Assembly: GCA_017616895.1 (NCBI GenBank)
Contig: JAFZXE010000027.1
Span: 18,438 to 82,437 of the forward strand
DNA length: 64,000 bases
Source: Bacteroidales bacterium
GTDB taxonomy: Bacteria > Bacteroidota > Bacteroidia > Bacteroidales > P3
Reading direction: 5' to 3'
In this document: positions 1-64,000 of the stretch, piece after piece
Numbering within the stretch: position 1 is the stretch's first letter
Layout: each line of letters begins with the position of its first letter
Notes under the pieces: model-generated
Told to the model about the DNA's origin: nothing
What the model saw: the letters and a program-made list of their open reading frames with translations, nothing else
The model's database searches: none
Made by a program: the position numbers and the translations under genes

Positions 1-9
1 TTATATAAG

Positions 10-2721
10 ATGACAAAATTTGTTTACACCTTTGGCGGAAAGACAGCTGAAGGTAAAGCCGACATGAAGAATTTGCTGGGTGGCAAGGGTGCCAACCTGG
101 CCGAGATGTGTTTACTTGGTCTCCCGGTTCCCGCCGGATTGACCATCACTACCGAGTGCTGCACCGCCTACTACGCCAACAACTGCCAACTTCCTGCAGG
201 CCTTATGGATGAAGTCTGGGCTGGCATGAAAAATGTTGAAAATCTTATGGGTATGCGCTACGACGATGCCGAGAACCCGCTGCTTGTCAGCTGCCGTTCA
301 GGTGCTCGTTCCTCCATGCCCGGCATGATGGGCACCGTCCTCAATATCGGCCTCTCGAGCAAGACCATCCCCGGTATGCTCAAGAAGACCAACAACCCTC
401 GTTTCGTCTATGACTCCTACCGCCGTCTCATCATGATGTATGCCGACGTCGTTATGGAGAAGTCCGAAGGCATCGAACCTGCCGACGGTAAAGGCATCCG
501 CAAGCAGCTCGACGACATGCTCGACGCTTTCAAGGAGAAAAAAGGCTACAAGAGCGACACCGACCTCACTGCCGACGACCTCAAAGGTCTCGCCGAGGAT
601 TTCAAGAAGAAGGTGAAAGAGGTGCTCGGCACCGAGTTCCCCGACGATGCCCGCGCTCAGATGGAAGGCGGCATCAAGGCCGTTTTCAAATCATGGAACG
701 GCAAGAAAGCCATCAGCTACCGTCGCATCGAGGGTATTCCCGACGACTGGGGCACCGCTGTCAATGTTCAAGCTATGGTCTTCGGCAACATGGGCGACAA
801 CAGCGCCACAGGTGTTGCTTTCACCCGTAACCCTGCCACTGGCGACAACCAGTTCTACGGCGAGTGGCTCATCAACGCCCAGGGCGAAGATGTCGTGGCC
901 GGCATCCGCACTCCCAACCCGCTCAACGACGACACCAAGAACGAGCAGAACAAGCACATGCACTCCATGCAAGAGCTTATGCCCGAGACATATAAGGAAC
1001 TCTGCGACATCCGTCAGACCCTCGAGCACAGCTTCCACGACATGCTCGACATCGAGTTCACCATCCAGGACGGCAAGCTCTACATGCTCCAGTGCCGCGT
1101 CGGAAAACGCACCGGAGTCGCTGCCCTCACCATGGCTACCGACATGGCCAAGGAAGGCCTCATCGACGAGAAAGAGGTCGTCATGCGTGTGTCTCCCACC
1201 CAGCTCGACGAGCTTCTGCACCCCATCCTCGACGCTGCCGACGAGAAGAAGCACACCGTCATCGCCAAAGGTCTGCCCGCAGGCCCTGGTGGTTCCTACG
1301 GTCGCATTGCCCTCTCAAGCGAGAAAGCCAAAGAGTATGAGGCTGCCAAGATTAAGAACATCCTCGTCCGCGAAGAGACTAATCCTGAGGACGTTGAAGG
1401 TATGCGTGCCGCCAACGGTATCCTCACCGCTCGCGGTGGTATGACCTCCCACGCTGCTCTCGTTGCTCGTGGTTGGGGCAAATGCTGCATCGTTGGTTGC
1501 GAGGCAGTTAAGATTGATTTCGACACCAAGACCGTCACCATCGGCGACAAGGTCTTCCACGAGGGCGACACCATCTCGCTCAACGGCACCAAAGGCTGGG
1601 TCTATGCTGAAGAAGTGAAGATGATCAACGCTACCGAAAATCCTCTGTTCCAGCAGTTCATGAAGCTGGTTGACAAATATCGCACCCTCGGTGTCCGCAC
1701 CAATGCCGACAACCCTGACGATGCTCGCCGTGCCATCGCCTTCGGTGCCGAAGGTATCGGACTCTTCCGCATCGAGCACATGTTCTATGGCGAGAACAGC
1801 GAGAAACCTCTCGAGAAACTCCGCAACATGATTCTGGCCAACACCCTCGAAGAGCGCGTCAAAGCCCTCAACGACCTCGAGCCAGATATGAAGGAATTTG
1901 CCAAAGCTACACTTTATGTGATGGATGGCAAACCTCTGACTTTCCGTCTTATGGACCCGCCACTGCACGAGTTCGTTCCTCAGACCGAAGAGAAGCAGCG
2001 TGCCGTCGCCAAAGAGCGTGGCATGAGCTACGACGACCTCCACGCCCGTGTTGAGTCCATGCACGAGGTCAACCCCATGATGGGTCTCCGTGGTGTCCGT
2101 CTCGGCATCGTCTATCCCGAAATCACCGAGATGCAGTTCCGCGCCCTCTTCAGCGCCACTGCCGAGCTCATGAAGGAAGGTCACGACCCGCACCTCGAAA
2201 TCATGGTCCCGCTGACTATCAACGCTCTCGAACTCAAGCACCAGAAAGCCATCGCCACCAAGGTCAAAGCCGAAGTCGAGGCTAAATACGGTGTCAACAT
2301 CAACTACCTCTTCGGCACCATGATTGAAATCCCGCGTGCCGCTCTCGTAGCCGACAAGATTGCCGAGGTGGCCGAGTTCTTCAGCTTCGGTACCAACGAC
2401 TTGACTCAGATGACCTACGGTTTCAGCCGTGACGACGTCAACGCCATCGTCCACAAATACATCGACGAGAAGATCATCCCCGCCGACCCGTTCAACACCT
2501 TCGACCAGGAGTGTGTCGGTCAGCTGGTTGAACTCGGTGTGCAGCGTGGACGCGGCACCCGTCAGAACCTCAAATGCGGTGTCTGCGGTGAGCACGGTGG
2601 TGATCCCGCCTCTGTCGAGTTCTTCTTCAAAGCCGGACTCAACTACGTCAGTTGCAGCCCCTTCCGCGTACCTCTGGCACGTCTGGCAGCTGCCCAAGCC
2701 GCCATCAAGGCTTCAAGATAA
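10..2721 (+). CDS. ppdK: pyruvate, phosphate dikinase
   Basis: 903-aa ORF. It has the ATP-grasp motif GGKGANLAEM, the phosphohistidine swivel motif GGMTSHAALVARG, and a C-terminal PEP-utilizer TIM domain (GTNDLTQ, CGEHGGDP). Confidence 0.95.
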   Translation: MTKFVYTFGGKTAEGKADMKNLLGGKGANLAEMCLLGLPVPAGLTITTECCTAYYANNCQLPAGLMDEVWAGMKNVENLMGMRYDDAENPLLVSCRSGARSSMPGMMGTVLNIGLSSKTIPGMLKKTNNPRFVYDSYRRLIMMYADVVMEKSEGIEPADGKGIRKQLDDMLDAFKEKKGYKSDTDLTADDLKGLAEDFKKKVKEVLGTEFPDDARAQMEGGIKAVFKSWNGKKAISYRRIEGIPDDWGTAVNVQAMVFGNMGDNSATGVAFTRNPATGDNQFYGEWLINAQGEDVVAGIRTPNPLNDDTKNEQNKHMHSMQELMPETYKELCDIRQTLEHSFHDMLDIEFTIQDGKLYMLQCRVGKRTGVAALTMATDMAKEGLIDEKEVVMRVSPTQLDELLHPILDAADEKKHTVIAKGLPAGPGGSYGRIALSSEKAKEYEAAKIKNILVREETNPEDVEGMRAANGILTARGGMTSHAALVARGWGKCCIVGCEAVKIDFDTKTVTIGDKVFHEGDTISLNGTKGWVYAEEVKMINATENPLFQQFMKLVDKYRTLGVRTNADNPDDARRAIAFGAEGIGLFRIEHMFYGENSEKPLEKLRNMILANTLEERVKALNDLEPDMKEFAKATLYVMDGKPLTFRLMDPPLHEFVPQTEEKQRAVAKERGMSYDDLHARVESMHEVNPMMGLRGVRLGIVYPEITEMQFRALFSATAELMKEGHDPHLEIMVPLTINALELKHQKAIATKVKAEVEAKYGVNINYLFGTMIEIPRAALVADKIAEVAEFFSFGTNDLTQMTYGFSRDDVNAIVHKYIDEKIIPADPFNTFDQECVGQLVELGVQRGRGTRQNLKCGVCGEHGGDPASVEFFFKAGLNYVSCSPFRVPLARLAAAQAAIKASR

Positions 2722-2774
2722 ACCGACGCCCAACTTAAAGAAAATGACAACTTTAAGGTAAAAACAACCCAAGA

Positions 2775-2816
2775 GAATGTGTTATTGCACCCCAACGCAA
2801 TAACACATTCTTTTTA
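2775..2816 (+). terminator. rho-independent terminator after ppdK
   Basis: Perfect 14-bp stem GAATGTGTTATTGC / GCAATAACACATTC with an 8-nt loop, followed by TTTTT. The arms are inverted copies of the TTAACGCAAT/ACACATT word family. Confidence 0.8.
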
Positions 2817-2827
2817 ATAAAACCCCC

Positions 2828-2868
2828 TCTAGAAAATCTAGTATATCTAGAAAATCTAGTTCCTCTAG
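2828..2868. repeat. tandem word array (TCTAGAAAATCTAG x2 plus partial copy)
   Basis: Direct reading gives TCTAGAAAATCTAGTATATCTAGAAAATCTAGTTCCTCTAG, upstream of sdaA. Confidence 0.8.
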
Positions 2869-2883
2869 CCCTTCTAAACAAAA

Positions 2884-4086
2884 ATGGAATCCATAACCAA
2901 AATCTACAAAGACGGCTTCGGACCTTCCTCCAGCCACACCATGGGACCCCACAAAGCGGCCACCATGTTCAAGGAAAAGAACCCCACTGCAGCCAAGTTC
3001 CGCGTAACCCTCTACGGTTCCCTCGCCGCTACAGGCAAAGGCCACCTTACCGACCAGGCCATCATTGCCGCCTCTGCTCCCATTCCCGTCGAGATAGTGT
3101 GGCGTGCCGACATAGTCCCCGAGTTCCACACCAACGGTATGCTCTACGAAGCCCTCGACCCACAAGGCAACGTCACCGACAACTGGACCATCTACAGCAT
3201 CGGTGGCGGCAACCTCGCCAACGAGCAGACCCTCTCCGACACCAAGGAGGTCTATCAGTTCTCCCACATCAGCGAAGTCCTCGACTACATCGAGAAAGAG
3301 GGCCTCAACTACTGGGAGTATGTCGAACAGTGTGAAGGCAAAGAAATCTGGGACTACCTCGCACGCATGTGGCAAATCATGCAGGACACCATCGAGGAAG
3401 GCCTCCACACCGACGGAGTCATCCAGGGTGGTCTCAAGCTCCGAAGCAAAGCACGTCAGTATTTCGTCCGTGCCTCCAGCTTCAAGCCCTCCCTCCAGAG
3501 CCGTGCCCTCGTCATAGCCTATGCCCTTGCTACCTCCGAGCGTAACGCTACTGGCGGTCATATAGTTACAGCTCCCACTTGTGGCTCTGCCGGAGTTCTT
3601 CCCGCCGTGCTCTACCACCTCAAGAAGAACCACCTCTTCTCCGAAAAGTCCATACTCAAAGCCATGGCCACCGCCGGACTCTTCGCCAACGTCATCAAAA
3701 CCCAGGCCTCCATTTCCGGAGCCGAAGTAGGCTGTCAAGGCGAAGTCGGAAGTGCCTGTGTCATGGCTGCAGTAGCTGCAAACCAACTCTTTGGCGGAAG
3801 CCCCCAGCAGATTGAATATGCTGCCGAGATGGCCATGGAGCACAACCTCGGACTCACCTGCGACCCCATGTGCGGCCTCGTCCAGATTCCCTGCATCGAG
3901 CGCAACGCCATGGCTGCTCTCCGTGCTCTCGACATCAACATCTACGCCATGATGTCCGACGGCAAGCACCTCATCTCCTTCGACAAGGTGGTCCGCACCA
4001 TGAACCTCACCGGCAAAGACCTCCCCAGCCTCTACAAAGAAACCGCCCAAGGTGGCCTAGCCCTCCTCACCGACGAAGAAAACTAG
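2884..4086 (+). CDS. sdaA: L-serine ammonia-lyase (iron-sulfur dependent, single-chain)
   Basis: 400-aa ORF with N-terminal GPSSSHTMGP, TAPTCGSAGV, and a cysteine-containing C-terminal alpha domain. These are typical of the SdaA family. Confidence 0.9.
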   Translation: MESITKIYKDGFGPSSSHTMGPHKAATMFKEKNPTAAKFRVTLYGSLAATGKGHLTDQAIIAASAPIPVEIVWRADIVPEFHTNGMLYEALDPQGNVTDNWTIYSIGGGNLANEQTLSDTKEVYQFSHISEVLDYIEKEGLNYWEYVEQCEGKEIWDYLARMWQIMQDTIEEGLHTDGVIQGGLKLRSKARQYFVRASSFKPSLQSRALVIAYALATSERNATGGHIVTAPTCGSAGVLPAVLYHLKKNHLFSEKSILKAMATAGLFANVIKTQASISGAEVGCQGEVGSACVMAAVAANQLFGGSPQQIEYAAEMAMEHNLGLTCDPMCGLVQIPCIERNAMAALRALDINIYAMMSDGKHLISFDKVVRTMNLTGKDLPSLYKETAQGGLALLTDEEN

Positions 4087-4093
4087 CCGTTTG

Positions 4094-4564
4094 ATGCCCC
4101 GTACTCGGATTCTTTTCGTCTGCCTTGGCAACATTTGTCGCAGCCAGATGGCCGAAGCTATGTTTCTTGCCATGCTTAAAGGAAGGGGAGAAGCAGACAA
4201 CTACGAAATCGACTCTGCCGGCACCAGCGACGAAGAGCACGGCAACCCAATGTATCCCCCTGCACGTCGTTGCCTGTTGGCTCACGGCATTGACCCCGGC
4301 GCCCACCGTGCCCGTCAGATAACCCCTGCCGACTACGACCTCTTCGACCATATTATATTAATGGAAGAGGCCAACCTCCGTCAGCTCCGCCGCACCATCC
4401 CAGATGACCCCGAGGGCAAAATCACCCTTCTGCTCGACCATGTCCCCAACGCCTCCCACCGCAACATAGCCGACCCCTGGTACACAGGCGACTTCGAAAC
4501 CACCTACAACGACCTCCTCCTGGGCCTCAACGCCCTCCTGCAGAGCCTGCAGGGGAACCTCTAA
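4094..4564 (+). CDS. low-molecular-weight protein-tyrosine phosphatase
   Basis: Has the CX5R(S) P-loop CLGNICRS near the N-terminus and the DPWY acid loop. I chose the ATG at 4094, one codon inside the TTG listed at 4091. Confidence 0.85.
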   Translation: MPRTRILFVCLGNICRSQMAEAMFLAMLKGRGEADNYEIDSAGTSDEEHGNPMYPPARRCLLAHGIDPGAHRARQITPADYDLFDHIILMEEANLRQLRRTIPDDPEGKITLLLDHVPNASHRNIADPWYTGDFETTYNDLLLGLNALLQSLQGNL

Positions 4565-4623
4565 AAACGCTGAAAGGTTGACACTTCATGTGGCGACATT
4601 TTTGCTTAATTCATTTTTATGAG

Positions 4624-4631
4624 TATCTTTG
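4624..4631 (+). promoter_or_regulatory. Bacteroidota sigma-A -7 box (TAnnTTTG)
   Basis: TATCTTTG lies 97 nt upstream of the ATG at 4728. Confidence 0.5.
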
Positions 4632-4727
4632 CAAAACCAAAACAACTGCTTGACGAGGTAATGGGTTTCCCCTGGTCGGGTGGTTCGACAATACAAGCTG
4701 AACCCGTCATTTTATTCTTTTAGCGAA

Positions 4728-5189
4728 ATGAAAAGAACGTTTTTACTGATTGCCTGCTGCCTCGCGCTACTGGCCATGAGCAGCTGCAAGTCGTACACTC
4801 ACAGCATGCACGACCCCAACATCAGGTACAACTTCACCTCCGACGACCTTGAACTTTCCGAGCAGGTCATCGGCGAGGCCGAAGTGGTCAAGATTCTCGG
4901 CGTCGATTGGAAGAGACTTTTCGGAACCTCAAAATCGGGCAAGTGCAACGGCATCTCGATGGCACAGATTCCAGTGCTTGGCGGAATTGTGGATAAAGGC
5001 GCCAGCTATGCTCTCTACGAACTGATGGAGAAGTATCCCGGATACGATGTCGTCGTATATCCTCAGATTGAGACCAACCGCCGCGCTCCAGTTCTGGGTT
5101 CCAACATCTATTCGGTGACGAAATACAAGGTGGTGGCGCGTCTCGGCAAGCTCAAGAACTCCCAACCCGCAAAGCCGAGTGCCAACTAA
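4728..5189 (+). CDS. hypothetical lipoprotein
   Basis: The internal ATG gives MKRTFLLIACCLALLAMSSC, a signal peptide plus lipobox Cys. No recognisable domain. Confidence 0.6.
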   Translation: MKRTFLLIACCLALLAMSSCKSYTHSMHDPNIRYNFTSDDLELSEQVIGEAEVVKILGVDWKRLFGTSKSGKCNGISMAQIPVLGGIVDKGASYALYELMEKYPGYDVVVYPQIETNRRAPVLGSNIYSVTKYKVVARLGKLKNSQPAKPSAN

Positions 5190-5237
5190 TCTGAGGCACA
5201 CGTCGCCGGGAATATAATCCTGACGAAAACGTAAAAC

Positions 5238-5275
5238 AAAACAGGTTGCCACAACGAGTGACAACCTGTTTTTAA
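5238..5275 (+). terminator. rho-independent terminator
   Basis: Stem AAACAGGTTG / CAACCTGTTT followed by a T-run, 50 nt after the stop at 5189. Confidence 0.75.
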
Positions 5276-5391
5276 TATGTGGCTGACAGCTATTATTCGG
5301 AGAGAAATATCTCAGATTTCTTGAAGAAATACTCCATTTTGTTTTATTTCTACTCTAATTCTGTTTTATTTCTCTTCCGCTAACCGCTAAA

Positions 5392-5844
5392 TTACTGCAG
5401 TATCGACAGTATCGACGACACCGTCGAAGCTGCTGTCGAGATGTTATTTCTCGTCGTGGTGCTCAACCCAGCCGCGTTCTCGATCTGGTTCACCAGCGAG
5501 TAGGCGTTGTTGTTGGTGATGATGCCCGAACCGCCGAGCACCATGCCGCTCACGAACGACTTGCGGTAGTCCTTGTTGCCCTTGTTGTTTTTCAACTGCG
5601 TGTAGGCCGTCACCAGTGCCAGCGTGTTGGTTATGTTCGACGCGTTGGTCATGTCCAGTTTCTTGGTGGCCTTGTAGTTGTTGTAAAGACCGATGATAGC
5701 CTGTCCGCAAGCAGTTCCGTTGGCGGTGGCTGCCGTGTTGCTTCCGAGTGCGTTGCTAACAGCGCGACTGGTGCTGGTGGTGCTGCCGCATGAGGCGAAG
5801 AGTACCGCTGCGACACACATCATGATGATTCCGAGTTTTTTCAT
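5392..5844 (-). CDS. hypothetical lipoprotein
   Basis: MKKLGIIMMCVAAVLFASCGS signal/lipobox. The mature part is S/T/N-rich with no recognisable domain. Confidence 0.6.
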   Translation of the reverse strand: MKKLGIIMMCVAAVLFASCGSTTSTSRAVSNALGSNTAATANGTACGQAIIGLYNNYKATKKLDMTNASNITNTLALVTAYTQLKNNKGNKDYRKSFVSGMVLGGSGIITNNNAYSLVNQIENAAGLSTTTRNNISTAASTVSSILSILQ

Positions 5845-5886
5845 GTTTCTATTATTTTGAGGTTAATTTTTTCCCGTTTCGCGACG

Positions 5887-5894
5887 CAAAGTTA
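5887..5894 (-). promoter_or_regulatory. Bacteroidota -7 box (TAACTTTG on minus strand)
   Basis: The plus strand reads CAAAGTTA, 43 nt upstream of the minus-strand ATG at 5844. Confidence 0.55.
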
Positions 5895-5927
5895 CTAACT
5901 TTTTTTGAAAACAAACAAAAATATGCG

Positions 5928-5935
5928 TACCTTTG
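5928..5935 (+). promoter_or_regulatory. Bacteroidota -7 box (TACCTTTG)
   Basis: Lies 77 nt upstream of the pruA ATG at 6012. Confidence 0.55.
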
Positions 5936-6011
5936 CAGTCGTCATACGTTACGATAACATTAACGATAACGCCAACCTTCGACAATAACAAACACATAAA
6001 CAAATACTTTT

Positions 6012-7646
6012 ATGAACAACACAATCTTTTCATTCCCGAAGCCTGAGAACGAGCCCGTTCTCGGTTACAAACCTGGCAGCGCCGAGCGCAAGGAAATCCG
6101 CAAGGCCCTCGAAGACCTCTACAAGAAAACCACCACCATCTGCCCCATAATCGGCGGCAAGGAGATCAAGACCAAAGAGATGGGCCAGATTGTCATGCCC
6201 ACCGACAACAAGCACGTCTTGGCCAAATACTATAAAGTTACCGACAAAGAGGTGAAGGCTGCCATCGCCGCCGCAATGAAAGCTCACGAGGAGTGGGCCA
6301 ACATGCCTTGGATCGACCGCGCCAGCATCATGCAGAAAATAGCCACCCTCATCTCCGGCAAATACCGTTGGCTCATCAACGCAGCCACCATGCTCGGACA
6401 GGGCAAAACCACCATGCAGGCCGAAATCGACTCGGCTTGCGAGCTCGTTGACTTCCTCCGCTACAATGCCTACTACGCTTCGCAGATCTACAGCGACCAG
6501 CCTTGCAGCGACAAGGGCACCCTCAACTACGTGACCTACCGTCCTCTCGAGGGCTTCGTGTTCGCCATCACCCCGTTCAACTTCACCTCCATCGCCTCCA
6601 ACCTCTGCCTCAGCCCCGTGCTCATGGGCAATGTCTGCATCTGGAAGCCTTCCACCACCGCCATGCTCTCCAACTACCTCCTCATGAAGATTTACAAAGA
6701 GGCAGGTCTGCCCGACGGCGTTGTCAACTTCCTCCCCGGCAGCGGCTCACTCATCGGCAAGGTGGCCTTCGCCGACGAGAACCTCGCCGGTGTGCACTTC
6801 ACCGGCTCGACCGGCACCTTCAACAGCTTCTGGAAATCCATCGGTGACAACATCGCCAAATACAAGACCTATCCCAAGATTGTCGGCGAGACCGGCGGCA
6901 AGGACTTCATCTTCGCCCACAAGAGTGCCGACCCCGAGCAGGTGGCCACTGCCATCGTCCGTGGCGCCTTCGAGTATCAGGGTCAGAAATGCTCCGCAGC
7001 CAGCCGTGCCTACGTTCCCAAGAGCCTCTGGCCCAAGGTGCAGAAGCTGGTCGGCAAGATGATTGACGAAATCAAGGTCGGCGATGTCCGCGACTTCAGT
7101 GCCTTCGTCAACGCCGTCATCGACGAAGCCTCCTTCGACAACTGCATGCGCTATATCGACCATGCCAAGAAGAGCAAGGATGCCGAGATAGTCTTCGGCG
7201 GTAAGGGCGACAAGAAGAAAGGTTGGTTCATCCAGCCCACCGTCATCCTCGCCAAGACCCCCAAATACAAATCCATGTGCGAGGAAATCTTCGGACCTAT
7301 CATCACCATCTATGTCTATGAGGATGCCAAGTACGAGCAGACCCTCCACCTCTGCGACGAGACCTCTCCCTATGCCCTCACCGGTGCCATCTTTGCCGAC
7401 GACCGCAAGGCTCTCCGTCAGGGTGCCGAGATTCTGAAATATGCAGCCGGCAACATCTATTACAACGACAAGCCCACCGGAGCTGTCGTAGGTCAGCAGC
7501 CCTTCGGAGGTGCCCGTGCCAGCGGCACCAACGACAAGGCCGGTTCCTACCTCAACCTCATCCGCTGGACCTCGCCTCAGGCCATCAAAGAGACCTTCGA
7601 CCCCGCCCGCAACTACGCCTACCCCTTCATCAGCAAGGAAGACTAA
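6012..7646 (+). CDS. pruA: L-glutamate gamma-semialdehyde (1-pyrroline-5-carboxylate) dehydrogenase
   Basis: 544-aa aldehyde dehydrogenase with FTGSTGTF, GETGGKDF and the catalytic EYQGQKCSAASR. Length and N-terminus are typical of stand-alone P5C dehydrogenases. Confidence 0.9.
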   Translation: MNNTIFSFPKPENEPVLGYKPGSAERKEIRKALEDLYKKTTTICPIIGGKEIKTKEMGQIVMPTDNKHVLAKYYKVTDKEVKAAIAAAMKAHEEWANMPWIDRASIMQKIATLISGKYRWLINAATMLGQGKTTMQAEIDSACELVDFLRYNAYYASQIYSDQPCSDKGTLNYVTYRPLEGFVFAITPFNFTSIASNLCLSPVLMGNVCIWKPSTTAMLSNYLLMKIYKEAGLPDGVVNFLPGSGSLIGKVAFADENLAGVHFTGSTGTFNSFWKSIGDNIAKYKTYPKIVGETGGKDFIFAHKSADPEQVATAIVRGAFEYQGQKCSAASRAYVPKSLWPKVQKLVGKMIDEIKVGDVRDFSAFVNAVIDEASFDNCMRYIDHAKKSKDAEIVFGGKGDKKKGWFIQPTVILAKTPKYKSMCEEIFGPIITIYVYEDAKYEQTLHLCDETSPYALTGAIFADDRKALRQGAEILKYAAGNIYYNDKPTGAVVGQQPFGGARASGTNDKAGSYLNLIRWTSPQAIKETFDPARNYAYPFISKED

Positions 7647-7686
7647 GCAGGGTCGTCAGACTATACAAACCCACAATTACACGCAC

Positions 7687-7725
7687 AGAAGCGGGGCAAC
7701 CATCAATTGCCCCGCTTCTTTTTTA
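7687..7725 (+). terminator. rho-independent terminator after pruA
   Basis: 13-bp stem AGAAGCGGGGCAA / TTGCCCCGCTTCT followed by TTTTTT. Confidence 0.85.
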
Positions 7726-7734
7726 CCCCAGCAT

Positions 7735-7752
7735 CCCCCCCCAAAAAAAAAA
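7735..7752. repeat. homopolymer tract C8 A10
   Basis: Direct count gives C at 7735-7742 and A at 7743-7752. A second C6A7 tract is at 7833-7845. Confidence 0.9.
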
Positions 7753-7774
7753 CATATTAAACCCCGCACCCAAA

Positions 7775-7902
7775 ACTTCATACAGCCCCCACGCAACCTC
7801 CAATCCAACCCCACAACCCAAACTTCATACATCCCCCCAAAAAAACTCCAATCCAATCCCACAACCCAGACTTCATACAGACTTCATACAGACCTGATAC
7901 AG
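7775..7902. repeat. C/A-rich word array (ACTTCATACAG family) with a 34-nt direct repeat
   Basis: CTCCAATCCAA(C/T)CCCACAACCCA(A/G)ACTTCATACA occurs at 7798-7831 and 7846-7879 (2 mismatches). Tandem 11-mers ACTTCATACAG, ACTTCATACAG, ACCTGATACAG are at 7870-7902. Confidence 0.9.
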
Positions 7903-7989
7903 ACCCCACCCATACCTTGAGCACACCGCTATTCCAAAAGTGAGGGAACAAACAGATGTGTTTATTCTGAAAAAATTAGTATCTTTGCA

Positions 7990-7997
7990 TATTTAAT
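7990..7997 (+). promoter_or_regulatory. Bacteroidota -7 box (TATCTTTG)
   Basis: Lies 41 nt upstream of the glnS ATG. Confidence 0.6.
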
Positions 7998-8037
7998 GAA
8001 TAGTCTTTATATATATAATATTCTATAATTCTTTAAT

Positions 8038-9741
8038 ATGGATAACGAAATCAAGTGCGAAGAGCAGGGGAGACAGTTGAACTTTCTGGAGGAGATTATT
8101 GAGGACGACCTGAAAAACGGTGTCCACAAATCGATATTGACGCGTTTCCCCCCCGAGCCTAACGGCTACCTGCATATCGGCCACGCAAAGTCGATCTGCC
8201 TCAATTTCGGACTTGGCCTCAAATATGGCGGCAAGACCAACCTGCGCTTTGACGACACCAACCCCGTGAAGGAGGACACCGAGTATGTAGAATCCATCAT
8301 GGAAGACATCAAGTGGCTCGGTTTCCAGTGGGCCGGCGTACACTATACGTCCGACTATTTCGACCAGCTCTACGAGTGGGCAGTCGTATTGATTAAGAAA
8401 GGACTGGCCTACGTCGACGACCAGACACTCGACGAGATACGCGCCAATCGCGGCACAGTGACGCAGCCGGGCAAGAACAGTCCCTGGCGGGATCGTTCGA
8501 TAGAGGAAAACCTCGACCTGTTTGAGAGGATGAAAGCCGGTGAGTTTGCCGACGGCGAGAAAGTTCTGCGCGCCAAGATTGATATGGCTCACCCCAACAT
8601 GCAGTTCCGCGACCCCATCATGTATCGCATACTGCACGCTTCGCACCATCGCACGGGCGACAAGTGGTGCATCTACCCGATGTACGACTACGCTCACGGT
8701 CAGAGCGACTCCATCGAGAACATTACCCACAGCATCTGCACGCTGGAATTCGACATCCACCGTCCGCTCTACGACTGGTTCATAGAGAAGTTGGAAATAT
8801 TTCCCAGTCACCAGTATGAGTTTGCAAGGCTGAACATCAACTACACCGTGATGTCGAAACGCAAACTGCTGCAGCTGGTGAAGGAAGGGCATGTGAGCGG
8901 ATGGGATGACCCGCGTATGCCGACTATCTGCGGATTTCGCCGCAGGGGTTACACTCCCGAAAGCATCAAGGCGTTCTGCGACCGTATCGGGGTGGCAAAA
9001 CGCGACAACATCATCGACTACTCGCTGCTTGAGTTTTCACTACGTGAACACCTCAACAAAGTGGCTCTGCGCCGTATGGCTGTCCTCGACCCCGTGAAGG
9101 TCGTAATCGACAACTATCCCGATGGGCAGAGCGAGATGCTCACCGCCGTCAACAATCCTGAATGTGAGGCCGACGGCACCCGCCAGGTCCCATTCTCGAA
9201 GGAACTCTACATCGAACGCGAGGACTTTATGGAGGTTGCTCCAAAGAAATACTTCCGAATGGCGATAGGTCAGGAGGTGCGTCTCCGCTACGCTTACTTC
9301 GTGACGGCTCAGAGCGTTGAGAAGGACGCCGACGGCAACATCACTTGCATCCACTGCACCTACGATCCGGCAACCCGCGGCGGCGACGCCCCCGACGGAC
9401 GCAAGGTCAAAGGCACCATCCACTGGGTGAGTGCTCAGCATGCCATCGACGCCGAGGTGCGTCTCTTCGACCGCCTCTTTGCTGTCGAAGCGCCCGACGA
9501 CTGTCCCGAAGGCAAGACCTTCCTCGACAACCTCAATCCCGACTCGCTCAAGGTGATGAATGCCAAATGCGAACCAGCCCTTCAAAATTCAAAATTCGAT
9601 ATTCAAAATTGGAAAGACGGCATCGCTCGCTACCAGTTCGAACGCATGGGCTATTTCTGCATCGACAAGGATTCAACCCCCGAACACCTCGTGTTCAACC
9701 GCACAGCAACCCTGAAAGACAGCTGGGCAAAGGTGAAGTGA
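8038..9741 (+). CDS. glnS: glutamine--tRNA ligase
   Basis: 567 aa with the class I HIGH motif ([13 protein letters not shown]) and KMSKS variant (VMSKRK). The GlnRS-type C-terminal anticodon-binding beta-barrels are present. Confidence 0.95.
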
Positions 9742-9744
9742 ACG

Positions 9745-11172
9745 ATGAGTTTGACAAAGAGTCATATTGTCACATGGTTGGGAGACATCCGTTTTTGGAT
9801 AGTTGTCCTGGCTCTGCTACGGCTATATGGCATTGTCAACCCTCCATTGGAGGTGTCTCACTCATGGCGGCAGACTACTGTTGCGATGGTGTCCCGTAAC
9901 TACTATGAGGTTGACCCCGATATTCTATATCCGCGCATTGATATTGGTGGAGACCTTACTGGCATTACCGGCATGGAGTTTCCCCTGCTGAATTGGCTGA
10001 TATATCTATTTTCGCTGCTGTTCGGCTTCCACGAATGGTTCGGCCGTTTGATCAATTTGGTGGTGACGAGCGTGGGATGCTGGTATTTCTATTTGTTGAT
10101 AAAGTCGTTCTTCAATGATCGTCATGCTTTCTGTGCAACACTGATTCTATGCACCTCATTATGGTTCGCCTATGCTCGTAAGATTATGCCTGACACTTTT
10201 TCCATGTCTCTCGTCATCATAGGCATTTACTATGGTACGGATTACTTGTTGCATGATCGTAGACGCTTCGGGAGCCTTATCGCCTATGTGTTGATAACGA
10301 TGGCTGGCGTGTTGTCCAAATTGCCGTCGGGCTACATTTTGGTCGTGTTTTTGCCATTATTGCTGACCAAGACCGTGCCGCTTCATCGCAAAGTTTGGTT
10401 CTTTGCTCTCTCGGTGCTCATGATGCTGCCTGTGGCTTGGTGGTACTTTCTTTGGGTGCCGCATCTGGTAGAAAACTATGGTTTGCGACATTTTTTTATG
10501 GGAGAAGGCATTGGTCAAGGAATGAGTGAGATATGGCACCATTTGGGACGTACCTTGTACAGGTTTTATGACAACGCTCTTAAGTATATCGGCTTTGCTG
10601 TTTTTGCTTTCGGTTTAGCGATGGCGTTTGTCCGCCGGCAGAAGTTGTTGCTTCGTCTCTTAGGACTGGCTTTTGCCGCTTTCCTGTTTGTAATGTTCGT
10701 TTCGGGCCAAACATTCGTCAAACACGACTATTATGTAGTTCCGTTTGTGCCTGTGATGGCTATGGCGGCTGGCTATGGCGTGTCGCTCATCAACAAGTCA
10801 GCCTGGCGGGCTGTTTTGCTGTCAGCAGTGGCTTTGGAGAACATCTTAAACCATCACAGTCAGTTTGTCATACCCGACAACCGGCAACCGGTGTTGGCTT
10901 TGGAGCATGTGTTCGACAGCCTCTCCGATCGTAACGACTTGATATGCGTCAACAGCGGTCAGGATCCAACGGTTATGTACTTCACTCATCGTAAAGGTTG
11001 GGTCGTCTCAAACGAGCAGTTATTGGATGAGACGTTTAGAAACGACATCCGTCGGCGTGGGTGTAAGTATATGCTTGTGATGAAGCAGGTGTTTGGTGGC
11101 AATGTCGTGTTGCCAATGCGGCGCCTTGTCGATAATGAGAATTATACAATATATCGTTTTTCTGAAGAATAA
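9745..11172 (+). CDS. polytopic membrane glycosyltransferase (GT39 / ArnT-PMT_2-like)
   Basis: 475 aa with about 11 predicted TM helices and a soluble C-terminal domain. The architecture resembles ArnT/PMT-family lipid-linked-sugar transferases. Assigned from architecture only. Confidence 0.5.
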   Translation: MSLTKSHIVTWLGDIRFWIVVLALLRLYGIVNPPLEVSHSWRQTTVAMVSRNYYEVDPDILYPRIDIGGDLTGITGMEFPLLNWLIYLFSLLFGFHEWFGRLINLVVTSVGCWYFYLLIKSFFNDRHAFCATLILCTSLWFAYARKIMPDTFSMSLVIIGIYYGTDYLLHDRRRFGSLIAYVLITMAGVLSKLPSGYILVVFLPLLLTKTVPLHRKVWFFALSVLMMLPVAWWYFLWVPHLVENYGLRHFFMGEGIGQGMSEIWHHLGRTLYRFYDNALKYIGFAVFAFGLAMAFVRRQKLLLRLLGLAFAAFLFVMFVSGQTFVKHDYYVVPFVPVMAMAAGYGVSLINKSAWRAVLLSAVALENILNHHSQFVIPDNRQPVLALEHVFDSLSDRNDLICVNSGQDPTVMYFTHRKGWVVSNEQLLDETFRNDIRRRGCKYMLVMKQVFGGNVVLPMRRLVDNENYTIYRFSEE

Positions 11173-11180
11173 ATACCAAT

Positions 11181-11259
11181 ATCCATCAACATAAAACATA
11201 TCAACATATCAACATAAAACCTATCAACAGTAAAAGTAAAAAGTAAACGGTAAACAACC
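11181..11259. repeat. word array (CATATCAAC family, then GTAAA(A/C) family)
   Basis: ATCCATCAACATAAAACATATCAACATATCAACATAAAACCTATCAACAGTAAAAGTAAAAAGTAAACGGTAAAC, directly upstream of pheT. Confidence 0.9.
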
Positions 11260-11268
11260 TATACAACT

Positions 11269-13758
11269 ATGAATATATCCTACAAATGGCTTAAGGATTA
11301 TGTCGATTATGGCGACATGACGCCTGAACAACTTGACGAATTGCTGACCTTCTCGGGTCTTGAGGTGGAAGGCATAGAGAAAGTAGAGACCATAAAAGGC
11401 GGATTGGAGCATGTGGTGATTGCACAGGTTTTGACCTGCGAACCTCATCCCGACAGCGACCACCTGCACCTCACCACCGTCGATGTGGGCGGCGAGCGCC
11501 CTCTCAATATCGTCTGCGGCGCACCCAATGTGGCTGCCGGACAGAAGGTGGTGTGCGCCCAGATTGGCACCAAGATATATACCTCCGACACCGAGTTCTA
11601 TGAGATAAAGAAAGGCAAACTGCGCGGCGCCGTGAGCGAGGGAATGCTTTGTGCTGCCGACGAGCTACAGCTGGGCAGCGACCACGCCGGCATCATGGTT
11701 CTGCCCGACGACGCTCCTGTCGGTATGCCCGCCAAGGAGTATTTCCATGTCGAGGAAGACTATGTGCTCGAGGTGGCTATCACAGCCAACCGTAGCGACG
11801 CCACAAGCCATGTCGGCGTGGCTCGCGATGTGGTGGCTGTATTGAACACCCGCAACTCTGCAGGTCTGAAACTGCAGATACCGCCTGTCACAGCTCCGCT
11901 GGTGCCAAAAACAACCGACGGCGCGATAAGCGTCACCGTCGAACGTCCCGAACTCTGTCCTCGTTACACGGGCATCACCCTGCGCGGTGTTAAGGTCGCC
12001 GAATCTCCCGACTGGCTTCAAAACCGGCTACGCACAGTCGGCATCCGTCCGATAAACAACATCGTCGATGTCACCAACTATATCCTCATGGAGATTGGTC
12101 AGCCAATGCACGCCTTCGACGCCGACCGCATCAGCGGCAACCAGGTGGTCGTTAAGTGTATGCCTACTGGCACACCTTTCGTCACCCTCGACGGAGTGGA
12201 ACGCAAACTCGACGAAAACGACCTGATGATATGCAATGCCGATGAGCCCATGTGCATAGCTGGCGTATTCGGCGGCGAGAAGAGCGGCGTGACGATGCAG
12301 ACGACCAACATATTCCTCGAAAGCGCCTACTTCAATCCCGTGACCGTCCGCAAGACCTCCAAACGTCACGGCATCAAGACCGACGCCTCGTTCCGCTTCG
12401 AGCGCGGTTGCGACCCCAACATCACCATCTGGGCACTGCAACGGGCCGTCAAGCTCATACAGGAAATCGCCGGCGGCGACATCTGCGGCAATATGGTCGA
12501 TGAGTATCCGCAGCAGATCCACCGCGCCAATGTCGAAATCAACTTCAAGCGCGTGTTCGACCTCATCGGCAAGGAAATCCCCGTCGACGTCATCCGCACC
12601 GCACTCACCTCGCTCGGCATAGAGATAGTACGCGAAGAGAAAGACGGCATGTTCCTCAAGATTCCCACCTGCAAAGTCGATGTCTATCGCGAATGCGACG
12701 TGGTCGAGGAGATCATGCGCATCTACGGCTACAACAATATCACCTTCGACCAGCGGCTCAACAGCTGCCTCTCATACGGCAAGAAGCCTAACCCCCGCAA
12801 ACTGCAGAACCGCGTGTCCGACTATCTGTCCGACAACGGCTTCTTCGAGATAATGAACAACTCCCTCACCAAGAGTGAGTACTACGAGGGCAATCCCGAC
12901 TTCGACTCCGCAAACAACGTGGTCATCCTCAACCCGCTCAGCAAAGAGCTCAACGTCATGCGCCAGACCCTCCTCTACAGCGGCCTCGAGTGCGTGGTGA
13001 GAAACATCAACCACAAGTGTCTCGACCAAAAACTCTATGAGTTTGGCCGCACCTACCAGCTAAACCACGACTACATCCCCGTCGATGCAGGGTCGGTCGA
13101 TGTGACCAAGAAATACATCGAGACGCAGCATCTGTCTCTCTTCATGACCGGCGCCCTCTCGCCCGAAAACTGGAAACAGAAGCAGTCTCCCGTCGATTTC
13201 TACAACCTCAAGGAGTATGTGATGAACATCCTCTCCAGGATGCGCATCAACCTCTCGCGCCTCGAATTCTTACCGGCTGCAGAGAAATATTTTGCCGAAG
13301 GCTACGACATCCAGATGCGCGACAGCAAGAAACTCCTGCTCTCCTTCGGTCGCCTCTCCAAAGAGGTCCTCAAAAAGATGGATTGCAAGCAGGATGTCTT
13401 CTATGCCGACTTCAACTGGTCGCTCATGCTCAAAAACTATCCCGACAAAGAGGTTACCTATCGCGAGCTGCCCAAGTTCCCCGAGGTGCGACGCGACTTG
13501 GCTCTGGTCATCGACAATGGCGTCACCTTCGCCGAGATCGAGCGTGTCGCCTATTCCTCCGAGAAGAAACTGCTCAAGAGCGTCTCGCTCTTCGACGTCT
13601 ATGAAGGCAAAGGCATCGAGGAAGGCAAGAAATCGTATGCCGTCAGCTTCATCCTTCAGGACAACGACAAGACTCTCAACGACAAGCAAATCGAAGCCGT
13701 GATGACAAAACTCCAGTCCAACCTCGAAAAACAACTCGGGGCTAAAATCCGCAGCTGA
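11269..13758 (+). CDS. pheT: phenylalanine--tRNA ligase beta subunit
   Basis: 829 aa with an N-terminal tRNA-binding (EMAP-like) domain, B3/4 and B5 domains, and a C-terminal FDX-ACB domain (SLFDVYEGKGI). Confidence 0.95.
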   Translation: MNISYKWLKDYVDYGDMTPEQLDELLTFSGLEVEGIEKVETIKGGLEHVVIAQVLTCEPHPDSDHLHLTTVDVGGERPLNIVCGAPNVAAGQKVVCAQIGTKIYTSDTEFYEIKKGKLRGAVSEGMLCAADELQLGSDHAGIMVLPDDAPVGMPAKEYFHVEEDYVLEVAITANRSDATSHVGVARDVVAVLNTRNSAGLKLQIPPVTAPLVPKTTDGAISVTVERPELCPRYTGITLRGVKVAESPDWLQNRLRTVGIRPINNIVDVTNYILMEIGQPMHAFDADRISGNQVVVKCMPTGTPFVTLDGVERKLDENDLMICNADEPMCIAGVFGGEKSGVTMQTTNIFLESAYFNPVTVRKTSKRHGIKTDASFRFERGCDPNITIWALQRAVKLIQEIAGGDICGNMVDEYPQQIHRANVEINFKRVFDLIGKEIPVDVIRTALTSLGIEIVREEKDGMFLKIPTCKVDVYRECDVVEEIMRIYGYNNITFDQRLNSCLSYGKKPNPRKLQNRVSDYLSDNGFFEIMNNSLTKSEYYEGNPDFDSANNVVILNPLSKELNVMRQTLLYSGLECVVRNINHKCLDQKLYEFGRTYQLNHDYIPVDAGSVDVTKKYIETQHLSLFMTGALSPENWKQKQSPVDFYNLKEYVMNILSRMRINLSRLEFLPAAEKYFAEGYDIQMRDSKKLLLSFGRLSKEVLKKMDCKQDVFYADFNWSLMLKNYPDKEVTYRELPKFPEVRRDLALVIDNGVTFAEIERVAYSSEKKLLKSVSLFDVYEGKGIEEGKKSYAVSFILQDNDKTLNDKQIEAVMTKLQSNLEKQLGAKIRS

Positions 13759-13769
13759 TCAGCAGTTAG

Positions 13770-13783
13770 GTGCGTGCCCGCAC
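13770..13783 (+). repeat. stop-proximal palindromic motif GTGCGTGCCCGCAC
   Basis: Stem GTGCG/CGCAC with a 4-nt loop, 12 nt after the pheT stop. The identical 14-mer (reverse strand) is at 57986-57999 and 59184-59197. A 1-mismatch copy is at 24212-24225 and a variant is at 15448-15461. Confidence 0.85.
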
Positions 13784-13921
13784 TTTAAGGTTTAAAAGGT
13801 TTAAAAGGGTTCAAACAATCAACAGGTCACAGATCACAGGTCACATATCAACATATCAACAGAAAACATATCAACATATCAACGGTAAACATATCAACAT
13901 ATCAACAGTAAACCCATCAAC
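13784..13921. repeat. composite word array (AAGGTTTAA, TTCAAAC, GGTCACA, CATATCAAC modules)
   Basis: Read directly. The exact 30-mer CGCACTTTAAGGTTTAAAAGGTTTAAAAGG (13779-13808) recurs at 15457-15486. The exact 30-mer AAAAGGGTTCAAACAATCAACAGGTCACAG (13803-13832) recurs at 14386-14415. Confidence 0.95.
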
Positions 13922-13927
13922 ATCCCA

Positions 13928-14344
13928 ATGCTCGGACTTTTAAAATATGATGTGAAAGTGCTTCTCGCGTTGCAGCAGGCCATGAGGGGGAAGGACGACT
14001 TCTTCAACTGGCTGGTCAATGCGGGCTATCCTGAGCTTGCGGCTTTCTACAATCTTATCGAGGAAGACGAGGAGGCTGAGGCTTGGTTGGTGAAACATGG
14101 CTACCATTGGCTGGGTCTTTTAAGTCACGCCATCGACGGCGAGGATGCAGCGAGAGCGTGGGTGTTGAAAAACCTCCACCGCGCCAACTTCATGTTCTGC
14201 ATGGCTTGCAGGAAAGACGATCTGGCTATATCGTGGCTCAGACAGATGAAACTCGAAGTATTGCTGCGACTGGCACAGGAGGTCGCCGACATCAGAAAAA
14301 AGCAAGAGTCCGATGCCGCCTTCCCCTACAAGATGAGATTTTAA
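13928..14344 (+). CDS. hypothetical protein (138 aa)
   Basis: Clean ORF with ATG and composition like its neighbours. No recognisable motif. Flanked on both sides by composite word arrays. Confidence 0.5.
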   Translation: MLGLLKYDVKVLLALQQAMRGKDDFFNWLVNAGYPELAAFYNLIEEDEEAEAWLVKHGYHWLGLLSHAIDGEDAARAWVLKNLHRANFMFCMACRKDDLAISWLRQMKLEVLLRLAQEVADIRKKQESDAAFPYKMRF

Positions 14345-14440
14345 GGTTTGAAAGGTTCAAAAGGTTTAAAAGGTTTAAAGGGTTCAAAAGGGTTCAAACA
14401 ATCAACAGGTCACAGGTCAACATATTAACGCAATTACACA
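14342..14440. repeat. composite word array (AAGGTTTAA, GGTCACA, TTAACGCAAT modules)
   Basis: Begins at the stop codon of the 138-aa ORF and contains the 30-mer shared with 13803-13832. Confidence 0.95.
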
Positions 14441-14452
14441 AAATAAATAATA

Positions 14453-15442
14453 GTGAACAAGGATAAAAAACCACGCAGTAACGATTCGTCTCGCCCGACA
14501 AGGCGCCCCAAGACCGATGGAAAGCCGTCGGAGCAGCGGAAGCGTGCCTTCAAGAAAGACGATCGGCCCGCAAAGAAGAGTTTTGCCGACAAGCCATCTC
14601 GTGGCCGTTCCGAAAAGACCGACAGGCAGGAGAGGGGAGAGCACAAGTCGTTTGAACGCAGGCCTGCTGTTAGAGCTGTCGGCGGCGAGAGACCTGCTGT
14701 AAGGAAGCCTTCGGTACGGAAAACCGATAAAGATACTGTTCGTCTGAACAAATATATCGCCAACGCGGGCATCTGCAGCCGTCGTGAGGCCGACAAACTC
14801 ATCGAAGCCGGCAGCGTCAAAGTCAACGGACAGGTTGTTACTCAGATGGGCTTTCAGGTCAGGCCTGGCGATGTCGTCTCCTACGGTGGCGAGACACTCA
14901 GTACCGAGGCAAAACGCTATTTCCTCATGAACAAGCCCAAAGGCTATATCACCACTGTCGATGACCCGCAAGAGCGCAAGACTGTCATGATGCTCATCGA
15001 CGGAGCATGCCGCGAGCGCATCTATCCCGTAGGCCGTCTCGACCGCAACACCACAGGACTTCTCCTTTTTACCAACGACGGCGAGCTGGCGCGCAAACTT
15101 ACACATCCTTCCACGATGGTATATAAGGTCTATCAGGTGGAGCTGAACAAAGCAGTCACTCGCGACGATATGAAGAAGATGCTCGAAGGCATTGAACTTG
15201 AGGACGGCATGATAAAGGTTGACGACGTGCAGTATGCCGAAGGGTTCAACGACAAACGCGTAGTGGGTGTCGCACTCCATTCGGGACGCAACCGCATCGT
15301 GCGCCGCATCTTCGAACATCTCGGCTACGAGGTGCACAAACTCGACCGCGTCATCTTTGCCGGACTCACCAAGAAAGACCTGCCACGTGGCCGCTACCGC
15401 GAGCTTACCGACAAAGAAGTCGGCTTCCTAAAGATGGTGTGA
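14453..15442 (+). CDS. rluB: 23S rRNA pseudouridine synthase, RluB/RsuA family, with basic N-terminal extension
   Basis: S4 domain (RLNKYIANAGICSRREADKLI) and catalytic motif GRLDRNTTGLLLFTNDG. An N-terminal low-complexity segment of about 95 aa is K/R/P-rich. The GTG start is provisional. Confidence 0.8.
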   Translation: MNKDKKPRSNDSSRPTRRPKTDGKPSEQRKRAFKKDDRPAKKSFADKPSRGRSEKTDRQERGEHKSFERRPAVRAVGGERPAVRKPSVRKTDKDTVRLNKYIANAGICSRREADKLIEAGSVKVNGQVVTQMGFQVRPGDVVSYGGETLSTEAKRYFLMNKPKGYITTVDDPQERKTVMMLIDGACRERIYPVGRLDRNTTGLLLFTNDGELARKLTHPSTMVYKVYQVELNKAVTRDDMKKMLEGIELEDGMIKVDDVQYAEGFNDKRVVGVALHSGRNRIVRRIFEHLGYEVHKLDRVIFAGLTKKDLPRGRYRELTDKEVGFLKMV

Positions 15443-15447
15443 GTTGG

Positions 15448-15461
15448 GTGCGAGCTCGCAC
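15448..15461 (+). repeat. stop-proximal palindromic motif variant GTGCGAGCTCGCAC
   Basis: Perfect 14-nt palindrome 6 nt after the rluB stop. It is followed by the same TTTAAGGTTTAAAAGG array seen after pheT. Confidence 0.85.
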
Positions 15462-15555
15462 TTTAAGGTTTAAAAGGTTTAAAAGGTTTGAAACATTCAA
15501 ACGTATCAACATATCAACATATTAACGCAATCACGCAATAACACATTAACACAAT
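15462..15555. repeat. composite word array (AAGGTTTAA, TTCAAAC, TATCAAC, TTAACGCAAT modules)
   Basis: TTTAAGGTTTAAAAGGTTTAAAAGGTTTGAAACATTCAAACGTATCAACATATCAACATATTAACGCAATCACGCAATAACACATTAACACAAT, ending 5 nt before the aspS ATG. Confidence 0.95.
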
Positions 15556-15560
15556 AAAAA

Positions 15561-17312
15561 ATGTATCGTACAAACACTTGTGGAGAATTAAATATATCGA
15601 ATGTCGGACAGCAGGTCACCCTTTGCGGATGGCTTCAGCGTAGTCGTGATCTCGGCGGTATGACCTTCATCGACCTTCGCGACCGCTACGGCATCACCCA
15701 GCTTGCTTTCAACATGGAGACTGATGCAACCCTCTGTGAGCAGGCTCGTCGCCTAGGACGTGAATACGTGCTGCAGGTCACTGGCACCGTCATCGAGCGC
15801 TCATCAAAAAACGCCAAAATACCCACTGGCGAGATTGAGATCCAAGTCTCCAAACTCACCGTACTCAACGAGTCGAAAGTGCCACCTTTTACCATTGAGG
15901 ACCAGAGCGATGGCGGCGACGACCTGCGTATGAAATACCGCTACCTCGACATCCGTCGCAACCCCGTCAAGAACAACCTCATATTGCGTCATCAGATGGC
16001 CATGCTCGTGCGCAACTACCTCAGCTCGCAGAACTTCCTGGAGATAGAGACTCCCATGCTCATCAAATCGACACCCGAAGGCGCACGCGACTTCGTGGTG
16101 CCCAGCCGTATGAATCCCGGCGAGTTCTACGCCCTTCCGCAAAGCCCACAGCAGTACAAACAGTTGCTTATGGTCGCCGGAATGGACCGCTATTTTCAAA
16201 TTGTCCGTTGTTTCCGCGACGAAGACCTCCGCGCCGACCGTCAGCCTGAATTCACGCAGATCGACTGCGAGATGTCGTTTGTCGAGCAGGAAGACGTCCT
16301 GCAGATGTTCGAGGGTTTGGCCAAGCACCTTTTCAAAGAGATGAAAGGACTTGAATTTGGAAAGTTCGAACGCATCTCCTGGCACGACGCGATGCGCCTC
16401 TACGGCAGCGACAAGCCCGACAAACGCTTCGGCATGGAGTTTGTCGAGGTCAACGATGTCGTCAAAGGACACGGCTTCGGATTGTTCGACAACGCACCGC
16501 TCGTCGTCGGCATCTGCGCTGCTGGCTGTGCCGAATACACCCGCAAACAGCTCGACGAACTTACCGAGTTCGTAAAACGTCCGCAGGTGGGCGCCGGCGG
16601 TATGGTATATGTCAAATACAACGCCGACGGCACCTTCAAGTCGTCCGTCGATAAGTTCTACGGCCAGGACGACCTCAAGGCCCTCGCCGACAAGTTCGGT
16701 GCCCGTCCGGGCGACCTCATGCTCCTGCTTTGTGGCGAGCCCATGAAGACACGTGTGCAGCTCTGCGCCCTCCGCCTCGAGATGGGCAGCCGTCTCGGAC
16801 TCCGAGACCCGCAGAAGTATGCTCCGCTTTGGGTTGTCGATTTCCCGCTGCTCGAGTGGGACGACGAGACGCAGCGTTTCTACGCCATGCACCATCCCTT
16901 CACAGCTCCCAAACCAGAGGACGAACCGCTTTTGGACGATCCCAACCGTTGGGGAGACATCCGTGCCAACGCCTACGATATCGTCATCAACGGAGTCGAG
17001 GTGGGAGGCGGCTCCATCCGTATCCACGACCGTCAGCTGCAGAACAAGATGTTCCACACGCTGGGATTCACCGACGAGAGCGCCTACGCTCAGTTCGGCT
17101 TCCTCATGGATGCCTTCACCTACGGTGCGCCGCCACATGCAGGCCTCGCCTTCGGATTCGACCGCCTCTGCTCCATCTTCGGCGGCGTCGATTCAATACG
17201 CGACTTCATCGCCTTCCCCAAGAACAACAGCGGCCGCGACGTCATGAGTGGCAGTCCTTCGCCCATAGCTAAAGAACAGCTGGAGGAGCTGCAGATAGCT
17301 ATCAAAAGCTGA
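15561..17312 (+). CDS. aspS: aspartate--tRNA ligase
   Basis: 583 aa with an N-terminal OB anticodon domain, class II motifs ([26 protein letters not shown]) and the bacterial GAD insertion. Confidence 0.95.
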
Positions 17313-17356
17313 CACCACGTCCAAATACATTAACGCATTAACACATGCTTCCACCA

Positions 17357-17386
17357 AAAGCAGCCCAATACCTAGGGCTGCTTTTT
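17357..17386 (+). terminator. rho-independent terminator after aspS
   Basis: Stem AAAAGCAGCCC / GGGCTGCTTTT followed by a T-run. Confidence 0.8.
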
Positions 17387-17426
17387 CCATTTTCACTGCT
17401 TCCAAACACACTGACACAGTCCCTAA

Positions 17427-17455
17427 CTCTGTATCAACTCTGTATCAAGTCTGTG
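17427..17455. repeat. tandem word array CTCTGTATCAA x2.5
   Basis: Direct reading gives CTCTGTATCAACTCTGTATCAAGTCTGTG. Confidence 0.8.
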
Positions 17456-17577
17456 TTGGGACTTCACATCCATGACGACTGAAGACGATTTCCTATGTCG
17501 CACCCCTACCAGTACAGACCTTGAAAAAATGTTGATTAGTAGTTCATAAATGACCGGCCGAATCACAATATTTTGCG

Positions 17578-17585
17578 TATATTTG
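17578..17585 (+). promoter_or_regulatory. Bacteroidota -7 box (TATATTTG)
   Basis: Lies 32 nt upstream of the ATG at 17617. Confidence 0.6.
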
Positions 17586-17616
17586 CAGTTTATTATTAAA
17601 CCTTTCGCGCAGGCGT

Positions 17617-18132
17617 ATGGGAAAGATTATCAGAAGATATAAGTCGGAGATTCATGGCAACTACCGTGTGGCGTACCTTAAGTGGGGCTTGTTGACGGGT
17701 CTCGTGCTTTCTCTCTACTTGTTGGTCAGGCATTGGTCCGGTGCCCCATGCTCCACTCCCGCCGACTTGGGGAAGGACGGCTTGCTTGTGGTGGGGATAG
17801 CGGTGGCGATGTATTTCTACAGGAGGTCGCTGCAGGACGGGAAGGTTACGATGAAGGAGCTGCTGCTCATGGGTTTAGGTGCAGGCTTGGTGGCGGCGGT
17901 GGTGTATGGGTTGTTTGTGTGGCTGTATTGCGGGGTGATGTATCCGGAGATGACGGGTGTGTATGCGGAGCGGTTCAAGACGGAGGAGTCGGCGGCGGAG
18001 GGCTATGTGGCTGCGTTGAACCCTGGGATGTGGGCGCTGATGTTCGGCTTCGTGAACACTTTTCTGACGTCTATAATCGTGACGTTCTTCGGTGCGCTTG
18101 TGTTCAGGACGGAGAAGGCGGATCGGGTGTGA
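17617..18132 (+). CDS. small integral membrane protein (DUF4199-like)
   Basis: 171 aa with 4 predicted TM helices, directly upstream of a GT2 gene as is common for DUF4199 in Bacteroidales. The family assignment is from memory. Confidence 0.5.
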   Translation: MGKIIRRYKSEIHGNYRVAYLKWGLLTGLVLSLYLLVRHWSGAPCSTPADLGKDGLLVVGIAVAMYFYRRSLQDGKVTMKELLLMGLGAGLVAAVVYGLFVWLYCGVMYPEMTGVYAERFKTEESAAEGYVAALNPGMWALMFGFVNTFLTSIIVTFFGALVFRTEKADRV

Positions 18133-18208
18133 GTTTTAAGTTTTAAGCTGTAAGTTTTAAGTAATCATATCAACGTATCAACATATCAACAGAAAACTTA
18201 TCAACATT
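18133..18208. repeat. word array (GCTGTAAGTTTTAAG then CATATCAAC family)
   Basis: GTTTTAAGTTTTAAGCTGTAAGTTTTAAGTAATCATATCAACGTATCAACATATCAACAGAAAACTTATCAAC. It shares 15-mers with 40838-40869. Confidence 0.9.
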
Positions 18209-18215
18209 TTAAACT

Positions 18216-19148
18216 ATGGATATTTCGATTATAGTACCTTTGTACAATGAGGAGGAGTCGTTGCCGCATCTGGCGGAGTGGATCGACCGCGTGATGGTTG
18301 AACACGGGTTCGACTATGAGGTGGTGATGGTGGACGACGGCAGCAACGACGGCTCGTGGAACGTGGTGGAGGGCCTGCATAACGCCAACCCACGCTACAG
18401 GGGAGTGAAGTTCCGCAGGAACTATGGTAAGTCGGCGGCGTTGAACGTGGGATTCGGCGTGGCTCAGGGCGACGTGGTGATAACTATGGACGCCGACCTG
18501 CAGGACAGCCCCGACGAGGTGCCTGAACTCTACCGCATGATAAAAGAGGAGGGCTACGACCTGGTGAGCGGATGGAAGAAGAAACGCTACGACTCGAAGC
18601 TGGCGAAGAACATCCCGTCGAAGTTTTTCAACTGGACGACGCGAAAGATGAGCGGCATAAAGCTGCACGACTTCAACTGCGGCTTGAAGGCATACAGGAA
18701 GGATGTGGTGAAGTCGATAGAGGTCTATGGCGAGATGCACAGATATATACCTGTGATTGCCAAATGGGCGGGATTCAAGAAGATAGGGGAGAAGGTGGTG
18801 CAGCACAGAAAGAGGGAGTTCGGTGTGACGAAATTCGGGATGGACCGCTTCGTGAACGGGTATCTCGACCTGATGAGCATCATGTTTATGTCGAAGTTCG
18901 GCAAGCAGCCGATGCATTTCTTCGGCTTGGTGGGCAGCGTGGCGTTCATGTTCGGATTTGTGGCGCTGGTGGTGGTTCTGGCGCTACGTTTGGCTCACGT
19001 CATAGCTTTGACTCGCAGCGTATGGTTCTTCCTGTCCATGTTCTTCACCATGATGGGATTGGTCCTTTTCCTGGCGGGGTTCATAGGCGAGCTTGTCTGC
19101 CGCAACTCCTCGACCAGAAACACCTACCTTATAGAAAAAGAAATCTAG
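18216..19148 (+). CDS. family 2 glycosyltransferase (polyprenyl-phosphate sugar synthase type)
   Basis: GT-A motifs SIIVPLYNEE, VDDGSNDGS and DADLQD, plus two C-terminal TM helices as in DPM1/ArnC/GtrB-type enzymes. Confidence 0.85.
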   Translation: MDISIIVPLYNEEESLPHLAEWIDRVMVEHGFDYEVVMVDDGSNDGSWNVVEGLHNANPRYRGVKFRRNYGKSAALNVGFGVAQGDVVITMDADLQDSPDEVPELYRMIKEEGYDLVSGWKKKRYDSKLAKNIPSKFFNWTTRKMSGIKLHDFNCGLKAYRKDVVKSIEVYGEMHRYIPVIAKWAGFKKIGEKVVQHRKREFGVTKFGMDRFVNGYLDLMSIMFMSKFGKQPMHFFGLVGSVAFMFGFVALVVVLALRLAHVIALTRSVWFFLSMFFTMMGLVLFLAGFIGELVCRNSSTRNTYLIEKEI

Positions 19149-19195
19149 TGGTCAGTGGTCGGCATCTAAAACAATAACACATTCAAACATTCAAC
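19149..19195. repeat. word array (TGGTCAGTGG; CAATAACACATTCAAACATTCAAC)
   Basis: Fills the whole spacer between the GT2 stop and the next start. Confidence 0.8.
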
Positions 19196-20179
19196 TTGAG
19201 ACACAGCAGCAGACATAGAAGGAAAAATAGGGGCATCGCATGGATTGTGCTTTTGCTGCTGGTCGCCGGCGGGGTGTTTTGTGCATGGAAGTTTGTCGGC
19301 GGACACAAATCCAACGGTGACGACGCTGTGCTGACAGAGAGTCATAGCCGGTTGCTGCGTAGCGAGATACCAAAGATGTCGCCTATGTCCTATTCGGAGA
19401 TGTTTCCCGACATGAACGATGTTCAGATAGAAGCTGCAAGACTCAACGGTTTGCGCAATCCCGACAACCTGACCGACCCGGAAGACAGCTACGAACTGGT
19501 TCCCGTCGAAACCTGCGACGACTACGTGATAGACACCTTGCGCCATTCGAAGCCCTACCTTGTACCACAGGCTGCACGGCTGCTGACATACGTCGGACAT
19601 CGGTTTGAGGAAATCCAGACCGAGCACCAGGTGAAGCAAAAGGTGCGTCCCATAGTGACGAGTCTGTTGCGAAGCAGCCATGACGTAGGCCGTCTCCGCA
19701 GGGTGAACCGTAATGCCAGCGAGAATTCGTGCCATGTCTATGGCACAACCTTCGACATATCATACACCCGCTTCATGGACGAGAACGGACGTATCGTGAC
19801 CGAGGACCCGATATACAAGGAACTGCTGGCCGCCGCCCTCTACGAGTTGCGATTCGAGGGGTTGTGCTATGTCCGCTACGAGCGTCGTCAGCCATGTTTC
19901 CACATCACGGTGCGCACTGTCGATTATGATGGCGATTTGGCTAGCCAGACGGTAGAATACGAGGTTGGCAACGGCCCAGTGCTGACCGCTATGGCTGAAA
20001 AAGAAACGGTAGAGACGCAGGTGAAAAAGGAGGTGACAGAGGTAACTGTGGAGAAAGAAGAGAAAAAGGAGCACAATGCGAACGAGGTGAAACCGGAAGA
20101 ACCCGTCGTGAAGAAAAACAACAATGTGCGTAGTCACTCAAAAGATTTTGATCGCCGAACCAATTATGTGTTTGATTAA
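19196..20179 (+). CDS. membrane-anchored protein, possibly M15-like peptidase fold (DUF5715-like)
   Basis: N-terminal TM helix. SCHVYGTTFDISY resembles the H-x-x-G-x-A-x-D metal-ligand region of VanY/M15 peptidases. K/E-rich C-terminal tail. TTG start. Confidence 0.4.
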   Translation: MRHSSRHRRKNRGIAWIVLLLLVAGGVFCAWKFVGGHKSNGDDAVLTESHSRLLRSEIPKMSPMSYSEMFPDMNDVQIEAARLNGLRNPDNLTDPEDSYELVPVETCDDYVIDTLRHSKPYLVPQAARLLTYVGHRFEEIQTEHQVKQKVRPIVTSLLRSSHDVGRLRRVNRNASENSCHVYGTTFDISYTRFMDENGRIVTEDPIYKELLAAALYELRFEGLCYVRYERRQPCFHITVRTVDYDGDLASQTVEYEVGNGPVLTAMAEKETVETQVKKEVTEVTVEKEEKKEHNANEVKPEEPVVKKNNNVRSHSKDFDRRTNYVFD

Positions 20180-20209
20180 ATAGCTTCAAGTTTTAAATTC
20201 CAAGTATCA

Positions 20210-21310
20210 ATGAGTTTACAATGTGGCATAGTAGGACTTCCGAATGTAGGGAAGTCAACCCTTTTCAACTGTTTGAGTAATGCGAAGGCGCAGGCGGCGA
20301 ACTTCCCGTTCTGCACCATCGAACCCAATGTTGGCGTAATAACGGTGCCGGACGAGAGGCTTAATAAACTGGTGGAGATAGAACATCCCGCCAGCGTGGT
20401 TCCCGCAACGGTAGAGATAGTCGATATAGCAGGCCTTGTGAAGGGCGCCAGCAAAGGAGAGGGGTTGGGCAACAAGTTTTTGGGCAACATACGTACCTGC
20501 GACGCTATAATACACGTGTTGCGCTGTTTCGACGACGACAATGTGACGCATGTCGATGGAAGCGTCGATCCGATTCGCGACAAGCAGACGATAGACCTCG
20601 AGTTGCAGTTTAAAGACCTCGAAACCATAGAGAACCGCTATGAGAAGGAGGTGAAGAAGGCGAAAGCCGGCGGCGACGCGAAGGCGAAAAAGCTGGTGGA
20701 GGTGATGGATCTTTATAAGGCTGCATTGCTTGGAGGGAAGAACGCGCGAACGGTAGAGCTCGACGAAAGTCAGCAAGAGGCGGCAAAAGACCTGATGCTG
20801 CTTACCGCCAAGCCTGTATTGTATGTCTGCAACGTCGATGAAGGCTCGGTGAAGAACGGCAACAAATATGTCGATATGGTGAAAACTGAAGTGAGCAGCG
20901 AGGACGCAGAGGTGCTGGTGATAGGTGCCGCCATCGAAGCCGACATCGCCGAGTTGGAGACATACGAAGAGAAGCAGATGTTTCTGGAAGACCTGGGATT
21001 GAGTGAGTCGGGAGTGAACCGATTGATAAAGGCGGCATATAAGCTGCTGGGTTTGCAGACGTTCCTTACGGCAGGTCCGAAAGAATGTAGAGCGTGGACT
21101 TTCCGCAAGGGTATGAAAGCACCCCAGACGGCCGGCATCATACACAGCGACTTTGAGAGAGGTTTCATACGCGCCGAAGTGATAAAATATGACGACTATG
21201 TGACGCTCGGAAGCGAAGCCAAATGCCGCGAGGCAGGCAAAATTGCCGTCGAAGGTAAGGACTATGTCGTACAGGACGGAGATATAATGCATTTCAGGTT
21301 TAATGTGTGA
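20210..21310 (+). CDS. ychF: redox-regulated ATPase YchF
   Basis: 366 aa with GIVGLPNVGKSTLFN (G1), DIAGLVKGAS, and the C-terminal TGS domain (RAWTFRKGMKAPQTAGIIHSDFERGFI). Confidence 0.95.
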   Translation: MSLQCGIVGLPNVGKSTLFNCLSNAKAQAANFPFCTIEPNVGVITVPDERLNKLVEIEHPASVVPATVEIVDIAGLVKGASKGEGLGNKFLGNIRTCDAIIHVLRCFDDDNVTHVDGSVDPIRDKQTIDLELQFKDLETIENRYEKEVKKAKAGGDAKAKKLVEVMDLYKAALLGGKNARTVELDESQQEAAKDLMLLTAKPVLYVCNVDEGSVKNGNKYVDMVKTEVSSEDAEVLVIGAAIEADIAELETYEEKQMFLEDLGLSESGVNRLIKAAYKLLGLQTFLTAGPKECRAWTFRKGMKAPQTAGIIHSDFERGFIRAEVIKYDDYVTLGSEAKCREAGKIAVEGKDYVVQDGDIMHFRFNV

Positions 21311-21484
21311 GGTTTGTTGATATGTTGATACGTTGATATGTTGATATGATAAAAAGGTTTGAAAGGTTTTGATAAGTCTAATAAGTCCAATGGGTCTAAT
21401 AAGTCTAAATAGGTCTAATAAGTCTAATGGGTTGATAGTTTGATATGTTGTTAAGAGGTCATAAAGGTTTTAGAGGTTTTAATG
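21311..21484. repeat. composite word array (GTTGATATG, AAGGTTT, TAAGTCTAAT(GGG) modules), running into the next ORF
   Basis: GTTGATATGTTGATACGTTGATATGTTGATATG, then GGTTTGAAAGGTTTTG, then ATAAGTCTAATAAGTCCAATGGGTCTAATAAGTCTAAATAGGTCTAATAAGTCTAATGGG. The first ~13 codons of the downstream ORF (HKGFRGFNG) are AAGGTTTTA words. Confidence 0.95.
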
Positions 21485-24210
21485 GGACTTGTGTTTTACG
21501 CGTTCCACTTCTGATCCTTTTGGTCTTTTCGACCCTTTTGGCTTTGCAGTCGTGCTCGACGAGCAAGGCCAAGTGGGCCAATATCCGCTATCACAACCTG
21601 ACGGCACACTACAACGTGTGGTGGAACGGCAACGAGAGTCTCAAAGAGGGTGTGAAGGACTTGAATAAAAAGATAAACGACGACTACACCCAGATTCTGC
21701 CCGTATATAAGCTCGGTACCACCGCCGAAGCCATGTCGGTAAAACCAAAGTTCGACCGTGCTATTGAGAAAGGAGTGAAGGGCATAAAGAAACACAGCAT
21801 CTTTGTCCACGGGAAAGAACATGTGCCGTATATCCGCAAATGCTACATGTTGACCGCCTACGGTTCGTTTTACGAGCACGACTATGTCACCTGCGAAAAC
21901 ACATGCCAGATGATGGCGGCGCAGTATGCCGGTACAAAGGAGGGCGACGAAGCAAAGATACTAATGTCTCGATGTCATGCGGCTGACAAGCAGTACCTGA
22001 TTGCCGAGCAGGAACTTGACCAGCTGGTGCAGAAGATGAAAGACGGCGCCTTCTCCAAGAAACTCGAAAGCAAGCTCTATATGGCGATGGTGGAAAGCCT
22101 GCTGCCACAGGAACGCTACAAGAAATCTGTTGAGTATATCAAGCTTGCCCTTGAAAACACCAAAGACCGGGAGACCAAGGCCAGGCTCTATTTCATCATG
22201 GCACAGATATACCAGAAGCTGAACAAGAAACCAACCGCCACCAAATACTACCAGAAAGCGATAAAAAACACCGAACTCTACGTGATGGAGTTCAATGCAC
22301 GCCTTAACATAGCCTCCTGTGCCGACCTCGAACATACTGACATACCCAAGCTCGAGAAGCAGCTGAACCGCATGCTCAAGGAGAGCAAGAACGAGGAATA
22401 CCGCGACCAGATATACTATGCCATGGGCGAGATGTATATGGGAGTGAAGAACGCCAAGAAAGCCTGCGACAGCTATAGGCAGTCAGTCGCAGCCGCCACA
22501 AAGAACCAGCCGCAGAAAGCCAAGTCGTCGCTCCGTTTGGCCGAAGTGCTCTACGATGTCTATGAAAACTACGACCTCTCGCAGATTTACTACGACACCG
22601 CCATGCAGATAATCACTCGTGAATATCCACACTATGGCGAGATTAAGTCAAGGTACGACGTGCTTACAGCCTTGGTTTCATACACCCGTGTCATCGACCG
22701 CAACGACAGCCTGATAGCCGTTTCTGAGATGCCTAAGGCTGAACGTGACGCTTTGATTAGAAAAAAGATAGAAGACCTCAAAAAACAAGAGGAAGAAGCC
22801 AAGGAACGAGAGCTGCTGGCACAGCTCGCCTCCGATACCAAGGCGGCTCAGAACACCCTCACTGGCGACTGGTATTTCTACAACCACAACACCGTCCAGA
22901 AAGGCAAGGAGACCTTCCGCCAGCGATGGGGTATGCGAACACTCGAAGACTTCTGGTTCCTCTCCAAGAAAGGCCTTATGGGTGTGAATATGCTTGCCAT
23001 GACCGAAGAGGAATCCCCGTCCGATGAAGAGTCTGACGACAGCGACACCACCGCCTCGCAGGAAAGCCTCCCTCGTGGAGCCGACCCCAACGACCCTCAC
23101 AACGCCGCCTACTACACCAAAGACCTGCCTACCACCATCGAGCAGAAAGACTCCATGCGTGCCGAGATAGCCGTCGCCCTGCTCAATGCCGGATATATCT
23201 ACTACGACGGCATCGGCAACGTGCCGCGAGCCCTCGAGTGCTACCTGCGTATGGCCAACGAGTTCCCCGAAAACGATGAGATTGTCCAGGCCTTCTACAT
23301 GCTCTACCGTATCTACAGCAAACAAGGCAACACACCCCAGGCCAACTACTACCGCGACATGATTCTCATGGGATTCCCCGACAGCGACTATGCCAACCTC
23401 ATTCGAGACGAGGATTACTACAAAGAGATTATACGTCGTGAACAGCGAATCAAGGACGAGTATGAAGACCTCTATGCACTCTTCCGCAAACGTCGCTACA
23501 ACGAGGTAATCAATCAGGCCGCAGTGGCACGTGAAACATTCGCAGGCGACCCCATGATCGCCAAGTTCAACTACTGGGAAGCCATGTCATACGCCCGGAT
23601 AGGGGAGAAGGAGAAAGCCATATCTGGATTTGAGAACATCGTGGCCACAAGCGACAAGTCCGACTCCATCGTACCTCTTGCACAGCTGCAGCTCAAGTAT
23701 CTCAAAGGCGACGCCTACGTCGAAGAACCCGAAACCGCCGAAACAATCACACCCGAGGAAGAAACCGTCGCCTCCGGTCGCACCCCTCGCACCCTCCAGC
23801 CCGAGCAGCCAGTCCAGGAAGAACAGCTGCCACCCGAGGCTCTCTATTTCCGGTATAAGGAAACACTACAGCACTACGTCATCATCCTCGTGAACGACAA
23901 GAAGATACGTGCCACCGAATTCCAGTACCGCATAGCCGACTTCAATGCCGAGTACTACTCCAATGCAGGCTACAAAGTCAATGCACTCATGTTCACCGAC
24001 TCCACCCAGATGGTCACCATCCACCGCTTCAAGAACGCGGCCGAAGCCATGCTCTACTACACCCACCTCCAGCAGCCAGAAAGCCCACTCAACGAGTTCA
24101 ATAGCGACTACTACGAAGTTTTCCCCATATCCACCCAGAACTACACAACCTTCTACAACCGCAAAAACGTCGAAGCCTACCGCCTCTTCTTCCAAAAATA
24201 CTATCACTAA
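21445..24210 (+). CDS. TPR-repeat outer-membrane lipoprotein (PorW/SprE-like)
   Basis: 921 aa with lipobox LLALQSC, an N-terminal RYHNLTAHYNVWWNG motif resembling SprE/PorW, and multiple TPR-like helical repeats. The family call is from memory. Confidence 0.5.
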   Translation: MLLRGHKGFRGFNGTCVLRVPLLILLVFSTLLALQSCSTSKAKWANIRYHNLTAHYNVWWNGNESLKEGVKDLNKKINDDYTQILPVYKLGTTAEAMSVKPKFDRAIEKGVKGIKKHSIFVHGKEHVPYIRKCYMLTAYGSFYEHDYVTCENTCQMMAAQYAGTKEGDEAKILMSRCHAADKQYLIAEQELDQLVQKMKDGAFSKKLESKLYMAMVESLLPQERYKKSVEYIKLALENTKDRETKARLYFIMAQIYQKLNKKPTATKYYQKAIKNTELYVMEFNARLNIASCADLEHTDIPKLEKQLNRMLKESKNEEYRDQIYYAMGEMYMGVKNAKKACDSYRQSVAAATKNQPQKAKSSLRLAEVLYDVYENYDLSQIYYDTAMQIITREYPHYGEIKSRYDVLTALVSYTRVIDRNDSLIAVSEMPKAERDALIRKKIEDLKKQEEEAKERELLAQLASDTKAAQNTLTGDWYFYNHNTVQKGKETFRQRWGMRTLEDFWFLSKKGLMGVNMLAMTEEESPSDEESDDSDTTASQESLPRGADPNDPHNAAYYTKDLPTTIEQKDSMRAEIAVALLNAGYIYYDGIGNVPRALECYLRMANEFPENDEIVQAFYMLYRIYSKQGNTPQANYYRDMILMGFPDSDYANLIRDEDYYKEIIRREQRIKDEYEDLYALFRKRRYNEVINQAAVARETFAGDPMIAKFNYWEAMSYARIGEKEKAISGFENIVATSDKSDSIVPLAQLQLKYLKGDAYVEEPETAETITPEEETVASGRTPRTLQPEQPVQEEQLPPEALYFRYKETLQHYVIILVNDKKIRATEFQYRIADFNAEYYSNAGYKVNALMFTDSTQMVTIHRFKNAAEAMLYYTHLQQPESPLNEFNSDYYEVFPISTQNYTTFYNRKNVEAYRLFFQKYYH

Positions 24211-24211
24211 T

Positions 24212-24225
24212 GTACGTGCCCGCAC
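24212..24225 (+). repeat. stop-proximal motif copy GTACGTGCCCGCAC
   Basis: One mismatch to the 13770 copy, 2 nt after the stop at 24210. Confidence 0.75.
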
Positions 24226-24320
24226 GGGACAGATTATTTTGTGAAATTGTGAATTATTCGCTTGATTTAATTTGATACAGCGGTGCTCATGAATGCTAAA
24301 GCATTTGACAAATGAAACTC

Positions 24321-24394
24321 TAACCCTTTAAACTTTCAAACCTTTAACCCCTTAAACCTATCAACGTATCAACATATTAACACAATAATAAATC
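24321..24394. repeat. composite word array (TTAAACCTT = reverse of AAGGTTTAA; TATCAAC; TTAACACAAT)
   Basis: TAACCCTTTAAACTTTCAAACCTTTAACCCCTTAAACCTATCAACGTATCAACATATTAACACAATAATAAATC, ending 3 nt before the bactofilin ATG. Confidence 0.9.
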
Positions 24395-24397
24395 ATC

Positions 24398-24784
24398 ATG
24401 GCAAAAACATTTGAAATGGAAAACAGCACAGTAAACACAATCAGCGCAGGCACCGTCATCAAAGGAGACATCACCGCCCAGGGCGACTTCCGTCTCGACG
24501 GACGTCTCGAAGGCAACATCCAGCTTAATGGCAAACTAGTCGTCGGCGAGAACGGACAAATCAAAGGCAACATCGTCTGCCAGAATGCCAATGTCATCGG
24601 ACATGTTGACGGCAACATCTCCGTCAAGGAAGTCCTCACGCTCCATTCCACCGCCGTCGTCAAAGGCGACATCCTCATCAACAAACTCGCCATCGAGCCC
24701 GGCGCAGCCTTCTCCGGTACCTGCCGCATGCTCGACGAACTCCGTAAAGAAAACGACAACGAAGAATCCTACACCAACGAATAA
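24398..24784 (+). CDS. bactofilin (polymer-forming cytoskeletal protein, DUF583)
   Basis: 128 aa of repeating beta-helix windings (GDITAQGDFRLDGRLEGNI, NGKLVVGENGQIKGNI, VIGHVDGNI, VVKGDI) typical of bactofilins. Confidence 0.85.
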   Translation: MAKTFEMENSTVNTISAGTVIKGDITAQGDFRLDGRLEGNIQLNGKLVVGENGQIKGNIVCQNANVIGHVDGNISVKEVLTLHSTAVVKGDILINKLAIEPGAAFSGTCRMLDELRKENDNEESYTNE

Positions 24785-24822
24785 CCCTTCAACCCCTTTA
24801 AACATATCAACCTATCAACAAT
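24785..24822. repeat. word array (CCTTCAAC, CATATCAAC)
   Basis: CCCTTCAACCCCTTTAAACATATCAACCTATCAACAAT fills the 41-nt spacer. Confidence 0.85.
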
Positions 24823-24825
24823 AAA

Positions 24826-26373
24826 TTGAAACCCGACAACTCCACCGTTTTAGCCCTCTTCCGCCAGTGGGCCGGCGTCGATTGTGAGCTATGTTCAGAG
24901 CTCGGAGCCAACGGCTCCAACCGCAAGTACCTCCGTCTCTCCGCAAGCGGCAAATCCTGCATCGCCGCCATAAACGACGACCTTCGCGAAAACGAAGCTT
25001 TCCTCTATTTCTCCCGCGAGATGAAGTCCCGTGGAATAAGTGTGCCACAGATATACGCAGTCAGCGGCGACCATCGCTGTTACCTGCAGCAAGACCTTGG
25101 CGACACCACCTTATATTCATATCTCTATGCTAAACGTCAGAGCGGAGTTGGGTTTGATGGAGAGTCGATAGAACTATACAAGCAGGTCCTTTCAGACCTT
25201 GTAGATATACAGACACGTTGTCGTGATGTGAATTTCAATCATGCATATCCGCGTAGCGATTTCGACAGACAGGCGATACAGTGGGACTTTAACTATTTCA
25301 AGTATTTCTTCCTTAAGCTACTCTACGTACCCTTCGACGAGCAGCTCCTCGAAAACGACTTCCAGGTGCTTATAGATTACCTGCTCGCTGGCGACTGCTC
25401 CGCCTTCATGTACCGCGACTTCCAGACACGTAATATTATGGTGGTTAGCGGTCAGCTGTCGGTTTCTGGTTGCCGGTCACATGTATCAGATCACGGGTTA
25501 CAACTATACTACATCGACTACCAGGGTGCTCGCAGAGGTGCTCCACAGTACGACGCAGCCTCGCTTCTTTACAGTTCAAAGGCCGAGATACCCGAAGCCA
25601 TAAGGCAGGAATTACTTAAGCATTATGTCGATTGCTATTATCGTCAAGCAGTCAGCGGTCAGTCTTTGTGCACAAGTCACAAGTCACAGGTCACTAGGGA
25701 ATCTTTCACCCAGCGTTTCTACGCATACGTCCTCGCACGTATTATGCAGGCGATGGGTGCATACGGCTATCGGGGGCTTTATGAGCGCAAGGATTATTTT
25801 ATAAACAGCATACCGCTTGCGGTTTCAAATCTTCGAACTGTAGTCGAAAAACTGCCGCAAGAACTGAATATTCCGCATCTAAGGGAAGTGTTTAATGCAA
25901 TAGTAAACTCACAATTAGCAGTCAGCGGTCAGCAGTTTGCAACCCTTCAACCCTTCAATCCTTCACATTCCACAATACCTTCAGACGAATTGACAGTGAC
26001 TGTTGGAAGTTTTTCATACAAGAAAGGGTTGCCGACTGATCCGTCAGGCAATGGAGGCGGATTCATTTTCGACTGCCGCGCGTTGCCCAATCCAGGTCGC
26101 TATCCCGAATATCGGAATGTTACAGGCAAGGACCCGTCGGTTATTGCATTTTTGCAAAAAGAAGAAGCCGTATCTCATTTTATCGACCACGCCTGCGCTC
26201 TCGTCTCACAATCCGTGAAAAAATATACCGAGCGCAAGTTTTCCAGTCTTCAGGTATTCTTCGGCTGCACCGGCGGCCAGCATCGCTCCGTCTATTGTGC
26301 CGAACAAATGGCCTCCTTCCTCCGTAAAAACTTTGATTGTCACGTTGTTCTAAAACATCGTGAGCAGTCTTGA
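24826..26373 (+). CDS. fusion protein: APH-fold (AmgK-like) kinase domain plus RapZ C-terminal domain
   Basis: The N-terminal ~350 aa carry the kinase catalytic region YRDFQTRNIMV and IDYQGARRGAPQYDAASLL, the APH/AmgK pattern HRDxxxxN ... IDFQDA. The C-terminal ~125 aa (LTVTVGSFSYKKGLP, FDCRALPNPGRYPEYRNVTGKD, AFL, GCTGGQHRSVYCAEQ) align motif for motif with the RapZ C-domain. TTG start. Confidence 0.75.
   Translation: MKPDNSTVLALFRQWAGVDCELCSELGANGSNRKYLRLSASGKSCIAAINDDLRENEAFLYFSREMKSRGISVPQIYAVSGDHRCYLQQDLGDTTLYSYLYAKRQSGVGFDGESIELYKQVLSDLVDIQTRCRDVNFNHAYPRSDFDRQAIQWDFNYFKYFFLKLLYVPFDEQLLENDFQVLIDYLLAGDCSAFMYRDFQTRNIMVVSGQLSVSGCRSHVSDHGLQLYYIDYQGARRGAPQYDAASLLYSSKAEIPEAIRQELLKHYVDCYYRQAVSGQSLCTSHKSQVTRESFTQRFYAYVLARIMQAMGAYGYRGLYERKDYFINSIPLAVSNLRTVVEKLPQELNIPHLREVFNAIVNSQLAVSGQQFATLQPFNPSHSTIPSDELTVTVGSFSYKKGLPTDPSGNGGGFIFDCRALPNPGRYPEYRNVTGKDPSVIAFLQKEEAVSHFIDHACALVSQSVKKYTERKFSSLQVFFGCTGGQHRSVYCAEQMASFLRKNFDCHVVLKHREQS
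25444..25494. repeat. in-frame intergenic-type words inside the kinase domain
   Basis: GTTAGCGGTCAGCTGTCGG ... GGTCACATGTATCAGATCAC encodes VSGQLSVSGCRSHVSDH, between the catalytic loop and the IDYQ (DFG-equivalent) motif. Confidence 0.8.
25647..25694. repeat. in-frame intergenic-type words (AGCAGTCAGCGGTCAG; CACAAGTCACAAGTCACAGGTCAC)
   Basis: The exact 16-mer AGCAGTCAGCGGTCAG is shared with 25917-25932. The GTCACA words are as in the intergenic arrays. Confidence 0.85.
25915..25983. repeat. in-frame intergenic-type words forming the inter-domain linker
   Basis: TTAGCAGTCAGCGGTCAGCAG followed by CAACCCTTCAACCCTTCAATCCTTCACATTCCACAATACCTTC encodes LAVSGQQFATLQPFNPSHSTIPS, between the kinase and RapZ_C domains. 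Confidence 0.85.
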
Positions 26374-26417
26374 AAAAACTTTCCTCTATCTATAACTGAA
26401 TTTTAAACTTTTATTTG

Positions 26418-26425
26418 TATTTTTG
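26418..26425 (+). promoter_or_regulatory. Bacteroidota -7 box (TATTTTTG)
   Basis: Lies 39 nt upstream of the ATG at 26464. Confidence 0.5.
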
Positions 26426-26463
26426 CACTGCTTTATCATCTAGCAAATATAAAATATTAAACA

Positions 26464-27174
26464 ATGAATAAAACTGTAAAAATTATTCTTGAAGCGGTTC
26501 TGGCCATCCTTGTGATTGGTCTTGGTATCTGGCTCTATGTGAGCATCAGCAAACCCGTGAAATTCGATGAGGAATACAACAAGCGTGGCGTCGCATGTGC
26601 AGACAAACTCCGCGCAATCCGCACCCTCGAGGAAGCCTACAAGCAGACCTACAACTGCTACTGCGGCAATTTCGACACCCTTTTCGGCCGTCTGCTCAAC
26701 GAGGACAGCCTCCGTATCACAACTAAGGTCGTCTTCCGTGACAAATTCCCGCAGGACAGCAACTTCGTCCTTGAGGAAATCTCCGAGCTCGAAGCCATCA
26801 AGAAAGGCTATATCGCACGCAAGGACACCCTCGTCAACCCCATCAAGCAACTCCGTGAAAACGGCAAGCTGCCCATAACCCTGGCCGACGGCTCCGTGCG
26901 CCAGATGACCGACGAGGAAATCCTCAACCTCCGCTATCTCCCTTATCCCAAGGGCACAACCGAAGAGTTTGAAATCAATGCCGGCATGAAAGAGTCAACC
27001 GGTGGTTTCAACGTCCCTGTGGTCGAGGTCAAAGTCGATATCGACCGTCTTATGAGCGACTGCGACCGTCAGCTTGTCGTCAACAAGAAAGACAAACTCG
27101 TCTCTGGCAACAAATATCCCGGCTGGAAATTCGGAAGCATGGACGAGTCCATTGTCGAAGGCAACTTCGAATAA
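26464..27174 (+). CDS. hypothetical membrane-anchored protein
   Basis: 236 aa with a single N-terminal TM helix (ILEAVLAILVIGLGIWLYV). No recognisable domain. Confidence 0.5.
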   Translation: MNKTVKIILEAVLAILVIGLGIWLYVSISKPVKFDEEYNKRGVACADKLRAIRTLEEAYKQTYNCYCGNFDTLFGRLLNEDSLRITTKVVFRDKFPQDSNFVLEEISELEAIKKGYIARKDTLVNPIKQLRENGKLPITLADGSVRQMTDEEILNLRYLPYPKGTTEEFEINAGMKESTGGFNVPVVEVKVDIDRLMSDCDRQLVVNKKDKLVSGNKYPGWKFGSMDESIVEGNFE

Positions 27175-27194
27175 TAACATGTGTTCAAACTACG

Positions 27195-27224
27195 CCCCCG
27201 ATACGCTTACGTCGGGGGTTTTTG
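27195..27224 (+). terminator. rho-independent terminator
   Basis: Stem CCCCCGA / TCGGGGG followed by TTTTTG. Confidence 0.75.
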
Positions 27225-27261
27225 TTTATAGTGTACCGTCTTAAATTTAGCATTAATACAA

Positions 27262-28080
27262 ATGGCCTACACAATTAAAACTTACATAGCCGACACGGCG
27301 GAGGTCAGTTCTGCCGACAAGAAACTCTCTGTCTCGCTTAAGCCCGACGGCTTTTCGTTCACGGTTTTCTCCGGCAACCGTCATCTGCTTCACTATTGCG
27401 ATGTGGCGCTCGACACGACTGGTTCCATCGCCACCATCTCGGCAGACATCAAAGCCCTGTTCGCCGACAAGAAAATCATGACCTTCGGTTTCAAAGAAGC
27501 CGAACTGATCGCCACCACCGAACTCTCGTCATGGCTCCCCGAGCATCTCTACGAGAGAGGCCGCGAACGCCAGTACCTTTCCTTGGTAGGCAACACAAAG
27601 TCGGGCACCACCTGCTTCAGCGACTACAACGAGTTGCTCAAATCCTATGTCGTGTTCTCAGCCGATTCAACAGCCGTCTCGGCATTCAAAATTACCTTCC
27701 CCGGCATCAGAGTTCGTTGTCAGTATTCGAAACTTGTCGTGCCGGAGTTCGTTCAGCAAAGCGACCCCGTCATGTTGCTCAACGTACGCCGAGGATGCTG
27801 TGATATCGTTGCATCGTCGGGCGGACAGCTTCAACTGTCCAACTCATACGAGTGCCCCACTCAGGGCGATGTCATGTACCGCGCTTTGAATTTGGCCAAG
27901 TCGCTTGGAATCGACAATACCGCTCTTACCCTCTGGCTTTGCGGCGATGTTGACAAGTCAACCTACGACATGTTCATCAAATATTTCCCGCAGGTCAAAC
28001 TATACACCGGGCACCCATTCACTTGCAACAACGAGGAGTTCAGAAACATCCATGTCTATAGGGATGTCTTGGTGTTCTAA
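27262..28080 (+). CDS. DUF3822-like protein
   Basis: 272 aa. The N-terminal LSVSLKPDGFSFTVF pattern and the position immediately upstream of rsmD match what I recall for DUF3822 in Bacteroidota. Confidence 0.5.
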   Translation: MAYTIKTYIADTAEVSSADKKLSVSLKPDGFSFTVFSGNRHLLHYCDVALDTTGSIATISADIKALFADKKIMTFGFKEAELIATTELSSWLPEHLYERGRERQYLSLVGNTKSGTTCFSDYNELLKSYVVFSADSTAVSAFKITFPGIRVRCQYSKLVVPEFVQQSDPVMLLNVRRGCCDIVASSGGQLQLSNSYECPTQGDVMYRALNLAKSLGIDNTALTLWLCGDVDKSTYDMFIKYFPQVKLYTGHPFTCNNEEFRNIHVYRDVLVF

Positions 28081-28092
28081 ATTCTAGGACAG

Positions 28093-28644
28093 GTGCGCAT
28101 CATCTCCGGTTCGCTTAAAGGAAGAAGACTCAATCCGCCGACCAATCTGCCGGTCAGGCCCACTACGGATATGGCAAAAGAGGGCTTGTTCAACATACTC
28201 AACAACTATGTTGACTATGAGGAGTGTGACGTGATGGACCTTTTCGCCGGTACGGGTTCGATAACCTTCGAGTTTGTATCGAGGGGCGCCAAGTCGGTTA
28301 CGTCGGTTGATATCAACGGACCCTGCACCGACTTCATCAAGTCGTCGGCAGCTCGTCTCAATGTTCAGAACCTCCACGTGGTGAGAGCCGATGTGTTCGA
28401 CCTGCTCAAACGAGCCTACAAGAAGTTTGACATCATCTTCGCCGACCCGCCATACGCACACGAGGGATTGGCGCAGCTACCCGATATCGTTTTCGAGAAA
28501 GACCTCCTAAGCGATGACGGCATCTTCATCTTGGAGCATCCCAAGGAGTATTCGTTTGAAGAACATCCCCATTTCTGGCAGCACCGCAACTACGGCAAGG
28601 TGAATTTCACCTTCTTCGCAAAGGAATTAGCAGCTAGCAGTTAG
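28093..28644 (+). CDS. rsmD: 16S rRNA (guanine966-N2)-methyltransferase
   Basis: MRIISGSLKGRRL, RPTTDMAKEGLFNIL, SAM motif DLFAGTGS, and the DPPY catalytic motif (FADPPYA). GTG start. The last 5 codons lie in a word array. Confidence 0.85.
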   Translation: MRIISGSLKGRRLNPPTNLPVRPTTDMAKEGLFNILNNYVDYEECDVMDLFAGTGSITFEFVSRGAKSVTSVDINGPCTDFIKSSAARLNVQNLHVVRADVFDLLKRAYKKFDIIFADPPYAHEGLAQLPDIVFEKDLLSDDGIFILEHPKEYSFEEHPHFWQHRNYGKVNFTFFAKELAASS

Positions 28645-28696
28645 TAGTCAGCAAATACATTTGTCTATTCACAATTCACTAATCACAATTCACAAT
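28627..28696. repeat. word array (TTAGCAG/TAGTCAGC family, then ATTCACAAT family)
   Basis: TTAGCAGCTAGCAGTTAGTAGTCAGC overlaps the rsmD stop at 28642-28644. CTATTCACAATTCACTAATCACAATTCACAAT follows at 28665-28696. Confidence 0.9.
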
Positions 28697-28704
28697 AAAA
28701 TATC

Positions 28705-29658
28705 ATGCAAGCAATAGTTAAAACCGATTTTCATTTTCCGAAACAGAAAAGCCTCTATGTGGGCAAAGTGCGCGACGTCTATAACATCGATGACAAATAC
28801 CTCGCTATGGTAGTTTCCGACCGTATCTCGGCCTTCGACGTAGTGCTGCCCAAGGGCATCCCATACAAAGGACAGGTGCTGAACCAGATTGCAGCCAAGT
28901 TCCTCGACGCCACAGCCGACATACTGCCCAACTGGAAAGTTGCAACACCCGACCCGATGGTCACCGTTGGTTTGAAGTGCGAAGGTTTCCGTGTGGAGAT
29001 GATTGTACGCGGTTACCTTGCAGGCAGCGCTTGGCGTGAATATAAGGCTGGTGCACGTACACTTTGTGGCGTACAACTGCCCGAAGGGATGGTCGAGAAC
29101 CAGAAATTCCCGACGCCGATACTGACACCCACCACCAAAGCCGACGAGGGACACGACGAGAATATCAGCCGCGAAGAGATTATCCGTACTGGTTTGGTCG
29201 ATAAGACCGACTATGAGCAGTTGGAGCGTTATGCACTCGCACTCTTCCAGCGTGGCACCGAGATTGCAGCAAAACAGGGATTGATATTGGTCGATACCAA
29301 GTATGAGTTCGGTAAACGAGACGGCAAGATTTATCTCATCGACGAGATCCATACTCCCGACAGCAGCCGCTATTTCTATGCCGACGGCTATGAAGAGCGT
29401 CTTGCCAAAGGAGAACATCAGCGTCAGCTCTCCAAAGAGTTTGTTCGTGAGTGGCTTATGGCTAACGGATTCCAGGGTAAGGAAGGACAGAAAGTGCCCG
29501 AGATGACCGACGAAATTGTAAATTCCATAACCGACAGATATATCGAGCTCTACGAGCACATAACCGGTGAGAAATTCCAGAAAGCCGACGCATGTGCCGA
29601 TGTCTGCGCCCGTATCGAGAAGAACGTCACCGATTGTCTGAACCGAATTGATAATTGA
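28705..29658 (+). CDS. purC: phosphoribosylaminoimidazole-succinocarboxamide synthase
   Basis: 317 aa with [15 protein letters not shown] and [11 protein letters not shown], typical of the long-form SAICAR synthetase. Confidence 0.95.
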
Positions 29659-29660
29659 AA

Positions 29661-29734
29661 GTTGTGATCTGTGACCTGTGACCGGAAACTGCCTACTGAC
29701 GCTAACTGCTGACGGCTAACCGCTAACCGCTAAC
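29661..29734. repeat. word array (GTGACC = reverse of GGTCACA; CTGAC/GCTAACCG family)
   Basis: GTTGTGATCTGTGACCTGTGACC ... CTGCCTACTGACGCTAACTGCTGACGGCTAACCGCTAACCGCTAAC, ending at the TTG start of the next gene. Confidence 0.9.
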
Positions 29735-29735
29735 A

Positions 29736-30212
29736 TTGGAAATAGAACGCAAATATCTCGTCCGTGAGCTTCCTGCCAATCTCGACAGCTATCCCCACGT
29801 CGAGATAGAGCAAGGCTACCTCTGCACATCGCCCACCCTGCGCATCCGCAAGGCGGGCGATGCCTATATACTGACCGTCAAAGAGAAGGTTCGAACCGAT
29901 AGCTCAGCCATCCACAACCGCGAGGAAGAGTTTTCTTTGTCGGCGGAAAAATACGAGCTTTTGAAAGACAAATGTGAAGGACGAATGGTCAGCAAGACAC
30001 GCTACCGTATCGACTTGCGTCGCAGCGAAGGCGACGGCCTTTACTCAAACCTGGTGGCAGAGTTGGACATCTTTCATGGACACAACGAAGGATTGCGCCT
30101 CGTGGAGGTGGAGTTTCCCGACACCTCTGCAGCCGACAGCTTTGTGAAACCAGAATGGTTCGGCGAAGATGTATCTGGAGACAAGCGCTATAGAAATAGC
30201 GCTTTGGTGTGA
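29736..30212 (+). CDS. CYTH domain protein (triphosphate tunnel metalloenzyme)
   Basis: Begins MEIERKYLV, the ExExK signature of CYTH, and is 158 aa. TTG start. Confidence 0.8.
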   Translation: MEIERKYLVRELPANLDSYPHVEIEQGYLCTSPTLRIRKAGDAYILTVKEKVRTDSSAIHNREEEFSLSAEKYELLKDKCEGRMVSKTRYRIDLRRSEGDGLYSNLVAELDIFHGHNEGLRLVEVEFPDTSAADSFVKPEWFGEDVSGDKRYRNSALV

Positions 30213-30328
30213 TACGTTGATATGATGATACGTTGATAGGTTGATAGGTTGATATGTTGATACGTTTAAAAGGTTTAAAGGGTTTAAAAGGTTTGAGGTT
30301 GTTGATAGGTTGATATGTTGATATGTTT
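30213..30328. repeat. composite word array (GTTGATA(T/G)G, AAGGTTTAA, GTTGATATG)
   Basis: TACGTTGATATGATGATACGTTGATAGGTTGATAGGTTGATATGTTGATACG, then TTTAAAAGGTTTAAAGGGTTTAAAAGGTTTGAGG, then TTGTTGATAGGTTGATATGTTGATATG. Confidence 0.95.
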
Positions 30329-30355
30329 TAATTTAGTTGGTGATTGATAAGAATT

Positions 30356-31774
30356 ATGAAACGCATACCACATACATTTACTATCGTTTTTGGTCTTATT
30401 GTGTTGGCGGCGGTGATGACTTGGTGTATTCCGGGTGGCGAGTTTGTGCGTGAGACCATCAATGTTGACGGAACGGCTCGAGAGGTTGTCAAGAACGATT
30501 CGTTTCATTATGTTGACCGCACGCCCCAAACCTGGCAGATATTTTCCGCTCTGTTCAACGGATTCTGCGACAAGGCCGACATCGTCATCTTCATACTGAT
30601 GGTGGGAGGCGCTTTCTGGATATTGAACAACAGCCACGCTATCGACGTCGGGGTGATGGCGTTCCTGCGGCAGATAAAGAAACTGAACAAATACAAGTGG
30701 TTGCAGCGTATCGGAGTTGAGAATATCATCATCGTGTTGGTGATGCTTATGTTTAGCGTCTTCGGGGCGGTGTTCGGCATGAGCGAGGAGACGATAGCTT
30801 TCGTGGTGGTGTTTATACCGCTTGCGATTTCTATGGGATATGACTCAATAGTAGGACTCTGCATGTGTTATGTAGCGGCTCATATTGGTTTTGCGGGCGC
30901 GATACTCAACCCATTCACAATCGGCATCGCGCAAGGTATTGCCGACCTGCCGCTATTCTCAGGTCTCGAATACCGTCTGTTCTGCTGGGGTGTGCTTACT
31001 GTTATCGGAATCGTGTTTGTGTTGTGGTATGCCCACAGAGTTAAAGTCAAACCCGAACGAAGCCCTGTGTATAAGCTCGACGAATATTGGCGTCAGCGAC
31101 AGCAAAACACTGAAAACGCCAAGCTTACCATACGGCAGACGCTCATACTCATACTGCTTTTTGTCACTATCGTTGCCCTCATTGTCGGAGTGCTCGCCTT
31201 TGGCTGGTATATCGCCGAGATAGCCGCGTTGTTCCTTGCGATGGGAATCATCGCGGGAATACTTGACCGTCAGAATGCCGACAGCATAGCCAAACTTTTC
31301 CTAGAAGGCTGCAAAGACATACTTTCAGCCGCCTTGGTGGTGGGGTTGGCGTCGGGAATCATCTTCATACTGAGAGATGGAAAAGTCATCGACACCATAC
31401 TCTATGGCCTCACGCGGTCGTTGGCTCAGATGGGCGATGTGGCGTCGGTAGGGGCCATGTATGCCTTTCAGACGCTGTTGAATGTAGTGATGCCCAGCGG
31501 CTCGGCGAAGGCGGCGCTCACGATGCCAATTATGGCGCAGTTTGCCGACTTGATAGAAGTATCAAGACAAACGACGGTATTGGCGTTTCAGTTCGGCGAC
31601 GGCTTCACCAATATGCTGACGCCCACCAGCGGAGTGCTTATCGGATGTTTAGGAGTGGCCAAGATACCCTACGGAGTATGGCTCAAATGGGTGTGGAAAT
31701 TCATCCTATTCTTGATATTCGTAGGCTTCTTGCTGCTGTTGCCGACATTGTTTATGAATTTGCCTGGATTCTGA
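30356..31774 (+). CDS. YfcC-family membrane transporter (DcuC/ArcD-like anaerobic carrier superfamily)
   Basis: About 472 aa polytopic membrane protein. The N-terminus MKRIPHTFTIVFGLIVL and overall pattern are typical of YfcC-family proteins. I chose the ATG at 30356. Confidence 0.75.
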   Translation: MKRIPHTFTIVFGLIVLAAVMTWCIPGGEFVRETINVDGTAREVVKNDSFHYVDRTPQTWQIFSALFNGFCDKADIVIFILMVGGAFWILNNSHAIDVGVMAFLRQIKKLNKYKWLQRIGVENIIIVLVMLMFSVFGAVFGMSEETIAFVVVFIPLAISMGYDSIVGLCMCYVAAHIGFAGAILNPFTIGIAQGIADLPLFSGLEYRLFCWGVLTVIGIVFVLWYAHRVKVKPERSPVYKLDEYWRQRQQNTENAKLTIRQTLILILLFVTIVALIVGVLAFGWYIAEIAALFLAMGIIAGILDRQNADSIAKLFLEGCKDILSAALVVGLASGIIFILRDGKVIDTILYGLTRSLAQMGDVASVGAMYAFQTLLNVVMPSGSAKAALTMPIMAQFADLIEVSRQTTVLAFQFGDGFTNMLTPTSGVLIGCLGVAKIPYGVWLKWVWKFILFLIFVGFLLLLPTLFMNLPGF

Positions 31775-31780
31775 GAATAA

Positions 31781-32287
31781 TCATTGGGCTTCGGCGTAAT
31801 GAGCTTCGGTTATGGTGAAGGTCATTTTGCCGTAGTAGGGGTGGTTTCTGAAGTAGAGGCCTTTCTCTTTTAGTTTCTCGGAGTAGCTGTAGTTGTCTGA
31901 CGCGAAGTTGTAGGGACTTATGCCTGTGGTGTCGTCGCTGTGGTAGGTGACTTGCCGGCCATCGTTGAAACGCAGGATGACACTGTCGTTGTAGTAGTTC
32001 TGGAAGTAGTGGATTGCATTATCCCGGCTTGCGGAACCGATACCGCCGTCGTTGCTGACGGTGACTGAATCGCCGATGGCGATGGTAAAGAACTCGGATT
32101 CGTGGACGAAGGTGCTGTCGAGCTCCTGGTTGTAATAATAGGACGGGCTTGGAATGACGGTGACGCTGTGCTGTGACTGGTTATGGATAACCATGTCCTC
32201 ATCGAAGCCAGGGTCGCAGGACGAAAGCAGAAATATGGCTGCGATTGCGGACAGAAGTTTGATGGCGGATGCGAAATATGTTTGCAT
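31781..32287 (-). CDS. hypothetical lipoprotein
   Basis: Signal peptide with lipobox (IFLLSSCD). No recognisable domain. Confidence 0.55.
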   Translation of the reverse strand: MQTYFASAIKLLSAIAAIFLLSSCDPGFDEDMVIHNQSQHSVTVIPSPSYYYNQELDSTFVHESEFFTIAIGDSVTVSNDGGIGSASRDNAIHYFQNYYNDSVILRFNDGRQVTYHSDDTTGISPYNFASDNYSYSEKLKEKGLYFRNHPYYGKMTFTITEAHYAEAQ

Positions 32288-32306
32288 AACGTGGTGAATT
32301 TTTCTG

Positions 32307-32314
32307 CAAATATA
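32307..32314 (-). promoter_or_regulatory. Bacteroidota -7 box (TATATTTG on minus strand)
   Basis: The plus strand reads CAAATATA, 20 nt upstream of the minus-strand ATG at 32287. Confidence 0.45.
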
Positions 32315-32440
32315 CGCAATCCGTTTAAATCTTATGTTTTTGTTCCAGTCGTAGGACCCCCAAGTGACAACCTAACCACATTAAGCCACTTCATGGCTAA
32401 GTCAATGTCATATCATCCTACAACCAAAGTTCACTCTGCC

Positions 32441-32500
32441 TTAAGTCGGAGTTAAGTCGAAGTTGTGTCAAAGTTAAGTCGAAGTTAAGTCGAAGTTGAC
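32441..32500. repeat. tandem 12-nt word array GTTAAGTCGAAG (about 4.5 units)
   Basis: TTAAGTCGGAGTTAAGTCGAAGTTGTGTCAAAGTTAAGTCGAAGTTAAGTCGAAGTTGAC. Confidence 0.9.
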
Positions 32501-32515
32501 TGCTCTTTAATCTAG

Positions 32516-32559
32516 AATTACCCTATAATTACCCTAGAGTTACCCTAGAATTACCCTAG
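32516..32559. repeat. tandem 11-12-nt word array ATTACCCTAG (4 units)
   Basis: AATTACCCTATAATTACCCTAGAGTTACCCTAGAATTACCCTAG. Confidence 0.9.
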
Positions 32560-32751
32560 CATTATGAGAAATTGGTAAGCGGCTGTATCGCAAGTGCTTA
32601 TTATATCTTCGATATAATAGTCGGTGGTTTCAAAGCGAGGAGGCAAAACAACAAAAGCAGTTCGGTCGAGCTGGATTTGTAATCACGACATGCACTACAA
32701 TAAGTTGTGTGATGTTGCGTTTTTAAGGTAAAACGGTTTGATCGCAACGAA

Positions 32752-33912
32752 ATGAAATATACCTGCAAATATAGCAAGCGGATAGTGGCGCTTTTGGTTT
32801 TATTGTCTTCTGTGCCGACGGTTATGGGACAGTCGGCGGAATATGTCAAGCGGGTGGTTTGTGAGTTGTCGGATGAGGGGATGTATGGGCGGAGCTGTGC
32901 TCATAAGGGGGACAGCTTGGCGGCGGAGTATATTGCCGGGCAGTTGAGAGAAATGGGGGTGAAGCCTTTGGCGGAGGGGTATATGCAGAAGTATTTGACG
33001 GATTTGTATTCGGTTGACGGTGAGTGTTCGCTGAGTATCAACGGACGTCAGCTGAAACCGTATGATGAGTTTAGGATTGTGCCTATAAGAACATGGACGG
33101 GCTCTCTATGGAGCAACTCATCATGGCAACAGAAATCAGATGGCATTGTTTATATGGCTGTAAAGCAGCTTTCGATGCAGGTGCCAATCAAACCATCGGC
33201 TGACGACCTGCTGCAATGGTATGTGCAAGTACTTGATTCCTCGGAACTCTTTCAACCGCGCAAAATAGAAGGTGTTATGCATGTCAACTTACATCGCGAC
33301 TATGTGACGCAGAATGTGTGCGGATATATCGAGGGGGAGAGCGACTCGACGGTGGTGTTTACGGCGCATTATGACCATTTGGGAATGATGGGCGACAAGG
33401 TGTGCTTTCACGGGGCGCACGACAACGCCAGCGGGGTGGCTTCGGTGCTGGGCATCGCAAAGCATTACAGCACGATGGGGAAGAAACCGCACTATACAAC
33501 GGTGTTTATGCTGTTTAGCGGCGAGGAGGCAGGATTGCAGGGTTCGAAATATGCGGTGGAGCATCCGCTGGTGGATTTGAAGAAGACGAAGCTGGTGGTG
33601 AATCTCGACCTGCTGTGCGGCGGAGCGGAGGGCATCATGATTGTGAACGGGAAAGGGGAGGAGACGCAGCCGTTTGTGAAAAGGATGCAGGCGTTTAACG
33701 AGAAGGAGCAGCTGCTGCCGGAGATAAAGCTGAGAGACAACGCGGCGAACAGCGACCATTGGTGGTTTTCGCAACATTGTCCGGCGATATTCATCTACAC
33801 GCTGGGAGGAAGATACGGCGACTACCACAGCCCTTACGACACTTGCGACAAATGTGGCATCGAGGATTCGTATGAGAAAGTGGTGAGGGTAATTTTGAAT
33901 TTTGAATTTTGA
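32752..33912 (+). CDS. M28-family aminopeptidase
   Basis: Signal peptide plus zinc-ligand motifs FTAHYDHLG, HGAHDNASGVA and FSGEEAGLQGS. The last codons (ILNFEF) are encoded by ATTTTGA words. Confidence 0.8.
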   Translation: MKYTCKYSKRIVALLVLLSSVPTVMGQSAEYVKRVVCELSDEGMYGRSCAHKGDSLAAEYIAGQLREMGVKPLAEGYMQKYLTDLYSVDGECSLSINGRQLKPYDEFRIVPIRTWTGSLWSNSSWQQKSDGIVYMAVKQLSMQVPIKPSADDLLQWYVQVLDSSELFQPRKIEGVMHVNLHRDYVTQNVCGYIEGESDSTVVFTAHYDHLGMMGDKVCFHGAHDNASGVASVLGIAKHYSTMGKKPHYTTVFMLFSGEEAGLQGSKYAVEHPLVDLKKTKLVVNLDLLCGGAEGIMIVNGKGEETQPFVKRMQAFNEKEQLLPEIKLRDNAANSDHWWFSQHCPAIFIYTLGGRYGDYHSPYDTCDKCGIEDSYEKVVRVILNFEF

Positions 33913-34003
33913 AGACTTGAAAACAGCTGGGAGGATATTGGGAGTTTATTGGGAGTTAATACGGAGTTAGTGCGGAGTTAGTGCGGAGTTAGTAGGGAGT
34001 TGG
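33892..34003. repeat. word arrays (ATTTTGA x3 across the stop codon; GGGAGTT/CGGAGTTAGTG family)
   Basis: ATTTTGAATTTTGAATTTTGAAG, then GGGAGGATATTGGGAGTTTATTGGGAGTTAATACGGAGTTAGTGCGGAGTTAGTGCGGAGTTAGTAGGGAGTTGG. The exact 21-mer GGGAGGATATTGGGAGTTTAT (33929-33949) recurs at 45089-45109. Confidence 0.9.
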
Positions 34004-34094
34004 ATGTTTTGAGGTGATTGTACAGTATTTCAGCACATTAACATTTTGTTGATAAAAACCAAACGAGGGGTGCTCTCGTTTCGGGAATTATTAG

Positions 34095-34102
34095 TATATT
34101 TG
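34095..34102 (+). promoter_or_regulatory. Bacteroidota -7 box (TATATTTG)
   Basis: Lies 66 nt upstream of the gyrA ATG. Confidence 0.55.
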
Positions 34103-34167
34103 TACTTTATTTATAAAAAGAGCGATTTGCTATCCTATTAGAAAACAGGAAATAACGAATAATAACG

Positions 34168-36762
34168 ATGGAATTCGAAAACGAAAAAATCACGAGGGTT
34201 GACATTGAGACCACGATGAAGACAGCGTATATCGACTACGCTATGTCGGTGATTGTCGCCCGTGCACTTCCGGATGTGCGCGACGGTTTGAAGCCCGTGC
34301 AGCGCCGCATCCTCTACTCGATGAACGAGAACGGAATTTTCTACAACACTCCGACCAAGAAATGCGCCCGTATCGTGGGTGACACCATGGGTAAATACCA
34401 CCCGCACGGTGACTCATCCATTTATGGCGCTCTTGTGCGTATGGCACAGCCTTGGGCGATGCGCTACACTTTGATTGTCGGTCAAGGTAACTTCGGTTCG
34501 ATTGACGGTCACGGTGCTGCGGCTATGCGTTACACCGAGGCGAAGCTGGAGCAGATATCCAACGAGATGCTTGCCGACATCGACGAGGACACCGTCGATA
34601 TGGTGCCGACCTACGACAACGAGGCGGTCGAGCCGACAGTGCTTCCCGCCAAGATACCGAACCTGCTGGTCAACGGCTCGAACGGTATCGCTGTGGGTAT
34701 GGCCACAAATATGCCGACGCACAACCTCACCGAGGTGATGAACGGATGTATCGCATTTGTCGATAATCCCGAAATCACGGTCGAGGGGTTGATGGAACAC
34801 ATCAAGGCGCCCGACTTCCCGGGTGGCGGCACGATTTACGGCTACAAGGGTGTGCAGGAGGCTTATAACACGGGTCGCGGCAGCATCATACTGCGTGCCG
34901 ACACCGAGATTGAGGAAGACTCGAAAGGACGCAACGTTATCGTTGCCAGCACTATACCTTACGGCGTGAACAAGGCCGAGATGATCAAGCGTCAGGCACA
35001 GCTGGTGAAGGACGGCAAGATTGTCGGCATCTCGGACATCCGCGACGAGAGCAGCAAGGACGGCATACGCGTGGTGTATGTGCTGAAGAACGATGTTGTG
35101 CCTAACGTGGTGCTTAACAAGCTGTTCCAGCTCTCGGAGTTGCAGAGCTCGTTTGCGGTGAACAACATCGCTCTGGTGAAAGGCCGCCCGATGCTGTTGA
35201 ACCTGAAAGACTTGATCAAGAACTTCGTGGATCACCGCGAGAACGTGGTGACGAGGAGAACCCGCTTCGAGATGGCCGAAGCCGAGAAAAGAGCCCACAT
35301 ACTGTCGGGTCTTCTCCGCGCTATAGACATCATCGACGAGATTGTGGCTCTGATAAAAGCTTCGAAGACGCCGGCTGAGGCGCGTCAGGGATTGATGGAT
35401 AAATACCAGTTCAGCGAGGCGCAAGCCAACGCCATCGTCGATATGCGTCTGGCACAGCTGACAGGTTTGAACCATCAGAAACTGCAGGAAGAATATGACG
35501 AGAAACTGCGCTTCATCGAGCGTTGCAAGGAAATACTTGGCGACCACAACGTGTTGATGCAGGTCATCAAAGAGGAATTCATCGCCATACGCGACAAATA
35601 CGGCGACGAGCGCCGCACGGCCATCCGTCACGACGCCATCAATTTCCGCATCGAGGACACCATACCCGACGAGCAGGTGGTTATCACCATCTCGCACAAG
35701 GGATATGTGAAACGCACCCTGCTGAGCGAATACCGCACACAGAGTCGCGGCGGCGTGGGTTCGAAGGGCAGCGCTGTGCGCAGCGAGGACTTCGTGGAGC
35801 ATATTTTCACCTGCACCAACCACAACTACCTGCTGTTCTTCACCGAGAAAGGCCGCTGCTACTGGATGCGAGCTTTCGAGGTGCCTGAGGGCGAGAAGAA
35901 CACCAAGGGCCGTCCGATACTGAACTGCATAAACATCGAGCCGGACGACAAAATCAAGGCATACGTCAACGTGGAGAGCTTGAGCGATACCGAGTATGTG
36001 GGCAACCACTACATCGTGATGTGTACCAAGAACGGCATCGTGAAGAAGACCTCGCTGGAGGCCTACTCGCGTCCGCGCACCAACGGTATCATCGCTGTGG
36101 GCATCCGCGAGGGCGACGAACTTGTCACCGCCCGTCTGACCGACGGCGAGAGCTATATCCTCATCGCTTCGAAGAAGGGCAAGGTGATGATTTGTCCCGA
36201 AAACGAGTTCCGTGTGATGGGACGTGGCGCCAGCGGTGTGAAGGGTATGAACCTTGACGGCGAGGACGACGGCGTGATTGACATGCTCTGTCTGCCGAGC
36301 GAGAACGAAGACCTGCTCGTGGTAAGCGATCACGGTTATGGAAAACGTTCGGCATTGGCCGACTACCGCGCTACGGTACACCGCGGCGGAAAGGGCGTGA
36401 AGGCCATGCAGGTTACCGAGAAGACCGGTCCGTTGGCTGCTATAGTCAACGTCACCGACGAGCACGACCTGATGATTATCAACCGAAGCGGTATCACCAT
36501 CCGCATGAAGGTGGCCGACCTGAGAGTTCTAGGACGTAACACCCAGGGTGTGAAGCTTATCGACCTCAAGGGTAAAGACTTCATCGCTTCGATAACCAAG
36601 GTGCCGTCAACTCCCGACGATGAGGAAACCCCTGAGACGACGGAGGCAACCGACGGCACGGAGGCAACCCCGATGACGGAAACGACGGAAAATCAGGAAA
36701 CCCCCGAAGCTCCCGCCGAGCCGGAAAGCAATAATCAGCAACCTGAAGATACTAAAGAATAA
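34168..36762 (+). CDS. gyrA: DNA gyrase subunit A
   Basis: 864 aa with AMSVIVARALPDVRDGLKPVQRRILY and the active-site region AAMRYTE, plus a C-terminal beta-pinwheel. It ends in an acidic T/E/P-rich tail of about 45 aa. Confidence 0.97.
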   Translation: MEFENEKITRVDIETTMKTAYIDYAMSVIVARALPDVRDGLKPVQRRILYSMNENGIFYNTPTKKCARIVGDTMGKYHPHGDSSIYGALVRMAQPWAMRYTLIVGQGNFGSIDGHGAAAMRYTEAKLEQISNEMLADIDEDTVDMVPTYDNEAVEPTVLPAKIPNLLVNGSNGIAVGMATNMPTHNLTEVMNGCIAFVDNPEITVEGLMEHIKAPDFPGGGTIYGYKGVQEAYNTGRGSIILRADTEIEEDSKGRNVIVASTIPYGVNKAEMIKRQAQLVKDGKIVGISDIRDESSKDGIRVVYVLKNDVVPNVVLNKLFQLSELQSSFAVNNIALVKGRPMLLNLKDLIKNFVDHRENVVTRRTRFEMAEAEKRAHILSGLLRAIDIIDEIVALIKASKTPAEARQGLMDKYQFSEAQANAIVDMRLAQLTGLNHQKLQEEYDEKLRFIERCKEILGDHNVLMQVIKEEFIAIRDKYGDERRTAIRHDAINFRIEDTIPDEQVVITISHKGYVKRTLLSEYRTQSRGGVGSKGSAVRSEDFVEHIFTCTNHNYLLFFTEKGRCYWMRAFEVPEGEKNTKGRPILNCINIEPDDKIKAYVNVESLSDTEYVGNHYIVMCTKNGIVKKTSLEAYSRPRTNGIIAVGIREGDELVTARLTDGESYILIASKKGKVMICPENEFRVMGRGASGVKGMNLDGEDDGVIDMLCLPSENEDLLVVSDHGYGKRSALADYRATVHRGGKGVKAMQVTEKTGPLAAIVNVTDEHDLMIINRSGITIRMKVADLRVLGRNTQGVKLIDLKGKDFIASITKVPSTPDDEETPETTEATDGTEATPMTETTENQETPEAPAEPESNNQQPEDTKE

Positions 36763-36798
36763 ACAAAACAAATCTGTAACCCCATAAATCCGAAAAAT

Positions 36799-38010
36799 AT
36801 GAAAAAGTCAATCTTAACATTAGCGCTTGTGGTACTCGGCTTTGCCGCTGCCGCACAGACCCTTGAGGTGCAGAGCGCCGCGCAGGATATGCGTAAAGGC
36901 TACCTGACCAAAGCAAAAGCTTCTATCGACAAGGCCTGCGCCAACGACCAAACCAAGGACGATCCCAAGGCTTGGTATTATAAAGGTCTTATCTACTGCC
37001 AGATTGGACAGGAAACCAAGAACCCCAAATCGAAGTACAAAGACTTGGCACCCGACTGGTGCGAGCAGGCTTACGAGGCCGCTCTGAAATGCAAGGAACT
37101 TGACAAGGACAACGAGTACTCGGAGACCAACAACACCGTGTTCTCGTATGTCGGCGGCGAGCTCTGCAACCGCGCAACCGACGCCTTCAACAAGGACCAC
37201 GACTTCGAAGGATGCCTGAAGATGTGTGAGGACGCCATCAAGGCTTACGGCTTCACGGGTGACAAGAAATCGGCCGACTTCGCCTACTATCTTGCAGGTC
37301 TTGCATCTTCGCAGCTGAAGAAGAACGACCTGGTGAAGAAATACTTCAACGTGCTGATGCGCCGTAAGACCGACAAGGCCAACGTCTATCAGACACTTTT
37401 CACCATGTATCGCACGGAAGACAACAACGCCGAAGCGCTGAAGGTGGCTAACAACTTCTACAAGAACCATCCTGAGGACTACAATGCAGCCCTTATGATG
37501 TCGGAGGCTTACCTGATGAGCGGCGACAAGGAAAAGAGCAACGAGATGATTAACGCTGCCCTCAATCAGACGAAGGATAATCCCGGTGTATATGCCAAAC
37601 TGCTCTGCGCTGCAGCCGAGATGCTTTCGGGCAATCAGGATTTCGCAGGCGCAGAAGCCAAATATAACGAGTCGCTGTCGATCAACGCCAACCAGTTCGA
37701 GGCCAACTTCGGTATGGGCAGTATGCTTTACAACCGCGCTGTCGATAAAATCAACACCGAGGTGCCCTTCGATGACGAGACAGGTCTTGCCGCCAAGCTG
37801 GAGGAAGAGGCCAAAACTCTCTTCGGACAAGCCGAGAGCTACATGAAAGCCGCCGTCGCCTACATCGACGCTCTGCCCGCTGACCAGCAGGAGATGCAGA
37901 AAGCCAACCTGGTACACTGCCTCAACGCTCTGAAGACCATCTACGCCCGTCTGAACAACATGGAAGAGCTGAAACCCGTCAACGCCCGTCTGCAGTCATT
38001 GATGCAATAA
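36799..38010 (+). CDS. TPR-repeat secreted protein
   Basis: Signal peptide, then helical-repeat (TPR-like) sequence throughout (403 aa). Confidence 0.65.
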   Translation: MKKSILTLALVVLGFAAAAQTLEVQSAAQDMRKGYLTKAKASIDKACANDQTKDDPKAWYYKGLIYCQIGQETKNPKSKYKDLAPDWCEQAYEAALKCKELDKDNEYSETNNTVFSYVGGELCNRATDAFNKDHDFEGCLKMCEDAIKAYGFTGDKKSADFAYYLAGLASSQLKKNDLVKKYFNVLMRRKTDKANVYQTLFTMYRTEDNNAEALKVANNFYKNHPEDYNAALMMSEAYLMSGDKEKSNEMINAALNQTKDNPGVYAKLLCAAAEMLSGNQDFAGAEAKYNESLSINANQFEANFGMGSMLYNRAVDKINTEVPFDDETGLAAKLEEEAKTLFGQAESYMKAAVAYIDALPADQQEMQKANLVHCLNALKTIYARLNNMEELKPVNARLQSLMQ

Positions 38011-38050
38011 TAGTTCTTTTCATAACATAATATAAGAATCCCAAAACCAA

Positions 38051-38078
38051 AGAGACTCCCCGGCGGGAGCCTCTTTTC
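38051..38078 (+). terminator. rho-independent terminator (imperfect stem)
   Basis: AGAGACTCCC / GGGAGCCTCT (one mismatch) with loop CGGC, followed by TTTT. Confidence 0.6.
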
Positions 38079-38133
38079 GTTTACAAACCACTGACCACTG
38101 ACTTTATGCTGTTGCGTGATGGGATTTCTCGTT

Positions 38134-38162
38134 GTGCCGGATTTGTAATCCGGCACTTTTTT
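38134..38162 (+). terminator. strong hairpin plus T-run (second, tandem terminator-like element)
   Basis: 9-bp stem GTGCCGGAT / ATCCGGCAC with loop TTGTA, followed by TTTTTT. It contains the GGATTTGTAATCC palindrome. Confidence 0.7.
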
Positions 38163-38201
38163 CTCGGGATTTGTAATCCCACCCTCAATATGGACTTCAC
38201 T

Positions 38202-38239
38202 CGGACTTCATACGGACCTGATTCGGACCTAGTCCCCTC
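38202..38239. repeat. tandem 11-nt word array (GACTTCACTCG, GACTTCATACG, GACCTGATTCG, GACC)
   Basis: Same word family and same internal order as 7870-7902. Confidence 0.85.
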
Positions 38240-38264
38240 AATATGTATATAAGTGGTGTTGATA

Positions 38265-38300
38265 ATAAGCAAAGCGAGGCTCCCGTGTGAGAGCCTCGCT
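38265..38300 (-). terminator. rho-independent terminator after sppA
   Basis: 10-bp stem AGCGAGGCTC / GAGCCTCGCT. On the minus strand it is followed by TTGCTTATT. Confidence 0.65.
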
Positions 38301-38304
38301 TCAT

Positions 38305-38350
38305 CTACTGCCAGCTAACCACTGGCCACTGATTACTGACCACTGATCAC
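38305..38350. repeat. word array CCACTGA(C/T) family
   Basis: CTACTGCCAGCTAACCACTGGCCACTGATTACTGACCACTGATCAC overlaps the sppA stop codon. A related CCACTGACCACTGAC is at 38088-38102. Confidence 0.85.
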
Positions 38351-40158
38351 TTAATCACTATCGAGTAGGGAAGTCTTGCCTGCATTGGTTCCATTGTAGC
38401 CCAGTAGTACATCTCCTCGTAGTTGGGGATGATGGCGCTTACGCGGGCACGTATCTTGGCTTCCTCGGTTTTGTCGCTGTTGAGAATTTTGTCGTACCAT
38501 TTCTTCTCGACCGAGTAGTTCTTCACGCTGTAGTCGCTGATGCCGGCTTTCTCGGCGGCGATGCTGACGGCTGTATAGAGCCCTCCAAGTGTATCGACCA
38601 AGCCGATCTTGATGGCGTCGGCGCCTGTCCAGACGCGTCCACGGGCGATGCTGTCAACGGACTCCACCTTCAGGTTGCGTCCAGTTGCCACACGTCCGAT
38701 GAAAGTCTTGTAGAAATCCTCGACGTTTTTCTGAAGGAGTGCGCGGGCGTCGTCGGAAAGCGGGCGGATACCGGTCATGCCGTTGCTGTTGCGGTTGGTG
38801 GCGACGGTGTCGGTGGTGATGCCGAGTTTGTTGCTCAGCAATCCGCTCACTTCGGGAATGGTGGCGAAGACGCCGATGGAACCTGTGATGGTGGTGGGTT
38901 GAGCAACGATGCAGTCGGCGTTGCACGAGATTTCATAGCCGGCAGAAGCAGCCAATCCGCTCATCGACACGATGAGAGGTTTTTCCTTCTTGGCACGCAT
39001 CACGGCGTCGGTCATGATTTCCGATGCTGTTACAGCGCCTCCCGGCGAGTTGACGCGAAGCACTATGGCTTTCACGTGCTTGTCGGCAGCGGCTTTGTCG
39101 AGAGCCTTGGCGATGTCGTCGCCAAAGACGGCCTGTTGGATACCGTTAGATTCGCCCGACACCACGTTGCCTTCGGCATAGATGACGGCGATGCGGTCTT
39201 TTGATTCTTTGGCTTTGATGCTCTTGGCGTATTTCGAGACAGTCACCATGCGTTTGCTGTCGTATTTCTCCTTGATGAAGGTCTTGATGCCGTTCTCAAA
39301 CTCGAGGTTGTCAACCAGGCGGCGAGCTTGAGCGTCGTCGGCAAGGACAGCCGAAAGGTTGTCGGCGTAGGCGTTGAGCGAGTCGGCCGGGATGCCGCGA
39401 GTTTCGGACATCTGTTCGACCACGTGGTTCCAGACGCTCACTATGTAGGCGCGAATCTGCTCGCGGTTAGATTCGCTCATGTGGTTCATGGTGTAGGTCT
39501 CGCCGGCGCTCTTGTAGGCGTTGTTTTGCGGACGGATAAGCTCGATTTTGACATCCAGCTTGTCGAGCAGGTCTTTATAGAACATCACGGTGGCACCGAT
39601 GCCGCGCCAATCGACCATACCGGCTGGGTGGAGCGAAATGCGGTCGGCTACCGAAGCCAGATATATGGCTGACTGGACGTAGGTGTCGGCGTATGCCACT
39701 ACGGGTTTGCCGCTTTCCTCCTTGAAGTCGATGAGCGCATTGCGGATCTCCTCGCTCTGAGCCCAGTCGGCGCCGCTGCCGCTACCGAAATAGAGGTAAA
39801 TGCCGCTGATTTTGGTGTCGGTCTTGGCGTTTTCGATGGCGGCGAGGATGTCGTCCATACCCATCGTCTCGTTGTCGGTGAATAATGAGGTCAACTCGTC
39901 GTCGTTGGCGTGTTCGGCGATGCTGTTGGTCATGTCCATCTTCAGGAACAGGTTGTTGCCCACGACGGTGGTGTCCTTGGTCATGCTCGACACGGCGGCC
40001 ACCAATCCAATCATGATGATAAACGCGATGATGTTGAAGATGAGAAATGCAAACACCACACCCAGCATGGATGCCAGAGTGGTTTTCCAGAATCCCATAG
40101 GCTTTTTCTCTTTCTTGGGTTTCTGTTCTTTTTTGGGTTTTTGAGTTTCTTCGCTCAT
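38347..40158 (-). CDS. sppA: signal peptide peptidase SppA, 67K type
   Basis: 603 aa with an N-terminal TM helix and two tandem ClpP/crotonase-like S49 domains (GGAVTASE, SMSGLAASAGYEIS). Confidence 0.9.
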   Translation of the reverse strand: MSEETQKPKKEQKPKKEKKPMGFWKTTLASMLGVVFAFLIFNIIAFIIMIGLVAAVSSMTKDTTVVGNNLFLKMDMTNSIAEHANDDELTSLFTDNETMGMDDILAAIENAKTDTKISGIYLYFGSGSGADWAQSEEIRNALIDFKEESGKPVVAYADTYVQSAIYLASVADRISLHPAGMVDWRGIGATVMFYKDLLDKLDVKIELIRPQNNAYKSAGETYTMNHMSESNREQIRAYIVSVWNHVVEQMSETRGIPADSLNAYADNLSAVLADDAQARRLVDNLEFENGIKTFIKEKYDSKRMVTVSKYAKSIKAKESKDRIAVIYAEGNVVSGESNGIQQAVFGDDIAKALDKAAADKHVKAIVLRVNSPGGAVTASEIMTDAVMRAKKEKPLIVSMSGLAASAGYEISCNADCIVAQPTTITGSIGVFATIPEVSGLLSNKLGITTDTVATNRNSNGMTGIRPLSDDARALLQKNVEDFYKTFIGRVATGRNLKVESVDSIARGRVWTGADAIKIGLVDTLGGLYTAVSIAAEKAGISDYSVKNYSVEKKWYDKILNSDKTEEAKIRARVSAIIPNYEEMYYWATMEPMQARLPYSIVIK

Positions 40159-40176
40159 AGGGGGGTATTGTTTAAT

Positions 40177-40258
40177 GTTGATATGTTTATGTTGATATGA
40201 TTATTGTTGATATGTTGATATGTCCAATAAGTCTAATGGGTCTTATAAGTCTAATGGG
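40177..40258. repeat. word array (GTTGATATG x5; TAAGTCTAATGGG x2)
   Basis: GTTGATATGTTTATGTTGATATGATTATTGTTGATATGTTGATATG, then TCCAATAAGTCTAATGGGTCTTATAAGTCTAATGGG. The 15-mer ATAAGTCTAATGGGT is shared with 21419-21433. Confidence 0.9.
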
Positions 40259-40295
40259 TTTTGTATTATGTCGGATGTTTTATGATTACAGGTTG

Positions 40296-40303
40296 CAAAG
40301 ATA
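40296..40303 (-). promoter_or_regulatory. Bacteroidota -7 box (TATCTTTG on minus strand)
   Basis: The plus strand reads CAAAGATA, 138 nt upstream of the sppA ATG. Confidence 0.45.
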
Positions 40304-40316
40304 TTCAAAAAAAACG

Positions 40317-40324
40317 TATCTTTG
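40317..40324 (+). promoter_or_regulatory. Bacteroidota -7 box (TATCTTTG)
   Basis: Lies 71 nt upstream of the ATG at 40395 and is divergent from the sppA promoter. Confidence 0.55.
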
Positions 40325-40338
40325 CATTTTATTTTTAT

Positions 40339-40394
40339 CACTACTAATTAGTGATTAGTAACCAGTAGTCAGTAAAACATATCAACAACAAAAT
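40339..40394. repeat. word array (ACTAATTAGTGATTAGTAACCAGTAGTCAGTAA; CATATCAAC)
   Basis: Read directly. It occupies the leader of the 40395 gene. Confidence 0.75.
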
Positions 40395-40832
40395 ATGAAA
40401 CGTATAACTATTCTTTTCGCTTTGGCCGCTGTGGCGGTAATGTTTCTCTGCACCGCTTCATCGCGCCGTGAGCCGTACGATTTCAACGGCACCTGGGTGG
40501 TCGGCACCGCCGACGGCGCCCGTTTCGGGGGCGAGCTCTATTTCTATGTGAAACTCAAGCAGGATGGCGAGCAGCTCACCGGCACCTACTATTCCATAAG
40601 CCAGAAAAACGCCCGTCGCGACGTGAATCCGGCCAACACCGTGCGTGGCTATGCGAAGAAAAAATACGCCGTTATCGAGTTCAGCAGCGCCGAGTGGGGT
40701 GGGGGTGGAGTTGCCGAACTGCGCCCGATAGACAAGAACACCATCTCGTGGCACATAGAATCGGAGAAGAAGGTGGGCAACGCCGACTTCGGCCATTGGG
40801 CTCCCAACCGCGCACGATTGACGAGGCAATGA
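40395..40832 (+). CDS. hypothetical secreted protein
   Basis: 145 aa with a signal peptide. No recognisable domain. Confidence 0.5.
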   Translation: MKRITILFALAAVAVMFLCTASSRREPYDFNGTWVVGTADGARFGGELYFYVKLKQDGEQLTGTYYSISQKNARRDVNPANTVRGYAKKKYAVIEFSSAEWGGGGVAELRPIDKNTISWHIESEKKVGNADFGHWAPNRARLTRQ

Positions 40833-40837
40833 GTTTC

Positions 40838-40944
40838 AGGTTTTAAGCTGTAAGCTGTAAGTTTTAAGTGCACAGCAGTCAGCAGAAACTTTCTGGTCAC
40901 AGGTCACAGATCACTAATCACTATTGTCAATTCACTATTCACAA
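40838..40944. repeat. composite word array (GCTGTAAGTTTTAAG; CAGCAGTCAGCAG; GGTCACAGGTCACAGATCAC; ATTCACTATTCACAA)
   Basis: Four word families in a row. It shares 15-mers with 18133-18162 and words with 13825-13845, 28665-28696 and 25917-25935. Confidence 0.95.
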
Positions 40945-40968
40945 AAATCATACAAAATTAATTCATAA

Positions 40969-43029
40969 ATGAAAAAAACACTCTTAACTATTGCAACTAT
41001 GGCACTTCTTGCGACAGCTTGCAACCACAAGGCAAAGACCGAAGCACCACAGCTCGGTTCGGGCATCGACCCCAGCTATCTCGACACCACAGCCAACTTG
41101 GCCGACGATTTCTACCGCTACGCTTGTGGCGGCTGGCTCGACGCCAATCCGTTGAAACCTGAATACAGCCGCTACGGTTCGTTCGACAAGCTGGCTGAGA
41201 CCAACCAGGAGCAGCTGCGTGGACTTATCGACTCGGTGAGTGCCGCTCAGAACGAGAAAGGCTCTATCTCCGACAAGATAGCCACCCTCTACAACATCGG
41301 TATGGATTCCGTGAAACTCAACCAGCAGGGCGCTGAGCCTATACAGGAACTCCTGAAAGGTATAGCCGCCGTCAACAGCCGCGAGGCTCTCGCTGCCAAG
41401 GTTGCCGAACTGCACCATATCGGCATCGACCCCTTCTTCGGTGTCATGAACGAAGCCGACCCCGACAACAGCAAGATGCAGATGGCTTGGCTGTGGCAGA
41501 CGGGCCTCGGCATGGGCGACCGCGACTACTATCTTGAAAAAAACAACGCCGACAAGCGCGAGAAATATCAGCAGCTCATAGCCAAAGAGATGGTGATGGC
41601 CGGCTACGACAAGATGTCCTCCTTCGCCGGTGGTGGCGACGTCATCGCCAAGATGGTCATGGGCGTCGAAACCCGTCTCGCCAAGGCTCAGTATGACAAG
41701 CTGAAAAACCGCGACCCGCACGCCACTCTTCACAAGATGACCCTCGACGAGCTCAAGAAGACGGCTCCCGCTGTCGCCTTCGACAAATACTTCAGCGAGA
41801 TGGGCCTTCCCAATATCAAGAATATGAATGTCGGACAGCCCGAATACATCGCCGAAGTCTCCAAGGTGCTCGCCACCGAGAACATGGAGTCGGTAAAAGC
41901 CTACCTGGCTTGGAATGTGGTAAACACCGCCGCTGCCTACCTCAGCGACGACTTCGTGCAGGCCAATTTCGAGTTCTTCGGCAAGACGATGTCTGGTCAG
42001 GAGCAGATGCGTCCCCGCTGGAAACGCGTCACCTCCACCGTCAACGGCGCTATGAGCGAGGCACTCGGCCAGCTCTATGTTGCCAAATATTTCCCGCCAG
42101 AGGCTAAAGAGCGTATGGTCACCCTCGTGGGCAACCTCAAGGATGCTTTCGCCGTGCGTATCGACGGAGCCAACTGGATGGACCCCGAAACCAAGGAGAA
42201 AGCCAAGGAAAAACTCGCCGCCATACTCGTAAAGGTCGGCTATCCCGACAAGTGGCGCGACTACAGCAAGCTTGAAATCGCCGACGACAGCTATTTCGCC
42301 AACGTGCTTCGCAGCAACCGCTTCGATGTTGACTATATGATGGGCAAAATCGACAAGGAGACCGACCGCAACGAGTGGCAGATGCCTCCCCAGATGGTCA
42401 ACGCCTACTACAACCCCACCACCAACGAGATCTGCTTCCCCGCAGCCATCCTTCAGCCGCCATTCTTCAACATGAACGCCGACGATGCAGCCAACTACGG
42501 TGCCATCGGAGTTGTGATTGGACACGAGATGACCCACGGCTTCGACGACCAAGGTCACGAATATGACAAAGACGGAAACCTCAACAACTGGTGGAAAGAG
42601 AGCGACGCCGAGAACTTCAAGACCAACGCGCAGGTGCTCATCGACCACTTCAACGGCATCAAGGTGCTCGACAACCCCGAGACCTTCGCCAACGGACAGT
42701 TCTGTCTGGGTGAGAACATCGCCGACAACGGTGGATTGCACATCAGCTACGTGGCCATGCAGAAAGCCCTTGAGAAGCAGCAGGTCAACGCCGAGAAGAT
42801 GGACGGTTTCACTCCCGCACAACGTTTCTTCCTCGCATACGCCGCAGTATGGGCAAGCAATATCCGCGACGAAGAGATTGTGCGCCTCACCGCTATGGAT
42901 GTCCACTCGCTGGCTAAATGGCGTGTGAACGGCACTCTGCCTCACGTCACCGAGTTCATCGAAGCCTTCGGCATCAAGGAAGGCGACAAGATGTACCTCG
43001 CACCCGAAAAACGAGTTACCCTCTGGTAA
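40969..43029 (+). CDS. M13-family zinc metallopeptidase (PepO / endothelin-converting-enzyme-like)
   Basis: 686 aa lipoprotein with HEMTHGFD (HExxH) and GENIADNGG (ExxxD region), both typical of neprilysin-family enzymes. Confidence 0.9.
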   Translation: MKKTLLTIATMALLATACNHKAKTEAPQLGSGIDPSYLDTTANLADDFYRYACGGWLDANPLKPEYSRYGSFDKLAETNQEQLRGLIDSVSAAQNEKGSISDKIATLYNIGMDSVKLNQQGAEPIQELLKGIAAVNSREALAAKVAELHHIGIDPFFGVMNEADPDNSKMQMAWLWQTGLGMGDRDYYLEKNNADKREKYQQLIAKEMVMAGYDKMSSFAGGGDVIAKMVMGVETRLAKAQYDKLKNRDPHATLHKMTLDELKKTAPAVAFDKYFSEMGLPNIKNMNVGQPEYIAEVSKVLATENMESVKAYLAWNVVNTAAAYLSDDFVQANFEFFGKTMSGQEQMRPRWKRVTSTVNGAMSEALGQLYVAKYFPPEAKERMVTLVGNLKDAFAVRIDGANWMDPETKEKAKEKLAAILVKVGYPDKWRDYSKLEIADDSYFANVLRSNRFDVDYMMGKIDKETDRNEWQMPPQMVNAYYNPTTNEICFPAAILQPPFFNMNADDAANYGAIGVVIGHEMTHGFDDQGHEYDKDGNLNNWWKESDAENFKTNAQVLIDHFNGIKVLDNPETFANGQFCLGENIADNGGLHISYVAMQKALEKQQVNAEKMDGFTPAQRFFLAYAAVWASNIRDEEIVRLTAMDVHSLAKWRVNGTLPHVTEFIEAFGIKEGDKMYLAPEKRVTLW

Positions 43030-43056
43030 GAGTTTTTGAGGAAGAACTGAATTTGA

Positions 43057-43092
43057 AAAGCGGGCGGCCGGTTGGTTGCCCGCTTCTTCTTT
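43057..43092. terminator. bidirectional rho-independent terminator between convergent genes
   Basis: Stem AAGCGGGC / GCCCGCTT. It is flanked by TTTTC-rich sequence downstream on the plus strand and by TTTTCAAA on the minus strand. Confidence 0.7.
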
Positions 43093-43121
43093 TCAATATG
43101 GCACGTCGTCGAACGTTGTCT

Positions 43122-44087
43122 CTATAATGGACCGTTGTTTCCGTTCATCCAATATCTTGCGGAGTTTCTATATTCCTCGTCCATGAAGCCGTCGCACCAT
43201 TGGCTTGTGGCCACGTTCCACGAGATGCAGTTCAGTGCTCCGCCTTTGCGCACGGCTTCTAATGCGGGAATGCCGATAACCTTGCTGGCAGGCATTGCAT
43301 CGGAGATCTGTCTCAGAGCCTGCTCGTCTTCTGGTATGCCCAGTTGCGGCACAAGCACGAGTCTTCCGATCTTCAGGAAGTTGATGTAAGCCCAGCTGCG
43401 TAGATGCTTGCGCTTCACGTTGTAAGTCAGCGGTATCACTTCTAAGAAGTTCTTCAGAATACGTGTGTATCGGCGAGCCATCGCCGCGTCGAAATCGGCA
43501 TAGTTGGTCATCAGCACACGGTTATTGCCGATATAGTGGACGATGCCGTCGCTGTGGCCGAGAAACTCATTTCTATCCCAGGGCAGGAAGATGATTTCGC
43601 TTTGGAAGGTGTCTTCGAGCATCTGCTGGGTTTGTTTGCGCGACTTGCCTTTGTTCTCGAAGAACACCTTCTCGGTCATCACGATTTTGTCGCTGCATTT
43701 CACGATGTTGCCGCTGTCGAGAACGAGGTCGAGGTCAATGGCTTCGCCGTCTTGTCGAAGACGGTCGATGTTTGCCACGCGGTTTGTGTCGGTGATTGTG
43801 CGCAGTAGGTGCTTGGGTTGCAGGTAGTCGGGGTTGTATTTGTAGAAAACGAAACGTTTCTCAGCCGTCTGTATGGGCATATAGTCGCGACACCAGATGT
43901 CGCGGGTGCCCGCCAGCAGCCGATGTTCGATGTTATTGTCCTTAAGCGTCTGGCTTATGCACCGGTACAACTCCGGACACCGATCGGGCAGCAAGTCCGA
44001 GAAGAAAACGGTGTCGGTTAGAAGGTCGGTGATAAGATTGCTGTGGTATCGGCCGTAGATGGTGTTCCAGTGGGAGGTGTTGGTCAT
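43122..44087 (-). CDS. agmatine deiminase / Porphyromonas-type peptidylarginine deiminase family protein (guanidino-group modifying enzyme fold)
   Basis: 321 aa with DIWCRDYMPIQ (family pattern D-x-W-x-RD), LDSGN, GHSDGIVHY and a C-terminal GGALNCISW holding the putative catalytic Cys (family pattern GGxxHCxT). Shorter than canonical agmatine deiminases. Confidence 0.65.
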   Translation of the reverse strand: MTNTSHWNTIYGRYHSNLITDLLTDTVFFSDLLPDRCPELYRCISQTLKDNNIEHRLLAGTRDIWCRDYMPIQTAEKRFVFYKYNPDYLQPKHLLRTITDTNRVANIDRLRQDGEAIDLDLVLDSGNIVKCSDKIVMTEKVFFENKGKSRKQTQQMLEDTFQSEIIFLPWDRNEFLGHSDGIVHYIGNNRVLMTNYADFDAAMARRYTRILKNFLEVIPLTYNVKRKHLRSWAYINFLKIGRLVLVPQLGIPEDEQALRQISDAMPASKVIGIPALEAVRKGGALNCISWNVATSQWCDGFMDEEYRNSARYWMNGNNGPL

Positions 44088-44767
44088 GATTTTTTTATTG
44101 ATGACGGTACATATCCAAGATGTTCTTTTGCAAATGCCAAAGCCTCATCATTAGACATATTGTCTAATTGTATTTTCTCGATAATCAAATTCTCTTTGGC
44201 TGGATATTTATTTTTTCTAAATCCTTCGTCTAATGCTACAGCACGAAGTTTGATATTGCGGTATTCCTCAAAAACTGTTTTCCCAAGGTTTATTCTATTG
44301 GAAAATAAAACGTCGCAGGTGGTGTCGTTAGGAATAGGTTCTATTTTAACACTTTCGATTTCATCGAATTCGAGTCCACAAGAAGCCTCTATGGCCTTAA
44401 GTACTTTATGCGGCCCGACTATTGGCTCTCCATTTTTCACAACGGCGCTTCTTATAAGATACGAGTAATAAATATTATCCTTATCACTAACAACAAAATC
44501 TATACCTGGATAGTTTCCACCTTTGTATGGGTCGCTTTTCACCATGCCCCACCGATGTATATAAAAGTGATTCTTGTTGTGCTGTTGTAATTCATTTTTA
44601 TGAACAGAATTGTCTTCAAACACACCTTTTTCGTAATAGTAAACCTCAATTTCTTTGGGTTCGATGATAATACCATTCAAAGACAGTTTAATTGTCGTAA
44701 GGAATCGTTTAGCACCATCTTGAAGTTTTTTGATTTGTTCTTGCTGACATTGTTTAAGTTCTTTCAT
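44084..44767 (-). CDS. hypothetical protein (227 aa), low G+C; possible distant AAG/MPG-type DNA glycosylase fold
   Basis: I chose the ATG at 44767 (MKELKQ), which has a -7 box 33 nt upstream. The stop overlaps the deiminase ATG (ATGA). Motifs EIEVYYY, LIRSAVV and VGPHKVLKA loosely parallel ETEAY, LLRA and GPxKLxxA of 3-methyladenine glycosylase II. This comparison is from memory and is weak. Confidence 0.55.
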   Translation of the reverse strand: MKELKQCQQEQIKKLQDGAKRFLTTIKLSLNGIIIEPKEIEVYYYEKGVFEDNSVHKNELQQHNKNHFYIHRWGMVKSDPYKGGNYPGIDFVVSDKDNIYYSYLIRSAVVKNGEPIVGPHKVLKAIEASCGLEFDEIESVKIEPIPNDTTCDVLFSNRINLGKTVFEEYRNIKLRAVALDEGFRKNKYPAKENLIIEKIQLDNMSNDEALAFAKEHLGYVPSSIKKS

Positions 44768-44799
44768 AATTGTATGTTTTAGAGTTAATAATTCAAGTG

Positions 44800-44807
44800 C
44801 AAAGGTA
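44800..44807 (-). promoter_or_regulatory. Bacteroidota -7 box (TACCTTTG on minus strand)
   Basis: The plus strand reads CAAAGGTA, 33 nt upstream of the minus-strand ATG at 44767. Confidence 0.6.
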
Positions 44808-45042
44808 TAACTGAAAATTGGAGCGACCAAACTTCTTTTGTTAAAAACGGTTAAAGATTTTGAAAAAGTTATTTATGTTTTTTTGTTTGTTAATAGTTTG
44901 ATTTATTGTTTGTTTTGGATATGGGGGATGGGGTGGGTGGTTGTGTTTGCAAAGATACAATCTCGACATTGCGGTTTAGGAATGAATTGGCTGATGGTTT
45001 TTCATTTTCTTTGAATGGGTTGAATATTAGTTGATTGGTGAT

Positions 45043-45131
45043 GGAAGTTATGGGAGTTATGGGAACAATGAGAATCGTGAGAGGGTACAGGGAGGATATT
45101 GGGAGTTTATACGGAGTTTCTTGGGAGTTTC
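45043..45131. repeat. word array GGGAGTT family
   Basis: GGAAGTTATGGGAGTTATGGGAAC ... GGGAGGATATTGGGAGTTTATACGGAGTTTCTTGGGAGTTTC. It contains the 21-mer shared with 33929-33949. Confidence 0.9.
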
Positions 45132-45261
45132 TTTTTTGGGGGGATTTCGTTTGGTGACAACGAGTTGAATGAAGGTTTGGAAATTGGGTGTGAATCAGTG
45201 TTTTCTGAGAAATGTTGAAAGAAAAATGGCTTGGGATTCGTAAACCGCAACGGGGATGTTG

Positions 45262-45269
45262 TATCTTTG
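45262..45269 (+). promoter_or_regulatory. additional -7 box (TATCTTTG) far upstream of korA
   Basis: Lies 199 nt upstream of the korA ATG. It may be a second promoter or the start of a short transcript. Confidence 0.35.
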
Positions 45270-45414
45270 CAGTCGGGAATGGGAGATGCGAGAAACGGGT
45301 GAGAGGTCAATATATCAACATGTTAACCTGCTGATTTTGCGATTGATTTAATGGGTTGTTGAAATGTTGTGGGAAATAAAGGCGTGGGAACGTCAAAACA
45401 CCGAAAAAAAGTTG

Positions 45415-45422
45415 TACATTTG
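45415..45422 (+). promoter_or_regulatory. Bacteroidota -7 box (TACATTTG)
   Basis: Lies 46 nt upstream of the korA ATG. Confidence 0.6.
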
Positions 45423-45467
45423 CAACTCATTTAGCAAACAAAAATATTAACAAATAACAATATACAA

Positions 45468-47306
45468 ATGTCACAAGACCAGATTTGCAATAAAGAAGAC
45501 CTGGTGGTGCGTTTTGCAGGCGACTCGGGCGACGGAATGCAGCTTTCCGGCACCCTCTTCTCCGATGCCTCCGCACTTACGGGCAACGACATCGCAACAT
45601 TCCCCGACTACCCGGCCGAGATACGCGCTCCGCACAACACCATCGCGGGCGTATCGGGCTATCAGGTGCACGTGGGTAACCACATCTACAGCTCGGGCGA
45701 CAAGTGCGACATCCTGATCGCGATGAACCCCGCTTCGTTCAAGTCGAACCTGAAGTGGGCCAAGAAGGGTGCCACCGTTATCGTCGATATCGACACTTTC
45801 ACCGACGAGGCGATGGAGAAAGCCGGCTACACGGAGAACCCGTTCAGCGACGAGCTGGAGCGCGCATACACGATAATCAAGGCTCCCGTGACTTCGTTCA
45901 CCGCCAAGATAGGGCAGGAACAGGGCGCCGACAAGAAGACCGCCGACAAGTGCCGCAACATGTTTGCGCTGGGTATCGTCTTCTACGCCACCCACAAGAC
46001 TCTCGACCAGACCTTTGCATATCTGGAGCGCAAGTTCGCCAAGAAACCCGACGTGGTGAAGCTGAACAAGGCCGTCCTCAGCGCGGGTTATGAATATGCT
46101 GACAAACTCGAGGTGATGCACTCGCATATCTTCGAGGTGGCTCACGCCGAGATGCCCAAGGGCAAATATCGCAACATCACTGGTAACGTGGCTACCGCAT
46201 GGGGTCTTCTGGCCGCATCGGAGCGCAGCGGACGCCAGCTGTTCCTTGGCAGCTATCCTATCACCCCGGCTACCGACGTGATGGTGGAGCTGTCGAAGCA
46301 TAAATCGCTCGGTGCACGTGTGTTCCAGGCTGAGGACGAGATTGCGGGCGTATGCTCGGCTATCGGTGCCTCATACGCAGGTGCGCTGGCTTGCACCTCC
46401 ACTTCCGGTCCTGGTCTCTCGCTTAAGAGTGAGGCTCTTGGTTTGGCCGTGATGGTTGAACTGCCGTTGGTGGTGGTCGATGTGCAGCGTGGCGGTCCTT
46501 CGACCGGCTTGCCAACCAAGACCGAGCAGAGCGACCTGAACCAGGCTCTCTATGGCCGTAACGGTGAGGCTCCGCTGGTGGTGGTTGCCGCTTCGTCGAG
46601 TGCCAACTGCTTCTATTGGGCCTACAACGCAGCCAAGATAGCATTGGAGCACATGACTCCCGTCATCCTGCTCACCGATGGTTATCTGGGCAACGGCTCA
46701 CAGCTGTTCCGCATACCTAAGGTGGCCGACTTGCCGAGCATCACCCCGCGTATGGCAACCCCGAACGACCCGAACTACCGTCCGTTCCGTCGCGACGACG
46801 AGAAATACGCCCGCTGGTGGGCACTGCCCGGCATGGAAGGCTTGAGCCACCGTGTCGGAGGCCTTGAGAAATGCCCCGACGGTCCGCTCAGCACCGATCC
46901 CGAGAACCACGCCCTCATGACCAAGAACCGTCAGGAGAAAGTGAACCGCGTGGCCAACTACATCCCCGACCAGGAAGTGACCGGCAACCCCGACGCCGAC
47001 CTGCTCGTGGTGGGTTGGGGCGGCACCGCTGGCGCTCTCACACTCGCCGTAGAGGAGATGAACAAAGAAGGCAAGAAAGTGGCTTACACCCATTTCAACT
47101 ATATCTGCCCGCTGCCGAAGAACACGGGCGACATACTGCGCAAATACAAGAAAATCGTGGTATGCGAGCTCAACAACGGTCAGTTTGCAGGTTATCTCCG
47201 CACCCAGTTCCCCGAATGTCCGATGACCCAGTACAACAAGATTATGGGTCTGCCGTTCGAGGTGTGCGAGTTGAAAGACCACTTCAATAAACTCCTTGAG
47301 AAATAA
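45468..47306 (+). CDS. korA: 2-oxoglutarate/2-oxoacid:ferredoxin oxidoreductase, alpha (fused gamma-alpha) subunit
   Basis: 612 aa. The N-terminal gamma-like domain (RFAGDSGDGMQLSG) is fused to the alpha domain (GSYPITPATD), as in two-subunit KorAB enzymes. Confidence 0.88.
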   Translation: MSQDQICNKEDLVVRFAGDSGDGMQLSGTLFSDASALTGNDIATFPDYPAEIRAPHNTIAGVSGYQVHVGNHIYSSGDKCDILIAMNPASFKSNLKWAKKGATVIVDIDTFTDEAMEKAGYTENPFSDELERAYTIIKAPVTSFTAKIGQEQGADKKTADKCRNMFALGIVFYATHKTLDQTFAYLERKFAKKPDVVKLNKAVLSAGYEYADKLEVMHSHIFEVAHAEMPKGKYRNITGNVATAWGLLAASERSGRQLFLGSYPITPATDVMVELSKHKSLGARVFQAEDEIAGVCSAIGASYAGALACTSTSGPGLSLKSEALGLAVMVELPLVVVDVQRGGPSTGLPTKTEQSDLNQALYGRNGEAPLVVVAASSSANCFYWAYNAAKIALEHMTPVILLTDGYLGNGSQLFRIPKVADLPSITPRMATPNDPNYRPFRRDDEKYARWWALPGMEGLSHRVGGLEKCPDGPLSTDPENHALMTKNRQEKVNRVANYIPDQEVTGNPDADLLVVGWGGTAGALTLAVEEMNKEGKKVAYTHFNYICPLPKNTGDILRKYKKIVVCELNNGQFAGYLRTQFPECPMTQYNKIMGLPFEVCELKDHFNKLLEK

Positions 47307-47353
47307 CCTATAAGTCACATAAGACCTATAAGTCCTATAAGACATATAGGCCC
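47307..47353. repeat. word array (C)CTATAAG(T/A)C family between korA and korB
   Basis: CCTATAAGTCACATAAGACCTATAAGTCCTATAAGACATATAGGCCC. Confidence 0.85.
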
Positions 47354-47369
47354 TAAAAAAATAGAAACA

Positions 47370-48398
47370 ATGGAAAGACATTTTGTTCCCAAAGCGGATC
47401 GCGAATATACAAAGGCTGACTTTGCCAGCGACCAGATGGTGAAATGGTGCCCCGGCTGCGGCGACCACGCCATCCTCTCATCTCTTCTCAACACCTTCCC
47501 CAAGACGGGTCACAAGAAGGAGAACATCTGCATGGTGTCGGGTATCGGCTGCTCCTCGCGCATACCTTATTATGTTGACACCTATGGTTTCCACAGTATC
47601 CACGGACGCGCCTGCGCCATCGCCACCGGCGTCAAGCTCGCCAACCCCGCTCTCTCGGTGTGGGTCAACATGGGCGACGGCGACTCGATGGCCATCGGAG
47701 GCAACCACCTCATCCACGCTGTGCGCCGCAATCAGGACCTCAACATCACCATCTTCAACAACGAGATTTACGGTCTCACCAAAGGTCAGTACAGCCCCAC
47801 CACCAAGTTCGGCCAGGTGACCAAGACCTCGCCCTTCGGCACCATCGACTACCCGTTTAACCCGGGTGAGCTCGTCATGGGTGCACAGGGCACCTTCTTC
47901 GCCCGCGCTCTCGACTGCGTGCCGGCTCTGACCACCGACATCATGACCCGCGCCGCCCAGCACGACGGCACATCGGTTGTAGAGGTTCTACAGAACTGCA
48001 TGATATTCAACGATAAGACACATGCCGCCATCACCGACCGCGCAGTGCGTGACGACCGCACCATCGTGCTCGAACACGGCAAACCCATGCTCTTCGGCAA
48101 AAACAAAGAGAAAGGCCTCCGCTTCAACGGACGTCAGCTCGAGGTTGTAAGCATCGGCGAGAACGGAGTGACCCTTGACGACATCATGATTCACGACGAG
48201 ACCACCGAGGATACCGGCATCCACATGATGCTGGCCCACATGCACGGCGACCTGCCCGTGGCACTCGGCGTCATCCGCAACGTCAAGAAAACCTCCTACA
48301 CCCAGCTCTACGAGAACCAGATGGACGAGCAGAAAGCAAACGGCAAATACAAATGTGTTGATGACCTGCTCAACAGTGGCGACACCTGGGAAGTCTAA
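47370..48398 (+). CDS. korB: 2-oxoglutarate/2-oxoacid:ferredoxin oxidoreductase, beta (TPP-binding) subunit
   Basis: 342 aa with WCPGCGDH and the TPP motif GDGDSMAIGGNH ... NNEIYGLTKGQ. Confidence 0.88.
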   Translation: MERHFVPKADREYTKADFASDQMVKWCPGCGDHAILSSLLNTFPKTGHKKENICMVSGIGCSSRIPYYVDTYGFHSIHGRACAIATGVKLANPALSVWVNMGDGDSMAIGGNHLIHAVRRNQDLNITIFNNEIYGLTKGQYSPTTKFGQVTKTSPFGTIDYPFNPGELVMGAQGTFFARALDCVPALTTDIMTRAAQHDGTSVVEVLQNCMIFNDKTHAAITDRAVRDDRTIVLEHGKPMLFGKNKEKGLRFNGRQLEVVSIGENGVTLDDIMIHDETTEDTGIHMMLAHMHGDLPVALGVIRNVKKTSYTQLYENQMDEQKANGKYKCVDDLLNSGDTWEV

Positions 48399-48506
48399 CC
48401 CCTGTCCGTATAGGACAATTGATATCAGGGAAATCTAACCCCACGTCCTCACAAGGCAGTCAGTAAAGCTTGCCCGTGACAAAGGTCTTTAGATAAGGCA
48501 CCCCCC

Positions 48507-48541
48507 AAAGCACACCTCACGATGAGGTGTGCTTTGCTTTT
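48507..48541 (+). terminator. rho-independent terminator after korB
   Basis: 13-bp stem AAAGCACACCTCA / TGAGGTGTGCTTT with loop CGA, followed by GCTTTT. Confidence 0.8.
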
Positions 48542-48584
48542 GGAGGGTTGACGTGAGAATGTTTGCCAGTTTGAGAAATGTTTG

Positions 48585-48592
48585 TATCTTTG
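48585..48592 (+). promoter_or_regulatory. Bacteroidota -7 box (TATCTTTG)
   Basis: Lies 41 nt upstream of the ATG at 48633. Confidence 0.6.
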
Positions 48593-48632
48593 CGTGTGAT
48601 ATTGTTGTGAATTATTAACCAAAAATCAAAAT

Positions 48633-49811
48633 ATGAAATCAAGACGGTTGACTATGATGGTAGTGCTGTTCTCGGCATTTCTGGGTTTTATCGGATGCAA
48701 ACCCGACGAGGTGTCGGTTGACAGCATTGCTCTACGTCCCTCAGACAAAGAACTTTCAGTGGGAGCCACCTATCAGTTATTGGCGGTAGTGCTTCCAAGC
48801 GACGCTCCGCAGGATGTGGAGTGGGTTAGCGGCAACCCATCGGTGGCTACTGTGAGCAATTCTGGATTGGTGACAGCTGTGTCTTTGGGCGAGTGTGACA
48901 TCACAGCGACAGCGGGCGGCAAGAGCGCCGTATGCCATATTACTGTGGTGGATGGAACTCCAAGCGACCCTTCCGACCCGCGCTATCCAACCGATGGTCC
49001 TTTCGACGACAACGGAGCCTCGGTTGCAGTTTTCTCGGTTGCGCAAGGTAGCACGGTTCATTTTTCGCGTGGAAACCTCCAGTACCAAGCCTCCACCGGC
49101 ACGTGGCGTTTCGCCGAGCATCAGTATGACCACATTGGTTCGGCCAACCGCAATATTTCGTCAGACAACACTGGATGGATAGACCTTTTCGGCTGGGGCA
49201 CAAGCGGATGGAATAGCGGTGCCGTTGCCTACCAACCGTGGGATACAAGTTCCACAGGTAGCGATTATTACCCGGGAGGCAGCCTTACAAACAACCTCGA
49301 AGGCGAGTTCGCCAACGCCGATTGGGGTGTCTATAACGCAATCAGCAACGGCGGCAACCGTCCTGGCTTGTGGCGGACGCTGACAAATGCTGAATGGAAC
49401 TACCTGCTGAACAGTCGAGAGGCTTCGAACGCCTGCGGATATGACAATGTGAGATATATCAAGGCGAAGGTGAATAGCGAACTCGGTTTGATTCTGTTTC
49501 CCGATGTCTATAGCCATCCAGCCGGAGCGCCTACGCTGAGCAACGTGAACACCGCCACCTCGCCGTTCAACTCAAACGTGGTGACGGCTGATGAATGGGC
49601 GTTGATGGAGAATTCTGGTTGCATCTTCCTGCCGTCTGCGGGCTTCCGCGACGGTACGAGTGTGGAATACGTGGGTTCGTACGGCGGCTACTGGTCAGCG
49701 ACATATTACAACAACGAAAGCGCATGCAATCTGTTTTTCATGGCTTCATCGTTAGACCTGAGCTTCAACCTCCGCAACTACGGTCTTTCCGTCCGTCTGG
49801 TCAAGGATTGA
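48633..49811 (+). CDS. lipoprotein with Ig-like (Big_2) domain and FISUMP-type (Fibrobacter succinogenes major paralogous) C-terminal domain
   Basis: Lipobox FLGFIGC. Big_2-like segment (LSVGATYQLLAVVLPSDAP ... VSGNPSVATVS). The C-terminal part (GYWSATYYN ... GLSVRLVKD) has the FISUMP signature. Confidence 0.6.
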   Translation: MKSRRLTMMVVLFSAFLGFIGCKPDEVSVDSIALRPSDKELSVGATYQLLAVVLPSDAPQDVEWVSGNPSVATVSNSGLVTAVSLGECDITATAGGKSAVCHITVVDGTPSDPSDPRYPTDGPFDDNGASVAVFSVAQGSTVHFSRGNLQYQASTGTWRFAEHQYDHIGSANRNISSDNTGWIDLFGWGTSGWNSGAVAYQPWDTSSTGSDYYPGGSLTNNLEGEFANADWGVYNAISNGGNRPGLWRTLTNAEWNYLLNSREASNACGYDNVRYIKAKVNSELGLILFPDVYSHPAGAPTLSNVNTATSPFNSNVVTADEWALMENSGCIFLPSAGFRDGTSVEYVGSYGGYWSATYYNNESACNLFFMASSLDLSFNLRNYGLSVRLVKD

Positions 49812-49913
49812 AAAGTAGTCAATGCCGAGATTAGCCGCAACGATATAAGTTCAAATGGACGAAAGTGTTTTTGTCTCCAATATCTTAATAGGGTATTGTT
49901 TACCGTTGCAAAC

Positions 49914-52772
49914 ATGAAACGAGTAGCGTACTTCTTTTTTCTTGCGGTGATATTCACTGCTTGCGGACATACAATAGAGCTGGATTCGCTCACTGTGGAG
50001 ATGCAGGACGGGAGTCAGCCTTTGGCCACCGCCGAACCCAGGTTCAGTTGGCGATATAAGACTGATTGTGTGAATGGCTATCAAACCGAATACCGTATCA
50101 TCGTGGCCAGCAGCGAGCAGAAAGCCAAAGAGGGCATTGGCGACCTGTGGGATTCCAAGCAGATGGTATCCAGCCAGATGCTTTATATTCCGTATGAAGG
50201 CACGAAGCTTAAAAGCCGCGACCACTGCTACTGGAAAGTGTTTGCAACGGTGAAGTATGGCAAGAATGGAAGCGTTAAAACGATAGAAAGTGGCGTGGGC
50301 GAATTTGAAATCAGTCTGCTCTCGCCAGATGATTGGAGGGCAAAATGGATTGGACGTAACTTTGAGGACGACTGCGTGGAGGGCCACACCTCCATTGCAG
50401 CACGCTATCTCCGTAAAGAATTCAACTTAAAGAAAAACATTAATAAATCACGTTTATATATCAGTGGACTAGGAGTTTATTGCGCATATATAAACGGTGG
50501 CGAAGTAGCACCCGACGAACTGTTAAAGCCAGCTCTGAGCGATTATACACAGCGCATTTATTTCAATGCGTATGATATCACCGAGATGTTAACTGCGGGA
50601 CAAAACGCAGTTTGTGTAACTCTTGAGGGTGGCCGATTCACAACCATACGACACGATACCAACTATTTGGAGTGGTGTGGAATACTTCATGCCGCCCACT
50701 ATGGCTTACCTCAACTGATTATGCAACTGGAGGTTACATATACCGACGGCACAACCGACACTATCGTGAGCGGCGAGGGATGGAAGATTACTAACCGAGG
50801 GCCGATACGCAAAAGCAATGAGTTTGACGGAGAAACATACGACGCACGAATGGAGCTGGGATACTGGACTTTGCCCGGATACGATGACAGCAAATGGATG
50901 GATGCCGTTGTTGACTACGACCAGCATAATATGAACACAGAAGACCTGTTTAACCCCAAATGGAAGCTGGTGGACAGCGGCGAGTGGCCAGTAAACTGCT
51001 CAAAAGCAGACAGAAAGAATGCCAAAGACCGTCGCCCTGAGACAACATACCACCTTTTGACACCACAAGCCAACCCCAATATAAAAGTACAAGATAGGCT
51101 TAAACCTGTGAGTATCTATAAGAAAGGCGACAAATGGATTCTCGACATGGGGCAAAACATGGTAGGGGTGCTGCAATGCTACAATATGGACAAGTGGAAT
51201 TGTGAATGTGGCGATACTGTGGTTTTCCGTTTTGCCGAAACCATTAAAGATGACAGCACTCTATATATTGACAATCTGCGCAGTGCGGAGGCCACAGACA
51301 GATATGTTTTCGGCGACAAGAGGACTTCTGTGCCCCAAAAACATACAGTCAGGCAATCAACATGGAGCCCCAAATTTACATATCACGGTTTCAGATATGT
51401 GGAAATCAGCGGTTTGAAAGCAACGCCAAAACTTGAGGACTTCAAGGGGTTGGTATTGTACGACGAAATGTCTGTCTCTGGAAGTTTCGAATGTTCAAAC
51501 GAGGTAATGAATGCAATATACCGCAACGCCTATTGGGGCATACGCGGCAACTACCGTTCGATGCCGACCGACTGTCCTCAGAGGGATGAACGAATGGGGT
51601 GGACTGGAGACCGCACCACTGGCTGTTACGGCGAGTCGTTTATCTTTGATAATCACCGACTTTACACAAAGTGGCTTCAAGATTTGGCTGACTGCCAATG
51701 GGAGAACGGATCGCTGTCGGATGTGGCACCTGCTTATTGGCGCAACTATACTGACAATATGACCTGGCCAGGTGCTTTCATTACTGTGGCAGATATGCTA
51801 CACACTCGTTTCGGAGATATGCAACCCATTAAACATCACTATGATGCGATGAAACTCTGGATGTTGCACATGAAGAAATACTATATGAAGGACGGCATCG
51901 TGATTCGCGACACCTACGGCGACTGGTGCATGCCGCCGGAAAGTCCCGAGCTGATTCACTCGAAGGATACCAACCGCATGACTTGGCCGGCTAATCTATC
52001 CACACCTTTTTACTGCTACCTTTCCGGAAAAATGGCAAAGTTTGCCAAACTACTTGGTTATGATGATGATGTGAGGTATTTCAGTGATGAAATAGAAACG
52101 GTCACATCAGCATACAATTCAAAATATCTCAACCTGGAAACAGGACGCTATTCAAATAATTCAGTGACAGCGAACCTGCTGCCAATATCTTTCGGAATGG
52201 TTCCTAAAGGGTTGGAAAAGAAAGTGTTCGATAATATAATTCATAAGACAGAAAACGATTTTGGATGGCATGTTTCCACTGGAGTGGTTGGAATACAACA
52301 ACTTATGAGAACGCTAACAGAACAGGGCAGGGGAGACCTGGCATTGAAAATAGCCTCAGCGGACGACTTTCCAAGTTGGGGCTATATGTGGCGACACGGG
52401 GCAACCACCATCTGGGAACTCTGGAACGGTGACACCGCAGACCCGTCGATGAATTCAGGCAATCACGTCATGCTTCTGGGAGACCTTATCATATGGTATT
52501 ACGAATACCTCGGCGGCATACGGGCTTTAGAACCCGGCTACAGTCGTATTGAACTGAAACCATATCCAATAGATGGACTCGAATATGTGAACTGCAGCTA
52601 TAATTCGGTATCAGGTTTAATCAAAAGCAACTGGACTCGCAAGGGAAACAAATTTGAATGGGATATAGATATTCCAGCCAACACAACAGCCGAAGTATGG
52701 TTGCCGACATCCAACGGCTACAAGCAACAAATTCTCGCCAGTGGCAAACACCACCTGATCAGTCGCCTGTAA
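49914..52772 (+). CDS. alpha-L-rhamnosidase (GH78)
   Basis: About 950 aa with a signal/lipobox (FLAVIFTACG), a rhamnosidase N-domain, and the six-hairpin catalytic domain motif MPTDCPQRDERMGWTGD. I chose the ATG at 49914. Confidence 0.85.
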   Translation: MKRVAYFFFLAVIFTACGHTIELDSLTVEMQDGSQPLATAEPRFSWRYKTDCVNGYQTEYRIIVASSEQKAKEGIGDLWDSKQMVSSQMLYIPYEGTKLKSRDHCYWKVFATVKYGKNGSVKTIESGVGEFEISLLSPDDWRAKWIGRNFEDDCVEGHTSIAARYLRKEFNLKKNINKSRLYISGLGVYCAYINGGEVAPDELLKPALSDYTQRIYFNAYDITEMLTAGQNAVCVTLEGGRFTTIRHDTNYLEWCGILHAAHYGLPQLIMQLEVTYTDGTTDTIVSGEGWKITNRGPIRKSNEFDGETYDARMELGYWTLPGYDDSKWMDAVVDYDQHNMNTEDLFNPKWKLVDSGEWPVNCSKADRKNAKDRRPETTYHLLTPQANPNIKVQDRLKPVSIYKKGDKWILDMGQNMVGVLQCYNMDKWNCECGDTVVFRFAETIKDDSTLYIDNLRSAEATDRYVFGDKRTSVPQKHTVRQSTWSPKFTYHGFRYVEISGLKATPKLEDFKGLVLYDEMSVSGSFECSNEVMNAIYRNAYWGIRGNYRSMPTDCPQRDERMGWTGDRTTGCYGESFIFDNHRLYTKWLQDLADCQWENGSLSDVAPAYWRNYTDNMTWPGAFITVADMLHTRFGDMQPIKHHYDAMKLWMLHMKKYYMKDGIVIRDTYGDWCMPPESPELIHSKDTNRMTWPANLSTPFYCYLSGKMAKFAKLLGYDDDVRYFSDEIETVTSAYNSKYLNLETGRYSNNSVTANLLPISFGMVPKGLEKKVFDNIIHKTENDFGWHVSTGVVGIQQLMRTLTEQGRGDLALKIASADDFPSWGYMWRHGATTIWELWNGDTADPSMNSGNHVMLLGDLIIWYYEYLGGIRALEPGYSRIELKPYPIDGLEYVNCSYNSVSGLIKSNWTRKGNKFEWDIDIPANTTAEVWLPTSNGYKQQILASGKHHLISRL

Positions 52773-52969
52773 TTTATCCGTCAAAAGTAATTTGATGTTG
52801 CATCAATGCGGTTTTGATGTTACCGCATAAAAATCGCAAAAGACCGACTCGCCAGTTGGGGTCTTTATAAGTAGAGTACAATGGATACCCGGCTTAAGGA
52901 TTGTGCATACTCAAATAATAGTAGGAGTGGATATTTTAAAATACCCTACTTAACATAACGGCGATATTC

Positions 52970-53008
52970 ATAATAAATAAGCCAGCGGCTTTTTAGGGTC
53001 GCTGGCTT
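52970..53008 (-). terminator. hairpin downstream of the kdd-like gene
   Basis: 9-bp stem AAGCCAGCG / CGCTGGCTT with a 12-nt loop. On the minus strand it is followed by ATTTATTAT. Confidence 0.55.
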
Positions 53009-53116
53009 GCTATTTGTGTGGCTGTCTTATCGTTAACTCAAAATGGCTGGCTTATTTGGATTCGGCTTGTAGTCTTGTTCAAATAGGTCGAGGATTTTGA
53101 GTTATCGGATTTTGAC

Positions 53117-54190
53117 TTATGCGTAAAGCTCTTCGAAGATTTTACGGAGCTTGGGACTCTCACGGAGTTCCTGAAGCGTGAACTCGGCGTGGCCTTTGGT
53201 GTAGCCGTTACCCATGATCATGTTCACGTCGCTTCCGATACCTTCGGCACCAAGCGATGCTTTGGTGAAGCTGGTGGCCATCGAGAAGAAATAAACGACG
53301 CCGTCGTCTTTGGTGATAAGGATGGCGGTCATCTCCTGGTCTGGAACGTTGACGCAGTTGATGGTAACATCGGCCATCTTGCCACCGGTGAGACGCTCAA
53401 CGAGCTCATAAACCTGAACGGGTGTCATTCCAGCTGCGCTCTCAACGATATCGCAGAATCCGAGGTCCTTGATACGCTGTGTGCTCTTGGGGCTGTTGGC
53501 GATACCGATAACCTTACCAGTTACACCAACGCGCTTCTTGGCCTCATAGCAGCAGAGCATACCGCTCTTTCCACCTGCTCCGAGGATGACGACGGTCTGG
53601 CCATAGTGGCACAGTTTGGCGGTCTGTGCAGGAGCACCGGCAACGTCTAATGCGCTGAGAGCGAGCTTTTCGGGCATATCATCGGGAATCTTGGCATATA
53701 TGCCGCTCTCGAAGAGGATAGCCTTACCTTTGATGTCAACCTGGTCGATTTCGGGACGGATCTCGCCGAAAGAGTCGATACGCAGCGGGGTGAGCGACAG
53801 CGAAACGAGGGTAGCAATACGGTCGCCTTCTTTGAGGTCGATTTTGCCTTTCAGAGCGTCACCGATTTTCTCGACTTTACCGAGAAGCATACCGCCCGAA
53901 CCGGTACGACGGTTGCGGTGTTTGCCCTGCAACTCCACGTTGAGGAGCATCTCTTTCTTCACCTCTTCGAGGATTCTCTCCTTGCTTGCGCCTTCACCGG
54001 CCTGCTCTTTGGCATAGTTCATAATGTCGGTGAAAGAAGCCGAGTCAACATTAAGGGTCTGGACGTCGATGAGAATCTCGTTGTCATAAAGCACGTCCAT
54101 ATTGTTGTCAATCTTGTTTGCCGGCTGCGGGAGAACACCCTTCGGCTCTAGTACACGGTGAACACCGTATTTGTTACCTTTTGGTTGCAT
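53117..54190 (-). CDS. kdd: L-erythro-3,5-diaminohexanoate dehydrogenase-like (Kdd-type) NAD(P) dehydrogenase
   Basis: 357 aa. The N-terminus (GNKYGVHRVLEPKGVLPQPANKIDNNM), TGSGGMLLGKVEKIGD, KGKAILFESGIYAKIPDDMPE, and GAGGKSGMLC (Rossmann) closely follow the Kdd sequences of lysine-fermenting anaerobes as I recall them. Confidence 0.7.
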   Translation of the reverse strand: MQPKGNKYGVHRVLEPKGVLPQPANKIDNNMDVLYDNEILIDVQTLNVDSASFTDIMNYAKEQAGEGASKERILEEVKKEMLLNVELQGKHRNRRTGSGGMLLGKVEKIGDALKGKIDLKEGDRIATLVSLSLTPLRIDSFGEIRPEIDQVDIKGKAILFESGIYAKIPDDMPEKLALSALDVAGAPAQTAKLCHYGQTVVILGAGGKSGMLCCYEAKKRVGVTGKVIGIANSPKSTQRIKDLGFCDIVESAAGMTPVQVYELVERLTGGKMADVTINCVNVPDQEMTAILITKDDGVVYFFSMATSFTKASLGAEGIGSDVNMIMGNGYTKGHAEFTLQELRESPKLRKIFEELYA

Positions 54191-54252
54191 AAAATTAGTT
54201 ATTTAATTGATTAAGAATTATTTTGATTATCGAATGTCGATTTGAAAACGTA

Positions 54253-54260
54253 CAAAGATA
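54253..54260 (-). promoter_or_regulatory. Bacteroidota -7 box (TATCTTTG on minus strand)
   Basis: The plus strand reads CAAAGATA, 63 nt upstream of the kdd ATG at 54190. Confidence 0.55.
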
Positions 54261-54284
54261 CGAAATAGTTTTGAGTTTAACAAT

Positions 54285-54380
54285 TTTTTATTGCGTTAAT
54301 GTGTTATTATGGGATTGCGTTAGTGTGTTTTTTATTGCGTTAATGTGTTATTGTGGGATTGCGTTAGTGGTTTATTGCGA
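54285..54380. repeat. word array (ATTGCGTTAATGTG family) containing a 44-nt-period tandem duplication
   Basis: TTATTGCGTTAATGTGTTATT(A/G)TGGGATTGCGTTAGTG occurs at 54288-54325 and 54332-54369. Confidence 0.9.
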
Positions 54381-54401
54381 AATGGTTTTAGTTTTGGTGA
54401 A

Positions 54402-54767
54402 TTAATATACATTTATTTCTTTCACTATGGGTTCGGGGAGTTTTGCGTTGATTTTTTCCATAAGGCTGGTGCGGCGGTAGAACACTTCCTGACGGAGTGT
54501 GGCGGTGTCGAACTTGAGTGTGAGCACACCGTCTTTGAACGATACTGACTGCGTGAGTTTCGAGACCAGCTCGCCGGCAATTTCGTTATAGGCTTTGCGG
54601 ACTGCGTTCTCGTCGATTATGGGCCTAAGGTCGTAATAGTCGTAAACGACATTGAGCAACTCGGCGATGCCGTACTCGTGGATACATTCGGGACGGACGC
54701 CTTTCCTCCAGGGCGAAGCGACTTGTCCGGCTCGGCGGCCTCGTGTTATGCGACGGTATTCTTTCAA
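54402..54767 (-). CDS. DUF721-domain protein (DciA-like), downstream of recF
   Basis: 121 aa. Its size, basic N-terminus and position immediately after recF match DUF721 genes in Bacteroidota. TTG start. Confidence 0.65.
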   Translation of the reverse strand: MKEYRRITRGRRAGQVASPWRKGVRPECIHEYGIAELLNVVYDYYDLRPIIDENAVRKAYNEIAGELVSKLTQSVSFKDGVLTLKFDTATLRQEVFYRRTSLMEKINAKLPEPIVKEINVY

Positions 54768-54774
54768 TGGGGAT

Positions 54775-54893
54775 TATATTATTGCGTTATTGCGTAATTG
54801 TGTTAATGCGTTAGTGATTGTGTAATTGTGTTAATGCGTTAATGTGTTAGTGATTGCGTTAATGTGTTAGTGTGTTATTGCGTTAGTGTCTTG
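54775..54893. repeat. word array (ATTGCGTTA / ATTGTGTTAATGCGTTAGTG family) filling the recF-DUF721 spacer
   Basis: The exact 25-mer ATTGCGTTATTGCGTAATTGTGTTA (54781-54805) recurs at 57930-57954. Confidence 0.95.
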
Positions 54894-56012
54894 TTAGTGG
54901 CTGACTGATTCGATGGCTTCGGGGGTTATGTTGAAGATTCGGTGTTCGACGTTGGGCAGTTCGCTGAAGATTTGTTCTACTCGACCTGGCTGGGTATCGG
55001 TAAGGAAGACCTGGCCGAAACGGTCGCCGCCGACGAGCTTTATAAGTTGCTTGATGCGTGTGAGGTCGAGTTTGTCGAAGATATCGTCGAGCAACAGTAT
55101 GGGTTTCAAACCTGTATGGTCGAGAATATACTGGAACTGAGCGAGTTTGAGGGCCAGCGAGATGGTCTTCTGCTGTCCTTGTGAGGCGAATTTCTTGACG
55201 GACATGCCTGAGAGTGAGATGTCAAGGTCGTCCTTATGCGGTCCGACTGTAGTATATTGGGCGTAACGGTCGGCCGACTGAGCTTCGACCAACAGCTTCG
55301 CAAAATCGGAGTTGTTGATAAGTTGCGACTGATAATCTATCTCTACCGTTTCGCGCAGGTCGGAAATCCAGTTGTAGTAGTCGTTGAATATCGGTATGAA
55401 CGTTTCGAGAAACTTCCGTCGTGTCTCAAAGATGGGCTGACCGAAACGGACAAGCTGCTCGTCCCAGATGTCGATGGCTGGAGCATCCCAGTAACGGTCG
55501 TCGTAGAACTGTTTGAGCAGACGGTTGCGCTGTGCCAGCGCCTTACCGTATTGTATTAGGTTGTCGAGATAGAGCTTGTCGGTCTGCGAGATGACGCCAT
55601 CGAGGAACTTGCGTCGCACGTCGCTGCCGCCGGTGATAAGTCTTTGGTCTGTGGGCGAGACAATTACGAGCGGTATACGCCCTATGTGTTCAGCAAAGGC
55701 TTTGTAGGCTTTCTGCGCGTAACGCATCTGCTTGGGTTGGTTGCGCCGCTGTATGCACGACACCTGAACGGGCTGATTTTCAAGCCCCTCATAGCGTCCG
55801 TGAACGGCGAAGAACTCCTCCCCTTTCCGTATGTTCTGTGTGTCGATTGAGTTGAAGAAACTCTTGCAGAACGAAAGGTAATAGACAGCGTCGAGGAGGT
55901 TGGTCTTCCCCACCCCGTTGTTGCCGACGAGACAGTTGACGCCGGCACAGAAATCGACGTCGGCGTCGGTGTAGGACTTGAAATTGGTTATTTTAAGATT
56001 GGAGAGAAACAA
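54894..56012 (-). CDS. recF: DNA replication and repair protein RecF
   Basis: 372 aa with Walker A GNNGVGKTNLLDA, the ABC signature region FASQGQQKT, and Walker B LLLDDIFDKLD. TTG start. Confidence 0.95.
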   Translation of the reverse strand: MFLSNLKITNFKSYTDADVDFCAGVNCLVGNNGVGKTNLLDAVYYLSFCKSFFNSIDTQNIRKGEEFFAVHGRYEGLENQPVQVSCIQRRNQPKQMRYAQKAYKAFAEHIGRIPLVIVSPTDQRLITGGSDVRRKFLDGVISQTDKLYLDNLIQYGKALAQRNRLLKQFYDDRYWDAPAIDIWDEQLVRFGQPIFETRRKFLETFIPIFNDYYNWISDLRETVEIDYQSQLINNSDFAKLLVEAQSADRYAQYTTVGPHKDDLDISLSGMSVKKFASQGQQKTISLALKLAQFQYILDHTGLKPILLLDDIFDKLDLTRIKQLIKLVGGDRFGQVFLTDTQPGRVEQIFSELPNVEHRIFNITPEAIESVSH

Positions 56013-56085
56013 GGCGAACTGTGATTATTAAAGAGTTAATAGTGAATGGACAGATGTGGTGCGGACCACTACACCTTTATATATA

Positions 56086-56940
56086 TTATATGTGGTTCAA
56101 CTCTTCGGCCACTTTTTCCATCAGCCAGCGTGGTGTGCTGGTGGCACCGGTGACGCCTACGGTGGAGATGCCGTCCAGCCAGGTGCGGTCTATCTGCGTT
56201 ATGTCGGATATGAAACGTGTGTTGGGCTGCACCTGACGGCAGTATTCGAAAAGGTACTTGCCGTTGGAGCTGTTAGCGCCGCTGACGAATATCAGCAACT
56301 CGACCGAGAGGGCAAAATCGCGCAGTTCGGAGGTGCGGTTTGCAACACGACGGCAGACGGTGTCGAACACCTTGAAGTCGTCGGATTTCATCCTTCCGGC
56401 TATTGTGTCGGCGAGAGTGCGATACTGGTCGCGGTTCTGTGTGGTTTGCGAATAGAGTCGCACAGGACGCGAGAAGTCTATTCCAGACAAATCATCGATG
56501 TCGCTGATGATTACGGCGGTGTTGTCGGTTTGGCCGTTGAGGCCGATAACCTCGGCATGGCCGTGTTTGCCGAAAATAATCACTTGCCCCCCTACCCTTT
56601 TCATCTCTTCGTAGCCGCTGCGCACGTTCTTTTGCAAAGCCAGCACTATGGGGCAGGTGGCATCGACAAGTGTGATGTTACGCTGACGGGCTTGCTCATA
56701 GGTCGAAGGCGGCTCGCCGTGGGCGCGGATAAGCACCTTGGTGTCGGAGAGTGTGCGGAAGCGCTCGTGGTCAATGACTTCCAGCCCCATGTCGGTGAGG
56801 CGAGACACCTCGGCATTGTTGTGCACCAAGTCGCCAAGGCAAAGCAGCGGACTGCGTTTTGCCAACTCCTCCTCTGCTTTACTGATGGCTTTGACCACGC
56901 CGAAGCAGAAGCCCGCGTTGCTGTCAACCACTACGTTCAT
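56086..56940 (-). CDS. ispH: 4-hydroxy-3-methylbut-2-enyl diphosphate reductase
   Basis: I chose the ATG at 56940 (MNVVVDSNAGFCFGV). It has the three conserved Cys contexts (GFCFGV, DATCPIV, NSSN region). The start overlaps the upstream stop (ATGA). Confidence 0.92.
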   Translation of the reverse strand: MNVVVDSNAGFCFGVVKAISKAEEELAKRSPLLCLGDLVHNNAEVSRLTDMGLEVIDHERFRTLSDTKVLIRAHGEPPSTYEQARQRNITLVDATCPIVLALQKNVRSGYEEMKRVGGQVIIFGKHGHAEVIGLNGQTDNTAVIISDIDDLSGIDFSRPVRLYSQTTQNRDQYRTLADTIAGRMKSDDFKVFDTVCRRVANRTSELRDFALSVELLIFVSGANSSNGKYLFEYCRQVQPNTRFISDITQIDRTWLDGISTVGVTGATSTPRWLMEKVAEELNHI

Positions 56941-57908
56941 GACAGGCACTGGTTTTCCTGGCTGGCGGCTTCGAGTATTTCCTCGAACTCGCCCGGCGTC
57001 AGGTCGTTGAAGAAATAATAAACAGGGTTTACGTGCTTGCCGTTGAGGATGACCTCGTAGTGGAGGTGCGGTCCCGATGCAAGGCCTGTGCTGCCAACCC
57101 AACCGATTACTTCGCCGCGCTTGACTTTCTGACCCACGCGAGCTCTCACTTCACTCAGGTGGGCGTAAAGGGTCTGGTAGCCGAAGCCGTGGTTTATGAC
57201 ACATATCACACCATATCCGCCTCGGTTTTGTGCGTTGCGGCCCGCTTCGGTCACAGTGCCGTCGGCGGTGGCGTAGATGGGAGTGCCGGTTTTTGCGGTC
57301 AGGTCAACACCTGTGTGGGGACGGCTGTAGCGCAGCACCGGGTGGTAGCGCATGCCGAAACCCGACACCAGCTGGCAATGGCCTTTGGCAATGGGCATGA
57401 TGGCTGGCATGGCTATGAGACGCTCCTTCTGGGTGCGGGCCAGCTTATAAACTTTGTCGTAAGAGAGCGACTGCTCGTAAAGGCGACCCTCCAACGCACA
57501 GATACGTTCGTTGGTGAACTCCAGCTGGTCCTTGCTGCTGAAGCTGCGTACCGAGTCCCAAGTGCGGCCATACTCTTGATGCGATGTCGAGTGAATCGGA
57601 TTCACCTCGAAGATGGTGCGGTAGATGTTGTCGTCGCGGCTTTCGAGGTCTTTCAGCACCTCCTCGGCGCGATTCATCTTGGCATTGAGCTGCCGCATGT
57701 CGCGCTTGTAGCTGGCCAGCTCGCGTTTCATCATCTTCTCCTTTGGCGAGTCGATGAAGTGGAACGCCAGGAATGTGAACAGCACACCGATTACCAAGCC
57801 GAACGCGACTGTGAAGGATATCTTCTTCAGGCGTTCACGCACGGTCACCACCACACGCTCGTAGGAGAGCGTGTGAGGATTGAACCGGTATGAATGTTTC
57901 TTGGCCAA
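56937..57908 (-). CDS. M23-family peptidoglycan metalloendopeptidase
   Basis: N-terminal TM helix, a coiled-coil segment, and LytM motifs HTGVDL and GSTGLASGPHLHYEV. TTG start. Confidence 0.85.
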   Translation of the reverse strand: MAKKHSYRFNPHTLSYERVVVTVRERLKKISFTVAFGLVIGVLFTFLAFHFIDSPKEKMMKRELASYKRDMRQLNAKMNRAEEVLKDLESRDDNIYRTIFEVNPIHSTSHQEYGRTWDSVRSFSSKDQLEFTNERICALEGRLYEQSLSYDKVYKLARTQKERLIAMPAIMPIAKGHCQLVSGFGMRYHPVLRYSRPHTGVDLTAKTGTPIYATADGTVTEAGRNAQNRGGYGVICVINHGFGYQTLYAHLSEVRARVGQKVKRGEVIGWVGSTGLASGPHLHYEVILNGKHVNPVYYFFNDLTPGEFEEILEAASQENQCLS

Positions 57909-57914
57909 GGGAGG

Positions 57915-57977
57915 GATTGAAAAGTTGTAATTGCGTTATTGCGTAATTGTGTTATTGCGTTAGTTGCCGACTGCTTT
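57915..57977. repeat. word array (ATTGCGTTATTGCGTAATTGTG family)
   Basis: Fills the lpdA-M23 spacer and contains the 25-mer shared with 54781-54805. Confidence 0.9.
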
Positions 57978-57999
57978 ATTGCCCTGTGCGGGCACGCAC
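57978..57999 (-). repeat. 22-nt element containing the stop-proximal palindrome (minus-strand sense GTGCGTGCCCGCACAGGGCAAT)
   Basis: Abuts the lpdA stop codon (58000-58002). An exact 22-nt copy lies inside lpdA at 59176-59197. Confidence 0.9.
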
Positions 58000-59400
58000 T
58001 TAACCGTGTATCGCTTTGCCGTAGGCGGCTTCGATGGCTTCCATCACGGCTTCGCTCATCGTGGGGTGCGGATGCACGGCGTGGGCAATCTGCTTTGCGG
58101 TGAGACCGTTTTCGCGGGCGGTCACTATCTCGGCGATCATCTCGGTCACGTTGTCGCCACACATGTGGCATCCCAGCAGCTTGTCGGTGGCTTTGTCGAT
58201 GACCACTTTCACAAATCCGTCGGTGTTGCCGGCGGCGGTGGCTTTGCCGCTGGCTTTGAAGAAGAATTTTCCGACGAGGATGTCCATTCCAGCCTCGCGG
58301 GCTTTCTTCTCCGAGAGGCCCACGCTTGCAACTTCGGGTGTCGTGTAGGTACAGCCGGGAATGTTGTCGTACGACACCTTATGTGGGTCGCCACCACAGA
58401 GTTTCTCAACGCAGCAGATGGCTTCGGCACTCGCCACATGGGCCAAAGCAGGACCGTGCACCACATCGCCGATGGCGTAGTAGCCCTCGACATTGGTCTT
58501 GTAGTAGTCGTCAACGATTATTTTTCCGCGTTCGAAAGCTATGCCCGTCTCTTCGAGGCCTATGCCTTCGAGGTTGGTCACCACGCCCACGGCCGACAGC
58601 ACCACGTCGCAATCAATGACCGTCTCGGTGCCTTTCTTCTGGTCTTTTACCGTCACATGGCACACATTGCCGTCGATATCGACCTTATCGACACTCGACG
58701 ACACCATCACCTTCATGCCCATCTTGCGGAACGAGCGGCTTATCTGCGCCGCCGTGTCCTCGTCCTCGTTGGGAAGAATCTGCGGCATGAACTCGACCAG
58801 GGTCACCTGCACGCCTATCGACTGGTAGAAGAATGCGAACTCGCTACCGATGGCACCGCTGCCGCACACGAGCATCGACTTGGGTTTCTGAGGGAGCGTC
58901 ATGGCCTCGCGGTAGCCGATGATGTGCTTGCCGTCCTGCGGCATGGCGGGCATCACCTTGCTGCGCGCGCCAGTGGCTATGATGATATGGTTGGCCTCGT
59001 AGATGGTCTCCGAGCCGTCGGCGGTCTTGACGGCCACTTTCTTGCCAGGCATCACGCGGGCGGTGCCGTTGATTACCTCCACGCCGTTCTTGTTGAGCAA
59101 GAACTGCACGCCCTTGCTCATCGTGGCGGCCACTCCCCTACTCCGCTCTACCATGGCGGCCAGGTCGGCCTCCAAATTGCCCTGTGCGGGCACGCACCCG
59201 TAGGCGGCAGAATGGTTGATATAGTTGAACACCTGAGCGCTCTTGAGCAGCGCCTTGGTGGGGATGCAGCCCCAGTTGAGACAGATGCCTCCGAGGTTCT
59301 CGCGCTCGACGACGGCGGTTTTCAGGCCCATCTGGGCTCCTTTGACGGCGGCCACATAGCCTCCCGGCCCGCTGCCTATGACAATCAAATCGTAGTTCAT
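58000..59400 (-). CDS. lpdA: dihydrolipoyl dehydrogenase
   Basis: 466 aa with FAD motif GSGPGGY, redox-active disulfide GGICLNWGCIPTK, NAD motif GSGAIGSEFA, and the C-terminal HPHPTMSE interface motif. Confidence 0.92.
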   Translation of the reverse strand: MNYDLIVIGSGPGGYVAAVKGAQMGLKTAVVERENLGGICLNWGCIPTKALLKSAQVFNYINHSAAYGCVPAQGNLEADLAAMVERSRGVAATMSKGVQFLLNKNGVEVINGTARVMPGKKVAVKTADGSETIYEANHIIIATGARSKVMPAMPQDGKHIIGYREAMTLPQKPKSMLVCGSGAIGSEFAFFYQSIGVQVTLVEFMPQILPNEDEDTAAQISRSFRKMGMKVMVSSSVDKVDIDGNVCHVTVKDQKKGTETVIDCDVVLSAVGVVTNLEGIGLEETGIAFERGKIIVDDYYKTNVEGYYAIGDVVHGPALAHVASAEAICCVEKLCGGDPHKVSYDNIPGCTYTTPEVASVGLSEKKAREAGMDILVGKFFFKASGKATAAGNTDGFVKVVIDKATDKLLGCHMCGDNVTEMIAEIVTARENGLTAKQIAHAVHPHPTMSEAVMEAIEAAYGKAIHG

Positions 59401-59441
59401 GGTTATTATTTTTGAATACTTTTATATTACAAACGAGTTGC

Positions 59442-59449
59442 AAAAGTAC
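59442..59449 (-). promoter_or_regulatory. Bacteroidota -7 box (TACTTTTG on minus strand)
   Basis: The plus strand reads CAAAAGTA, 42 nt upstream of the lpdA ATG. Confidence 0.55.
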
Positions 59450-59679
59450 GAAAAAAACAAAAAATATACCCTATCGCCACAAACATCCGCAATCTAACAT
59501 GGGAAATGGAAACAAGACGAAGCCATTAACGAATTAGAAAACGAAATAATTTGAATGCAGAACTAATTGTAAATGAGGCAATCTCATAATATATTAAAAA
59601 AAACGCATGCAGGAGATAAAACATCATTGAGATGGGACCTTCGGCGGCAATAAGATTCGGGTTATGGCGTTTTTATTGT

Positions 59680-60477
59680 ATGAAACGGCTGTTTCTTATC
59701 TGCGCCGTGATTGTGGCCTTCGGATCGGCACATGCACAAGTGAAGGGCGGGGTTGACTCCATCTGGGTCAGCCATGTCGCGATGCCGGGTAGTATTTTTA
59801 CCTGCAGTTACTCTAACGGCACACTTACGATGGAGGGACAAAACGGAGATGGTGAAGATCGGACCATCAAGCTCGACGACAGCTGCGCAAGGCGTTTCGT
59901 CGAGTTGGCGAAACCAGCGTTCTTAGACGCAAGCCCCGTTGCAAAAGAACTTGACTATTATGCAACCGACGAGCTATTGATTCAAATCAGATGTATCCGC
60001 AAACACAAGCTTGTCTATAAAACCGAATTCTATTACGGCTCGCACGTAGGGACTCCGGCGTTCAACGCATTTGTGGAATGGCTGGGGAATACGTTTGTCC
60101 GCAACACGTTCATTGTCAAGGCCGACGAGCTGGAAATCAAATCACGCAGCTGGATTGCATGCCCTGATATTGTCGAAGCACCCGACGACGTGCCGACAAA
60201 AGTGAGCCGCATCGTAGAAAACATAGACAGCCACAGTTTGAGCGTGACCCTCATGCTCAAAGACTCGTCGGACAATCCAGTTCCGCATCCAGTGGCCTAC
60301 GAGCTGCGCCGCGAAGGCGACGTGTTTGTGAAAGACCGCGAGCTGGCAAAGGGTGACAAATCAGGCAAGGTGACTTTCATCTACAGTTACGGGAGCGTAG
60401 AATATGTAGCGGTTCACGCCCCGGGCTATGAAACCAAAGTCCTGAGCTTTGAGCACCCGCTGATTGACAGCGAGTAA
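59680..60477 (+). CDS. hypothetical secreted protein
   Basis: I chose the ATG at 59680, which gives the signal peptide MKRLFLICAVIVAFGSAHA. No recognisable domain. Confidence 0.45.
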   Translation: MKRLFLICAVIVAFGSAHAQVKGGVDSIWVSHVAMPGSIFTCSYSNGTLTMEGQNGDGEDRTIKLDDSCARRFVELAKPAFLDASPVAKELDYYATDELLIQIRCIRKHKLVYKTEFYYGSHVGTPAFNAFVEWLGNTFVRNTFIVKADELEIKSRSWIACPDIVEAPDDVPTKVSRIVENIDSHSLSVTLMLKDSSDNPVPHPVAYELRREGDVFVKDRELAKGDKSGKVTFIYSYGSVEYVAVHAPGYETKVLSFEHPLIDSE

Positions 60478-60550
60478 CGCATCTGACACATTTATTTTCA
60501 ATAAAAGGCAATCTCCAATATGTCGGGCTTGCCTTGGGGGTTTTCACTAT

Positions 60551-62851
60551 TTAGTGTTCGAGAGTCCACTGTCCGGCTTGTAAAGTTTGCTCTTTGTTGG
60601 TGCCGGGGAATATGGTGGCGGTGGTGCCTTCGGGGATGGATATAGTGAAGGTGTGAAGGTGTGGAGGTGTGAAGGTGTTAGCGCTAACATTCTCTACACC
60701 AGAATGTTCCTCGTAAGGCTCGCTAACTTTGTTATACTTGATTTCGACTTTTATGTCGCCATAGAGGGTTGGTTTCGAGGCTTTCACCCATTCTATGCCT
60801 TCGCAGGGCTGCGGGTCGATGTAGAAATGCTTGTAACCAGGATGTTGGGGATCTGGACGGATGCCGGCCAACGCCTGGTAGAACCAGATGCCGATTCCGT
60901 TGTAGCAGTTGTGCACACGGCTGCGGTCCTCCTTGCCTTCACGTCCACAGTCCCATGACTCCCAGGTTGTTGTGGCACCGTTGTTTATCATATATAGATA
61001 ACCTGGGTAATCGGGTTGGCGTAAGATGGTGGCCATCAGATCGGTCTGCCGCTCTTGGATGCACCACTCGGTGAAGATTGGCACCCCCATGAGCCCTCCT
61101 GCAATATGGTCGCGGTATTTATCGTGACAGTCTTTGAGTAGCTGATCTTTGACAGCCTTTGCGATGACACTGTCGGGAGGGATTCCCATAAGTAATGCGT
61201 AGGCTTGGTCGAGAGGTGTACCGTTGGCGTAGGTGTGACTCTCGGGGTGGTAGAAGTGGCGGTGGATGGATGACTTGAGATGTTGTTGCCACTCGGCATA
61301 TCGAATAGAATCAGCTGGGTGCCCTGTGATATGAGCCATCTGAATCATATTCCCCAGACATTCAGCGATAAAACAACTGTTCACATGCAGCACCGACTCC
61401 CCTCCTATGTCAACCCCTTCGGGAGCCAACCAGTCACCGAGAAACCATGAGTGCCGCTCGTTGTCGGGCCAAGGTTGGAGGATATAATCCTCGCAATTCC
61501 TCTCGATGAACTCCAGCCAACGCTTCATTTTGATATATTGCTCGCCGAAAATGATGAATTCACCGTAATTGAGGTAAGTGCGCCATGGGGCTTTGATAAT
61601 GAAGCCGCTCCAGTAGGGTCCTCCGCCCGTGCGGAAGGCAGGCGCCACGTAGGGCAACTCGCCGTCGGGCTCCATGGCATCACACCACGCCCACAGCCAG
61701 TCCTCGTAGGTGTCGCTTACGTCCCAGATGGTTTGAAGCGTCATTGTTGACGAGTTGCCGTCGCCACCGTAACCCATGCGCTCCAGGTGCGGGCAATCGA
61801 CCATATAGCCGCTGAATGTCAAGCATCCGAGAGTGTATTTCACCATGTCGTGGATGGCGTTGAGACGAGGGTCGGAACACTCGAAAGTGGCACCTTCCTT
61901 GGGGTTCACGGCACTGATCTGCAGGGCTCGGGCGTTCAGAACGTCGGCGCCTTTGATGCGTACATATCGGAAGGCGTGAGTATGGAAACGGTTGGAGAAA
62001 TGCTCGATGACACTGTTGTTGGCTATGTAAATATCCGTCTCGGTATGAGGAGGTTTGGCATCTTTGTGGTCGAGGTATTCCATAGTTACCTCATGGCCTT
62101 CCGGCACAGTTGAAAAGTCCGCTTGAAACCAACCTGTAGTCACTTTGCCAAAATCAATCATTATGGCGTTGTCGGGCTGTGTTGAAACACTAGATGGTGC
62201 CAACGTATCGACAATTCGATTGCCTTTGAATACCTGCTGGATGGTATGCAATTTTATCATCCTGAATCCTGGAACCGTGCTTTCCTCTGTTCCAAAAATC
62301 TTGTCAAGTGGCAATCTTTTCGCGGGTTTCCATACGGGTTTTACCCTGGAGTCAAATTGCTCACCCCCAAATTGCAATGGTTGCCAGCTGCCAGTGTAGC
62401 TGTAGCCCATCGGCGAAGCCTCCCACGTAGTGTCCGTTTCTGCAACTGGCATTATGAAATCCAACAAAGCTTCGGCTTGCACGCCCGCCGGCGTTCCATA
62501 AATTCGCCCCCAACCTTGTCCAACACATATCAACAGCTCGTTCTCACCTTCTTTCAGAGTCCCCCTCGTTTCGTAACACACCATCATTGCGCTCTTATTC
62601 AGCTGCGATACTGCGGGTTGCATTACATGATCACCGACTTTTTGTCCGTTGACATACACCTCATGGTAGCCTAGCGAGGTAACATTCAAAATCAATCTGC
62701 CATAGGCAAGTTCCTTTTTTGTCAGAGTAAACTTCTTTCTCACCATTGCCGTCTCCGCCCAGCCGTCGCCTTCACGGCAGCCAATAAACTGCTGTGCTTC
62801 AACGGAAATGGCAGCGAGCAGCAACCATGATATGACGATGAGTTTTTTCAT
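60551..62851 (-). CDS. GH78-like alpha-L-rhamnosidase-family six-hairpin glycosidase
   Basis: 766 aa with a signal peptide, a rhamnosidase-N-like domain, and catalytic-domain motif MVDCPHLERMGYGGDGN (GH78 pattern DCPxRERxGWxGD). Confidence 0.7.
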   Translation of the reverse strand: MKKLIVISWLLLAAISVEAQQFIGCREGDGWAETAMVRKKFTLTKKELAYGRLILNVTSLGYHEVYVNGQKVGDHVMQPAVSQLNKSAMMVCYETRGTLKEGENELLICVGQGWGRIYGTPAGVQAEALLDFIMPVAETDTTWEASPMGYSYTGSWQPLQFGGEQFDSRVKPVWKPAKRLPLDKIFGTEESTVPGFRMIKLHTIQQVFKGNRIVDTLAPSSVSTQPDNAIMIDFGKVTTGWFQADFSTVPEGHEVTMEYLDHKDAKPPHTETDIYIANNSVIEHFSNRFHTHAFRYVRIKGADVLNARALQISAVNPKEGATFECSDPRLNAIHDMVKYTLGCLTFSGYMVDCPHLERMGYGGDGNSSTMTLQTIWDVSDTYEDWLWAWCDAMEPDGELPYVAPAFRTGGGPYWSGFIIKAPWRTYLNYGEFIIFGEQYIKMKRWLEFIERNCEDYILQPWPDNERHSWFLGDWLAPEGVDIGGESVLHVNSCFIAECLGNMIQMAHITGHPADSIRYAEWQQHLKSSIHRHFYHPESHTYANGTPLDQAYALLMGIPPDSVIAKAVKDQLLKDCHDKYRDHIAGGLMGVPIFTEWCIQERQTDLMATILRQPDYPGYLYMINNGATTTWESWDCGREGKEDRSRVHNCYNGIGIWFYQALAGIRPDPQHPGYKHFYIDPQPCEGIEWVKASKPTLYGDIKVEIKYNKVSEPYEEHSGVENVSANTFTPPHLHTFTISIPEGTTATIFPGTNKEQTLQAGQWTLEH
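60645..60678. repeat. 8-bp tandem repeat GTGAAGGT x4 inside the CDS
   Basis: GTGAAGGT GTGAAGGT GTGGAGGT GTGAAGGT encodes TFTPPHLHTFT on the minus strand. It is followed by the palindrome GTTAGCGCTAAC (60677-60688) and a 7-bp hairpin (60687-60707). Confidence 0.9.
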
Positions 62852-64000
62852 CTGGCTATTGTTTTAGCCAAGAAACCGCCGCCGGGTGCTAGATGGATTT
62901 TAAGCATACCGCCTTCAGGAGTGATAACCAGGTGTTTGTAGTCGCTAGCCCTGCGGTGTGCGTTGGCACCGTCGGTATAAAGTTCGACGGCTACGTTTTG
63001 AAGTCCGAGAAGCGAGAGGTCTATATCAATATCCCTTGGGGTCCAATCAGTTATGCCGCCTATGTACCATGTGTTGCCTTTGCGTCGGGCGGTAACTATA
63101 TATTCGCCCACCTCGCCTTGCAGCACTCGAGTCTCGTCCCAAACGGTAGGAATGCCCGCCACAAAACGAGTGTATTCAGGTTCTTTTTCGTAATTGGTGG
63201 GAGAATCGCAGAGCATATTAAGCGGTGATTCAAGCACTACATAGAGAGCAAGTTGGTGACAACGTGTGCCTTGACTCATCGGTTCCATGGAACTGGGATG
63301 GAAAGTGGATTGCGTGCCGTTGAGCATGGCCCCCTGCGTATAGTCCATAGGACCAGCAGTTTGACGAATGAACGGAATCTCGGTGTCGTACTGCATCTGG
63401 TTCCATTCCAGTTTAGCCCACCGCATCTGCTCCAACCCGAAAACCCCTTCGAAATTCAGCACATTAGGATAGGTGCGGTTCAAGCCGGCAGGCTTGAAAG
63501 CCCCATGAAAATCGACAACAAGGTGATATTTTGCACACATGGCCGCAGTACGTCTGTAGAAGTCGGTGACAATCTGGTCGTCACGATCCATAAAGTCAAC
63601 CTTGAATCCTTTGATTCCCAACTCGCTATAGTGGCGACAGACATGCTCCATGTCACGGTCGAAGGCATAGTAGCCCGCCCAGAGGATGAGACCGACGTTG
63701 CGCTTGCGGGCATACTCAACCAGCATCGGCAAGTCGATTTCGGGCACGACCTTGAACAGGTCGGCTTCGCCATTCACCGCCCAGCCCTCGTCAAGTATCA
63801 CATATTCAATACCGTATTTCGATGCAAAGTCTATATAATATTTATATGTGTCGTTGTTTATTCCGGCCTCAAAATCGACGCCTCCAATATTCCAGCTGTT
63901 CCACCAATCCCATGCAACCTTGCCTGGTTTTATCCAACTGATGTCAGCGACCTTTGACGGTTCGCCTAACAGATAGCTCATATTGTTCATTGCCAGTTCG
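62848..64000 (-). CDS. GH97 glycoside hydrolase (alpha-glucosidase/alpha-galactosidase family), 5' end outside the window
   Basis: ISWIKPGKVAWDWWNSWN, YVILDEGW and the (beta/alpha)8 core are typical of the GH97 catalytic domain. The N-terminal domain must lie beyond 64000. The stop overlaps the next ATG (ATGA). Confidence 0.8.
   Translation of the reverse strand, partial: ELAMNNMSYLLGEPSKVADISWIKPGKVAWDWWNSWNIGGVDFEAGINNDTYKYYIDFASKYGIEYVILDEGWAVNGEADLFKVVPEIDLPMLVEYARKRNVGLILWAGYYAFDRDMEHVCRHYSELGIKGFKVDFMDRDDQIVTDFYRRTAAMCAKYHLVVDFHGAFKPAGLNRTYPNVLNFEGVFGLEQMRWAKLEWNQMQYDTEIPFIRQTAGPMDYTQGAMLNGTQSTFHPSSMEPMSQGTRCHQLALYVVLESPLNMLCDSPTNYEKEPEYTRFVAGIPTVWDETRVLQGEVGEYIVTARRKGNTWYIGGITDWTPRDIDIDLSLLGLQNVAVELYTDGANAHRRASDYKHLVITPEGGMLKIHLAPGGGFLAKTIAR

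Follow-up and report, generated by a model that had tools for sequence, protein, structure and literature searches.

Intergenic arrays in the window

The stretch of DNA analysed here (64,000 nt; the window) belongs to an uncultured ruminant-gut Bacteroidales and, with extensions of ~15 kb, makes up an examined genome portion of ~80 kb. Between its 47 ORFs, Tandem Repeats Finder (TRF) identified ~46 intergenic arrays with units of 8 nt (n = 16), 7 nt (n = 13), 9 nt (n = 9) and 11 nt (n = 9), in 2-14 copies each. Their positions and contents, with the differences seen in other strains and species, are as follows (sites of the most widespread word, CATATCAAC, are given last).

2771..2868, + strand: PPDK-to-SDH spacer; terminator-like hairpin (2771-2814) made of a TAACACAAT-family word and its inverse, and 3' of it TCTAGAAAA x3.6 (2828-2859)
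7738..7917, + strand: 48-nt C/A-rich repeat x3 and ACTTCATACAG (11 nt) x3.5, flanked by the Aldedh terminator and the GlnRS promoter (-7 box 7980); strain L083 is one unit short
11185..11247, + strand: ATCAACAT x5.9 and AAAAGTA x2.3, PMT2-to-PheT intercistronic spacer; L083/L085 lack one 6-nt unit
13770..13907, + strand: cassette of hairpin GTGCGTGCCCGCAC, AAGGTTTAA x2.4, GGTTCAAACAATCAAC, AGGTCAC x3.4 and CATATCAA x8.4; spacer of 169, 161, 139 or 38 nt across four strain lineages
14343..14440, + strand: AAGGTTYAA x5.4 (overlapping the hyp138 stop codon), GGTTCAAACAATCAAC, AGGTCAC x2 and TTAACGCAAT; CATATCAAC array in place of the 3' half in L083/85/88
15448..15557, + strand: hairpin variant GTGCGAGCTCGCAC, AAGGTTTAA x3.2, AACATATC x3.4 and TAACRCAA x4.4, ending 3 nt 5' of the AspRS start codon
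17327..17454, + strand: ACATTAAC x2.5 in the AspRS 3' UTR ahead of the AspRS terminator and, past that terminator but ahead of the promoter, AACTCTGTATC (11 nt) x2.7; copy number constant across strains
18132..18207, + strand: GTTTTAAG/CTGTAAG array from the DUF4199 stop codon, then CATATCAA x5.4, stopping 8 nt short of the GT2 start codon; first module inverted in L086/L089
19172..19194, + strand: AACACATTCAAACATTCAA leader words, ending 1 nt 5' of the DUF5715 start codon
21315..21428, - strand: 4 nt past the YchF stop codon, TGTTGATA x4.2 (CATATCAAC on the - strand), followed by AAGGTTTGAAAGGTTT and ATAAGTCTA x6.2 (+ strand); spacer of 134, 126 or 82 nt depending on strain
24212..24382, + strand: hairpin GTACGTGCCCGCAC, then words in inverted orientation (first ATTCACA, next AAGGTTTAA as aaccctttaaac...), and last AACATATC x3.5 with TTAACACAAT, ahead of the bactofilin gene
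24801..24820, + strand: AACATATC x2.5, ending 5 nt 5' of the APH-RapZ_C start codon; conserved in species L215
28620..28696, + strand: TAGCAGY words (RsmD 3' end), then ATTCACA x4.3, ending 8 nt 5' of the PurC start codon
29663..29734, - strand: inverted copy of composite module [YAGCRGT]n-linker-[NNTCACA]n; TGTGACC x3 (GGTCACA on the - strand) 4 nt past the PurC stop codon, followed by CTGACG/CTAACCG x5 up to 1 nt 5' of the CYTH TTG start codon
30210..30327, - strand: TGATAYGT x7.1, its first unit including the CYTH TGA stop codon, then AAGGTTTAA x3.4 (+ strand) and TGTTGATA x3.5
32441..32564, + strand: 11-nt arrays TTAAGTCGAAG x5.2 (two units fewer in L215) and CTAGAATTACC x4.8, in a noncoding region conserved with L215
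33928..34001, + strand: 11-nt GGGAGTT/CGGAGTT arrays 3' of the M28 stop codon, upstream of the GyrA promoter; a 21-nt string in common with the array at 45090
38087..38351, + strand: ACCACTG x2.3, GGACTTCATTC (11 nt) x3.4 and CACTGAY x3.6, convergent spacer
40175..40255, - strand: CCCATTAGACTTA x2 then CATATCAACA x5 (sense strand), SppA 5' UTR (promoter box 40296)
40832..40942, + strand: GTTTTAAG/CTGTAAG array from the hyp145 stop codon, then CAGCAGTCAGCAG, GGTCACA x2.9 and TCACTAT/ATTCACA x4.6, ahead of the M13 gene
45041..45133, + strand: ATGGGAGTT x2.7 and TTGGGAGTTTC (11 nt) x3.2 between two divergent promoters (44948-44983 and 45236-45271) that are inverted copies of each other
47306..47355, + strand: ACCTATAAG x4.8, filling the KorA-to-KorB intercistronic spacer
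54284..54377, - strand: upstream of ADH, ~12 8-nt units of TAACGCAAT/AACACATTAAC words as read on the sense strand
54779..54888, - strand: TAACGCAAT/AACACATTAAC family, ~14 units, filling the RecF-to-DciA intercistronic spacer
57927..57999, - strand: hairpin GTGCGTGCCCGCAC and AGGGCAAT directly 3' of the Lpd stop codon, then TAACGCAAT x4.6 ahead of the M23 gene; the 22-nt hairpin string has a second copy inside the Lpd CDS (59176-59197)
CATATCAAC sites, + strand: 11197-11213, 13844-13906, 15510, 18166-18190, 24803, 40378
CATATCAAC sites, - strand: 21316-21348, 30216-30325, 40177-40222

Of the 6546 intergenic bases in the window, 1802 (27.5%) fall within arrays, as against 513 of 57454 coding bases (0.9%), a 31-fold intergenic enrichment. 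Dinucleotide-shuffled spacers contained only 83 ± 44 array-covered bases compared with 1771 observed, a ~20-fold excess. We recovered the annotated words at their positions, and the tandem-word observation is confirmed as real and strong. Arrays occur in 26 of the 39 window spacers of at least 20 nt, so that the description of almost every intergenic spacer as built from such words is overstated. Among 75 Bacteroidota loci compared, more than half have about zero intergenic tandem repeats and the window ranks second in tandem-repeat fraction; relatives of its organism also rank high, but use other words.

A shared word library and its turnover between strains and species

Distant spacers draw on the same words. 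We found 227 distinct 12-mers present in at least two spacers (8.3 ± 3.6 in shuffles) and 135 distinct 15-mers (0.1 in shuffles), and CATATCAAC alone has 25 exact matches in the window against 0.45 expected by shuffling, only one of which lies inside a gene (62526). The CATATCAAC family occupies nine spacers, TAACRCAAT ~6, and AAGGTTTAA and GGTCACA four each. The proposal of one shared vocabulary is overstated: common 12- and 15-mers far exceed chance, but several words are confined to a single locus within the window. Words were also found beyond the window and in sister species, in support of the initial annotation. Its portrayal of the spacers as mosaics is likewise upheld, and so is that of the arrays as something other than independent microsatellites, since composite modules of 20-45 nt recur at distant loci in both orientations; the module [YAGCRGT]n-linker-[NNTCACA]n, for instance, lies at five sites, once inverted and twice within an ORF, and distant loci have other long strings in common. 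A 14-nt hairpin recurs at five window sites, and a 22-35-nt hairpin element follows different genes in different species and is once found inside a CDS.

Between strains at 2-5% divergence, the number of units varies, modules are swapped, one module is inverted and an entire 130-nt block has been lost. The suspected copy-number polymorphism of orthologous spacers is evident in length differences of 8, 11 and 6 nt, each of one repeat unit, and between the window and L083 spacer length was altered in 9 of 12 spacers. Array-free promoter/terminator spacers showed point changes only, as did the 304-nt promoter/terminator spacer at 17313-17616. Congeneric species (amino acid identity to the window of 93% for AspRS, 99% for YchF and 74-84% for APH) have the word library in common, but carry different words at orthologous junctions. 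The PurC-CYTH junction is an overlapping TGATG in sister species L216 and an array in the window, and the CYTH-to-DcuC spacer, counted to the real DcuC ATG, is ~143 nt in the window versus 31 nt in L216. An array-free promoter spacer is conserved among congeneric species. CTAGAATTACC x4.8 is present in both the window and L215, with word and copy number conserved.

Coding insertions and polarity

Spacer words also occur within a gene: the ORF of the kinase-like APH-RapZ_C (25444..25965, + strand) has three in-frame, lineage-specific, hypervariable insertions made of them.

About 25479-25501, + strand: degenerate GGTCACA array
25643-25694, + strand: CAGCAGTCAGCGGTCAG and CACAAGT/GGTCACA x3.4
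25917-25965, + strand: AGCAGTCAGCGGTCAGCAG and CAACCCTT x3.2

In L215, the APH peptide TYQHINISTYQ is encoded by AACATATC x4.5. The loops that hold the in-frame arrays are tolerant ones, absent from distant homologues.

Orientation is polar, with G-poor, weakly folding words preceding start codons and G/T-rich words following stop codons. C exceeded G in 23 arrays near start codons versus 5 with the reverse, and G exceeded C in 15 arrays after stop codons versus 5 (near start vs after stop, Fisher p = 1 × 10−4). The module order that had been suggested survives as a trend, namely this gradient of G content from stop codon to start codon, and not otherwise. Many arrays end 1-20 nt upstream of a start codon; positions -20 to -1 contain 45% A and 8% G, and ATG frequency in leaders is 0.5% on the sense strand versus 2.2% on the antisense strand. 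Predicted folding per 80 nt was -4.3 kcal/mol for array-bearing leaders, compared with -10.6 for other initiation regions and -17.8 for mid-gene windows. Bacteroidetes initiation needs unstructured, A-rich, AUG-depleted leaders (PMC6847099). The suggestion that arrays act as unstructured leaders thus agrees with the composition and low folding of those adjoining start codons, but it cannot account for the arrays that lie upstream of promoters or inside ORFs.

Relation to known repeats and probable origin

By analogy, the arrays most resemble the short tandem repeats of cyanobacteria. The short tandemly repeated repetitive (STRR) sequences of Calothrix, Anabaena and Nostoc are heptamers, with families such as CCCCAGT, TTGGTCA, CAACAGT and similar in heterocystous cyanobacteria. 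Like STRR (noted in PMC4692102), the arrays are short tandem units in noncoding DNA, drawn from few word families common to many loci (the CATATCAAC family in nine spacers) and to related genera, and form a lineage-restricted trait with occasional invasion of tolerant gene loops. Unlike them, they have units of 7, 8, 9 and 11 nt and not 7 only, and join several word types in one spacer with stop-to-start polarity. Membership of the cyanobacterial heptamer families was rejected, as the host is of another phylum (Bacteroidales), the words are unrelated and only 13 of 47 arrays are heptameric. The long simple sequence repeats (LSSR) that Mrazek, Guo and Shah described in 2007 (summary in PMC4679880) are also tandem 5-11-nt units, mostly intergenic and of sporadic phylogenetic distribution, for which polymerase slippage has been proposed as the source. 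The window's arrays, head-to-tail in excess of shuffled spacers (1771 vs 83 ± 44 bases), mainly intergenic (31-fold) and sporadic (second of 75 Bacteroidota loci), fit this description, although LSSR are a statistical class and not a defined element. To our knowledge, that description lacks a shared multi-word library, mosaics and an intergenic density of ~27%.

TAACTGA direct repeats, reported from Beggiatoaceae, Cyanobacteria and five Bacteroidetes, similarly form 2-6-copy heptamer arrays in forward orientation a few nt upstream of start codons, and the Bacteroidetes spacers concerned also hold further heptamer repeats (MacGregor 2015, PMC4679880). The TAACTGA repeats were proposed to act post-transcriptionally, by way of S1, Csp or CsrA-type binders (PMC4679880). 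In contrast, the arrays here comprise many words and extend to DNA 3' of stop codons and 5' of promoters and to ORFs, and TAACTGA is itself absent, with no match to TAACTGATAACTGA at up to one mismatch in the window. With these three close published analogues, the statement that no description of such elements is known was too strong. BIMEs consist of imperfect palindromic 35-40-nt units that alternate in orientation and are joined by defined linkers, and they are associated with RAYT transposases. The arrays are BIME-like only in their mosaic look: short motifs recur in extragenic, often intercistronic DNA, and a recurring small hairpin adjoins stop codons, but the units are non-palindromic direct tandem words. 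Assignment to BIME/REP elements does not hold, as alternating inverted palindromic units are absent (an inverted-repeat scan of the window gave ordinary terminators) and no RAYT (Y1 transposase) was found among the 47 window ORFs or in the ~15 kb extensions. BrickBuilt, a minisatellite/MITE of Porphyromonas gingivalis, offers a Bacteroidales parallel in its intergenic head-to-tail bricks, multiple copies and strain variation, but its bricks are of 23 nt, its defined leader and tail subunits end in inverted repeats and it has 19 copies (PMC4596501), whereas here units are of 7-11 nt, a search for terminal inverted repeats was negative and the majority of spacers carry arrays. We also rejected a MITE, as no inverted repeats flank the arrays except the promoter pair around 45041-45133, and phase-variation (contingency) SSRs, as the genes next to arrays are housekeeping ones (aminoacyl-tRNA synthetases, PurC, GyrA), no array separates promoter elements and ORF arrays preserve the reading frame. 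Rfam 15 gave no match at gathering thresholds in the whole window, nor at E ≤ 1 in 32200-32800.

An artefact of short-read metagenome assembly or consensus calling is highly implausible. Although all sequences compared are metagenome assemblies, and the 7647 spacer of one strain has a scaffold gap (run of N) at a poly-C/poly-A tract, identical arrays were recovered from five independent samples of the same strain (L081, L082, L084, L087, L090) under two assembler naming styles, indicating that the arrays are not artefacts; variation is structured, with strains of one lineage agreeing (L083 = L085, L086 = L089), no array exceeds ~110 nt, and the same architecture is seen in four species. Ultra-small mobile elements, akin to cyanobacterial small dispersed repeats or MITEs, with a dedicated transposase, recombinase or reverse transcriptase placing modules in either orientation into any tolerant DNA, would account for the composite modules at distant sites and inside ORFs, the module inversion and the presence or absence of a whole block between strains, the hairpin element that changes its gene context, and a library common across species despite turnover of single loci. 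We nevertheless consider such elements unlikely, because terminal inverted repeats and target-site duplications are lacking around the arrays (the latter in comparisons of occupied and empty sites), neither the window nor its extensions encode a transposase, RAYT or reverse transcriptase, and ragged module boundaries with single-unit copy changes are expected of slippage and recombination.

We hold it similarly improbable that the arrays serve the mRNA as ribosome landing pads or as multivalent binding sites, for example for proteins of the bS1, RRM or cold-shock type, with a copy number that would tune translation or stability of each cistron. The sense-strand polarity of start-proximal words, their very low predicted structure, the many array ends within 20 nt of a start codon, the comparable proposal for TAACTGA repeats (PMC4679880) and the need of Bacteroidetes leaders for unstructured A-rich RNA (PMC6847099) all point that way, but words also occur upstream of promoters, reversed after stop codons, in convergent spacers and in ORFs, different words replace each other at orthologous sites, and sister species and strain L088 have compact or overlapping junctions at the same genes.

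On balance, we lean towards hypermutable short tandem repeats in intergenic DNA, of the LSSR/STRR type, with a lineage-specific library of 7-11-nt words. Among the functions first proposed, the footprint of slippage or insertion has the most support, and it matches this reading. Arrays would lengthen and shorten via slipped-strand mispairing. Slippage alone cannot account for one and the same word at many loci and in several species, and composite modules may have spread from locus to locus in either orientation, for which ectopic recombination or gene conversion between arrays with common words is the simplest route; strain and species comparisons, the window and its extensions revealed neither a target-site signature nor a donor-recipient pair nor an enzyme responsible. 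Alternatively, a sequence-specific function, for example through a binding protein, could lie behind the library's conservation across species, and the few arrays conserved in word and copy number between species (CTAGAATTACC, L215) are unlike neutral filler. The preference for G over C after stop codons counts against hypermutable repeats, which leave it unaccounted for.

Under the hypermutable-repeat reading, arrays would persist wherever DNA tolerates them, in intercistronic spacers, 5' and 3' UTRs, terminator-to-promoter DNA and protein surface loops. Selection would filter orientation and content, such that only G-poor, AUG-poor, weakly folding versions survive next to start codons and G/T-rich versions build up 3' of stop codons. 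Such G-poor, weakly folding start-proximal words suit Shine-Dalgarno-independent initiation in Bacteroidota, and arrays may bring a benefit as ribosome landing pads.

Abundance and composition of the intergenic arrays

Pfam scans of long ORFs produced a map of 47 genes for the window, including PPDK, several aminoacyl-tRNA synthetases, GyrA, RecF, DciA, PurC and KorAB, as well as members of the Bacteroidota-specific families DUF4199, DUF5715 and DUF3822. The nearest species representatives are uncultured rumen Bacteroidales MAGs (AspRS identity 87-88%), and exact-protein look-ups led to ruminant gastrointestinal metagenome assemblies. The whole window returned no Rfam match at gathering thresholds, and a tRNA/tmRNA scan found nothing.

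TRF detected approximately 46 arrays between genes; their units measure 8 nt (n = 16), 7 nt (n = 13), 9 nt (n = 9) or 11 nt (n = 9), and no array has 6-, 10- or 12-nt units. The enrichment in intergenic over coding DNA that the initial annotation had proposed to check is pronounced within the window, with 27.5% versus 0.9% of bases in arrays. Its statement that almost every spacer is built this way was somewhat overstated, although arrays are indeed widespread, occurring in 26 of the 39 spacers of at least 20 nt. We judged k-mer sharing between spacers against a shuffle control, and did not count single 7-8-mer occurrences in other spacers as evidence because their chance expectation exceeds 1.

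Array coverage and word sharing in the window
Array-covered spacer bases: 1771 observed; 83 ± 44 in dinucleotide shuffles
Exact CATATCAAC matches: 25 observed; 0.45 expected
Distinct 12-mers found in at least two spacers: 227 observed; 8.3 ± 3.6 in shuffles
Distinct 15-mers found in at least two spacers: 135 observed; 0.1 in shuffles

The CATATCAAC matches sit where they had been annotated. A vocabulary common to the spacers is borne out by 12- and 15-mer sharing far above that of the shuffles, but it is only in part a single shared set, as several words occur at only one locus within the window.

Unit length differs with genomic setting: all nine 11-nt arrays lie in long spacers with promoters or convergent gene ends and none in short intercistronic spacers, where 7-9-nt units predominate. 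Eleven nucleotides correspond to approximately one turn of the DNA helix.

Window intervals of 11-nt arrays
5336-5373
7867-7904
17425-17454
32441-32564
33928-34001
38192-38228
45099-45133

In one pair of 11-nt arrays, the word is the same and the copy number nearly the same between species. Specifically, the noncoding region at 32310-32690, between hyp168 (-) and M28 (+), holds two 11-nt arrays, one of which differs by exactly two units from L215, a locus of a sister species. Mean column identity to L215 is 86%, a value that includes end gaps and the 22-nt array indel; the aligned blocks are near-identical over approximately 360 nt, a conservation far above that of other spacers. The region has no obvious ORF, and 32200-32800 gave no Rfam match at E <= 1. 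This stretch may represent an ncRNA or a regulatory region not described before. Separately, the motif GGATTTGTAATCC forms two hairpins in the TPR2/SppA convergent spacer (38011-38346) and occurs once within the conserved region (32670-32690).

Orientation relative to genes

Bacteroidetes-type -7 promoter boxes (TAnnTTTG) are present in some spacers and missing from many short ones, and because of this absence the + strand gene run looks largely polycistronic, as far as such motifs can indicate. The divergent hyp248 and KorA promoters (44948-44983 and 45236-45271) are mutual inverted copies (36 nt, 83% identity), each with an outward-facing TATCTTTGCA box, and bracket GGGAGTT arrays between them.

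The sense strand 5' of start codons is A-rich and G-poor (45% A and 8% G at positions -20 to -1), and the ATG frequency there is 0.5%, versus 2.2% on the opposite strand. Predicted folding is weakest in array-bearing leaders.

Predicted mean folding energy in 80-nt windows
Array-bearing leaders: -4.3 kcal/mol
Other initiation regions: -10.6 kcal/mol
Mid-gene: -17.8 kcal/mol

We compared sense-strand C and G in the arrays of the window and three sister loci. Among arrays lying no more than 30 nt 5' of a start codon, C exceeded G in 23 versus 5 (p = 9e-4); among those just 3' of a stop codon with the next start far away, G exceeded C in 15 versus 5 (p = 0.04). The two classes differ clearly (Fisher p = 1e-4). 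One word family can appear in two orientations, G-rich after stop codons and C-rich before start codons.

Word families in G-rich and C-rich orientation
TGTTGATA and CATATCAAC
TGTGACC and GGTCACA
AAGGTTTAA and TTAAACCTT

Translation initiation in Bacteroidetes dispenses with Shine-Dalgarno pairing and needs unstructured, A-rich leaders, with AUG depleted near starts (PMC6847099); array orientation and leader composition match this mode of initiation and point to selection acting on the transcribed strand.

Start-codon annotation is itself disturbed by arrays at 29655-29740 and 30210-30356. CYTH appears to start at a TTG just 3' of an array, its counterpart in the sister-species locus L216 being an overlapping ATG, and DcuC probably begins at the ATG at 30356 instead of the TTG at 30344.

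Turnover among strains and species, and arrays inside genes

An identical 138-aa protein (hyp138) is present at ten loci, and in five independent samples among them, all of the same strain as the window (L081, L082, L084, L087 and L090), the arrays are identical as well, which effectively excludes an assembly artefact. The sole sign of assembly trouble among array-bearing spacers is a run of N (scaffold gap) at a poly-C/poly-A tract in one assembly, in the L083 orthologue of 7647-8037. Three further strain lineages, with flanking genes 95-98% identical, differ systematically from the window in their arrays, as seen by anchor-based extraction of the spacers. Unit copy number is polymorphic between these strains: length changes come in unit steps (a single CATATCAA unit of 8 nt, a single ACTTCATACAG unit of 11 nt, and also 6 nt), and the YchF-to-TPR spacer measures 134, 126 or 82 nt depending on the strain, reflecting larger copy-number changes. 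Furthermore, an CATATCAAC array takes the place of the GGTCACA/TTAACGCAAT half of the hyp138-to-RluB spacer in other strains, the GCTGTAAGTTTTAAG module is inverted in place in strain loci L086/L089, and a spacer of 38 nt versus 169 nt in L088 lacks the entire hairpin/AAGGTTTAA/GGTCACA block. Across the same strains, the 304-nt AspRS-to-DUF4199 spacer, with its terminator and promoter, shows point substitutions only.

Words from the window also occur beyond it, as the initial annotation required of a general vocabulary: they recur in the flanks (approximately 8 kb right and 7 kb left), where TAACGCAAT/AACACAAT precedes a small gene and promoters have 11-nt GATACGGAGTT-type arrays upstream of them, and in sister species. 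Upstream of the left end, loci extending past the window carry a restriction-modification island that is polymorphic between strains at one locus (L229/L231 3781-6450 versus L230 3686-6201); one form combines DpnII with a Dam-like and an N6/N4 methylase, and the alternative form encodes a C5 methylase together with an EcoRII-type enzyme. GGATTTGTAATCC is found again near this island in L229/L230.

Three congeneric species are syntenic (L215, L216/L217 and L218; identity to the window 93% for AspRS, 99% for YchF and 74-84% for APH) and have much of the library in common with it, namely CATATCAAC, TAACACAAT, ATTCACA, GGTCACA, GTTTTAAG, CTAGAATTACC and TGGGAGTTTAT, with GTTGATATG again directly 3' of the YchF stop codon. 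At orthologous junctions, words and copy numbers differ from those of the window. Some junctions that hold arrays in the window are compact in these species: PurC and CYTH overlap at TGATG in L216, where the window has arrays spanning 77 nt and TTG as the start codon, and the distance from CYTH to the DcuC ATG is 31 nt in L216 versus approximately 143 nt in the window. All four species share a conserved, array-free promoter spacer between APH and hyp236. Intergenic arrays of 7-11-nt units are also present in more distant relatives (L001, L003, L006 and L007), with unrelated words. By intergenic tandem-repeat fraction, the window ranks second among 75 Bacteroidota loci, more than half of which have essentially none.

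A metagenome scan for CATATCAAC x2 returned 120 loci, the window's own region not among them; most are probably chance or unrelated matches, since by our estimate approximately 100 matches to a 17-mer are expected there. Matches were informative only on contigs that bear multiple arrays together with further words of the library. Contigs of approximately 50% GC with multiple arrays have overlapping vocabularies. A viral contig scan gave 10 matches, approximately the chance level.

Distant loci of the window have long strings in common, which points to copying of words in addition to their amplification in place. A composite module, consisting of a 7-nt YAGCRGT array, a short linker and an NNTCACA array, occurs in five places.

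Copies of the composite module
Spacers: two copies, one inverted
RsmD 3' end and the following spacer: one copy
APH-RapZ_C ORF (24826-26373; fused APH-kinase/RapZ_C domain): two copies

The APH-RapZ_C product has 515 aa, versus 469-477 aa in most homologues, the excess residing in three hypervariable loop insertions without counterpart in more distant homologues. At the DNA level these are library arrays: GGTCACA, CAGCGGTCAGC and CAACCCTT in the window, GGTCACA x4.1 in L218, and AACATATC x4.5 in L215, translated in frame as TYQHINISTYQ. The generating process therefore works on DNA regardless of RNA function, with the survival of its products set by selection. Additionally, an exact 22-nt duplicate (GTGCGTGCCCGCACAGGGCAAT, - strand) occurs within the Lpd CDS (59176-59197) and directly 3' of its stop (57978-57999). 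It contains the recurrent hairpin GTGCGTGCCCGCAC, encoding GCVPAQGN in the CDS and forming a terminator-like hairpin after the stop; a 35-nt version lies 3' of a different gene, a TPR gene, in L218.

Origin and significance of the arrays

Overall, the interpretation with the best support is that the arrays form a library, specific to this lineage, of hypermutable short tandem repeats. Slippage would alter unit number, ectopic copying between word-sharing arrays would move and invert modules and keep the library homogeneous within the genus, and purifying selection would restrict the products to tolerant DNA and fix their orientation near start codons. At individual junctions the arrays are dispensable; it is plausible that they would be of more general benefit, either as unstructured landing pads or by tuning expression. 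Alternatively, a dedicated mobile-element mechanism may lie behind the modules, or the arrays may serve word-specific binding proteins. The boldest form of the mobile-element idea, which we regard as rather unlikely, would have an active, sequence-specific copy-and-paste process in a ruminant-gut Bacteroidales clade write the shared composite modules into any DNA that tolerates them, protein loops included, and in both orientations. They would then be ultra-small mobile elements of a new class, moved by a putative enzyme, the G-poor orientation having been co-opted as Shine-Dalgarno-free ribosome landing pads. Among known motif types, ATATCAACA was rejected as a DnaA box (two mismatches, wrong context), and DNA uptake sequences, KOPS-like polar motifs and CRISPR have architectures unlike that of the arrays.

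Records of short tandem repeats built from 5-11-nt units go back decades and cover cyanobacteria, xanthomonads, Beggiatoaceae and a small number of further lineages; to our knowledge, their origin and function have yet to be established. The hypermutable repeats described here are a variant of this known kind; their closest analogues are the cyanobacterial STRR heptamers, heptamer repeats in Xanthomonas and Nostoc (PMC4692102), the LSSR class with 5-11-nt units of Mrazek et al. (2007), as summarised in PMC4679880, and the TAACTGA repeats upstream of start codons, known from five Bacteroidetes, whose spacers also hold 'other heptamer direct repeats' (PMC4679880). The earlier comparison with BIME/REP elements captures the mosaic look, but the arrays lack the palindromic units that define those elements; likewise, the BrickBuilt MITE of Porphyromonas (PMC4596501) is similar only in its brick-like look, its terminal inverted repeats and unit sizes being absent here. 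Literature searches returned no paper in which these words appear, nor any that deals with repeats of this type in Bacteroidales. What is notable is the density, the stop-to-start-polar multi-word mosaic, the fast strain-level turnover and the in-frame invasion of a gene.

This lineage represents an unusually dense and tractable case, in which approximately a quarter of noncoding DNA is affected, public metagenomes already offer many strain- and species-level comparisons, polarity relative to genes is clear, and in-frame insertions mark the process independently of RNA function. The arrays call for caution in gene callers and MAG pipelines when start codons and spacers of such genomes are annotated, supply hypervariable markers with which strains of gut Bacteroidales can be typed, and bear on how intercistronic leaders are constructed in bacteria that lack Shine-Dalgarno sequences.

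Follow-up and report, generated by a model that had tools for sequence, protein, structure and literature searches.

Chained 7-9-nt tandem arrays in the spacers between pheT, ORF138, rluB and aspS of a Bacteroidales genome

The spacers between pheT and aspS

The stretch of Bacteroidales DNA analysed here (the window, 64,000 nt) carries four consecutive genes, pheT, a small gene for 138 aa (ORF138), rluB and aspS, separated by the spacers S1, S2 and S3. The calls for all four agree with those of the initial annotation. The genes, the signals that flank them and the contents of the spacers are as follows.

7980-7988, + strand: Bacteroidetes-type -7 promoter motif TATCTTTGC, 5' of glnS/gltX; putative start of a six-gene unit, 8038-17312
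11173-11268, + strand: fourth array-filled spacer of the operon (PMT_2 gene / pheT), with ATCAACAT x5.9 and AAAAGTA x2.3; RNA predicted to be unstructured
11269-13758, + strand: pheT
13759-13927, + strand: spacer S1 (pheT / ORF138); in order, hairpin, GGTTTAAAA array, junction, GGTCACA array, ATATCAAC arrays
13768-13785, + strand: GC hairpin in S1 with core GTGCGTGCCCGCAC, 10 nt past the pheT stop; member of a dispersed motif family
13787-13808, + strand: GGTTTAAAA 9-nt array in S1, 2.4 copies
13822-13845, + strand: GGTCACA/GATCACA 7-nt array in S1, 3.4 copies
13843-13923, + strand: ATATCAAC 8-nt arrays in S1 with a nested 23-nt period; A/C-rich, nearly G-free, ending 4 nt 5' of the ORF138 start
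13928-14344, + strand: ORF138, conserved hypothetical all-alpha helical-repeat protein, 138 aa
14343-14452, + strand: spacer S2 (ORF138 / rluB); GGTTYAAAR array, S1-type junction, GGTCACA x2, TAACGCAA-type tail
14343-14398, + strand: GGTTYAAAR 9-nt array x6 in S2, starting within the ORF138 stop codon
14405-14419, + strand: S1-like junction and GGTCACA x2 in S2, preceding the TAACGCAA-type tail
14453-15442, + strand: rluB, RluB-type pseudouridine synthase, GTG start
15443-15560, + strand: spacer S3 (rluB / aspS); hairpin variant, then three arrays
15448-15461, + strand: hairpin variant GTGCGAGCTCGCAC in S3
15465-15493, + strand: GGTTTAAAA x3.2 in S3
15500-15526, + strand: ATATCAAC x3.4 in S3
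15523-15557, + strand: TAACACAA x4.4 in S3
15561-17312, + strand: aspS
17356-17385, + strand: strong intrinsic-terminator-like hairpin 3' of aspS; putative end of the transcription unit

Promoter and terminator motifs suggest that S1-S3 are internal to a single transcription unit spanning 8038-17312, in line with the initial annotation. A terminator at 7687-7719 stands just 5' of the -7 motif at 7980, the terminator-like hairpin follows aspS, and a scan for TANNTTTGC, which gave 20 matches versus 7.3 expected, placed none on the + strand from 7988 to 17578. The single -7-like match in S3 is antisense and lies within an array. A sigma-70 promoter scan gave no excess over shuffles and is uninformative for Bacteroidetes.

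Each of the three spacers is a concatenation of 7-9-nt tandem arrays, with units GGTTTAAAA, GGTCACA, ATATCAAC and TAACRCAA, headed in two of them (S1 and S3) by a small GC hairpin. The 30-nt exact repeats reported earlier from these spacers are confirmed: CGCACTTTAAGGTTTAAAAGGTTTAAAAGG occurs at 13779-13808 and 15457-15486, and AAAAGGGTTCAAACAATCAACAGGTCACAG at 13803-13832 and 14386-14415, with no further copy on either strand of the window, of which they are the longest dispersed exact repeats. With one mismatch or fewer, AAGGTTTAAAAGG is found 11 times versus 0.07 expected. The spacers align colinearly over ~100 columns with identical module order, as had been described, but the accompanying term 'near-identical' is too strong, because identity across the full alignment is only 67%. 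The likeness is a mosaic: S1 resembles S3 at the 5' end and S2 in the middle, and at the 3' end S2 and S3 resemble each other. Between S1 and S2 colinearity extends over ~70 nt, with indels of one 9-nt unit and one 7-nt unit, and S1 has a 21-nt exact repeat in common with spacer 11173-11268.

Folding of six spacers as RNA gave z-scores of -2.2 to +0.8, with the A/C-rich parts predicted to be unpaired. In the centroid fold of S1, the GC hairpin at 13768-13785 is the sole element. A reading of the spacers as structured RNA was rejected, as only this kind of short hairpin emerged, and an Rfam scan of 7500-22000 returned no match at E <= 1. Speculatively, the hairpins after the pheT and rluB stops may serve as weak attenuators or 3'-end stabilisers. 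The units of 7-11 nt abut directly, which sets them apart from CRISPR-type repeats (~23-50 nt with unique spacers).

Arrays across the window and among relatives

Intergenic DNA in bacteria is as a rule compact and poor in repeats. In the window, tandem arrays detected with TRF cover 23-24% of non-coding bases versus 0.8% of coding bases, and are thus confined to non-coding DNA apart from rare cases within coding sequences. They occupy 1,658 nt of the spacers, compared to 64 +- 40 nt (maximum 184; about 1% coverage) in 100 dinucleotide-preserving shuffles of these spacers. About 45 intergenic arrays reach a TRF score of at least 30; besides S1-S3, about 40 further intergenic sites carry arrays, with periods of 7, 8, 9 and 11 only and 2-14 copies. 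Several of these sites resemble S1-S3 in sequence or layout.

18132-18207, + strand: spacer with S1-S3-like architecture, GTTTTAA x4.4 from the stop codon, then CATATCAA x5.4 to the next start; 20-22-mers in common with S1 and S3
21315-21428, + strand: directly 3' of the ychF stop, ATATCAAC unit in the opposite, G/T-rich orientation, followed by a TAATAAGTC array; inverted exact repeat of 26 nt in common with 18166-18191
30210-30327, + strand: GTTGATAN, GTTTAAAAG and GTTGATAK arrays 3' of a CYTH-like ORF; 21-mers in common with S1 and S2
54284-54377 and 54779-54885, - strand: two TAACRCAA-type 8-nt arrays of 12-14 copies each, bracketing a dciA-like ORF (54402-54767)

Altogether 74 dispersed repeats of at least 16 nt, nearly all intergenic-to-intergenic, connect more than 12 spacers. 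Proximity matters for this sharing: among spacer pairs with at least 18 nt in common, 37% lie within 5 kb of each other, versus 15% of all pairs (permutation p = 0.003), and the four longest shared strings connect spacers no more than 3.1 kb apart. Similarity is hence highest between neighbouring spacers, pointing at local copying. The 11-nt arrays occur only in promoter- and terminator-bearing spacers (8 of 8 versus 14 of 35, p = 0.004). Arrays of this kind can mislead annotation and repeat-based element finders, as they mimic bracketing 'elements' or gene fusions (24826-26373).

Among relatives, arrays take up 29-79% of the non-coding DNA in eight genomes (L001-L004, L007-L010), compared to about 0-5% in many others. 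The unit vocabulary overlaps with that of the nearest species in 6 of 6, 7 of 8 and 7 of 10 cases, but the units stand at different junctions, and orthologous junctions differ in their arrays between related species. The string (CATATCAA)x3 is present at 120 or more metagenome loci. Recurrence of the same units in many genomes and spacers is left unexplained by slippage alone.

Comparison of close genomes offers a view of how the spacers change. L007 and L008 (97% identical) are set apart in the spacer by exactly one 9-nt unit; between L009 and L010 (92%) the differences are a single 8-nt unit, several units of 7 nt and a tandem duplication of ~93 nt. In array-bearing spacers, whole units are gained or lost and larger blocks are duplicated in tandem, and the whole-unit indels between near-identical genomes indicate slippage. 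Pairs of independent assemblies of the same strain (L001/L002, L003/L004 and L007/L040; 99.96-99.99%) have identical spacers, which argues against both artefact and very high instability. An apparent 'fast turnover' between the window and L009, L001 and L003 was discounted, since these are different species with genes only 81-86% identical. Aligned array positions of L009 and L010 are 92% identical versus 86% at third codon positions, although repeat alignments inflate identity. That array positions are no less conserved than third codon positions could hint at constraint. Use of the arrays as markers of strains in rumen metagenomics is also conceivable.

Orthologues of ORF138 are informative about the order of events at the locus. 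The gene belongs to a well-conserved family and stands immediately 5' of rluB in every relative examined; in ~40 relatives, down to 47% identity, it is flanked by pheT and rluB or, failing that, still directly precedes rluB. In 12 genomes (L005-L008, L017, L019, L031, L036, L037 and L166-L168) the pheT/ORF138/rluB junctions are 0-16 nt long and repeat-free, and such junctions predominate among the more distant relatives. These tight junctions are probably the ancestral state, and ORF138 is in all likelihood an older resident gene that predates the repeats, and no cargo captured with them. The finding of ORF138 in place amid repeat-free spacers is the very outcome that the initial annotation had named as severing the repeats from the gene. 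The junction shows some plasticity within the clade, with a Bro-N gene between pheT and ORF138 in L163-L165 and pagL in place of pheT in L003 and L004. A profile search on the 138-aa protein, proposed earlier as a further check, gave no significant family match: neither Pfam, NCBIfam, PADLOC, a PDB sequence profile nor AlphaFold2 plus Foldseek returned a significant hit to its function, the best matches being at Foldseek E = 1.2 and to one NCBIfam model with a score far under its cutoff.

Placement relative to start and stop codons

Orientation of the arrays depends on their position within the spacer. Those nearer a start codon are A/C-rich on the sense strand in a ratio of 25:2, compared to 20:17 for those nearer a stop (Fisher p = 0.0008). 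A bias of 19:7 at 80 metagenome loci with (CATATCAA)x3 came from a heterogeneous sample (GC 0.29 to 0.61) with crude gene calls and is superseded by the cleaner test above. Many arrays end 3-33 nt 5' of the start codon; the final 10-20 nt are usually unique A-rich sequence, not array, and some start-adjacent arrays are G/T-rich (30300-30327). Past the stop codon, all three frames meet a further stop within 45 nt in 34% of spacers, versus 19% in shuffles.

In Bacteroidetes, initiation regions have no Shine-Dalgarno (SD) motif and are A-rich, unstructured and AUG-depleted, and bS1 has been suggested to recognise A-rich motifs 5' of their starts (PMC6847099). Start-adjacent arrays, A/C-rich and predicted to be unstructured, would fit the needs of such leaders. 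The A-rich, G-poor gradient toward starts is equally strong in array-poor relatives, and we rejected it as an array-specific property. Overall spacer length is also alike (medians of 85 versus 69 nt). Both observations suggest that the arrays may be merely tolerated filler that adds no function. A lineage in which arrays make up a quarter or more of intergenic DNA, even between aminoacyl-tRNA synthetase genes, amounts to a natural experiment on what is demanded of an intercistronic spacer when translation starts without SD pairing.

Explanations for the arrays and known repeat systems

We consider it likely that S1-S3 are operon-internal concatenations of 7-9-nt arrays and a local sample of a lineage-wide trait with a common unit vocabulary, shaped by slippage, local copying and tolerance at the RNA level. 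The trait would be common to a group of uncultured Bacteroidales from the rumen and hindgut and take up a quarter or more of their non-coding DNA. Arrays would arise by replication slippage, some of them perhaps seeded by the terminal TTTTAA of the gene itself. Ectopic recombination, gene conversion or template switching, primed on common units, might then copy arrays between nearby spacers, which would produce both the mosaic of S1, S2 and S3 and the two 30-mers. Persistence of the arrays could be due to their meeting the constraints on Bacteroidetes intercistronic RNA in polycistronic mRNA. Before starts they would provide a G-poor, A/C-rich, start-codon-poor and unstructured runway for SD-independent initiation; after stops either orientation would be tolerated, with stop-rich 7-mers often supplying stops in all three frames.

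The three spacers had initially been described as copies of a discrete element of 100-170 nt, and the shared module order could be taken for a small mobile element (MITE, REP/BIME or a BOX-like mosaic) inserted three times and then decayed. Consistent with this, the dispersed hairpin motif GTGCGTGCCCGCAC(AGGRCRATAA) heads S1 and S3 and a second dispersed palindrome, GGATTTGTAATCC, is present. The core GTGCGTGCCCGCAC has three occurrences and two variants in the window and is found in three other genomes, mostly at gene ends; at one mismatch or fewer its 7 matches, compared to 3.0 expected, are weakly above chance, and it is far shorter than REP. A hairpin copy inside lpdA, considered as an in-frame insertion, was rejected, since alignment with homologues shows no more than one additional residue there. 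None of S1-S3 is bounded by terminal inverted repeats or target duplications, as a MITE would be, and the folds lack end-to-end pairing. Elsewhere the modules are found independently of one another, differently combined and in both orientations. The 23-mer of the S1/S2 junction had 0 exact matches in JGI metagenome contigs, which gives no sign of a dispersed composite. No transposase or RAYT-like gene was seen among the window genes scanned (most of the larger ORFs), and relatives differ by unit-sized indels, not by presence or absence of a whole element. Taken together, a mobile element appears improbable, and the spacers are better described as local cases of tandem arrays spread across the window and the lineage. 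Less probable still is the earlier proposal that ORF138 entered the element by insertion or was caught between two copies of it. The 30-nt direct repeat that flanks the gene and the plasticity of its junction in the clade would agree with capture, but the conservation of the family, the position kept in ~40 relatives and the repeat-free junctions of distant ones speak against it. The dciA-like ORF is a second small ORF bracketed by similar arrays, so that array bracketing is not special to ORF138. The companion idea, that an element duplicated around the gene, survives in part: copying between the flanking spacers S1 and S2 is supported by their ~70 colinear nucleotides and by the proximity effect, while its link to capture of ORF138 is not.

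On a different view, positive selection maintains the arrays as cis-acting mRNA platforms that bind bS1, cold-shock proteins (Csp) or Rho (at YC-dinucleotide sites), with regular 7-9-nt units setting relative translation or polarity within operons without SD pairing. If functional in this way, arrays would be a simple, evolvable means to tune expression within operons. The strong bias of start-adjacent arrays in strand and position, their C-containing, G-poor and predicted-unstructured composition, the reuse of identical units in many spacers and genomes, and aligned array positions at least as conserved as third codon positions are in its favour, as are a like proposal made for TAACTGA arrays (PMC4679880) and the suggested recognition of upstream A-rich motifs by bS1 (PMC6847099). 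Sister species, however, carry other units or none at orthologous junctions of the same housekeeping genes, the compositional gradient is equal in array-poor relatives, and arrays usually stop short of the final 10-20 nt ahead of the start; selection for such platforms therefore seems doubtful. We regard with similar reserve the broader possibility that the modular arrays are a general punctuation system of the lineage, in which 7-9-nt arrays would act as tunable and rapidly evolving mRNA platforms for bS1, Csp or Rho, 11-nt arrays would act at the DNA level (a proposal based on a period close to the helical repeat), and units would pass from one spacer to its neighbours through a copying mechanism specific to the lineage. 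Variation of copy number between related genomes might also suggest contingency loci (phase variation) or assembly artefacts. This is very hard to reconcile with adjoining genes that are housekeeping aminoacyl-tRNA synthetases and similar, with arrays placed neither between promoter elements nor within reading frames, and with the identical spacers in independent same-strain assemblies.

Within known repeat systems, the arrays belong to the 5-11-nt class of long simple sequence repeats: the units are tandem, in excess over shuffles and mainly non-coding, as applies in that class to unit lengths that are no multiple of three. The closest counterparts are long simple sequence repeats, TAACTGA arrays and cyanobacterial STRR. 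In the REP/BIME elements of E. coli and the BOX elements of pneumococci, the modules span 35-60 nt and are structured and of fixed sequence. The spacers resemble them as modular composites with an intercistronic or 3' location in operons, a variable module copy number (as for boxB) and a small post-stop palindromic hairpin, but consist of unstructured 7-9-nt tandem units with no defined ends and no associated transposase seen. Short tandemly repeated repetitive (STRR) heptamers form several tandem families, with units CCCCAGT, TTGGTCA and CAACAGT, scattered in the non-coding DNA of heterocyst-forming cyanobacteria. The arrays likewise comprise several tandem families across the non-coding DNA of one lineage; their Bacteroidales host belongs to another phylum, however, their units are others and include 8-, 9- and 11-nt ones, and no tandem doublet of the three STRR heptamers occurs in the window. 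The name STRR is given in the reference list of PMC4046671.

Long simple sequence repeats, with units of 5-11 nt, are known from Mrazek et al. 2007 (through its summary in PMC4679880) and from a survey (PMC4060949), and polymerase slippage is their proposed origin. They share with the present arrays the head-to-tail units of 7-11 nt, a length and frequency beyond chance, a mostly non-coding location, a sporadic phylogeny and the prominence of heptamers. Departures from this class are the chaining of several arrays in each short intercistronic spacer of housekeeping operons, 8-mers as common as 7-mers, and a density of 24% of the intergenic DNA of the window. In the literature consulted, we did not find the trait described for the uncultured rumen Bacteroidales lineage. 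According to a survey of prokaryotic satellites (Subirana and Messeguer 2019, PMC6749651), a few bacteria have many short-repeat satellites from heptamers or hexamers, with replication errors of a local kind given as their cause. Only 18 bacterial species there exceed 4 satellites/Mb, compared to ~45 arrays in 64 kb here, although definitions differ and the numbers are not directly comparable.

TAACTGA heptamer direct repeats occur in marine Beggiatoaceae, some cyanobacteria and five Bacteroidetes (MacGregor 2015, PMC4679880). That system is essentially one unit, with related heptamers rarely repeated, in contrast to the dozens of unit families found here, and TAACTGA itself has four single occurrences and no tandem doublet in the window. 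Features common to both are arrays a few nt 5' of starts, in fixed orientation, often overlapping the upstream stop and giving stops in three frames (PMC4679880). Housekeeping genes and SD-poor leaders are involved in both, with an RNA-level role (S1, Csp) having been proposed for TAACTGA (PMC4679880). With upstream placement in one orientation reaching 25:2, the arrays resemble the TAACTGA system in behaviour, not in membership.

Three composite spacers inside a probable operon

Three consecutive spacers, S1 (pheT/ORF138), S2 (ORF138/rluB) and S3 (rluB/aspS), flank the anonymous 138-aa ORF138 and its neighbor rluB. Sequence inspection and Tandem Repeats Finder resolve each of them into a chain of short tandem arrays.

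Genes, signals and spacer modules of the probable operon
7687-7719, strong terminator-like hairpin
7980, Bacteroidetes -7 motif TATCTTTGC
11269-13758, pheT (Pfam)
13759-13927, S1, in order: GC hairpin 13768-13785; GGTTTAAAA x2.4; short junction; GGTCACA x3.4; ATATCAAC arrays ending 4 nt 5' of the ORF138 start
13928-14344 (+), ORF138
14343-14452, S2, in order: GGTTYAAAR x6, beginning within the ORF138 stop codon; junction as in S1; GGTCACA x2; TAACGCAA-like tail
14453-15442, RluB-type pseudouridine synthase, GTG start (Pfam)
15443-15560, S3: hairpin variant; GGTTTAAAA x3.2; ATATCAAC x3.4; TAACACAA x4.4
15561-17312, aspS (Pfam)
17356-17385, strong terminator

In a MAFFT alignment the spacers are colinear over ~100 columns, in agreement with the shared layout described in the initial annotation, and Pfam agrees with its gene calls for pheT, rluB and aspS. 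The likeness is that of a mosaic: S1 resembles S3 at the 5' end and S2 in mid-spacer, where a single 9-nt unit and a single 7-nt unit set the two apart, and S2 resembles S3 at the 3' end. Both exact 30-mers reported earlier were recovered, CGCACTTTAAGGTTTAAAAGGTTTAAAAGG at 13779 and 15457 and AAAAGGGTTCAAACAATCAACAGGTCACAG at 13803 and 14386; neither has a further exact copy in the window, of which they are the longest dispersed exact repeats.

No + strand -7 motif follows 7980 until 17578, and the sole -7-like string in S3 lies antisense within an array. This layout of motifs and terminators indicates that glnS/gltX - PMT_2 - pheT - ORF138 - rluB - aspS probably form one operon with S1-S3 as internal spacers, and supports, as far as motifs can, the earlier placement of the spacers within one transcription unit. 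The first ~95 residues of the RluB-type protein (14453-14740) form a Lys/Arg-rich low-complexity extension before the S4 domain; the GTG start is conserved in the related locus L009.

Arrays across the window and their turnover

The make-up of S1-S3 is a property of the whole window and not of three separate elements. Upon inspection of all spacers, most were found to hold arrays, including a fourth one in the same operon (11173-11268). Arrays cover 23-24% of non-coding bases vs 0.8% of coding bases, with 1,658 spacer nt in arrays against 64 +- 40 in dinucleotide-preserving shuffles. Intergenic periods are 7 nt (12 arrays), 8 nt (15), 9 nt (8) and 11 nt (8), plus one 16-nt array, and CATATCAACA alone has 42 matches in the window at up to one mismatch (3.6 expected). 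Dispersed repeats of at least 16 nt (40 direct, 34 inverted) run nearly all from intergenic to intergenic DNA and connect more than 12 spacers. The genes are those of an ordinary core chromosome (PPDK, glnS, pheT, aspS, ychF, purC, gyrA, recF, dciA-like, lpdA and others), with no mobile-element genes among those scanned.

The feature is of a kind already known, namely short-unit tandem arrays in intergenic DNA. Cyanobacterial STRR, which are tandem heptamers, are a close kind, tandem STRR units being absent from the window. The closest are the long simple sequence repeats of 5-11-nt units of Mrazek et al. 2007, whose defining features, as far as the summary in PMC4679880 gives them, the window shares. 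Next come the TAACTGA heptamer arrays that MacGregor described from Beggiatoaceae, cyanobacteria and five Bacteroidetes, where they closely precede start codons (PMC4679880); the window has no tandem TAACTGA. The general survey of prokaryotic satellites (PMC6749651) is a further relevant comparison. MITEs differ by their terminal inverted repeats, absent from S1-S3, and CRISPR by its spaced repeats, absent here. What is unusual is the array density, the chaining of several arrays inside housekeeping operon spacers and the host lineage; our literature searches found no description of a dense array trait in rumen Bacteroidales.

The genomes nearest to the window belong to other species (81-86% gene identity), so that unalignable spacers are not remarkable by themselves. 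They carry arrays at the same junctions, mostly with other units: CTTTTAA, ACACCCTT, TAGTGAT and AAACTAA in L009; GTTTTAA, CAGTCAG and TAACACAA in L001 and L003. The unit vocabulary of the nearest genomes overlaps that of the window well above chance (6/6, 7/8 and 7/10 at up to one mismatch), whereas that of distant relatives does so at about chance. Between L009 and L010 (92% identical) the spacers can be aligned, and the differences amount to a single 8-nt unit, several 7-nt units and a tandem duplication (~93 nt) that takes in a whole composite; between L007 and L008 (97% identical) the sole spacer indel is one 9-nt unit. Identity at aligned array positions is 92% vs 86% at third codon positions, a comparison in which repeat alignments inflate identity. 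Array substitutions are thus not faster than those at third codon positions, which argues that the spacers change mainly through indels of whole units, as expected from slippage or unequal recombination. Assembly artefact and extreme instability are ruled out by identical spacers in independent assemblies of the same strain.

Within the window, spacer likeness varies with the distance between spacers. The spacers joined by the four longest shared strings lie at most 3.1 kb apart, and of the spacer pairs with at least 18 nt in common, 37% are within 5 kb of each other, the figure for all pairs being 15% (permutation p = 0.003). Blocks would have been copied between neighboring spacers, and such copying could account for both 30-mers and for the mosaic of S1, S2 and S3. 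The earlier suggestion of local duplication of spacer sequence is borne out by this mosaic and by the distance dependence. Composites are also tandemly duplicated as blocks in L009 (11480-11676), and post-stop and pre-start arrays are partly complementary in L020 (7625-7751; GATTTAA vs TTAAATC); hence some relatives' spacers could form long imperfect hairpins built of arrays.

ORF138 and its junctions

A profile search with the ORF138 protein (13928-14344) matched no family, Pfam included; the sole NCBIfam match is far below cutoff, and no sequence neighbor is significant. The AlphaFold2 model (pLDDT 89) consists of ~10 stacked, mostly short helices with no significant fold neighbor (best Foldseek match E = 1.2). 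The ~100 clusters of homologues (47-95% identity) stem without exception from uncultured Bacteroidales of the rumen or of horse, goat or deer gut, and 29 columns are invariant among 20 sequences. One relative is named Candidatus Colimorpha and classed as Bacteroidales incertae sedis. Internally the protein repeats a unit of ~25 aa (a..WL...g....L) some four times, and its C-terminal PYKMRF is nearly invariant.

In all loci examined ORF138 immediately precedes rluB, and in nearly all it follows pheT; its constant place ahead of rluB suggests a functional tie to the pseudouridine synthase. The initial annotation had considered that the ORF was captured between, or inserted into, element copies. 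Among relatives at greater distance (L005-L008, L017, L019, L031, L036 and L037), both junctions measure 0-16 nt, and in L166-L168 they measure 5 and 22 nt, with no repeats at the ORF138 junctions of any of these. Going by these short repeat-free junctions, ORF138 appears older than the repeats, and the array filling of its junctions derived within the sub-clade of the window. Relatives keep the gene in place with repeat-free junctions, which is the result that the initial annotation had set as refuting a link between ORF and repeats; of the initial interpretation, one transcription unit and local duplication stand, and ORF capture is refuted. Nor is bracketing by arrays peculiar to ORF138. 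The longest arrays of the window similarly bracket a small dciA-like ORF downstream of recF, and have 17-nt exact repeats in common.

Longest arrays and the bracketed ORF
54284-54377, TAACRCAA-type 8-nt units (12-14 copies in this and the second array)
54402-54767, dciA-like ORF
54779-54885, TAACRCAA-type 8-nt units

In L163-L165, a Bro-N-domain gene (4110-4976) is inserted between pheT and an ORF138 of 90% identity; Bro-N is a domain typically met in phage or mobile DNA. A pagL-like gene takes the place of pheT upstream in L003/L004. The junction upstream of ORF138 is plastic, a likely rearrangement hotspot of the clade.

Constraints on placement, and dispersed hairpins

RNA of the six spacers folded is predicted to be essentially unstructured (z-scores -2.2 to +0.8) except for a short hairpin past the pheT and rluB stops, and no Rfam family matches 7500-22000 at E <= 1. 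In array-rich loci, the sense strand is A/C-rich in 25 and G/T-rich in 2 of the arrays closer to the downstream start (binomial p = 6e-6), vs 20:17 for those closer to the upstream stop (Fisher p = 0.0008). One unit is oriented by position, reading ATATCAAC before starts and GTTGATAT right after the ychF and CYTH-like stops. Arrays start in the upstream stop codon at 14343, 18132, 30210, 40832 and 47306, and stops in all three frames occur within 45 nt past the stop codon in 34% of spacers vs 19% in shuffles.

The documented needs of Bacteroidetes initiation regions, which lack Shine-Dalgarno pairing, are little secondary structure, adenines upstream and a depletion of AUG (PMC6847099), and the array properties match them. 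The arrays may hold a positive regulatory role. However, the A-rich, G-poor gradient is as strong in array-poor relatives and overall spacer lengths are similar, which favors the conservative reading of the arrays as mutationally generated filler, surviving only where and how pre-existing RNA-level constraints are obeyed. A functional, lineage-wide system of array "punctuation", in which the 7-9-nt arrays would be an RNA-level class and the 11-nt arrays a DNA-level one, is in our judgment improbable. As to such classes, all 8 of the 11-nt arrays lie in spacers with a promoter motif, a terminator or divergent/convergent genes, vs 14/35 of the 7-9-nt arrays (Fisher p = 0.004, post hoc), which are mostly in operon-internal spacers. 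The 11-nt period is close to the DNA helical repeat, which suggests a class working at the level of DNA and not of RNA.

11-nt-period arrays and dispersed hairpins
5336-5373, 7864-7917, 17425-17454, 32441-32564, 33928-34001, 38192-38228, 45099-45133, 11-nt-period arrays
13770-13783; 57986-57999 (-); 59184-59197 (-), GC hairpin motif GTGCGTGCCCGCAC
15448-15461, 24212-24225, variants of GTGCGTGCCCGCAC
L003 2306-2319; L075 (3 copies); L151 (2 copies), GTGCGTGCCCGCAC in relatives
38139-38151, 38167-38179, 32673-32685, palindrome GGATTTGTAATCC

At 7738-7917, a C-rich 48-nt repeat (x3) is followed by CAGACTTCATA 11-mers, together occupying the gap from the terminator at 7687-7719 to the glnS promoter motif at 7980.

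GTGCGTGCCCGCAC usually extends as AGGRCRAT(A)A and is placed, in several related genomes, at a stop codon or directly past it; this small dispersed hairpin, GTGCGTGCCCGCAC(AGGRCRATAA), gives the window a loose likeness to REP/BIME. Some copies of the motif fall in-frame within coding sequence, and these read C-V-P-A-Q-G in every case. A segment internal to lpdA has a 22-nt exact copy directly past the lpdA stop; insertion of the internal hairpin copy was rejected, as there is no insertion relative to solved homologues. GGATTTGTAATCC (3 matches in the window, 0.04 expected) is located in spacers of convergent or divergent genes and occurs twice in one related genome (L163 6504-6800, 9756-9995).

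A 515-aa ORF (24826-26373) unites an APH-like phosphotransferase domain with a RapZ C-terminal domain and reads in-frame through two array-like stretches (25647-25694 and 25917-25965), with units CACAAGT, AGCAGTC and CAACCCTT and a 16-nt repeat AGCAGTCAGCGGTCAG. Read-through of stop-free spacer arrays may have created this ORF as a gene fusion.

Follow-up and report, generated by a model that had tools for sequence, protein, structure and literature searches.

Heptamer-type repeat arrays in intergenic DNA and in frame within a kinase-RapZ_C gene of a gut/rumen Bacteroidales bacterium

The kinase-RapZ_C gene and its three cassettes

We analyzed a stretch of Bacteroidales DNA of 64,000 nucleotides, hereafter the window, which carries a gene whose product combines an APH-fold kinase with a RapZ_C domain (Table 1). 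The kinase domain spans residues 25 to 268 and the RapZ_C domain residues 390 to 514 (Pfam PF01636 and PF22740, respectively), the latter scoring 119 bits against a gathering threshold of 27. A PDB profile search with the 515-residue protein returned RapZ (5o5s, E 1.4e-24) and an aminoglycoside phosphotransferase (3csv, E 1e-16). The APH Pfam score was just 26 bits, and the APH match was lost altogether in several homologues. Identification of the kinase as an AmgK (MurNAc/GlcNAc kinase) equivalog was rejected, the NCBIfam models scoring 35.7 bits against a cutoff of 500 and 30.2 bits against 550; profile matches support a generic APH fold for this half of the protein and extend only that far. 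The predicted enzyme is cytoplasmic and housekeeping-like, and its family is old and widespread in Bacteroidota. The best GTDB-representative locus for the gene was 68% identical, and a plasmid megablast with the gene gave no match.

Repetitive sequence recovered from a metagenome raises the suspicion of an assembly or sequencing artefact, or of a decaying pseudogene. However, the identical 515-residue product was found on 7 contigs, two further 515-residue alleles came from independent assemblies, and the alleles recovered independently in ENA, NCBI, and Logan assemblies all kept the frame. Outside the inserts, dN/dS was 0.07 to 0.09, indicating strong purifying selection and arguing against decay; in the insert columns, pN was 0.33 to 0.55 and pS 0.42 to 0.69. 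We attach almost no weight to either explanation, and the interruption of the ORF by a sequencing error that had been considered in a preliminary description of the window was not found.

Table 1. Positions in the window of the kinase-RapZ_C gene, its cassettes, and related arrays
Feature	Position	Strand	Description
APH-fold kinase + RapZ_C gene	24826..26373	+	intact ORF, 515 aa, TTG start
Site 1 cassette	25444..25503	+	residues 207-226 (VSGQLSVSGCRSHVSDHGLQ); degenerate module copy
Site 2 cassette	25642..25697	+	residues 273-291 (RQAVSGQSLCTSHKSQVTR)
Site 3 cassette	25915..25983	+	residues 364-386 (LAVSGQQFATLQPFNPSHSTIPS)
Leader array	24783..24825	+	abuts the start codon upstream; AACCCTTCAACCCC.. 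then AACATATC x2.5
Intergenic module copy	29663..29740	-	(GTTAGCG/GTCAGCA)x5 - CAGTTTCC - GGTCACA GGTCACA GATCACA
Intergenic module copy	40866..40942	+	CAGCAGTCAGCAG - AAACTTTCT - GGTCACA GGTCACA GATCACT AATCACT ...
Degenerate intergenic module	28630..28700	+	GCAGCTA GCAGTTA GTAGTCA GC .. TTTG .. ATTCACA x4
Glutaminyl-tRNA synthetase in-frame array	9581..9610	+	(TTCAAAA)x4.3, 11-residue peptide in hypervariable loop
Alpha-L-rhamnosidase in-frame array	60645..60678	-	(ACACCTTC)x4.2 on the coding strand, encodes NTFTPPHLHTFT near the C-terminus

The preliminary description had recognized three segments of this ORF built of the words of intergenic arrays. All three are present where it had placed them, and an alignment of orthologues showed insertions exactly at these positions. 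Site 1 (words GTTAGCG GTCAGCT .. TTTCTGG .. GGTCACA TGTATCA GATCAC) adds 16 residues in the beta-hairpin turn between the catalytic-loop Asn and the Asp of the IDYQ motif. A lengthened spacing between these motifs had been proposed; its direction was right, and its extent is now set at 27 residues from N203 to D231, 16 more than the 11 of the core family. Site 2, with the words GCAGTCA GCGGTCA G-TCTTTG-(CACAAGT)x3.4, adds ∼10 to 12 residues in a helix-helix loop, and site 3, TTAGCAGTCAGCGGTCAGCAG-TTTG-(CAACCCTT)x3.2, lengthens a preexisting interdomain linker by ∼12 to 15 residues. The three cassettes bring ∼45 extra residues, ∼9% of the protein, which bears out the suggestion that repeat arrays create coding sequence. 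TRF detected arrays in the gene at 25671-25694 (CACAAGT x3.4), 25917-25936 (AGCAGTC x2.9), and 25940-25965 (CAACCCTT x3.2), and the tandem period of the inserts was 7 to 8 bp and not 3. The exact 16-mer reported to be common to the second and third segments, AGCAGTCAGCGGTCAG, was confirmed and occurs in the window only at 25647 and 25917; two matches with at most 2 mismatches were obtained in 0 of 100 shuffles. In the AF2 model, pLDDT fell below 50 at residues 215-217 of site 1, in the loop between strands 204-208 and 225-229, at residues 280-285 of site 2, between helices 257-278 and 291-319, and at residues 368-386 of site 3. The cassette sites are thus predicted to be permissive surface loops.

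The array at site 3 does sit in the linker between the two domains, and from this it had been proposed that read-through of an intergenic array had joined two separate genes at this locus. In favor of such an origin, the linker array of the relative L081, ACATATCA, is one normally found ahead of start codons. However, both domains were found in one protein in the best 120 of at least 8000 homologues, of which the modal length is 468 to 470 residues and which are usually array free, and in a single ORF in 88 of 88 fetched loci (Bacteroidales, Marinilabiliaceae, Cytophagales, and Lewinella). The fusion thus exists across Bacteroidota with a short, array-free linker, and within the clade of the window itself the linkers of L085, L086, and L084 lack an array. 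No relative with the kinase and RapZ_C as separate adjacent genes, as the proposal anticipated, was found among the 88 loci and the best 120 homologues. Every homologue has a short linker, and the array was therefore added to a linker that already existed. We infer that the cassettes did not create the domain fusion, and a fusion by read-through has next to no likelihood.

Composite modules within and between genes

The in-frame and intergenic copies could be aligned as one composite module, in which (GTYAGCR)n is followed by TTTS and then by (GGTCACA or CAACCCTT)n. Several cassette words recur in intergenic DNA: GTTAGCGGT at 29719/29726(-), ACAGGTCAC at 13822, 13836, 14405, 29671(-), and 40899, and AGCAGTCAGC at 40874. 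AACCCTTCAACCC is common to site 3 and the leader array, at 24783. The junction TTTCYGGTCACAGGTCAC was exact at 29671(-) and 40890(+) and had 3 mismatches at 25463, within site 1, against a chance expectation of 0.11. The minus-strand module of Table 1 was the same in L122 and L123, two conspecifics. The first words of the degenerate intergenic module also serve as codons for the final residues (AASS) of the upstream RsmD-like gene. Up to 36% of insert 9-mers were present in the 0.5 to 0.9 kb of local intergenic DNA, compared to 0.1 to 0.9% for the rest of the gene; in the intergenic DNA of their own genome, the share was 6 to 36% in 4 of 5 genomes and 2% in L082. The tandem period, the words, and the junctions, which are those of intergenic arrays, establish that the inserts are DNA-level arrays.

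Searches beyond the window were less specific. An Rfam search of the whole window gave no match, and a scan of genome contigs with CAGTTTCYGGTCACAGGTCAC, a pattern that proved too specific, gave one unrelated match on a Peptococcaceae contig. A metagenome scan for the junction retrieved 32 loci, of which roughly half lacked arrays and had matched by chance, so that the scan gives no census of the window clade. In the same scan, GGTCAC-type heptamer arrays were seen in unrelated environmental bacteria as well.

In the window, arrays covered 174 bp/kb of noncoding DNA (∼17%) versus 4.3 bp/kb of coding DNA, and they were present in 24 of 39 intergenic gaps. The kinase-RapZ_C gene, with 2.8% of the coding DNA, nevertheless held 3 of the 8 coding arrays. 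Neighboring genes in the same 9.5-kb block were essentially free of internal indels. Two other genes with in-frame arrays are listed in Table 1. The loop of the glutaminyl-tRNA synthetase (GlnRS) is 8 residues longer than in PDB 5bnz, and we considered a fresh insertion but rejected it; the loop has the same length in clade relatives and a different sequence, so it was rewritten and not newly inserted. For the rhamnosidase, alignments with PDB entries end ahead of the array. In-gene arrays went along with flanking array density (Spearman 0.57, p = 5e-9, over 89 loci with kinship ignored). Array words were free of stop codons on exactly one strand in 34 of 51 cases, and all in-frame arrays lay in the stop-free orientation.

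Turnover of cassettes and a proposed process

Among 89 sequences, inserts of at least 5 residues were confined to 4 internal sites. The same three loops and the fourth hold independent, different array inserts of 7- to 9-mer units in other lineages, for instance (ACATATCA)x4 in L081 and (CAACTTCA)x3 in L083 at site 3. Between the window and the conspecifics L122 and L123, the flanks were identical and the cassettes swapped: both strains have a different 45-nt cassette at site 1, and at site 2 L122 has the module in its canonical form and L123 an array of TAACGCAA-type octamers. Cassettes differed among strains that are 92 to 95% identical, revealing no stable inheritance among orthologues. In P0143, the site-1 insert goes together with a site 2 of the P0018 type. 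The intergenic arrays of the same three strains were in part identical, in part changed in copy number, and in part replaced, and non-array spacers among conspecific strains were ∼99% identical.

Steps in copy number were found in and between genes. The 99% identical P0003 and P0128 differ by 7 residues (GHRSQVT), that is, by 3 x GGTCACA or 21 nt; L082 has 2 array units versus 5 in L085; and the copy number of an intergenic ATAAGTCTA array is 6 in one conspecific strain versus 3 in another. Slippage within arrays is thus established, as is, in relatives, the copying or recombination of modules between places. For the latter, the module end TTCAATTCGT occurs in L084 in 5 copies within 9.5 kb, against a chance expectation of 0.018; 4 of these copies lie between genes, and 1 lies in frame within site 1. 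The same module end was absent from all six related sequences examined, namely, five loci and the window. In L087, two sites of one gene carry the same ∼52-bp module.

Such copies may suggest a tiny discrete mobile element, comparable to Rickettsia palindromic elements (RPE) or cyanobacterial small dispersed repeats (SDR), which would be moved by a dedicated enzyme and land in frame by accident. The composite modules keep their junctions and ends in intergenic and in-frame positions, the L084 copies bear a genome-specific signature, and the L087 and L018 modules form strong hairpins (z = -4.6 and -5.5). In addition, the site-1 insert is present or absent inside one 90% cluster. In contrast, the filled/empty comparison between L085 and L086 (93.5% nucleotide identity outside gaps) revealed a change of 9 nt to 57 nt with no target-site duplication or fixed termini; L085 has a 16-codon site-1 insert and a wholly different site 2. 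No inverted repeats were found, and the window cassettes lack hairpin potential, as do the intergenic modules (z 0.1 to -0.9). Lengths and words also vary continuously, slippage alters copy number, and some arrays have no dispersed counterpart. For the GAGTCGA array found at site 1 of L081, L122, and L123, no intergenic counterpart was detected in 123 loci or the window, so some in-frame arrays may grow in situ and not be imported. On this evidence, we regard a mobile element as unlikely.

Another reading would make the arrays functional, either as a phase-variation switch or as selected hypervariable or disordered loops, possibly with an internal RapZ_C start after the leader-like array of site 3, downstream of which in-frame TTG and GTG codons occur. 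It agrees with the variation of the same four loops across many lineages. Since units of 7 to 8 bp are not divisible by 3, gaining or losing a single unit would shift the frame, and at site 2 ∼20 nt differ between the window and L122 by clustered substitutions or compensating indels (-5/+5), an alignment that led us to reject a compensatory -7/+7 slippage. However, the tracts are short (2 to 5 units) and imperfect, unlike known contingency loci. Across the ∼85 members listed for ten 90% clusters, length is uniform within each cluster, short fragments aside, and no aligned or read allele was frameshifted at the arrays. We also rejected truncated alleles as phase-off variants: P0024, the sole frameshifted allele seen, breaks inside RapZ_C rather than at an array, and P0162 diverges near site 3 and is possibly a chimera. 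Given the cytoplasmic, housekeeping-like character of the enzyme and the seemingly neutral evolution of the cassette peptide, a functional role appears quite improbable; the cassettes are most likely neutral passengers and not functional parts.

We consider it probable that the cassettes represent a spillover of heptamer/octamer repeat dynamics, slippage together with module copying, into permissive loops. Under this proposal, unconstrained DNA in this and several other gut/rumen Bacteroidales lineages would be continually remodeled by arrays of 7- to 9-bp words, built as composite modules, here (GTYAGCR)n - TTTS - (GGTCACA, CAACCCTT, ...)n. Replication slippage would act within an array, whole modules would be copied or recombined between places, and both processes would operate inside genes as well as between them. 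In a gene, a product would survive only where three conditions coincide: the total length remains divisible by three, the words run in the sole orientation without stops in any of the frames, and the position falls in a surface loop whose structure tolerates it. The kinase-RapZ_C enzyme would offer four such loops, three of them filled in the window allele, and the outcome would be ∼45 residues of unconstrained, fast-changing, low-complexity peptide. Because the loops are built of the intergenic words of the genome, a genome-wide repeat-making process writes changing peptide into the protein. Two considerations bear on the details. As the gene is visibly mosaic, the cassette differences between close strains could result from allelic recombination with diverged lineages instead of ectopic copying. 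And as neighboring genes essentially lack internal indels, a purely neutral spillover must rest on an unusual loop tolerance of the kinase-RapZ_C protein.

The locus offers a natural experiment in which the same arrays pass three filters, namely, reading frame, stop codons, and protein structure, with datable events among near-identical strains (21-nt steps, presence/absence, and cassette swaps). If spillover is indeed the cause, neutral generation of repeats is able to supply, and to go on rewriting, ∼9% of the residues in a conserved enzyme, and it can reach an essential enzyme, GlnRS, too. The cassettes also have consequences for annotation: they inflate apparent divergence (84% identity between the window protein and its orthologue versus ∼95% for neighbors), weaken domain detection, as for the 26-bit APH match, and can prompt false inferences of recent fusions. 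More speculatively, and we think this rather unlikely, the modules might belong to an undescribed copy-and-paste system of rumen/gut Bacteroidales, with composite heptamer/octamer modules of 45 to 110 bp in genome-specific versions, as in L084, placed in intergenic DNA and in-frame loops. Such a system would be a Bacteroidales counterpart of RPEs or SDRs that yields hypervariable peptide cassettes as a side effect, and it could open to experiment the question, long unexplained, of how bacterial heptamer arrays originate.

Relation to known repeat systems

Heptamer-class bacterial repeats have been known since 1990 and 2007, and the STRR heptamers of Calothrix and Nostoc are said to go back to Mazel in 1990. 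PMC4679880 and PMC4692102 summarize the work of Mrazek et al. (2007) on long simple-sequence repeats, especially heptanucleotide tandem repeats, in bacterial genomes. The origin and dynamics of this class of tandem repeats are unexplained, and coding DNA seldom contains units whose length is not a multiple of 3 (PMC4679880, PMC4692102). Our literature search found no paper on such arrays in rumen Bacteroidales. Like the heptamer class, the window arrays consist of tandem 7-nt (5- to 11-nt) units, arranged head to tail, are strongly intergenic, often beside start or stop codons, and vary in copy number, for which polymerase slippage is the proposed cause; the phylogenetic distribution is sporadic in both. 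Unlike that class, they chain many words in composite modules of recurring order, make up ∼17% of noncoding DNA in a rumen/gut Bacteroidales host, and stand in frame within conserved enzymes.

The heptamer direct repeats with the word TAACTGA that MacGregor (2015, PMC4679880) described in Beggiatoaceae, Cyanobacteria, and five Bacteroidetes are similar as well. There too, heptamer arrays lie a few nucleotides upstream of start codons, and stop codons confine in-ORF copies to one orientation. Of the in-ORF sets, one (LSVINYQLS) belongs to an RNA polymerase beta'-like protein, in which it occupies a variable surface loop, and a second is found close to the end of the gene for a SAICAR synthase (PMC4679880). 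In contrast to the window arrays, TAACTGA is a single word and its in-ORF cases are anecdotal; several sites per gene, recurrent loop occupation across lineages, and within-species cassette turnover are features of the window arrays that are not in PMC4679880.

With RPEs, the window arrays share a dispersed repeat that lies in frame at fold-compatible surface positions of conserved proteins and also in noncoding DNA. It was reportedly Ogata et al. in 2000 who described RPEs in both of these settings. RPEs are 100 to 150 bp long, palindromic, of defined sequence, and stable after insertion, whereas the window cassettes are 45 to 70 bp long, nonpalindromic, made of tandem words, and hypervariable; RPEs are also discussed in PMC1779305 and PMC10969869.

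Nostoc SDRs are likewise very small, genome-specific repeats associated with tandem heptamers. According to what is reported of Elhai et al. in 2008, they are shorter than 30 nt, apparently mobile, and tied to tandem heptamer tracts. SDRs are near-identical units in a conserved context, whereas no equivalent fixed unit is defined in the window. Finally, the window arrays recall the contingency loci of Haemophilus and Neisseria, which have non-triplet units in an ORF whose copy number is changed by slippage (PMC12721329, PMC8262952). Known switches are long perfect tracts near the 5' end with on/off alleles, whereas the window tracts are short, imperfect, and internal, and the alleles seen at the arrays are all in frame.

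In-frame array segments in the kinase-RapZ_C gene

The gene at 24826-26373 (+) is a single uninterrupted ORF encoding 515 aa. Pfam assigned residues 25-268 of the product weakly (26 bits) to an APH-type phosphotransferase domain and residues 390-514 (119 bits) to a RapZ C-terminal domain. The family profile matches RapZ structures (5o5s, E = 1.4e-24) and also the aminoglycoside phosphotransferase 3csv (E = 1e-16); an AmgK equivalog identity was rejected (35.7 bits vs a cut-off of 500). We confirmed that array words form three in-frame segments of this gene, where the preliminary description had placed them. The 16-mer AGCAGTCAGCGGTCAG has two occurrences only, at 25647 and 25917. Words of the in-gene segments reappear in intergenic arrays (see the table), and the junction TTTCYGGTCACAGGTCAC, exact at 29671(-) and 40890(+), has a degenerate copy within site 1. 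In-frame and intergenic copies align as one composite module, (GTYAGCR)n followed by a short TTTS spacer and a second array.

Up to 36% of insert 9-mers were matched in local intergenic DNA (0.5-0.9 kb), vs 0.1-0.9% for the remainder of the gene. In the window, arrays with periods of 7-11 occupy 174 bp/kb of noncoding DNA vs 4.3 bp/kb of coding DNA, and 24 of the 39 intergenic gaps contain at least one. The kinase gene holds three of the eight arrays found in coding DNA while representing 2.8% of the window's coding DNA. Across 89 loci, in-gene array content correlated with array density in the flanks when kinship was ignored (Spearman 0.57, p = 5e-9; medians 21.7 vs 0 bp/kb).

Insert places, in-frame arrays and recurring array words (coordinates are those of the window; L-numbers are fetched loci)
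Feature	Position or locus	Strand or source	Remark
Insert place	after residue 43		empty in window
Insert place, site 1	after residues 209-226 (25444-25503)	(+)	window +16
Insert place, site 2	after residue 276 (25642-25697)	(+)	window +10-12
Insert place, site 3 (linker)	after residue 369 (25915-25983)	(+)	window ~+15
CACAAGT array	25671	TRF	in kinase gene
AGCAGTC array	25917	TRF	in kinase gene
CAACCCTT array	25940	TRF	in kinase gene
GTTAGCGGT	29719/29726	(-)	intergenic
ACAGGTCAC	five sites		intergenic
AGCAGTCAGC	40874		intergenic
AACCCTTCAACCC	24783		leader of kinase gene itself
AATCAGA array	L048		in kinase-gene loops
AAGTCGA array	L050, L071		in kinase-gene loops
AGGTCGG x5 + CTCATAC x3	L088		in kinase-gene loops
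Palindromic heptamer modules	L018, L087		in kinase-gene loops
(TTCAAAA)x4.3 in GlnRS	9581-9610	(+)	in frame, hypervariable loop before QFER strand
(ACACCTTC)x4.2 in alpha-L-rhamnosidase	60645-60678	(-)	in frame, C-terminal domain
Ordered nonamer-heptamer-octamer arrays	13787-13926, 14343-14419, 15465-15557, 24330-24397

Same loops, different words in relatives

In alignments of 26 and 89 sequences, inserts of at least 5 aa were restricted to four internal places. Asn203 of the catalytic loop and Asp231 of the IDYQ motif are separated by 27 residues in the window vs 11 in the core family. Compared with aligned orthologues, the inserts at sites 1-3 support the earlier suggestion that arrays create coding sequence. 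In an AlphaFold2 model (mean pLDDT 81.9), strands 204-208 and 225-229 form a beta-hairpin with site 1 as its turn, helices 257-278 and 291-319 flank site 2, and site 3 is the inter-domain linker. Confidence was low at residues 215-217, 280-285, and 368-386, and likewise at 235-240, where there is no array.

The same description had proposed that read-through of an intergenic array fused the kinase to RapZ_C. A homologue search returned at least 8000 proteins, the 120 best of which are all Bacteroidales, nearly all annotated with both domains, with a modal length of 468-470 aa. A genome scan gave 252 loci, and matches in the 80 that were kept (Bacteroidales, Marinilabiliaceae, Cytophagales, and Lewinella) cover approximately residues 5-515. 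Both parts lie within one ORF in all 88 loci fetched by that stage. This one-ORF architecture across relatives refutes the arrays as the cause of the fusion and implies that the linker predates any array.

Codon alignments with the syntenic relatives L081-L084 revealed shared sites filled with different words. Site 3 is (ACATATCA)x4 in L081, a word usually found just 5' of start codons, and (CAACTTCA)x3 in L083, while site 1 of L084 is a long module of (GGCAGCR/GTCAGCR)n plus (TTTCAAT)n. Independent arrays fill the same loops in more distant lineages. In the kinase orthologues of L018 and L087 (3244-4800), the in-frame modules consist of heptamers plus their complements and form strong hairpins (DNA fold z = -4.6 and -5.5 for L087/L018). 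In some other lineages the inserts are non-repetitive and ordinary, which indicates that these loops are generally permissive. Since the arrays have periods of 7-8 bp, the reading frame rotates through each of them. Thirty-four of 51 array words lack stop codons on one strand only, and it is this strand that every in-frame array uses; the same orientation argument was made for TAACTGA repeats (MacGregor, PMC4679880). By these comparisons, the inserts are a DNA phenomenon rather than a peptide one.

Outside the cassettes, dN/dS was 0.07-0.09 in five comparisons, synonymous sites being saturated in the sixth, and cassette columns gave pN of 0.33-0.55 and pS of 0.42-0.69. These values indicate that the gene is functional and its cassettes essentially unconstrained. 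Neighbor genes of the same block are ~95% identical between these genomes, with internal indels almost absent, and the kinase gene itself is just 74-84% identical, its divergence being concentrated at cassettes.

Turnover and copying of modules

Slippage within arrays was shown by the homologous proteins P0003 and P0128, which at 99% identity are set apart by GHRSQVT, exactly three GGTCACA units, and by L082 and L085, which carry two and five units at the corresponding place. Between L085 and L086 (95% protein and 93.5% DNA identity), a 16-codon site-1 module is present in the former and absent from the latter, and their site 2 sequences are unrelated. P0143 combines a site-1 insert with a P0018-type site 2. 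At 92-94% protein identity, the window groups with L122 and L123, strains that are nearly conspecific with it. At site 1, ~40 nt on each side are essentially identical between the window and both strains, and the 45 nt between are unrelated but equal in length. Site 2 is the canonical module in L122 and a TAACGCAA-type octamer array in L123, while site 3 is near-identical in all three. Among their intergenic arrays, some are identical, some have altered copy numbers, and some are fully replaced, and spacers without arrays are ~99% identical. Certain segments of the window's gene are closer to L081 than to L122: 30-nt windows in 24961-25005 are 97-100% identical to L081 and 77-80% identical to the conspecific L122, and 25126-25185 has the opposite pattern. 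This mosaic points to recombination between lineages, and allelic recombination could be the source of some cassette swaps.

Copying of modules between places was shown, as read from sequence, in relatives. The L084 module ends 3' in the non-repetitive 10-mer TTCAATTCGT, which has five copies in 9.5 kb of L084 (chance expectation, 0.018), four intergenic and one in frame at site 1. All are on the same strand and 3'-terminal to a (GTYAGCR)n-(TTTCAAT)n module; no copy was found in five related loci or in the window. In L087 (P0113; P0099 likewise), nearly the same ~52-bp module occupies site 1 and site 4, the fourth insert loop, and both copies read QQVADSELP(A/S)TCYPLPA. A classical transposon is disfavored by the filled L085 and empty L086 sites, which have neither target duplication nor terminal repeats, and by the window modules, which form no hairpin (z of 0.1 to -0.9). 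For the GAGTCGA array that L081, L122, and L123 carry at site 1, the loci and window searched contained no dispersed counterpart, and growth in situ therefore probably occurs too. Most likely, genome-wide array dynamics spill over into permissive loops, filtered by frame, stop codons, and structure.

Other arrays and known repeats

Two other window genes carry in-frame arrays. The GlnRS loop is 8 aa longer than in PDB 5bnz and equal in length to that of clade relatives; the closest relative (96% identity) has LQNSKSESQN, where the window sequence differs. The rhamnosidase array encodes NTFTPPHLHTFT near the C terminus of a protein with Bac_rhamnosid6H and related Pfam domains. ORF 3' ends extend into arrays at 28630-28644, where GCAGCTA/GCAGTTA heptamers encode an RsmD-like tail (..AASS) that varies in every relative (ELAASS, EVESSGQ, EVATS, EVDNGQ), and at 33891-33913, where an AATTTTG array contains the stop codon of ORF 32713-33912.

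Toward downstream start codons, intergenic arrays recur in the order AAGGTTTAA-type nonamers, ACAGGTC heptamers, and ACATATCA/AACATATC octamers, the last stopping a few nucleotides short of the ATG. The 5'UTRs of Bacteroidetes have been described as unstructured and Shine-Dalgarno-less (PMC3155529), which such G-poor octamer leaders would match. The longest arrays (up to ~14 units), ATTGCGTT/TTATTGCG/GTTAATGT-type octamers, lie at 54284-54888, flanking a small ORF (54402-54773), and at 57927-57967. The 380-bp intergenic region 7647-8028 differs in repeat composition from other window arrays, containing a C-rich repeat with a period of 48 bp (7738-7880) and then CAGACTTCATA 11-mers (7867-7904). 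One of the few array-free intergenic regions, 27174-27262, lies 3' of a 236-aa gene and has a GC-rich hairpin and T-run (GCCCCCGAT..GTCGGGGGTTTTT), kept in all relatives, that looks like an intrinsic terminator. GGTCAC-type tandem heptamers also occur in soil, sediment, and freshwater metagenome contigs, high-GC organisms included (among L090-L121, e.g., L091, L094, L096, L101, L104, L110, L111, and L119), often paired with a second array that is sometimes the inverted complement, so this class of words extends beyond Bacteroidales.

Long SSRs of the heptamer class are over-represented and lie mostly between genes, and they are poorly understood (PMC4692102, PMC4679880), and one in-ORF heptamer set within a variable surface loop is on record (PMC4679880). 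For rumen Bacteroidales, our literature search turned up no account of such multi-word modules or of in-frame cassettes that recur and are hypervariable. The classic in-frame repeats are the Rickettsia RPEs. Whereas RPEs are palindromic and stable, the window cassettes have no hairpin and are hypervariable.
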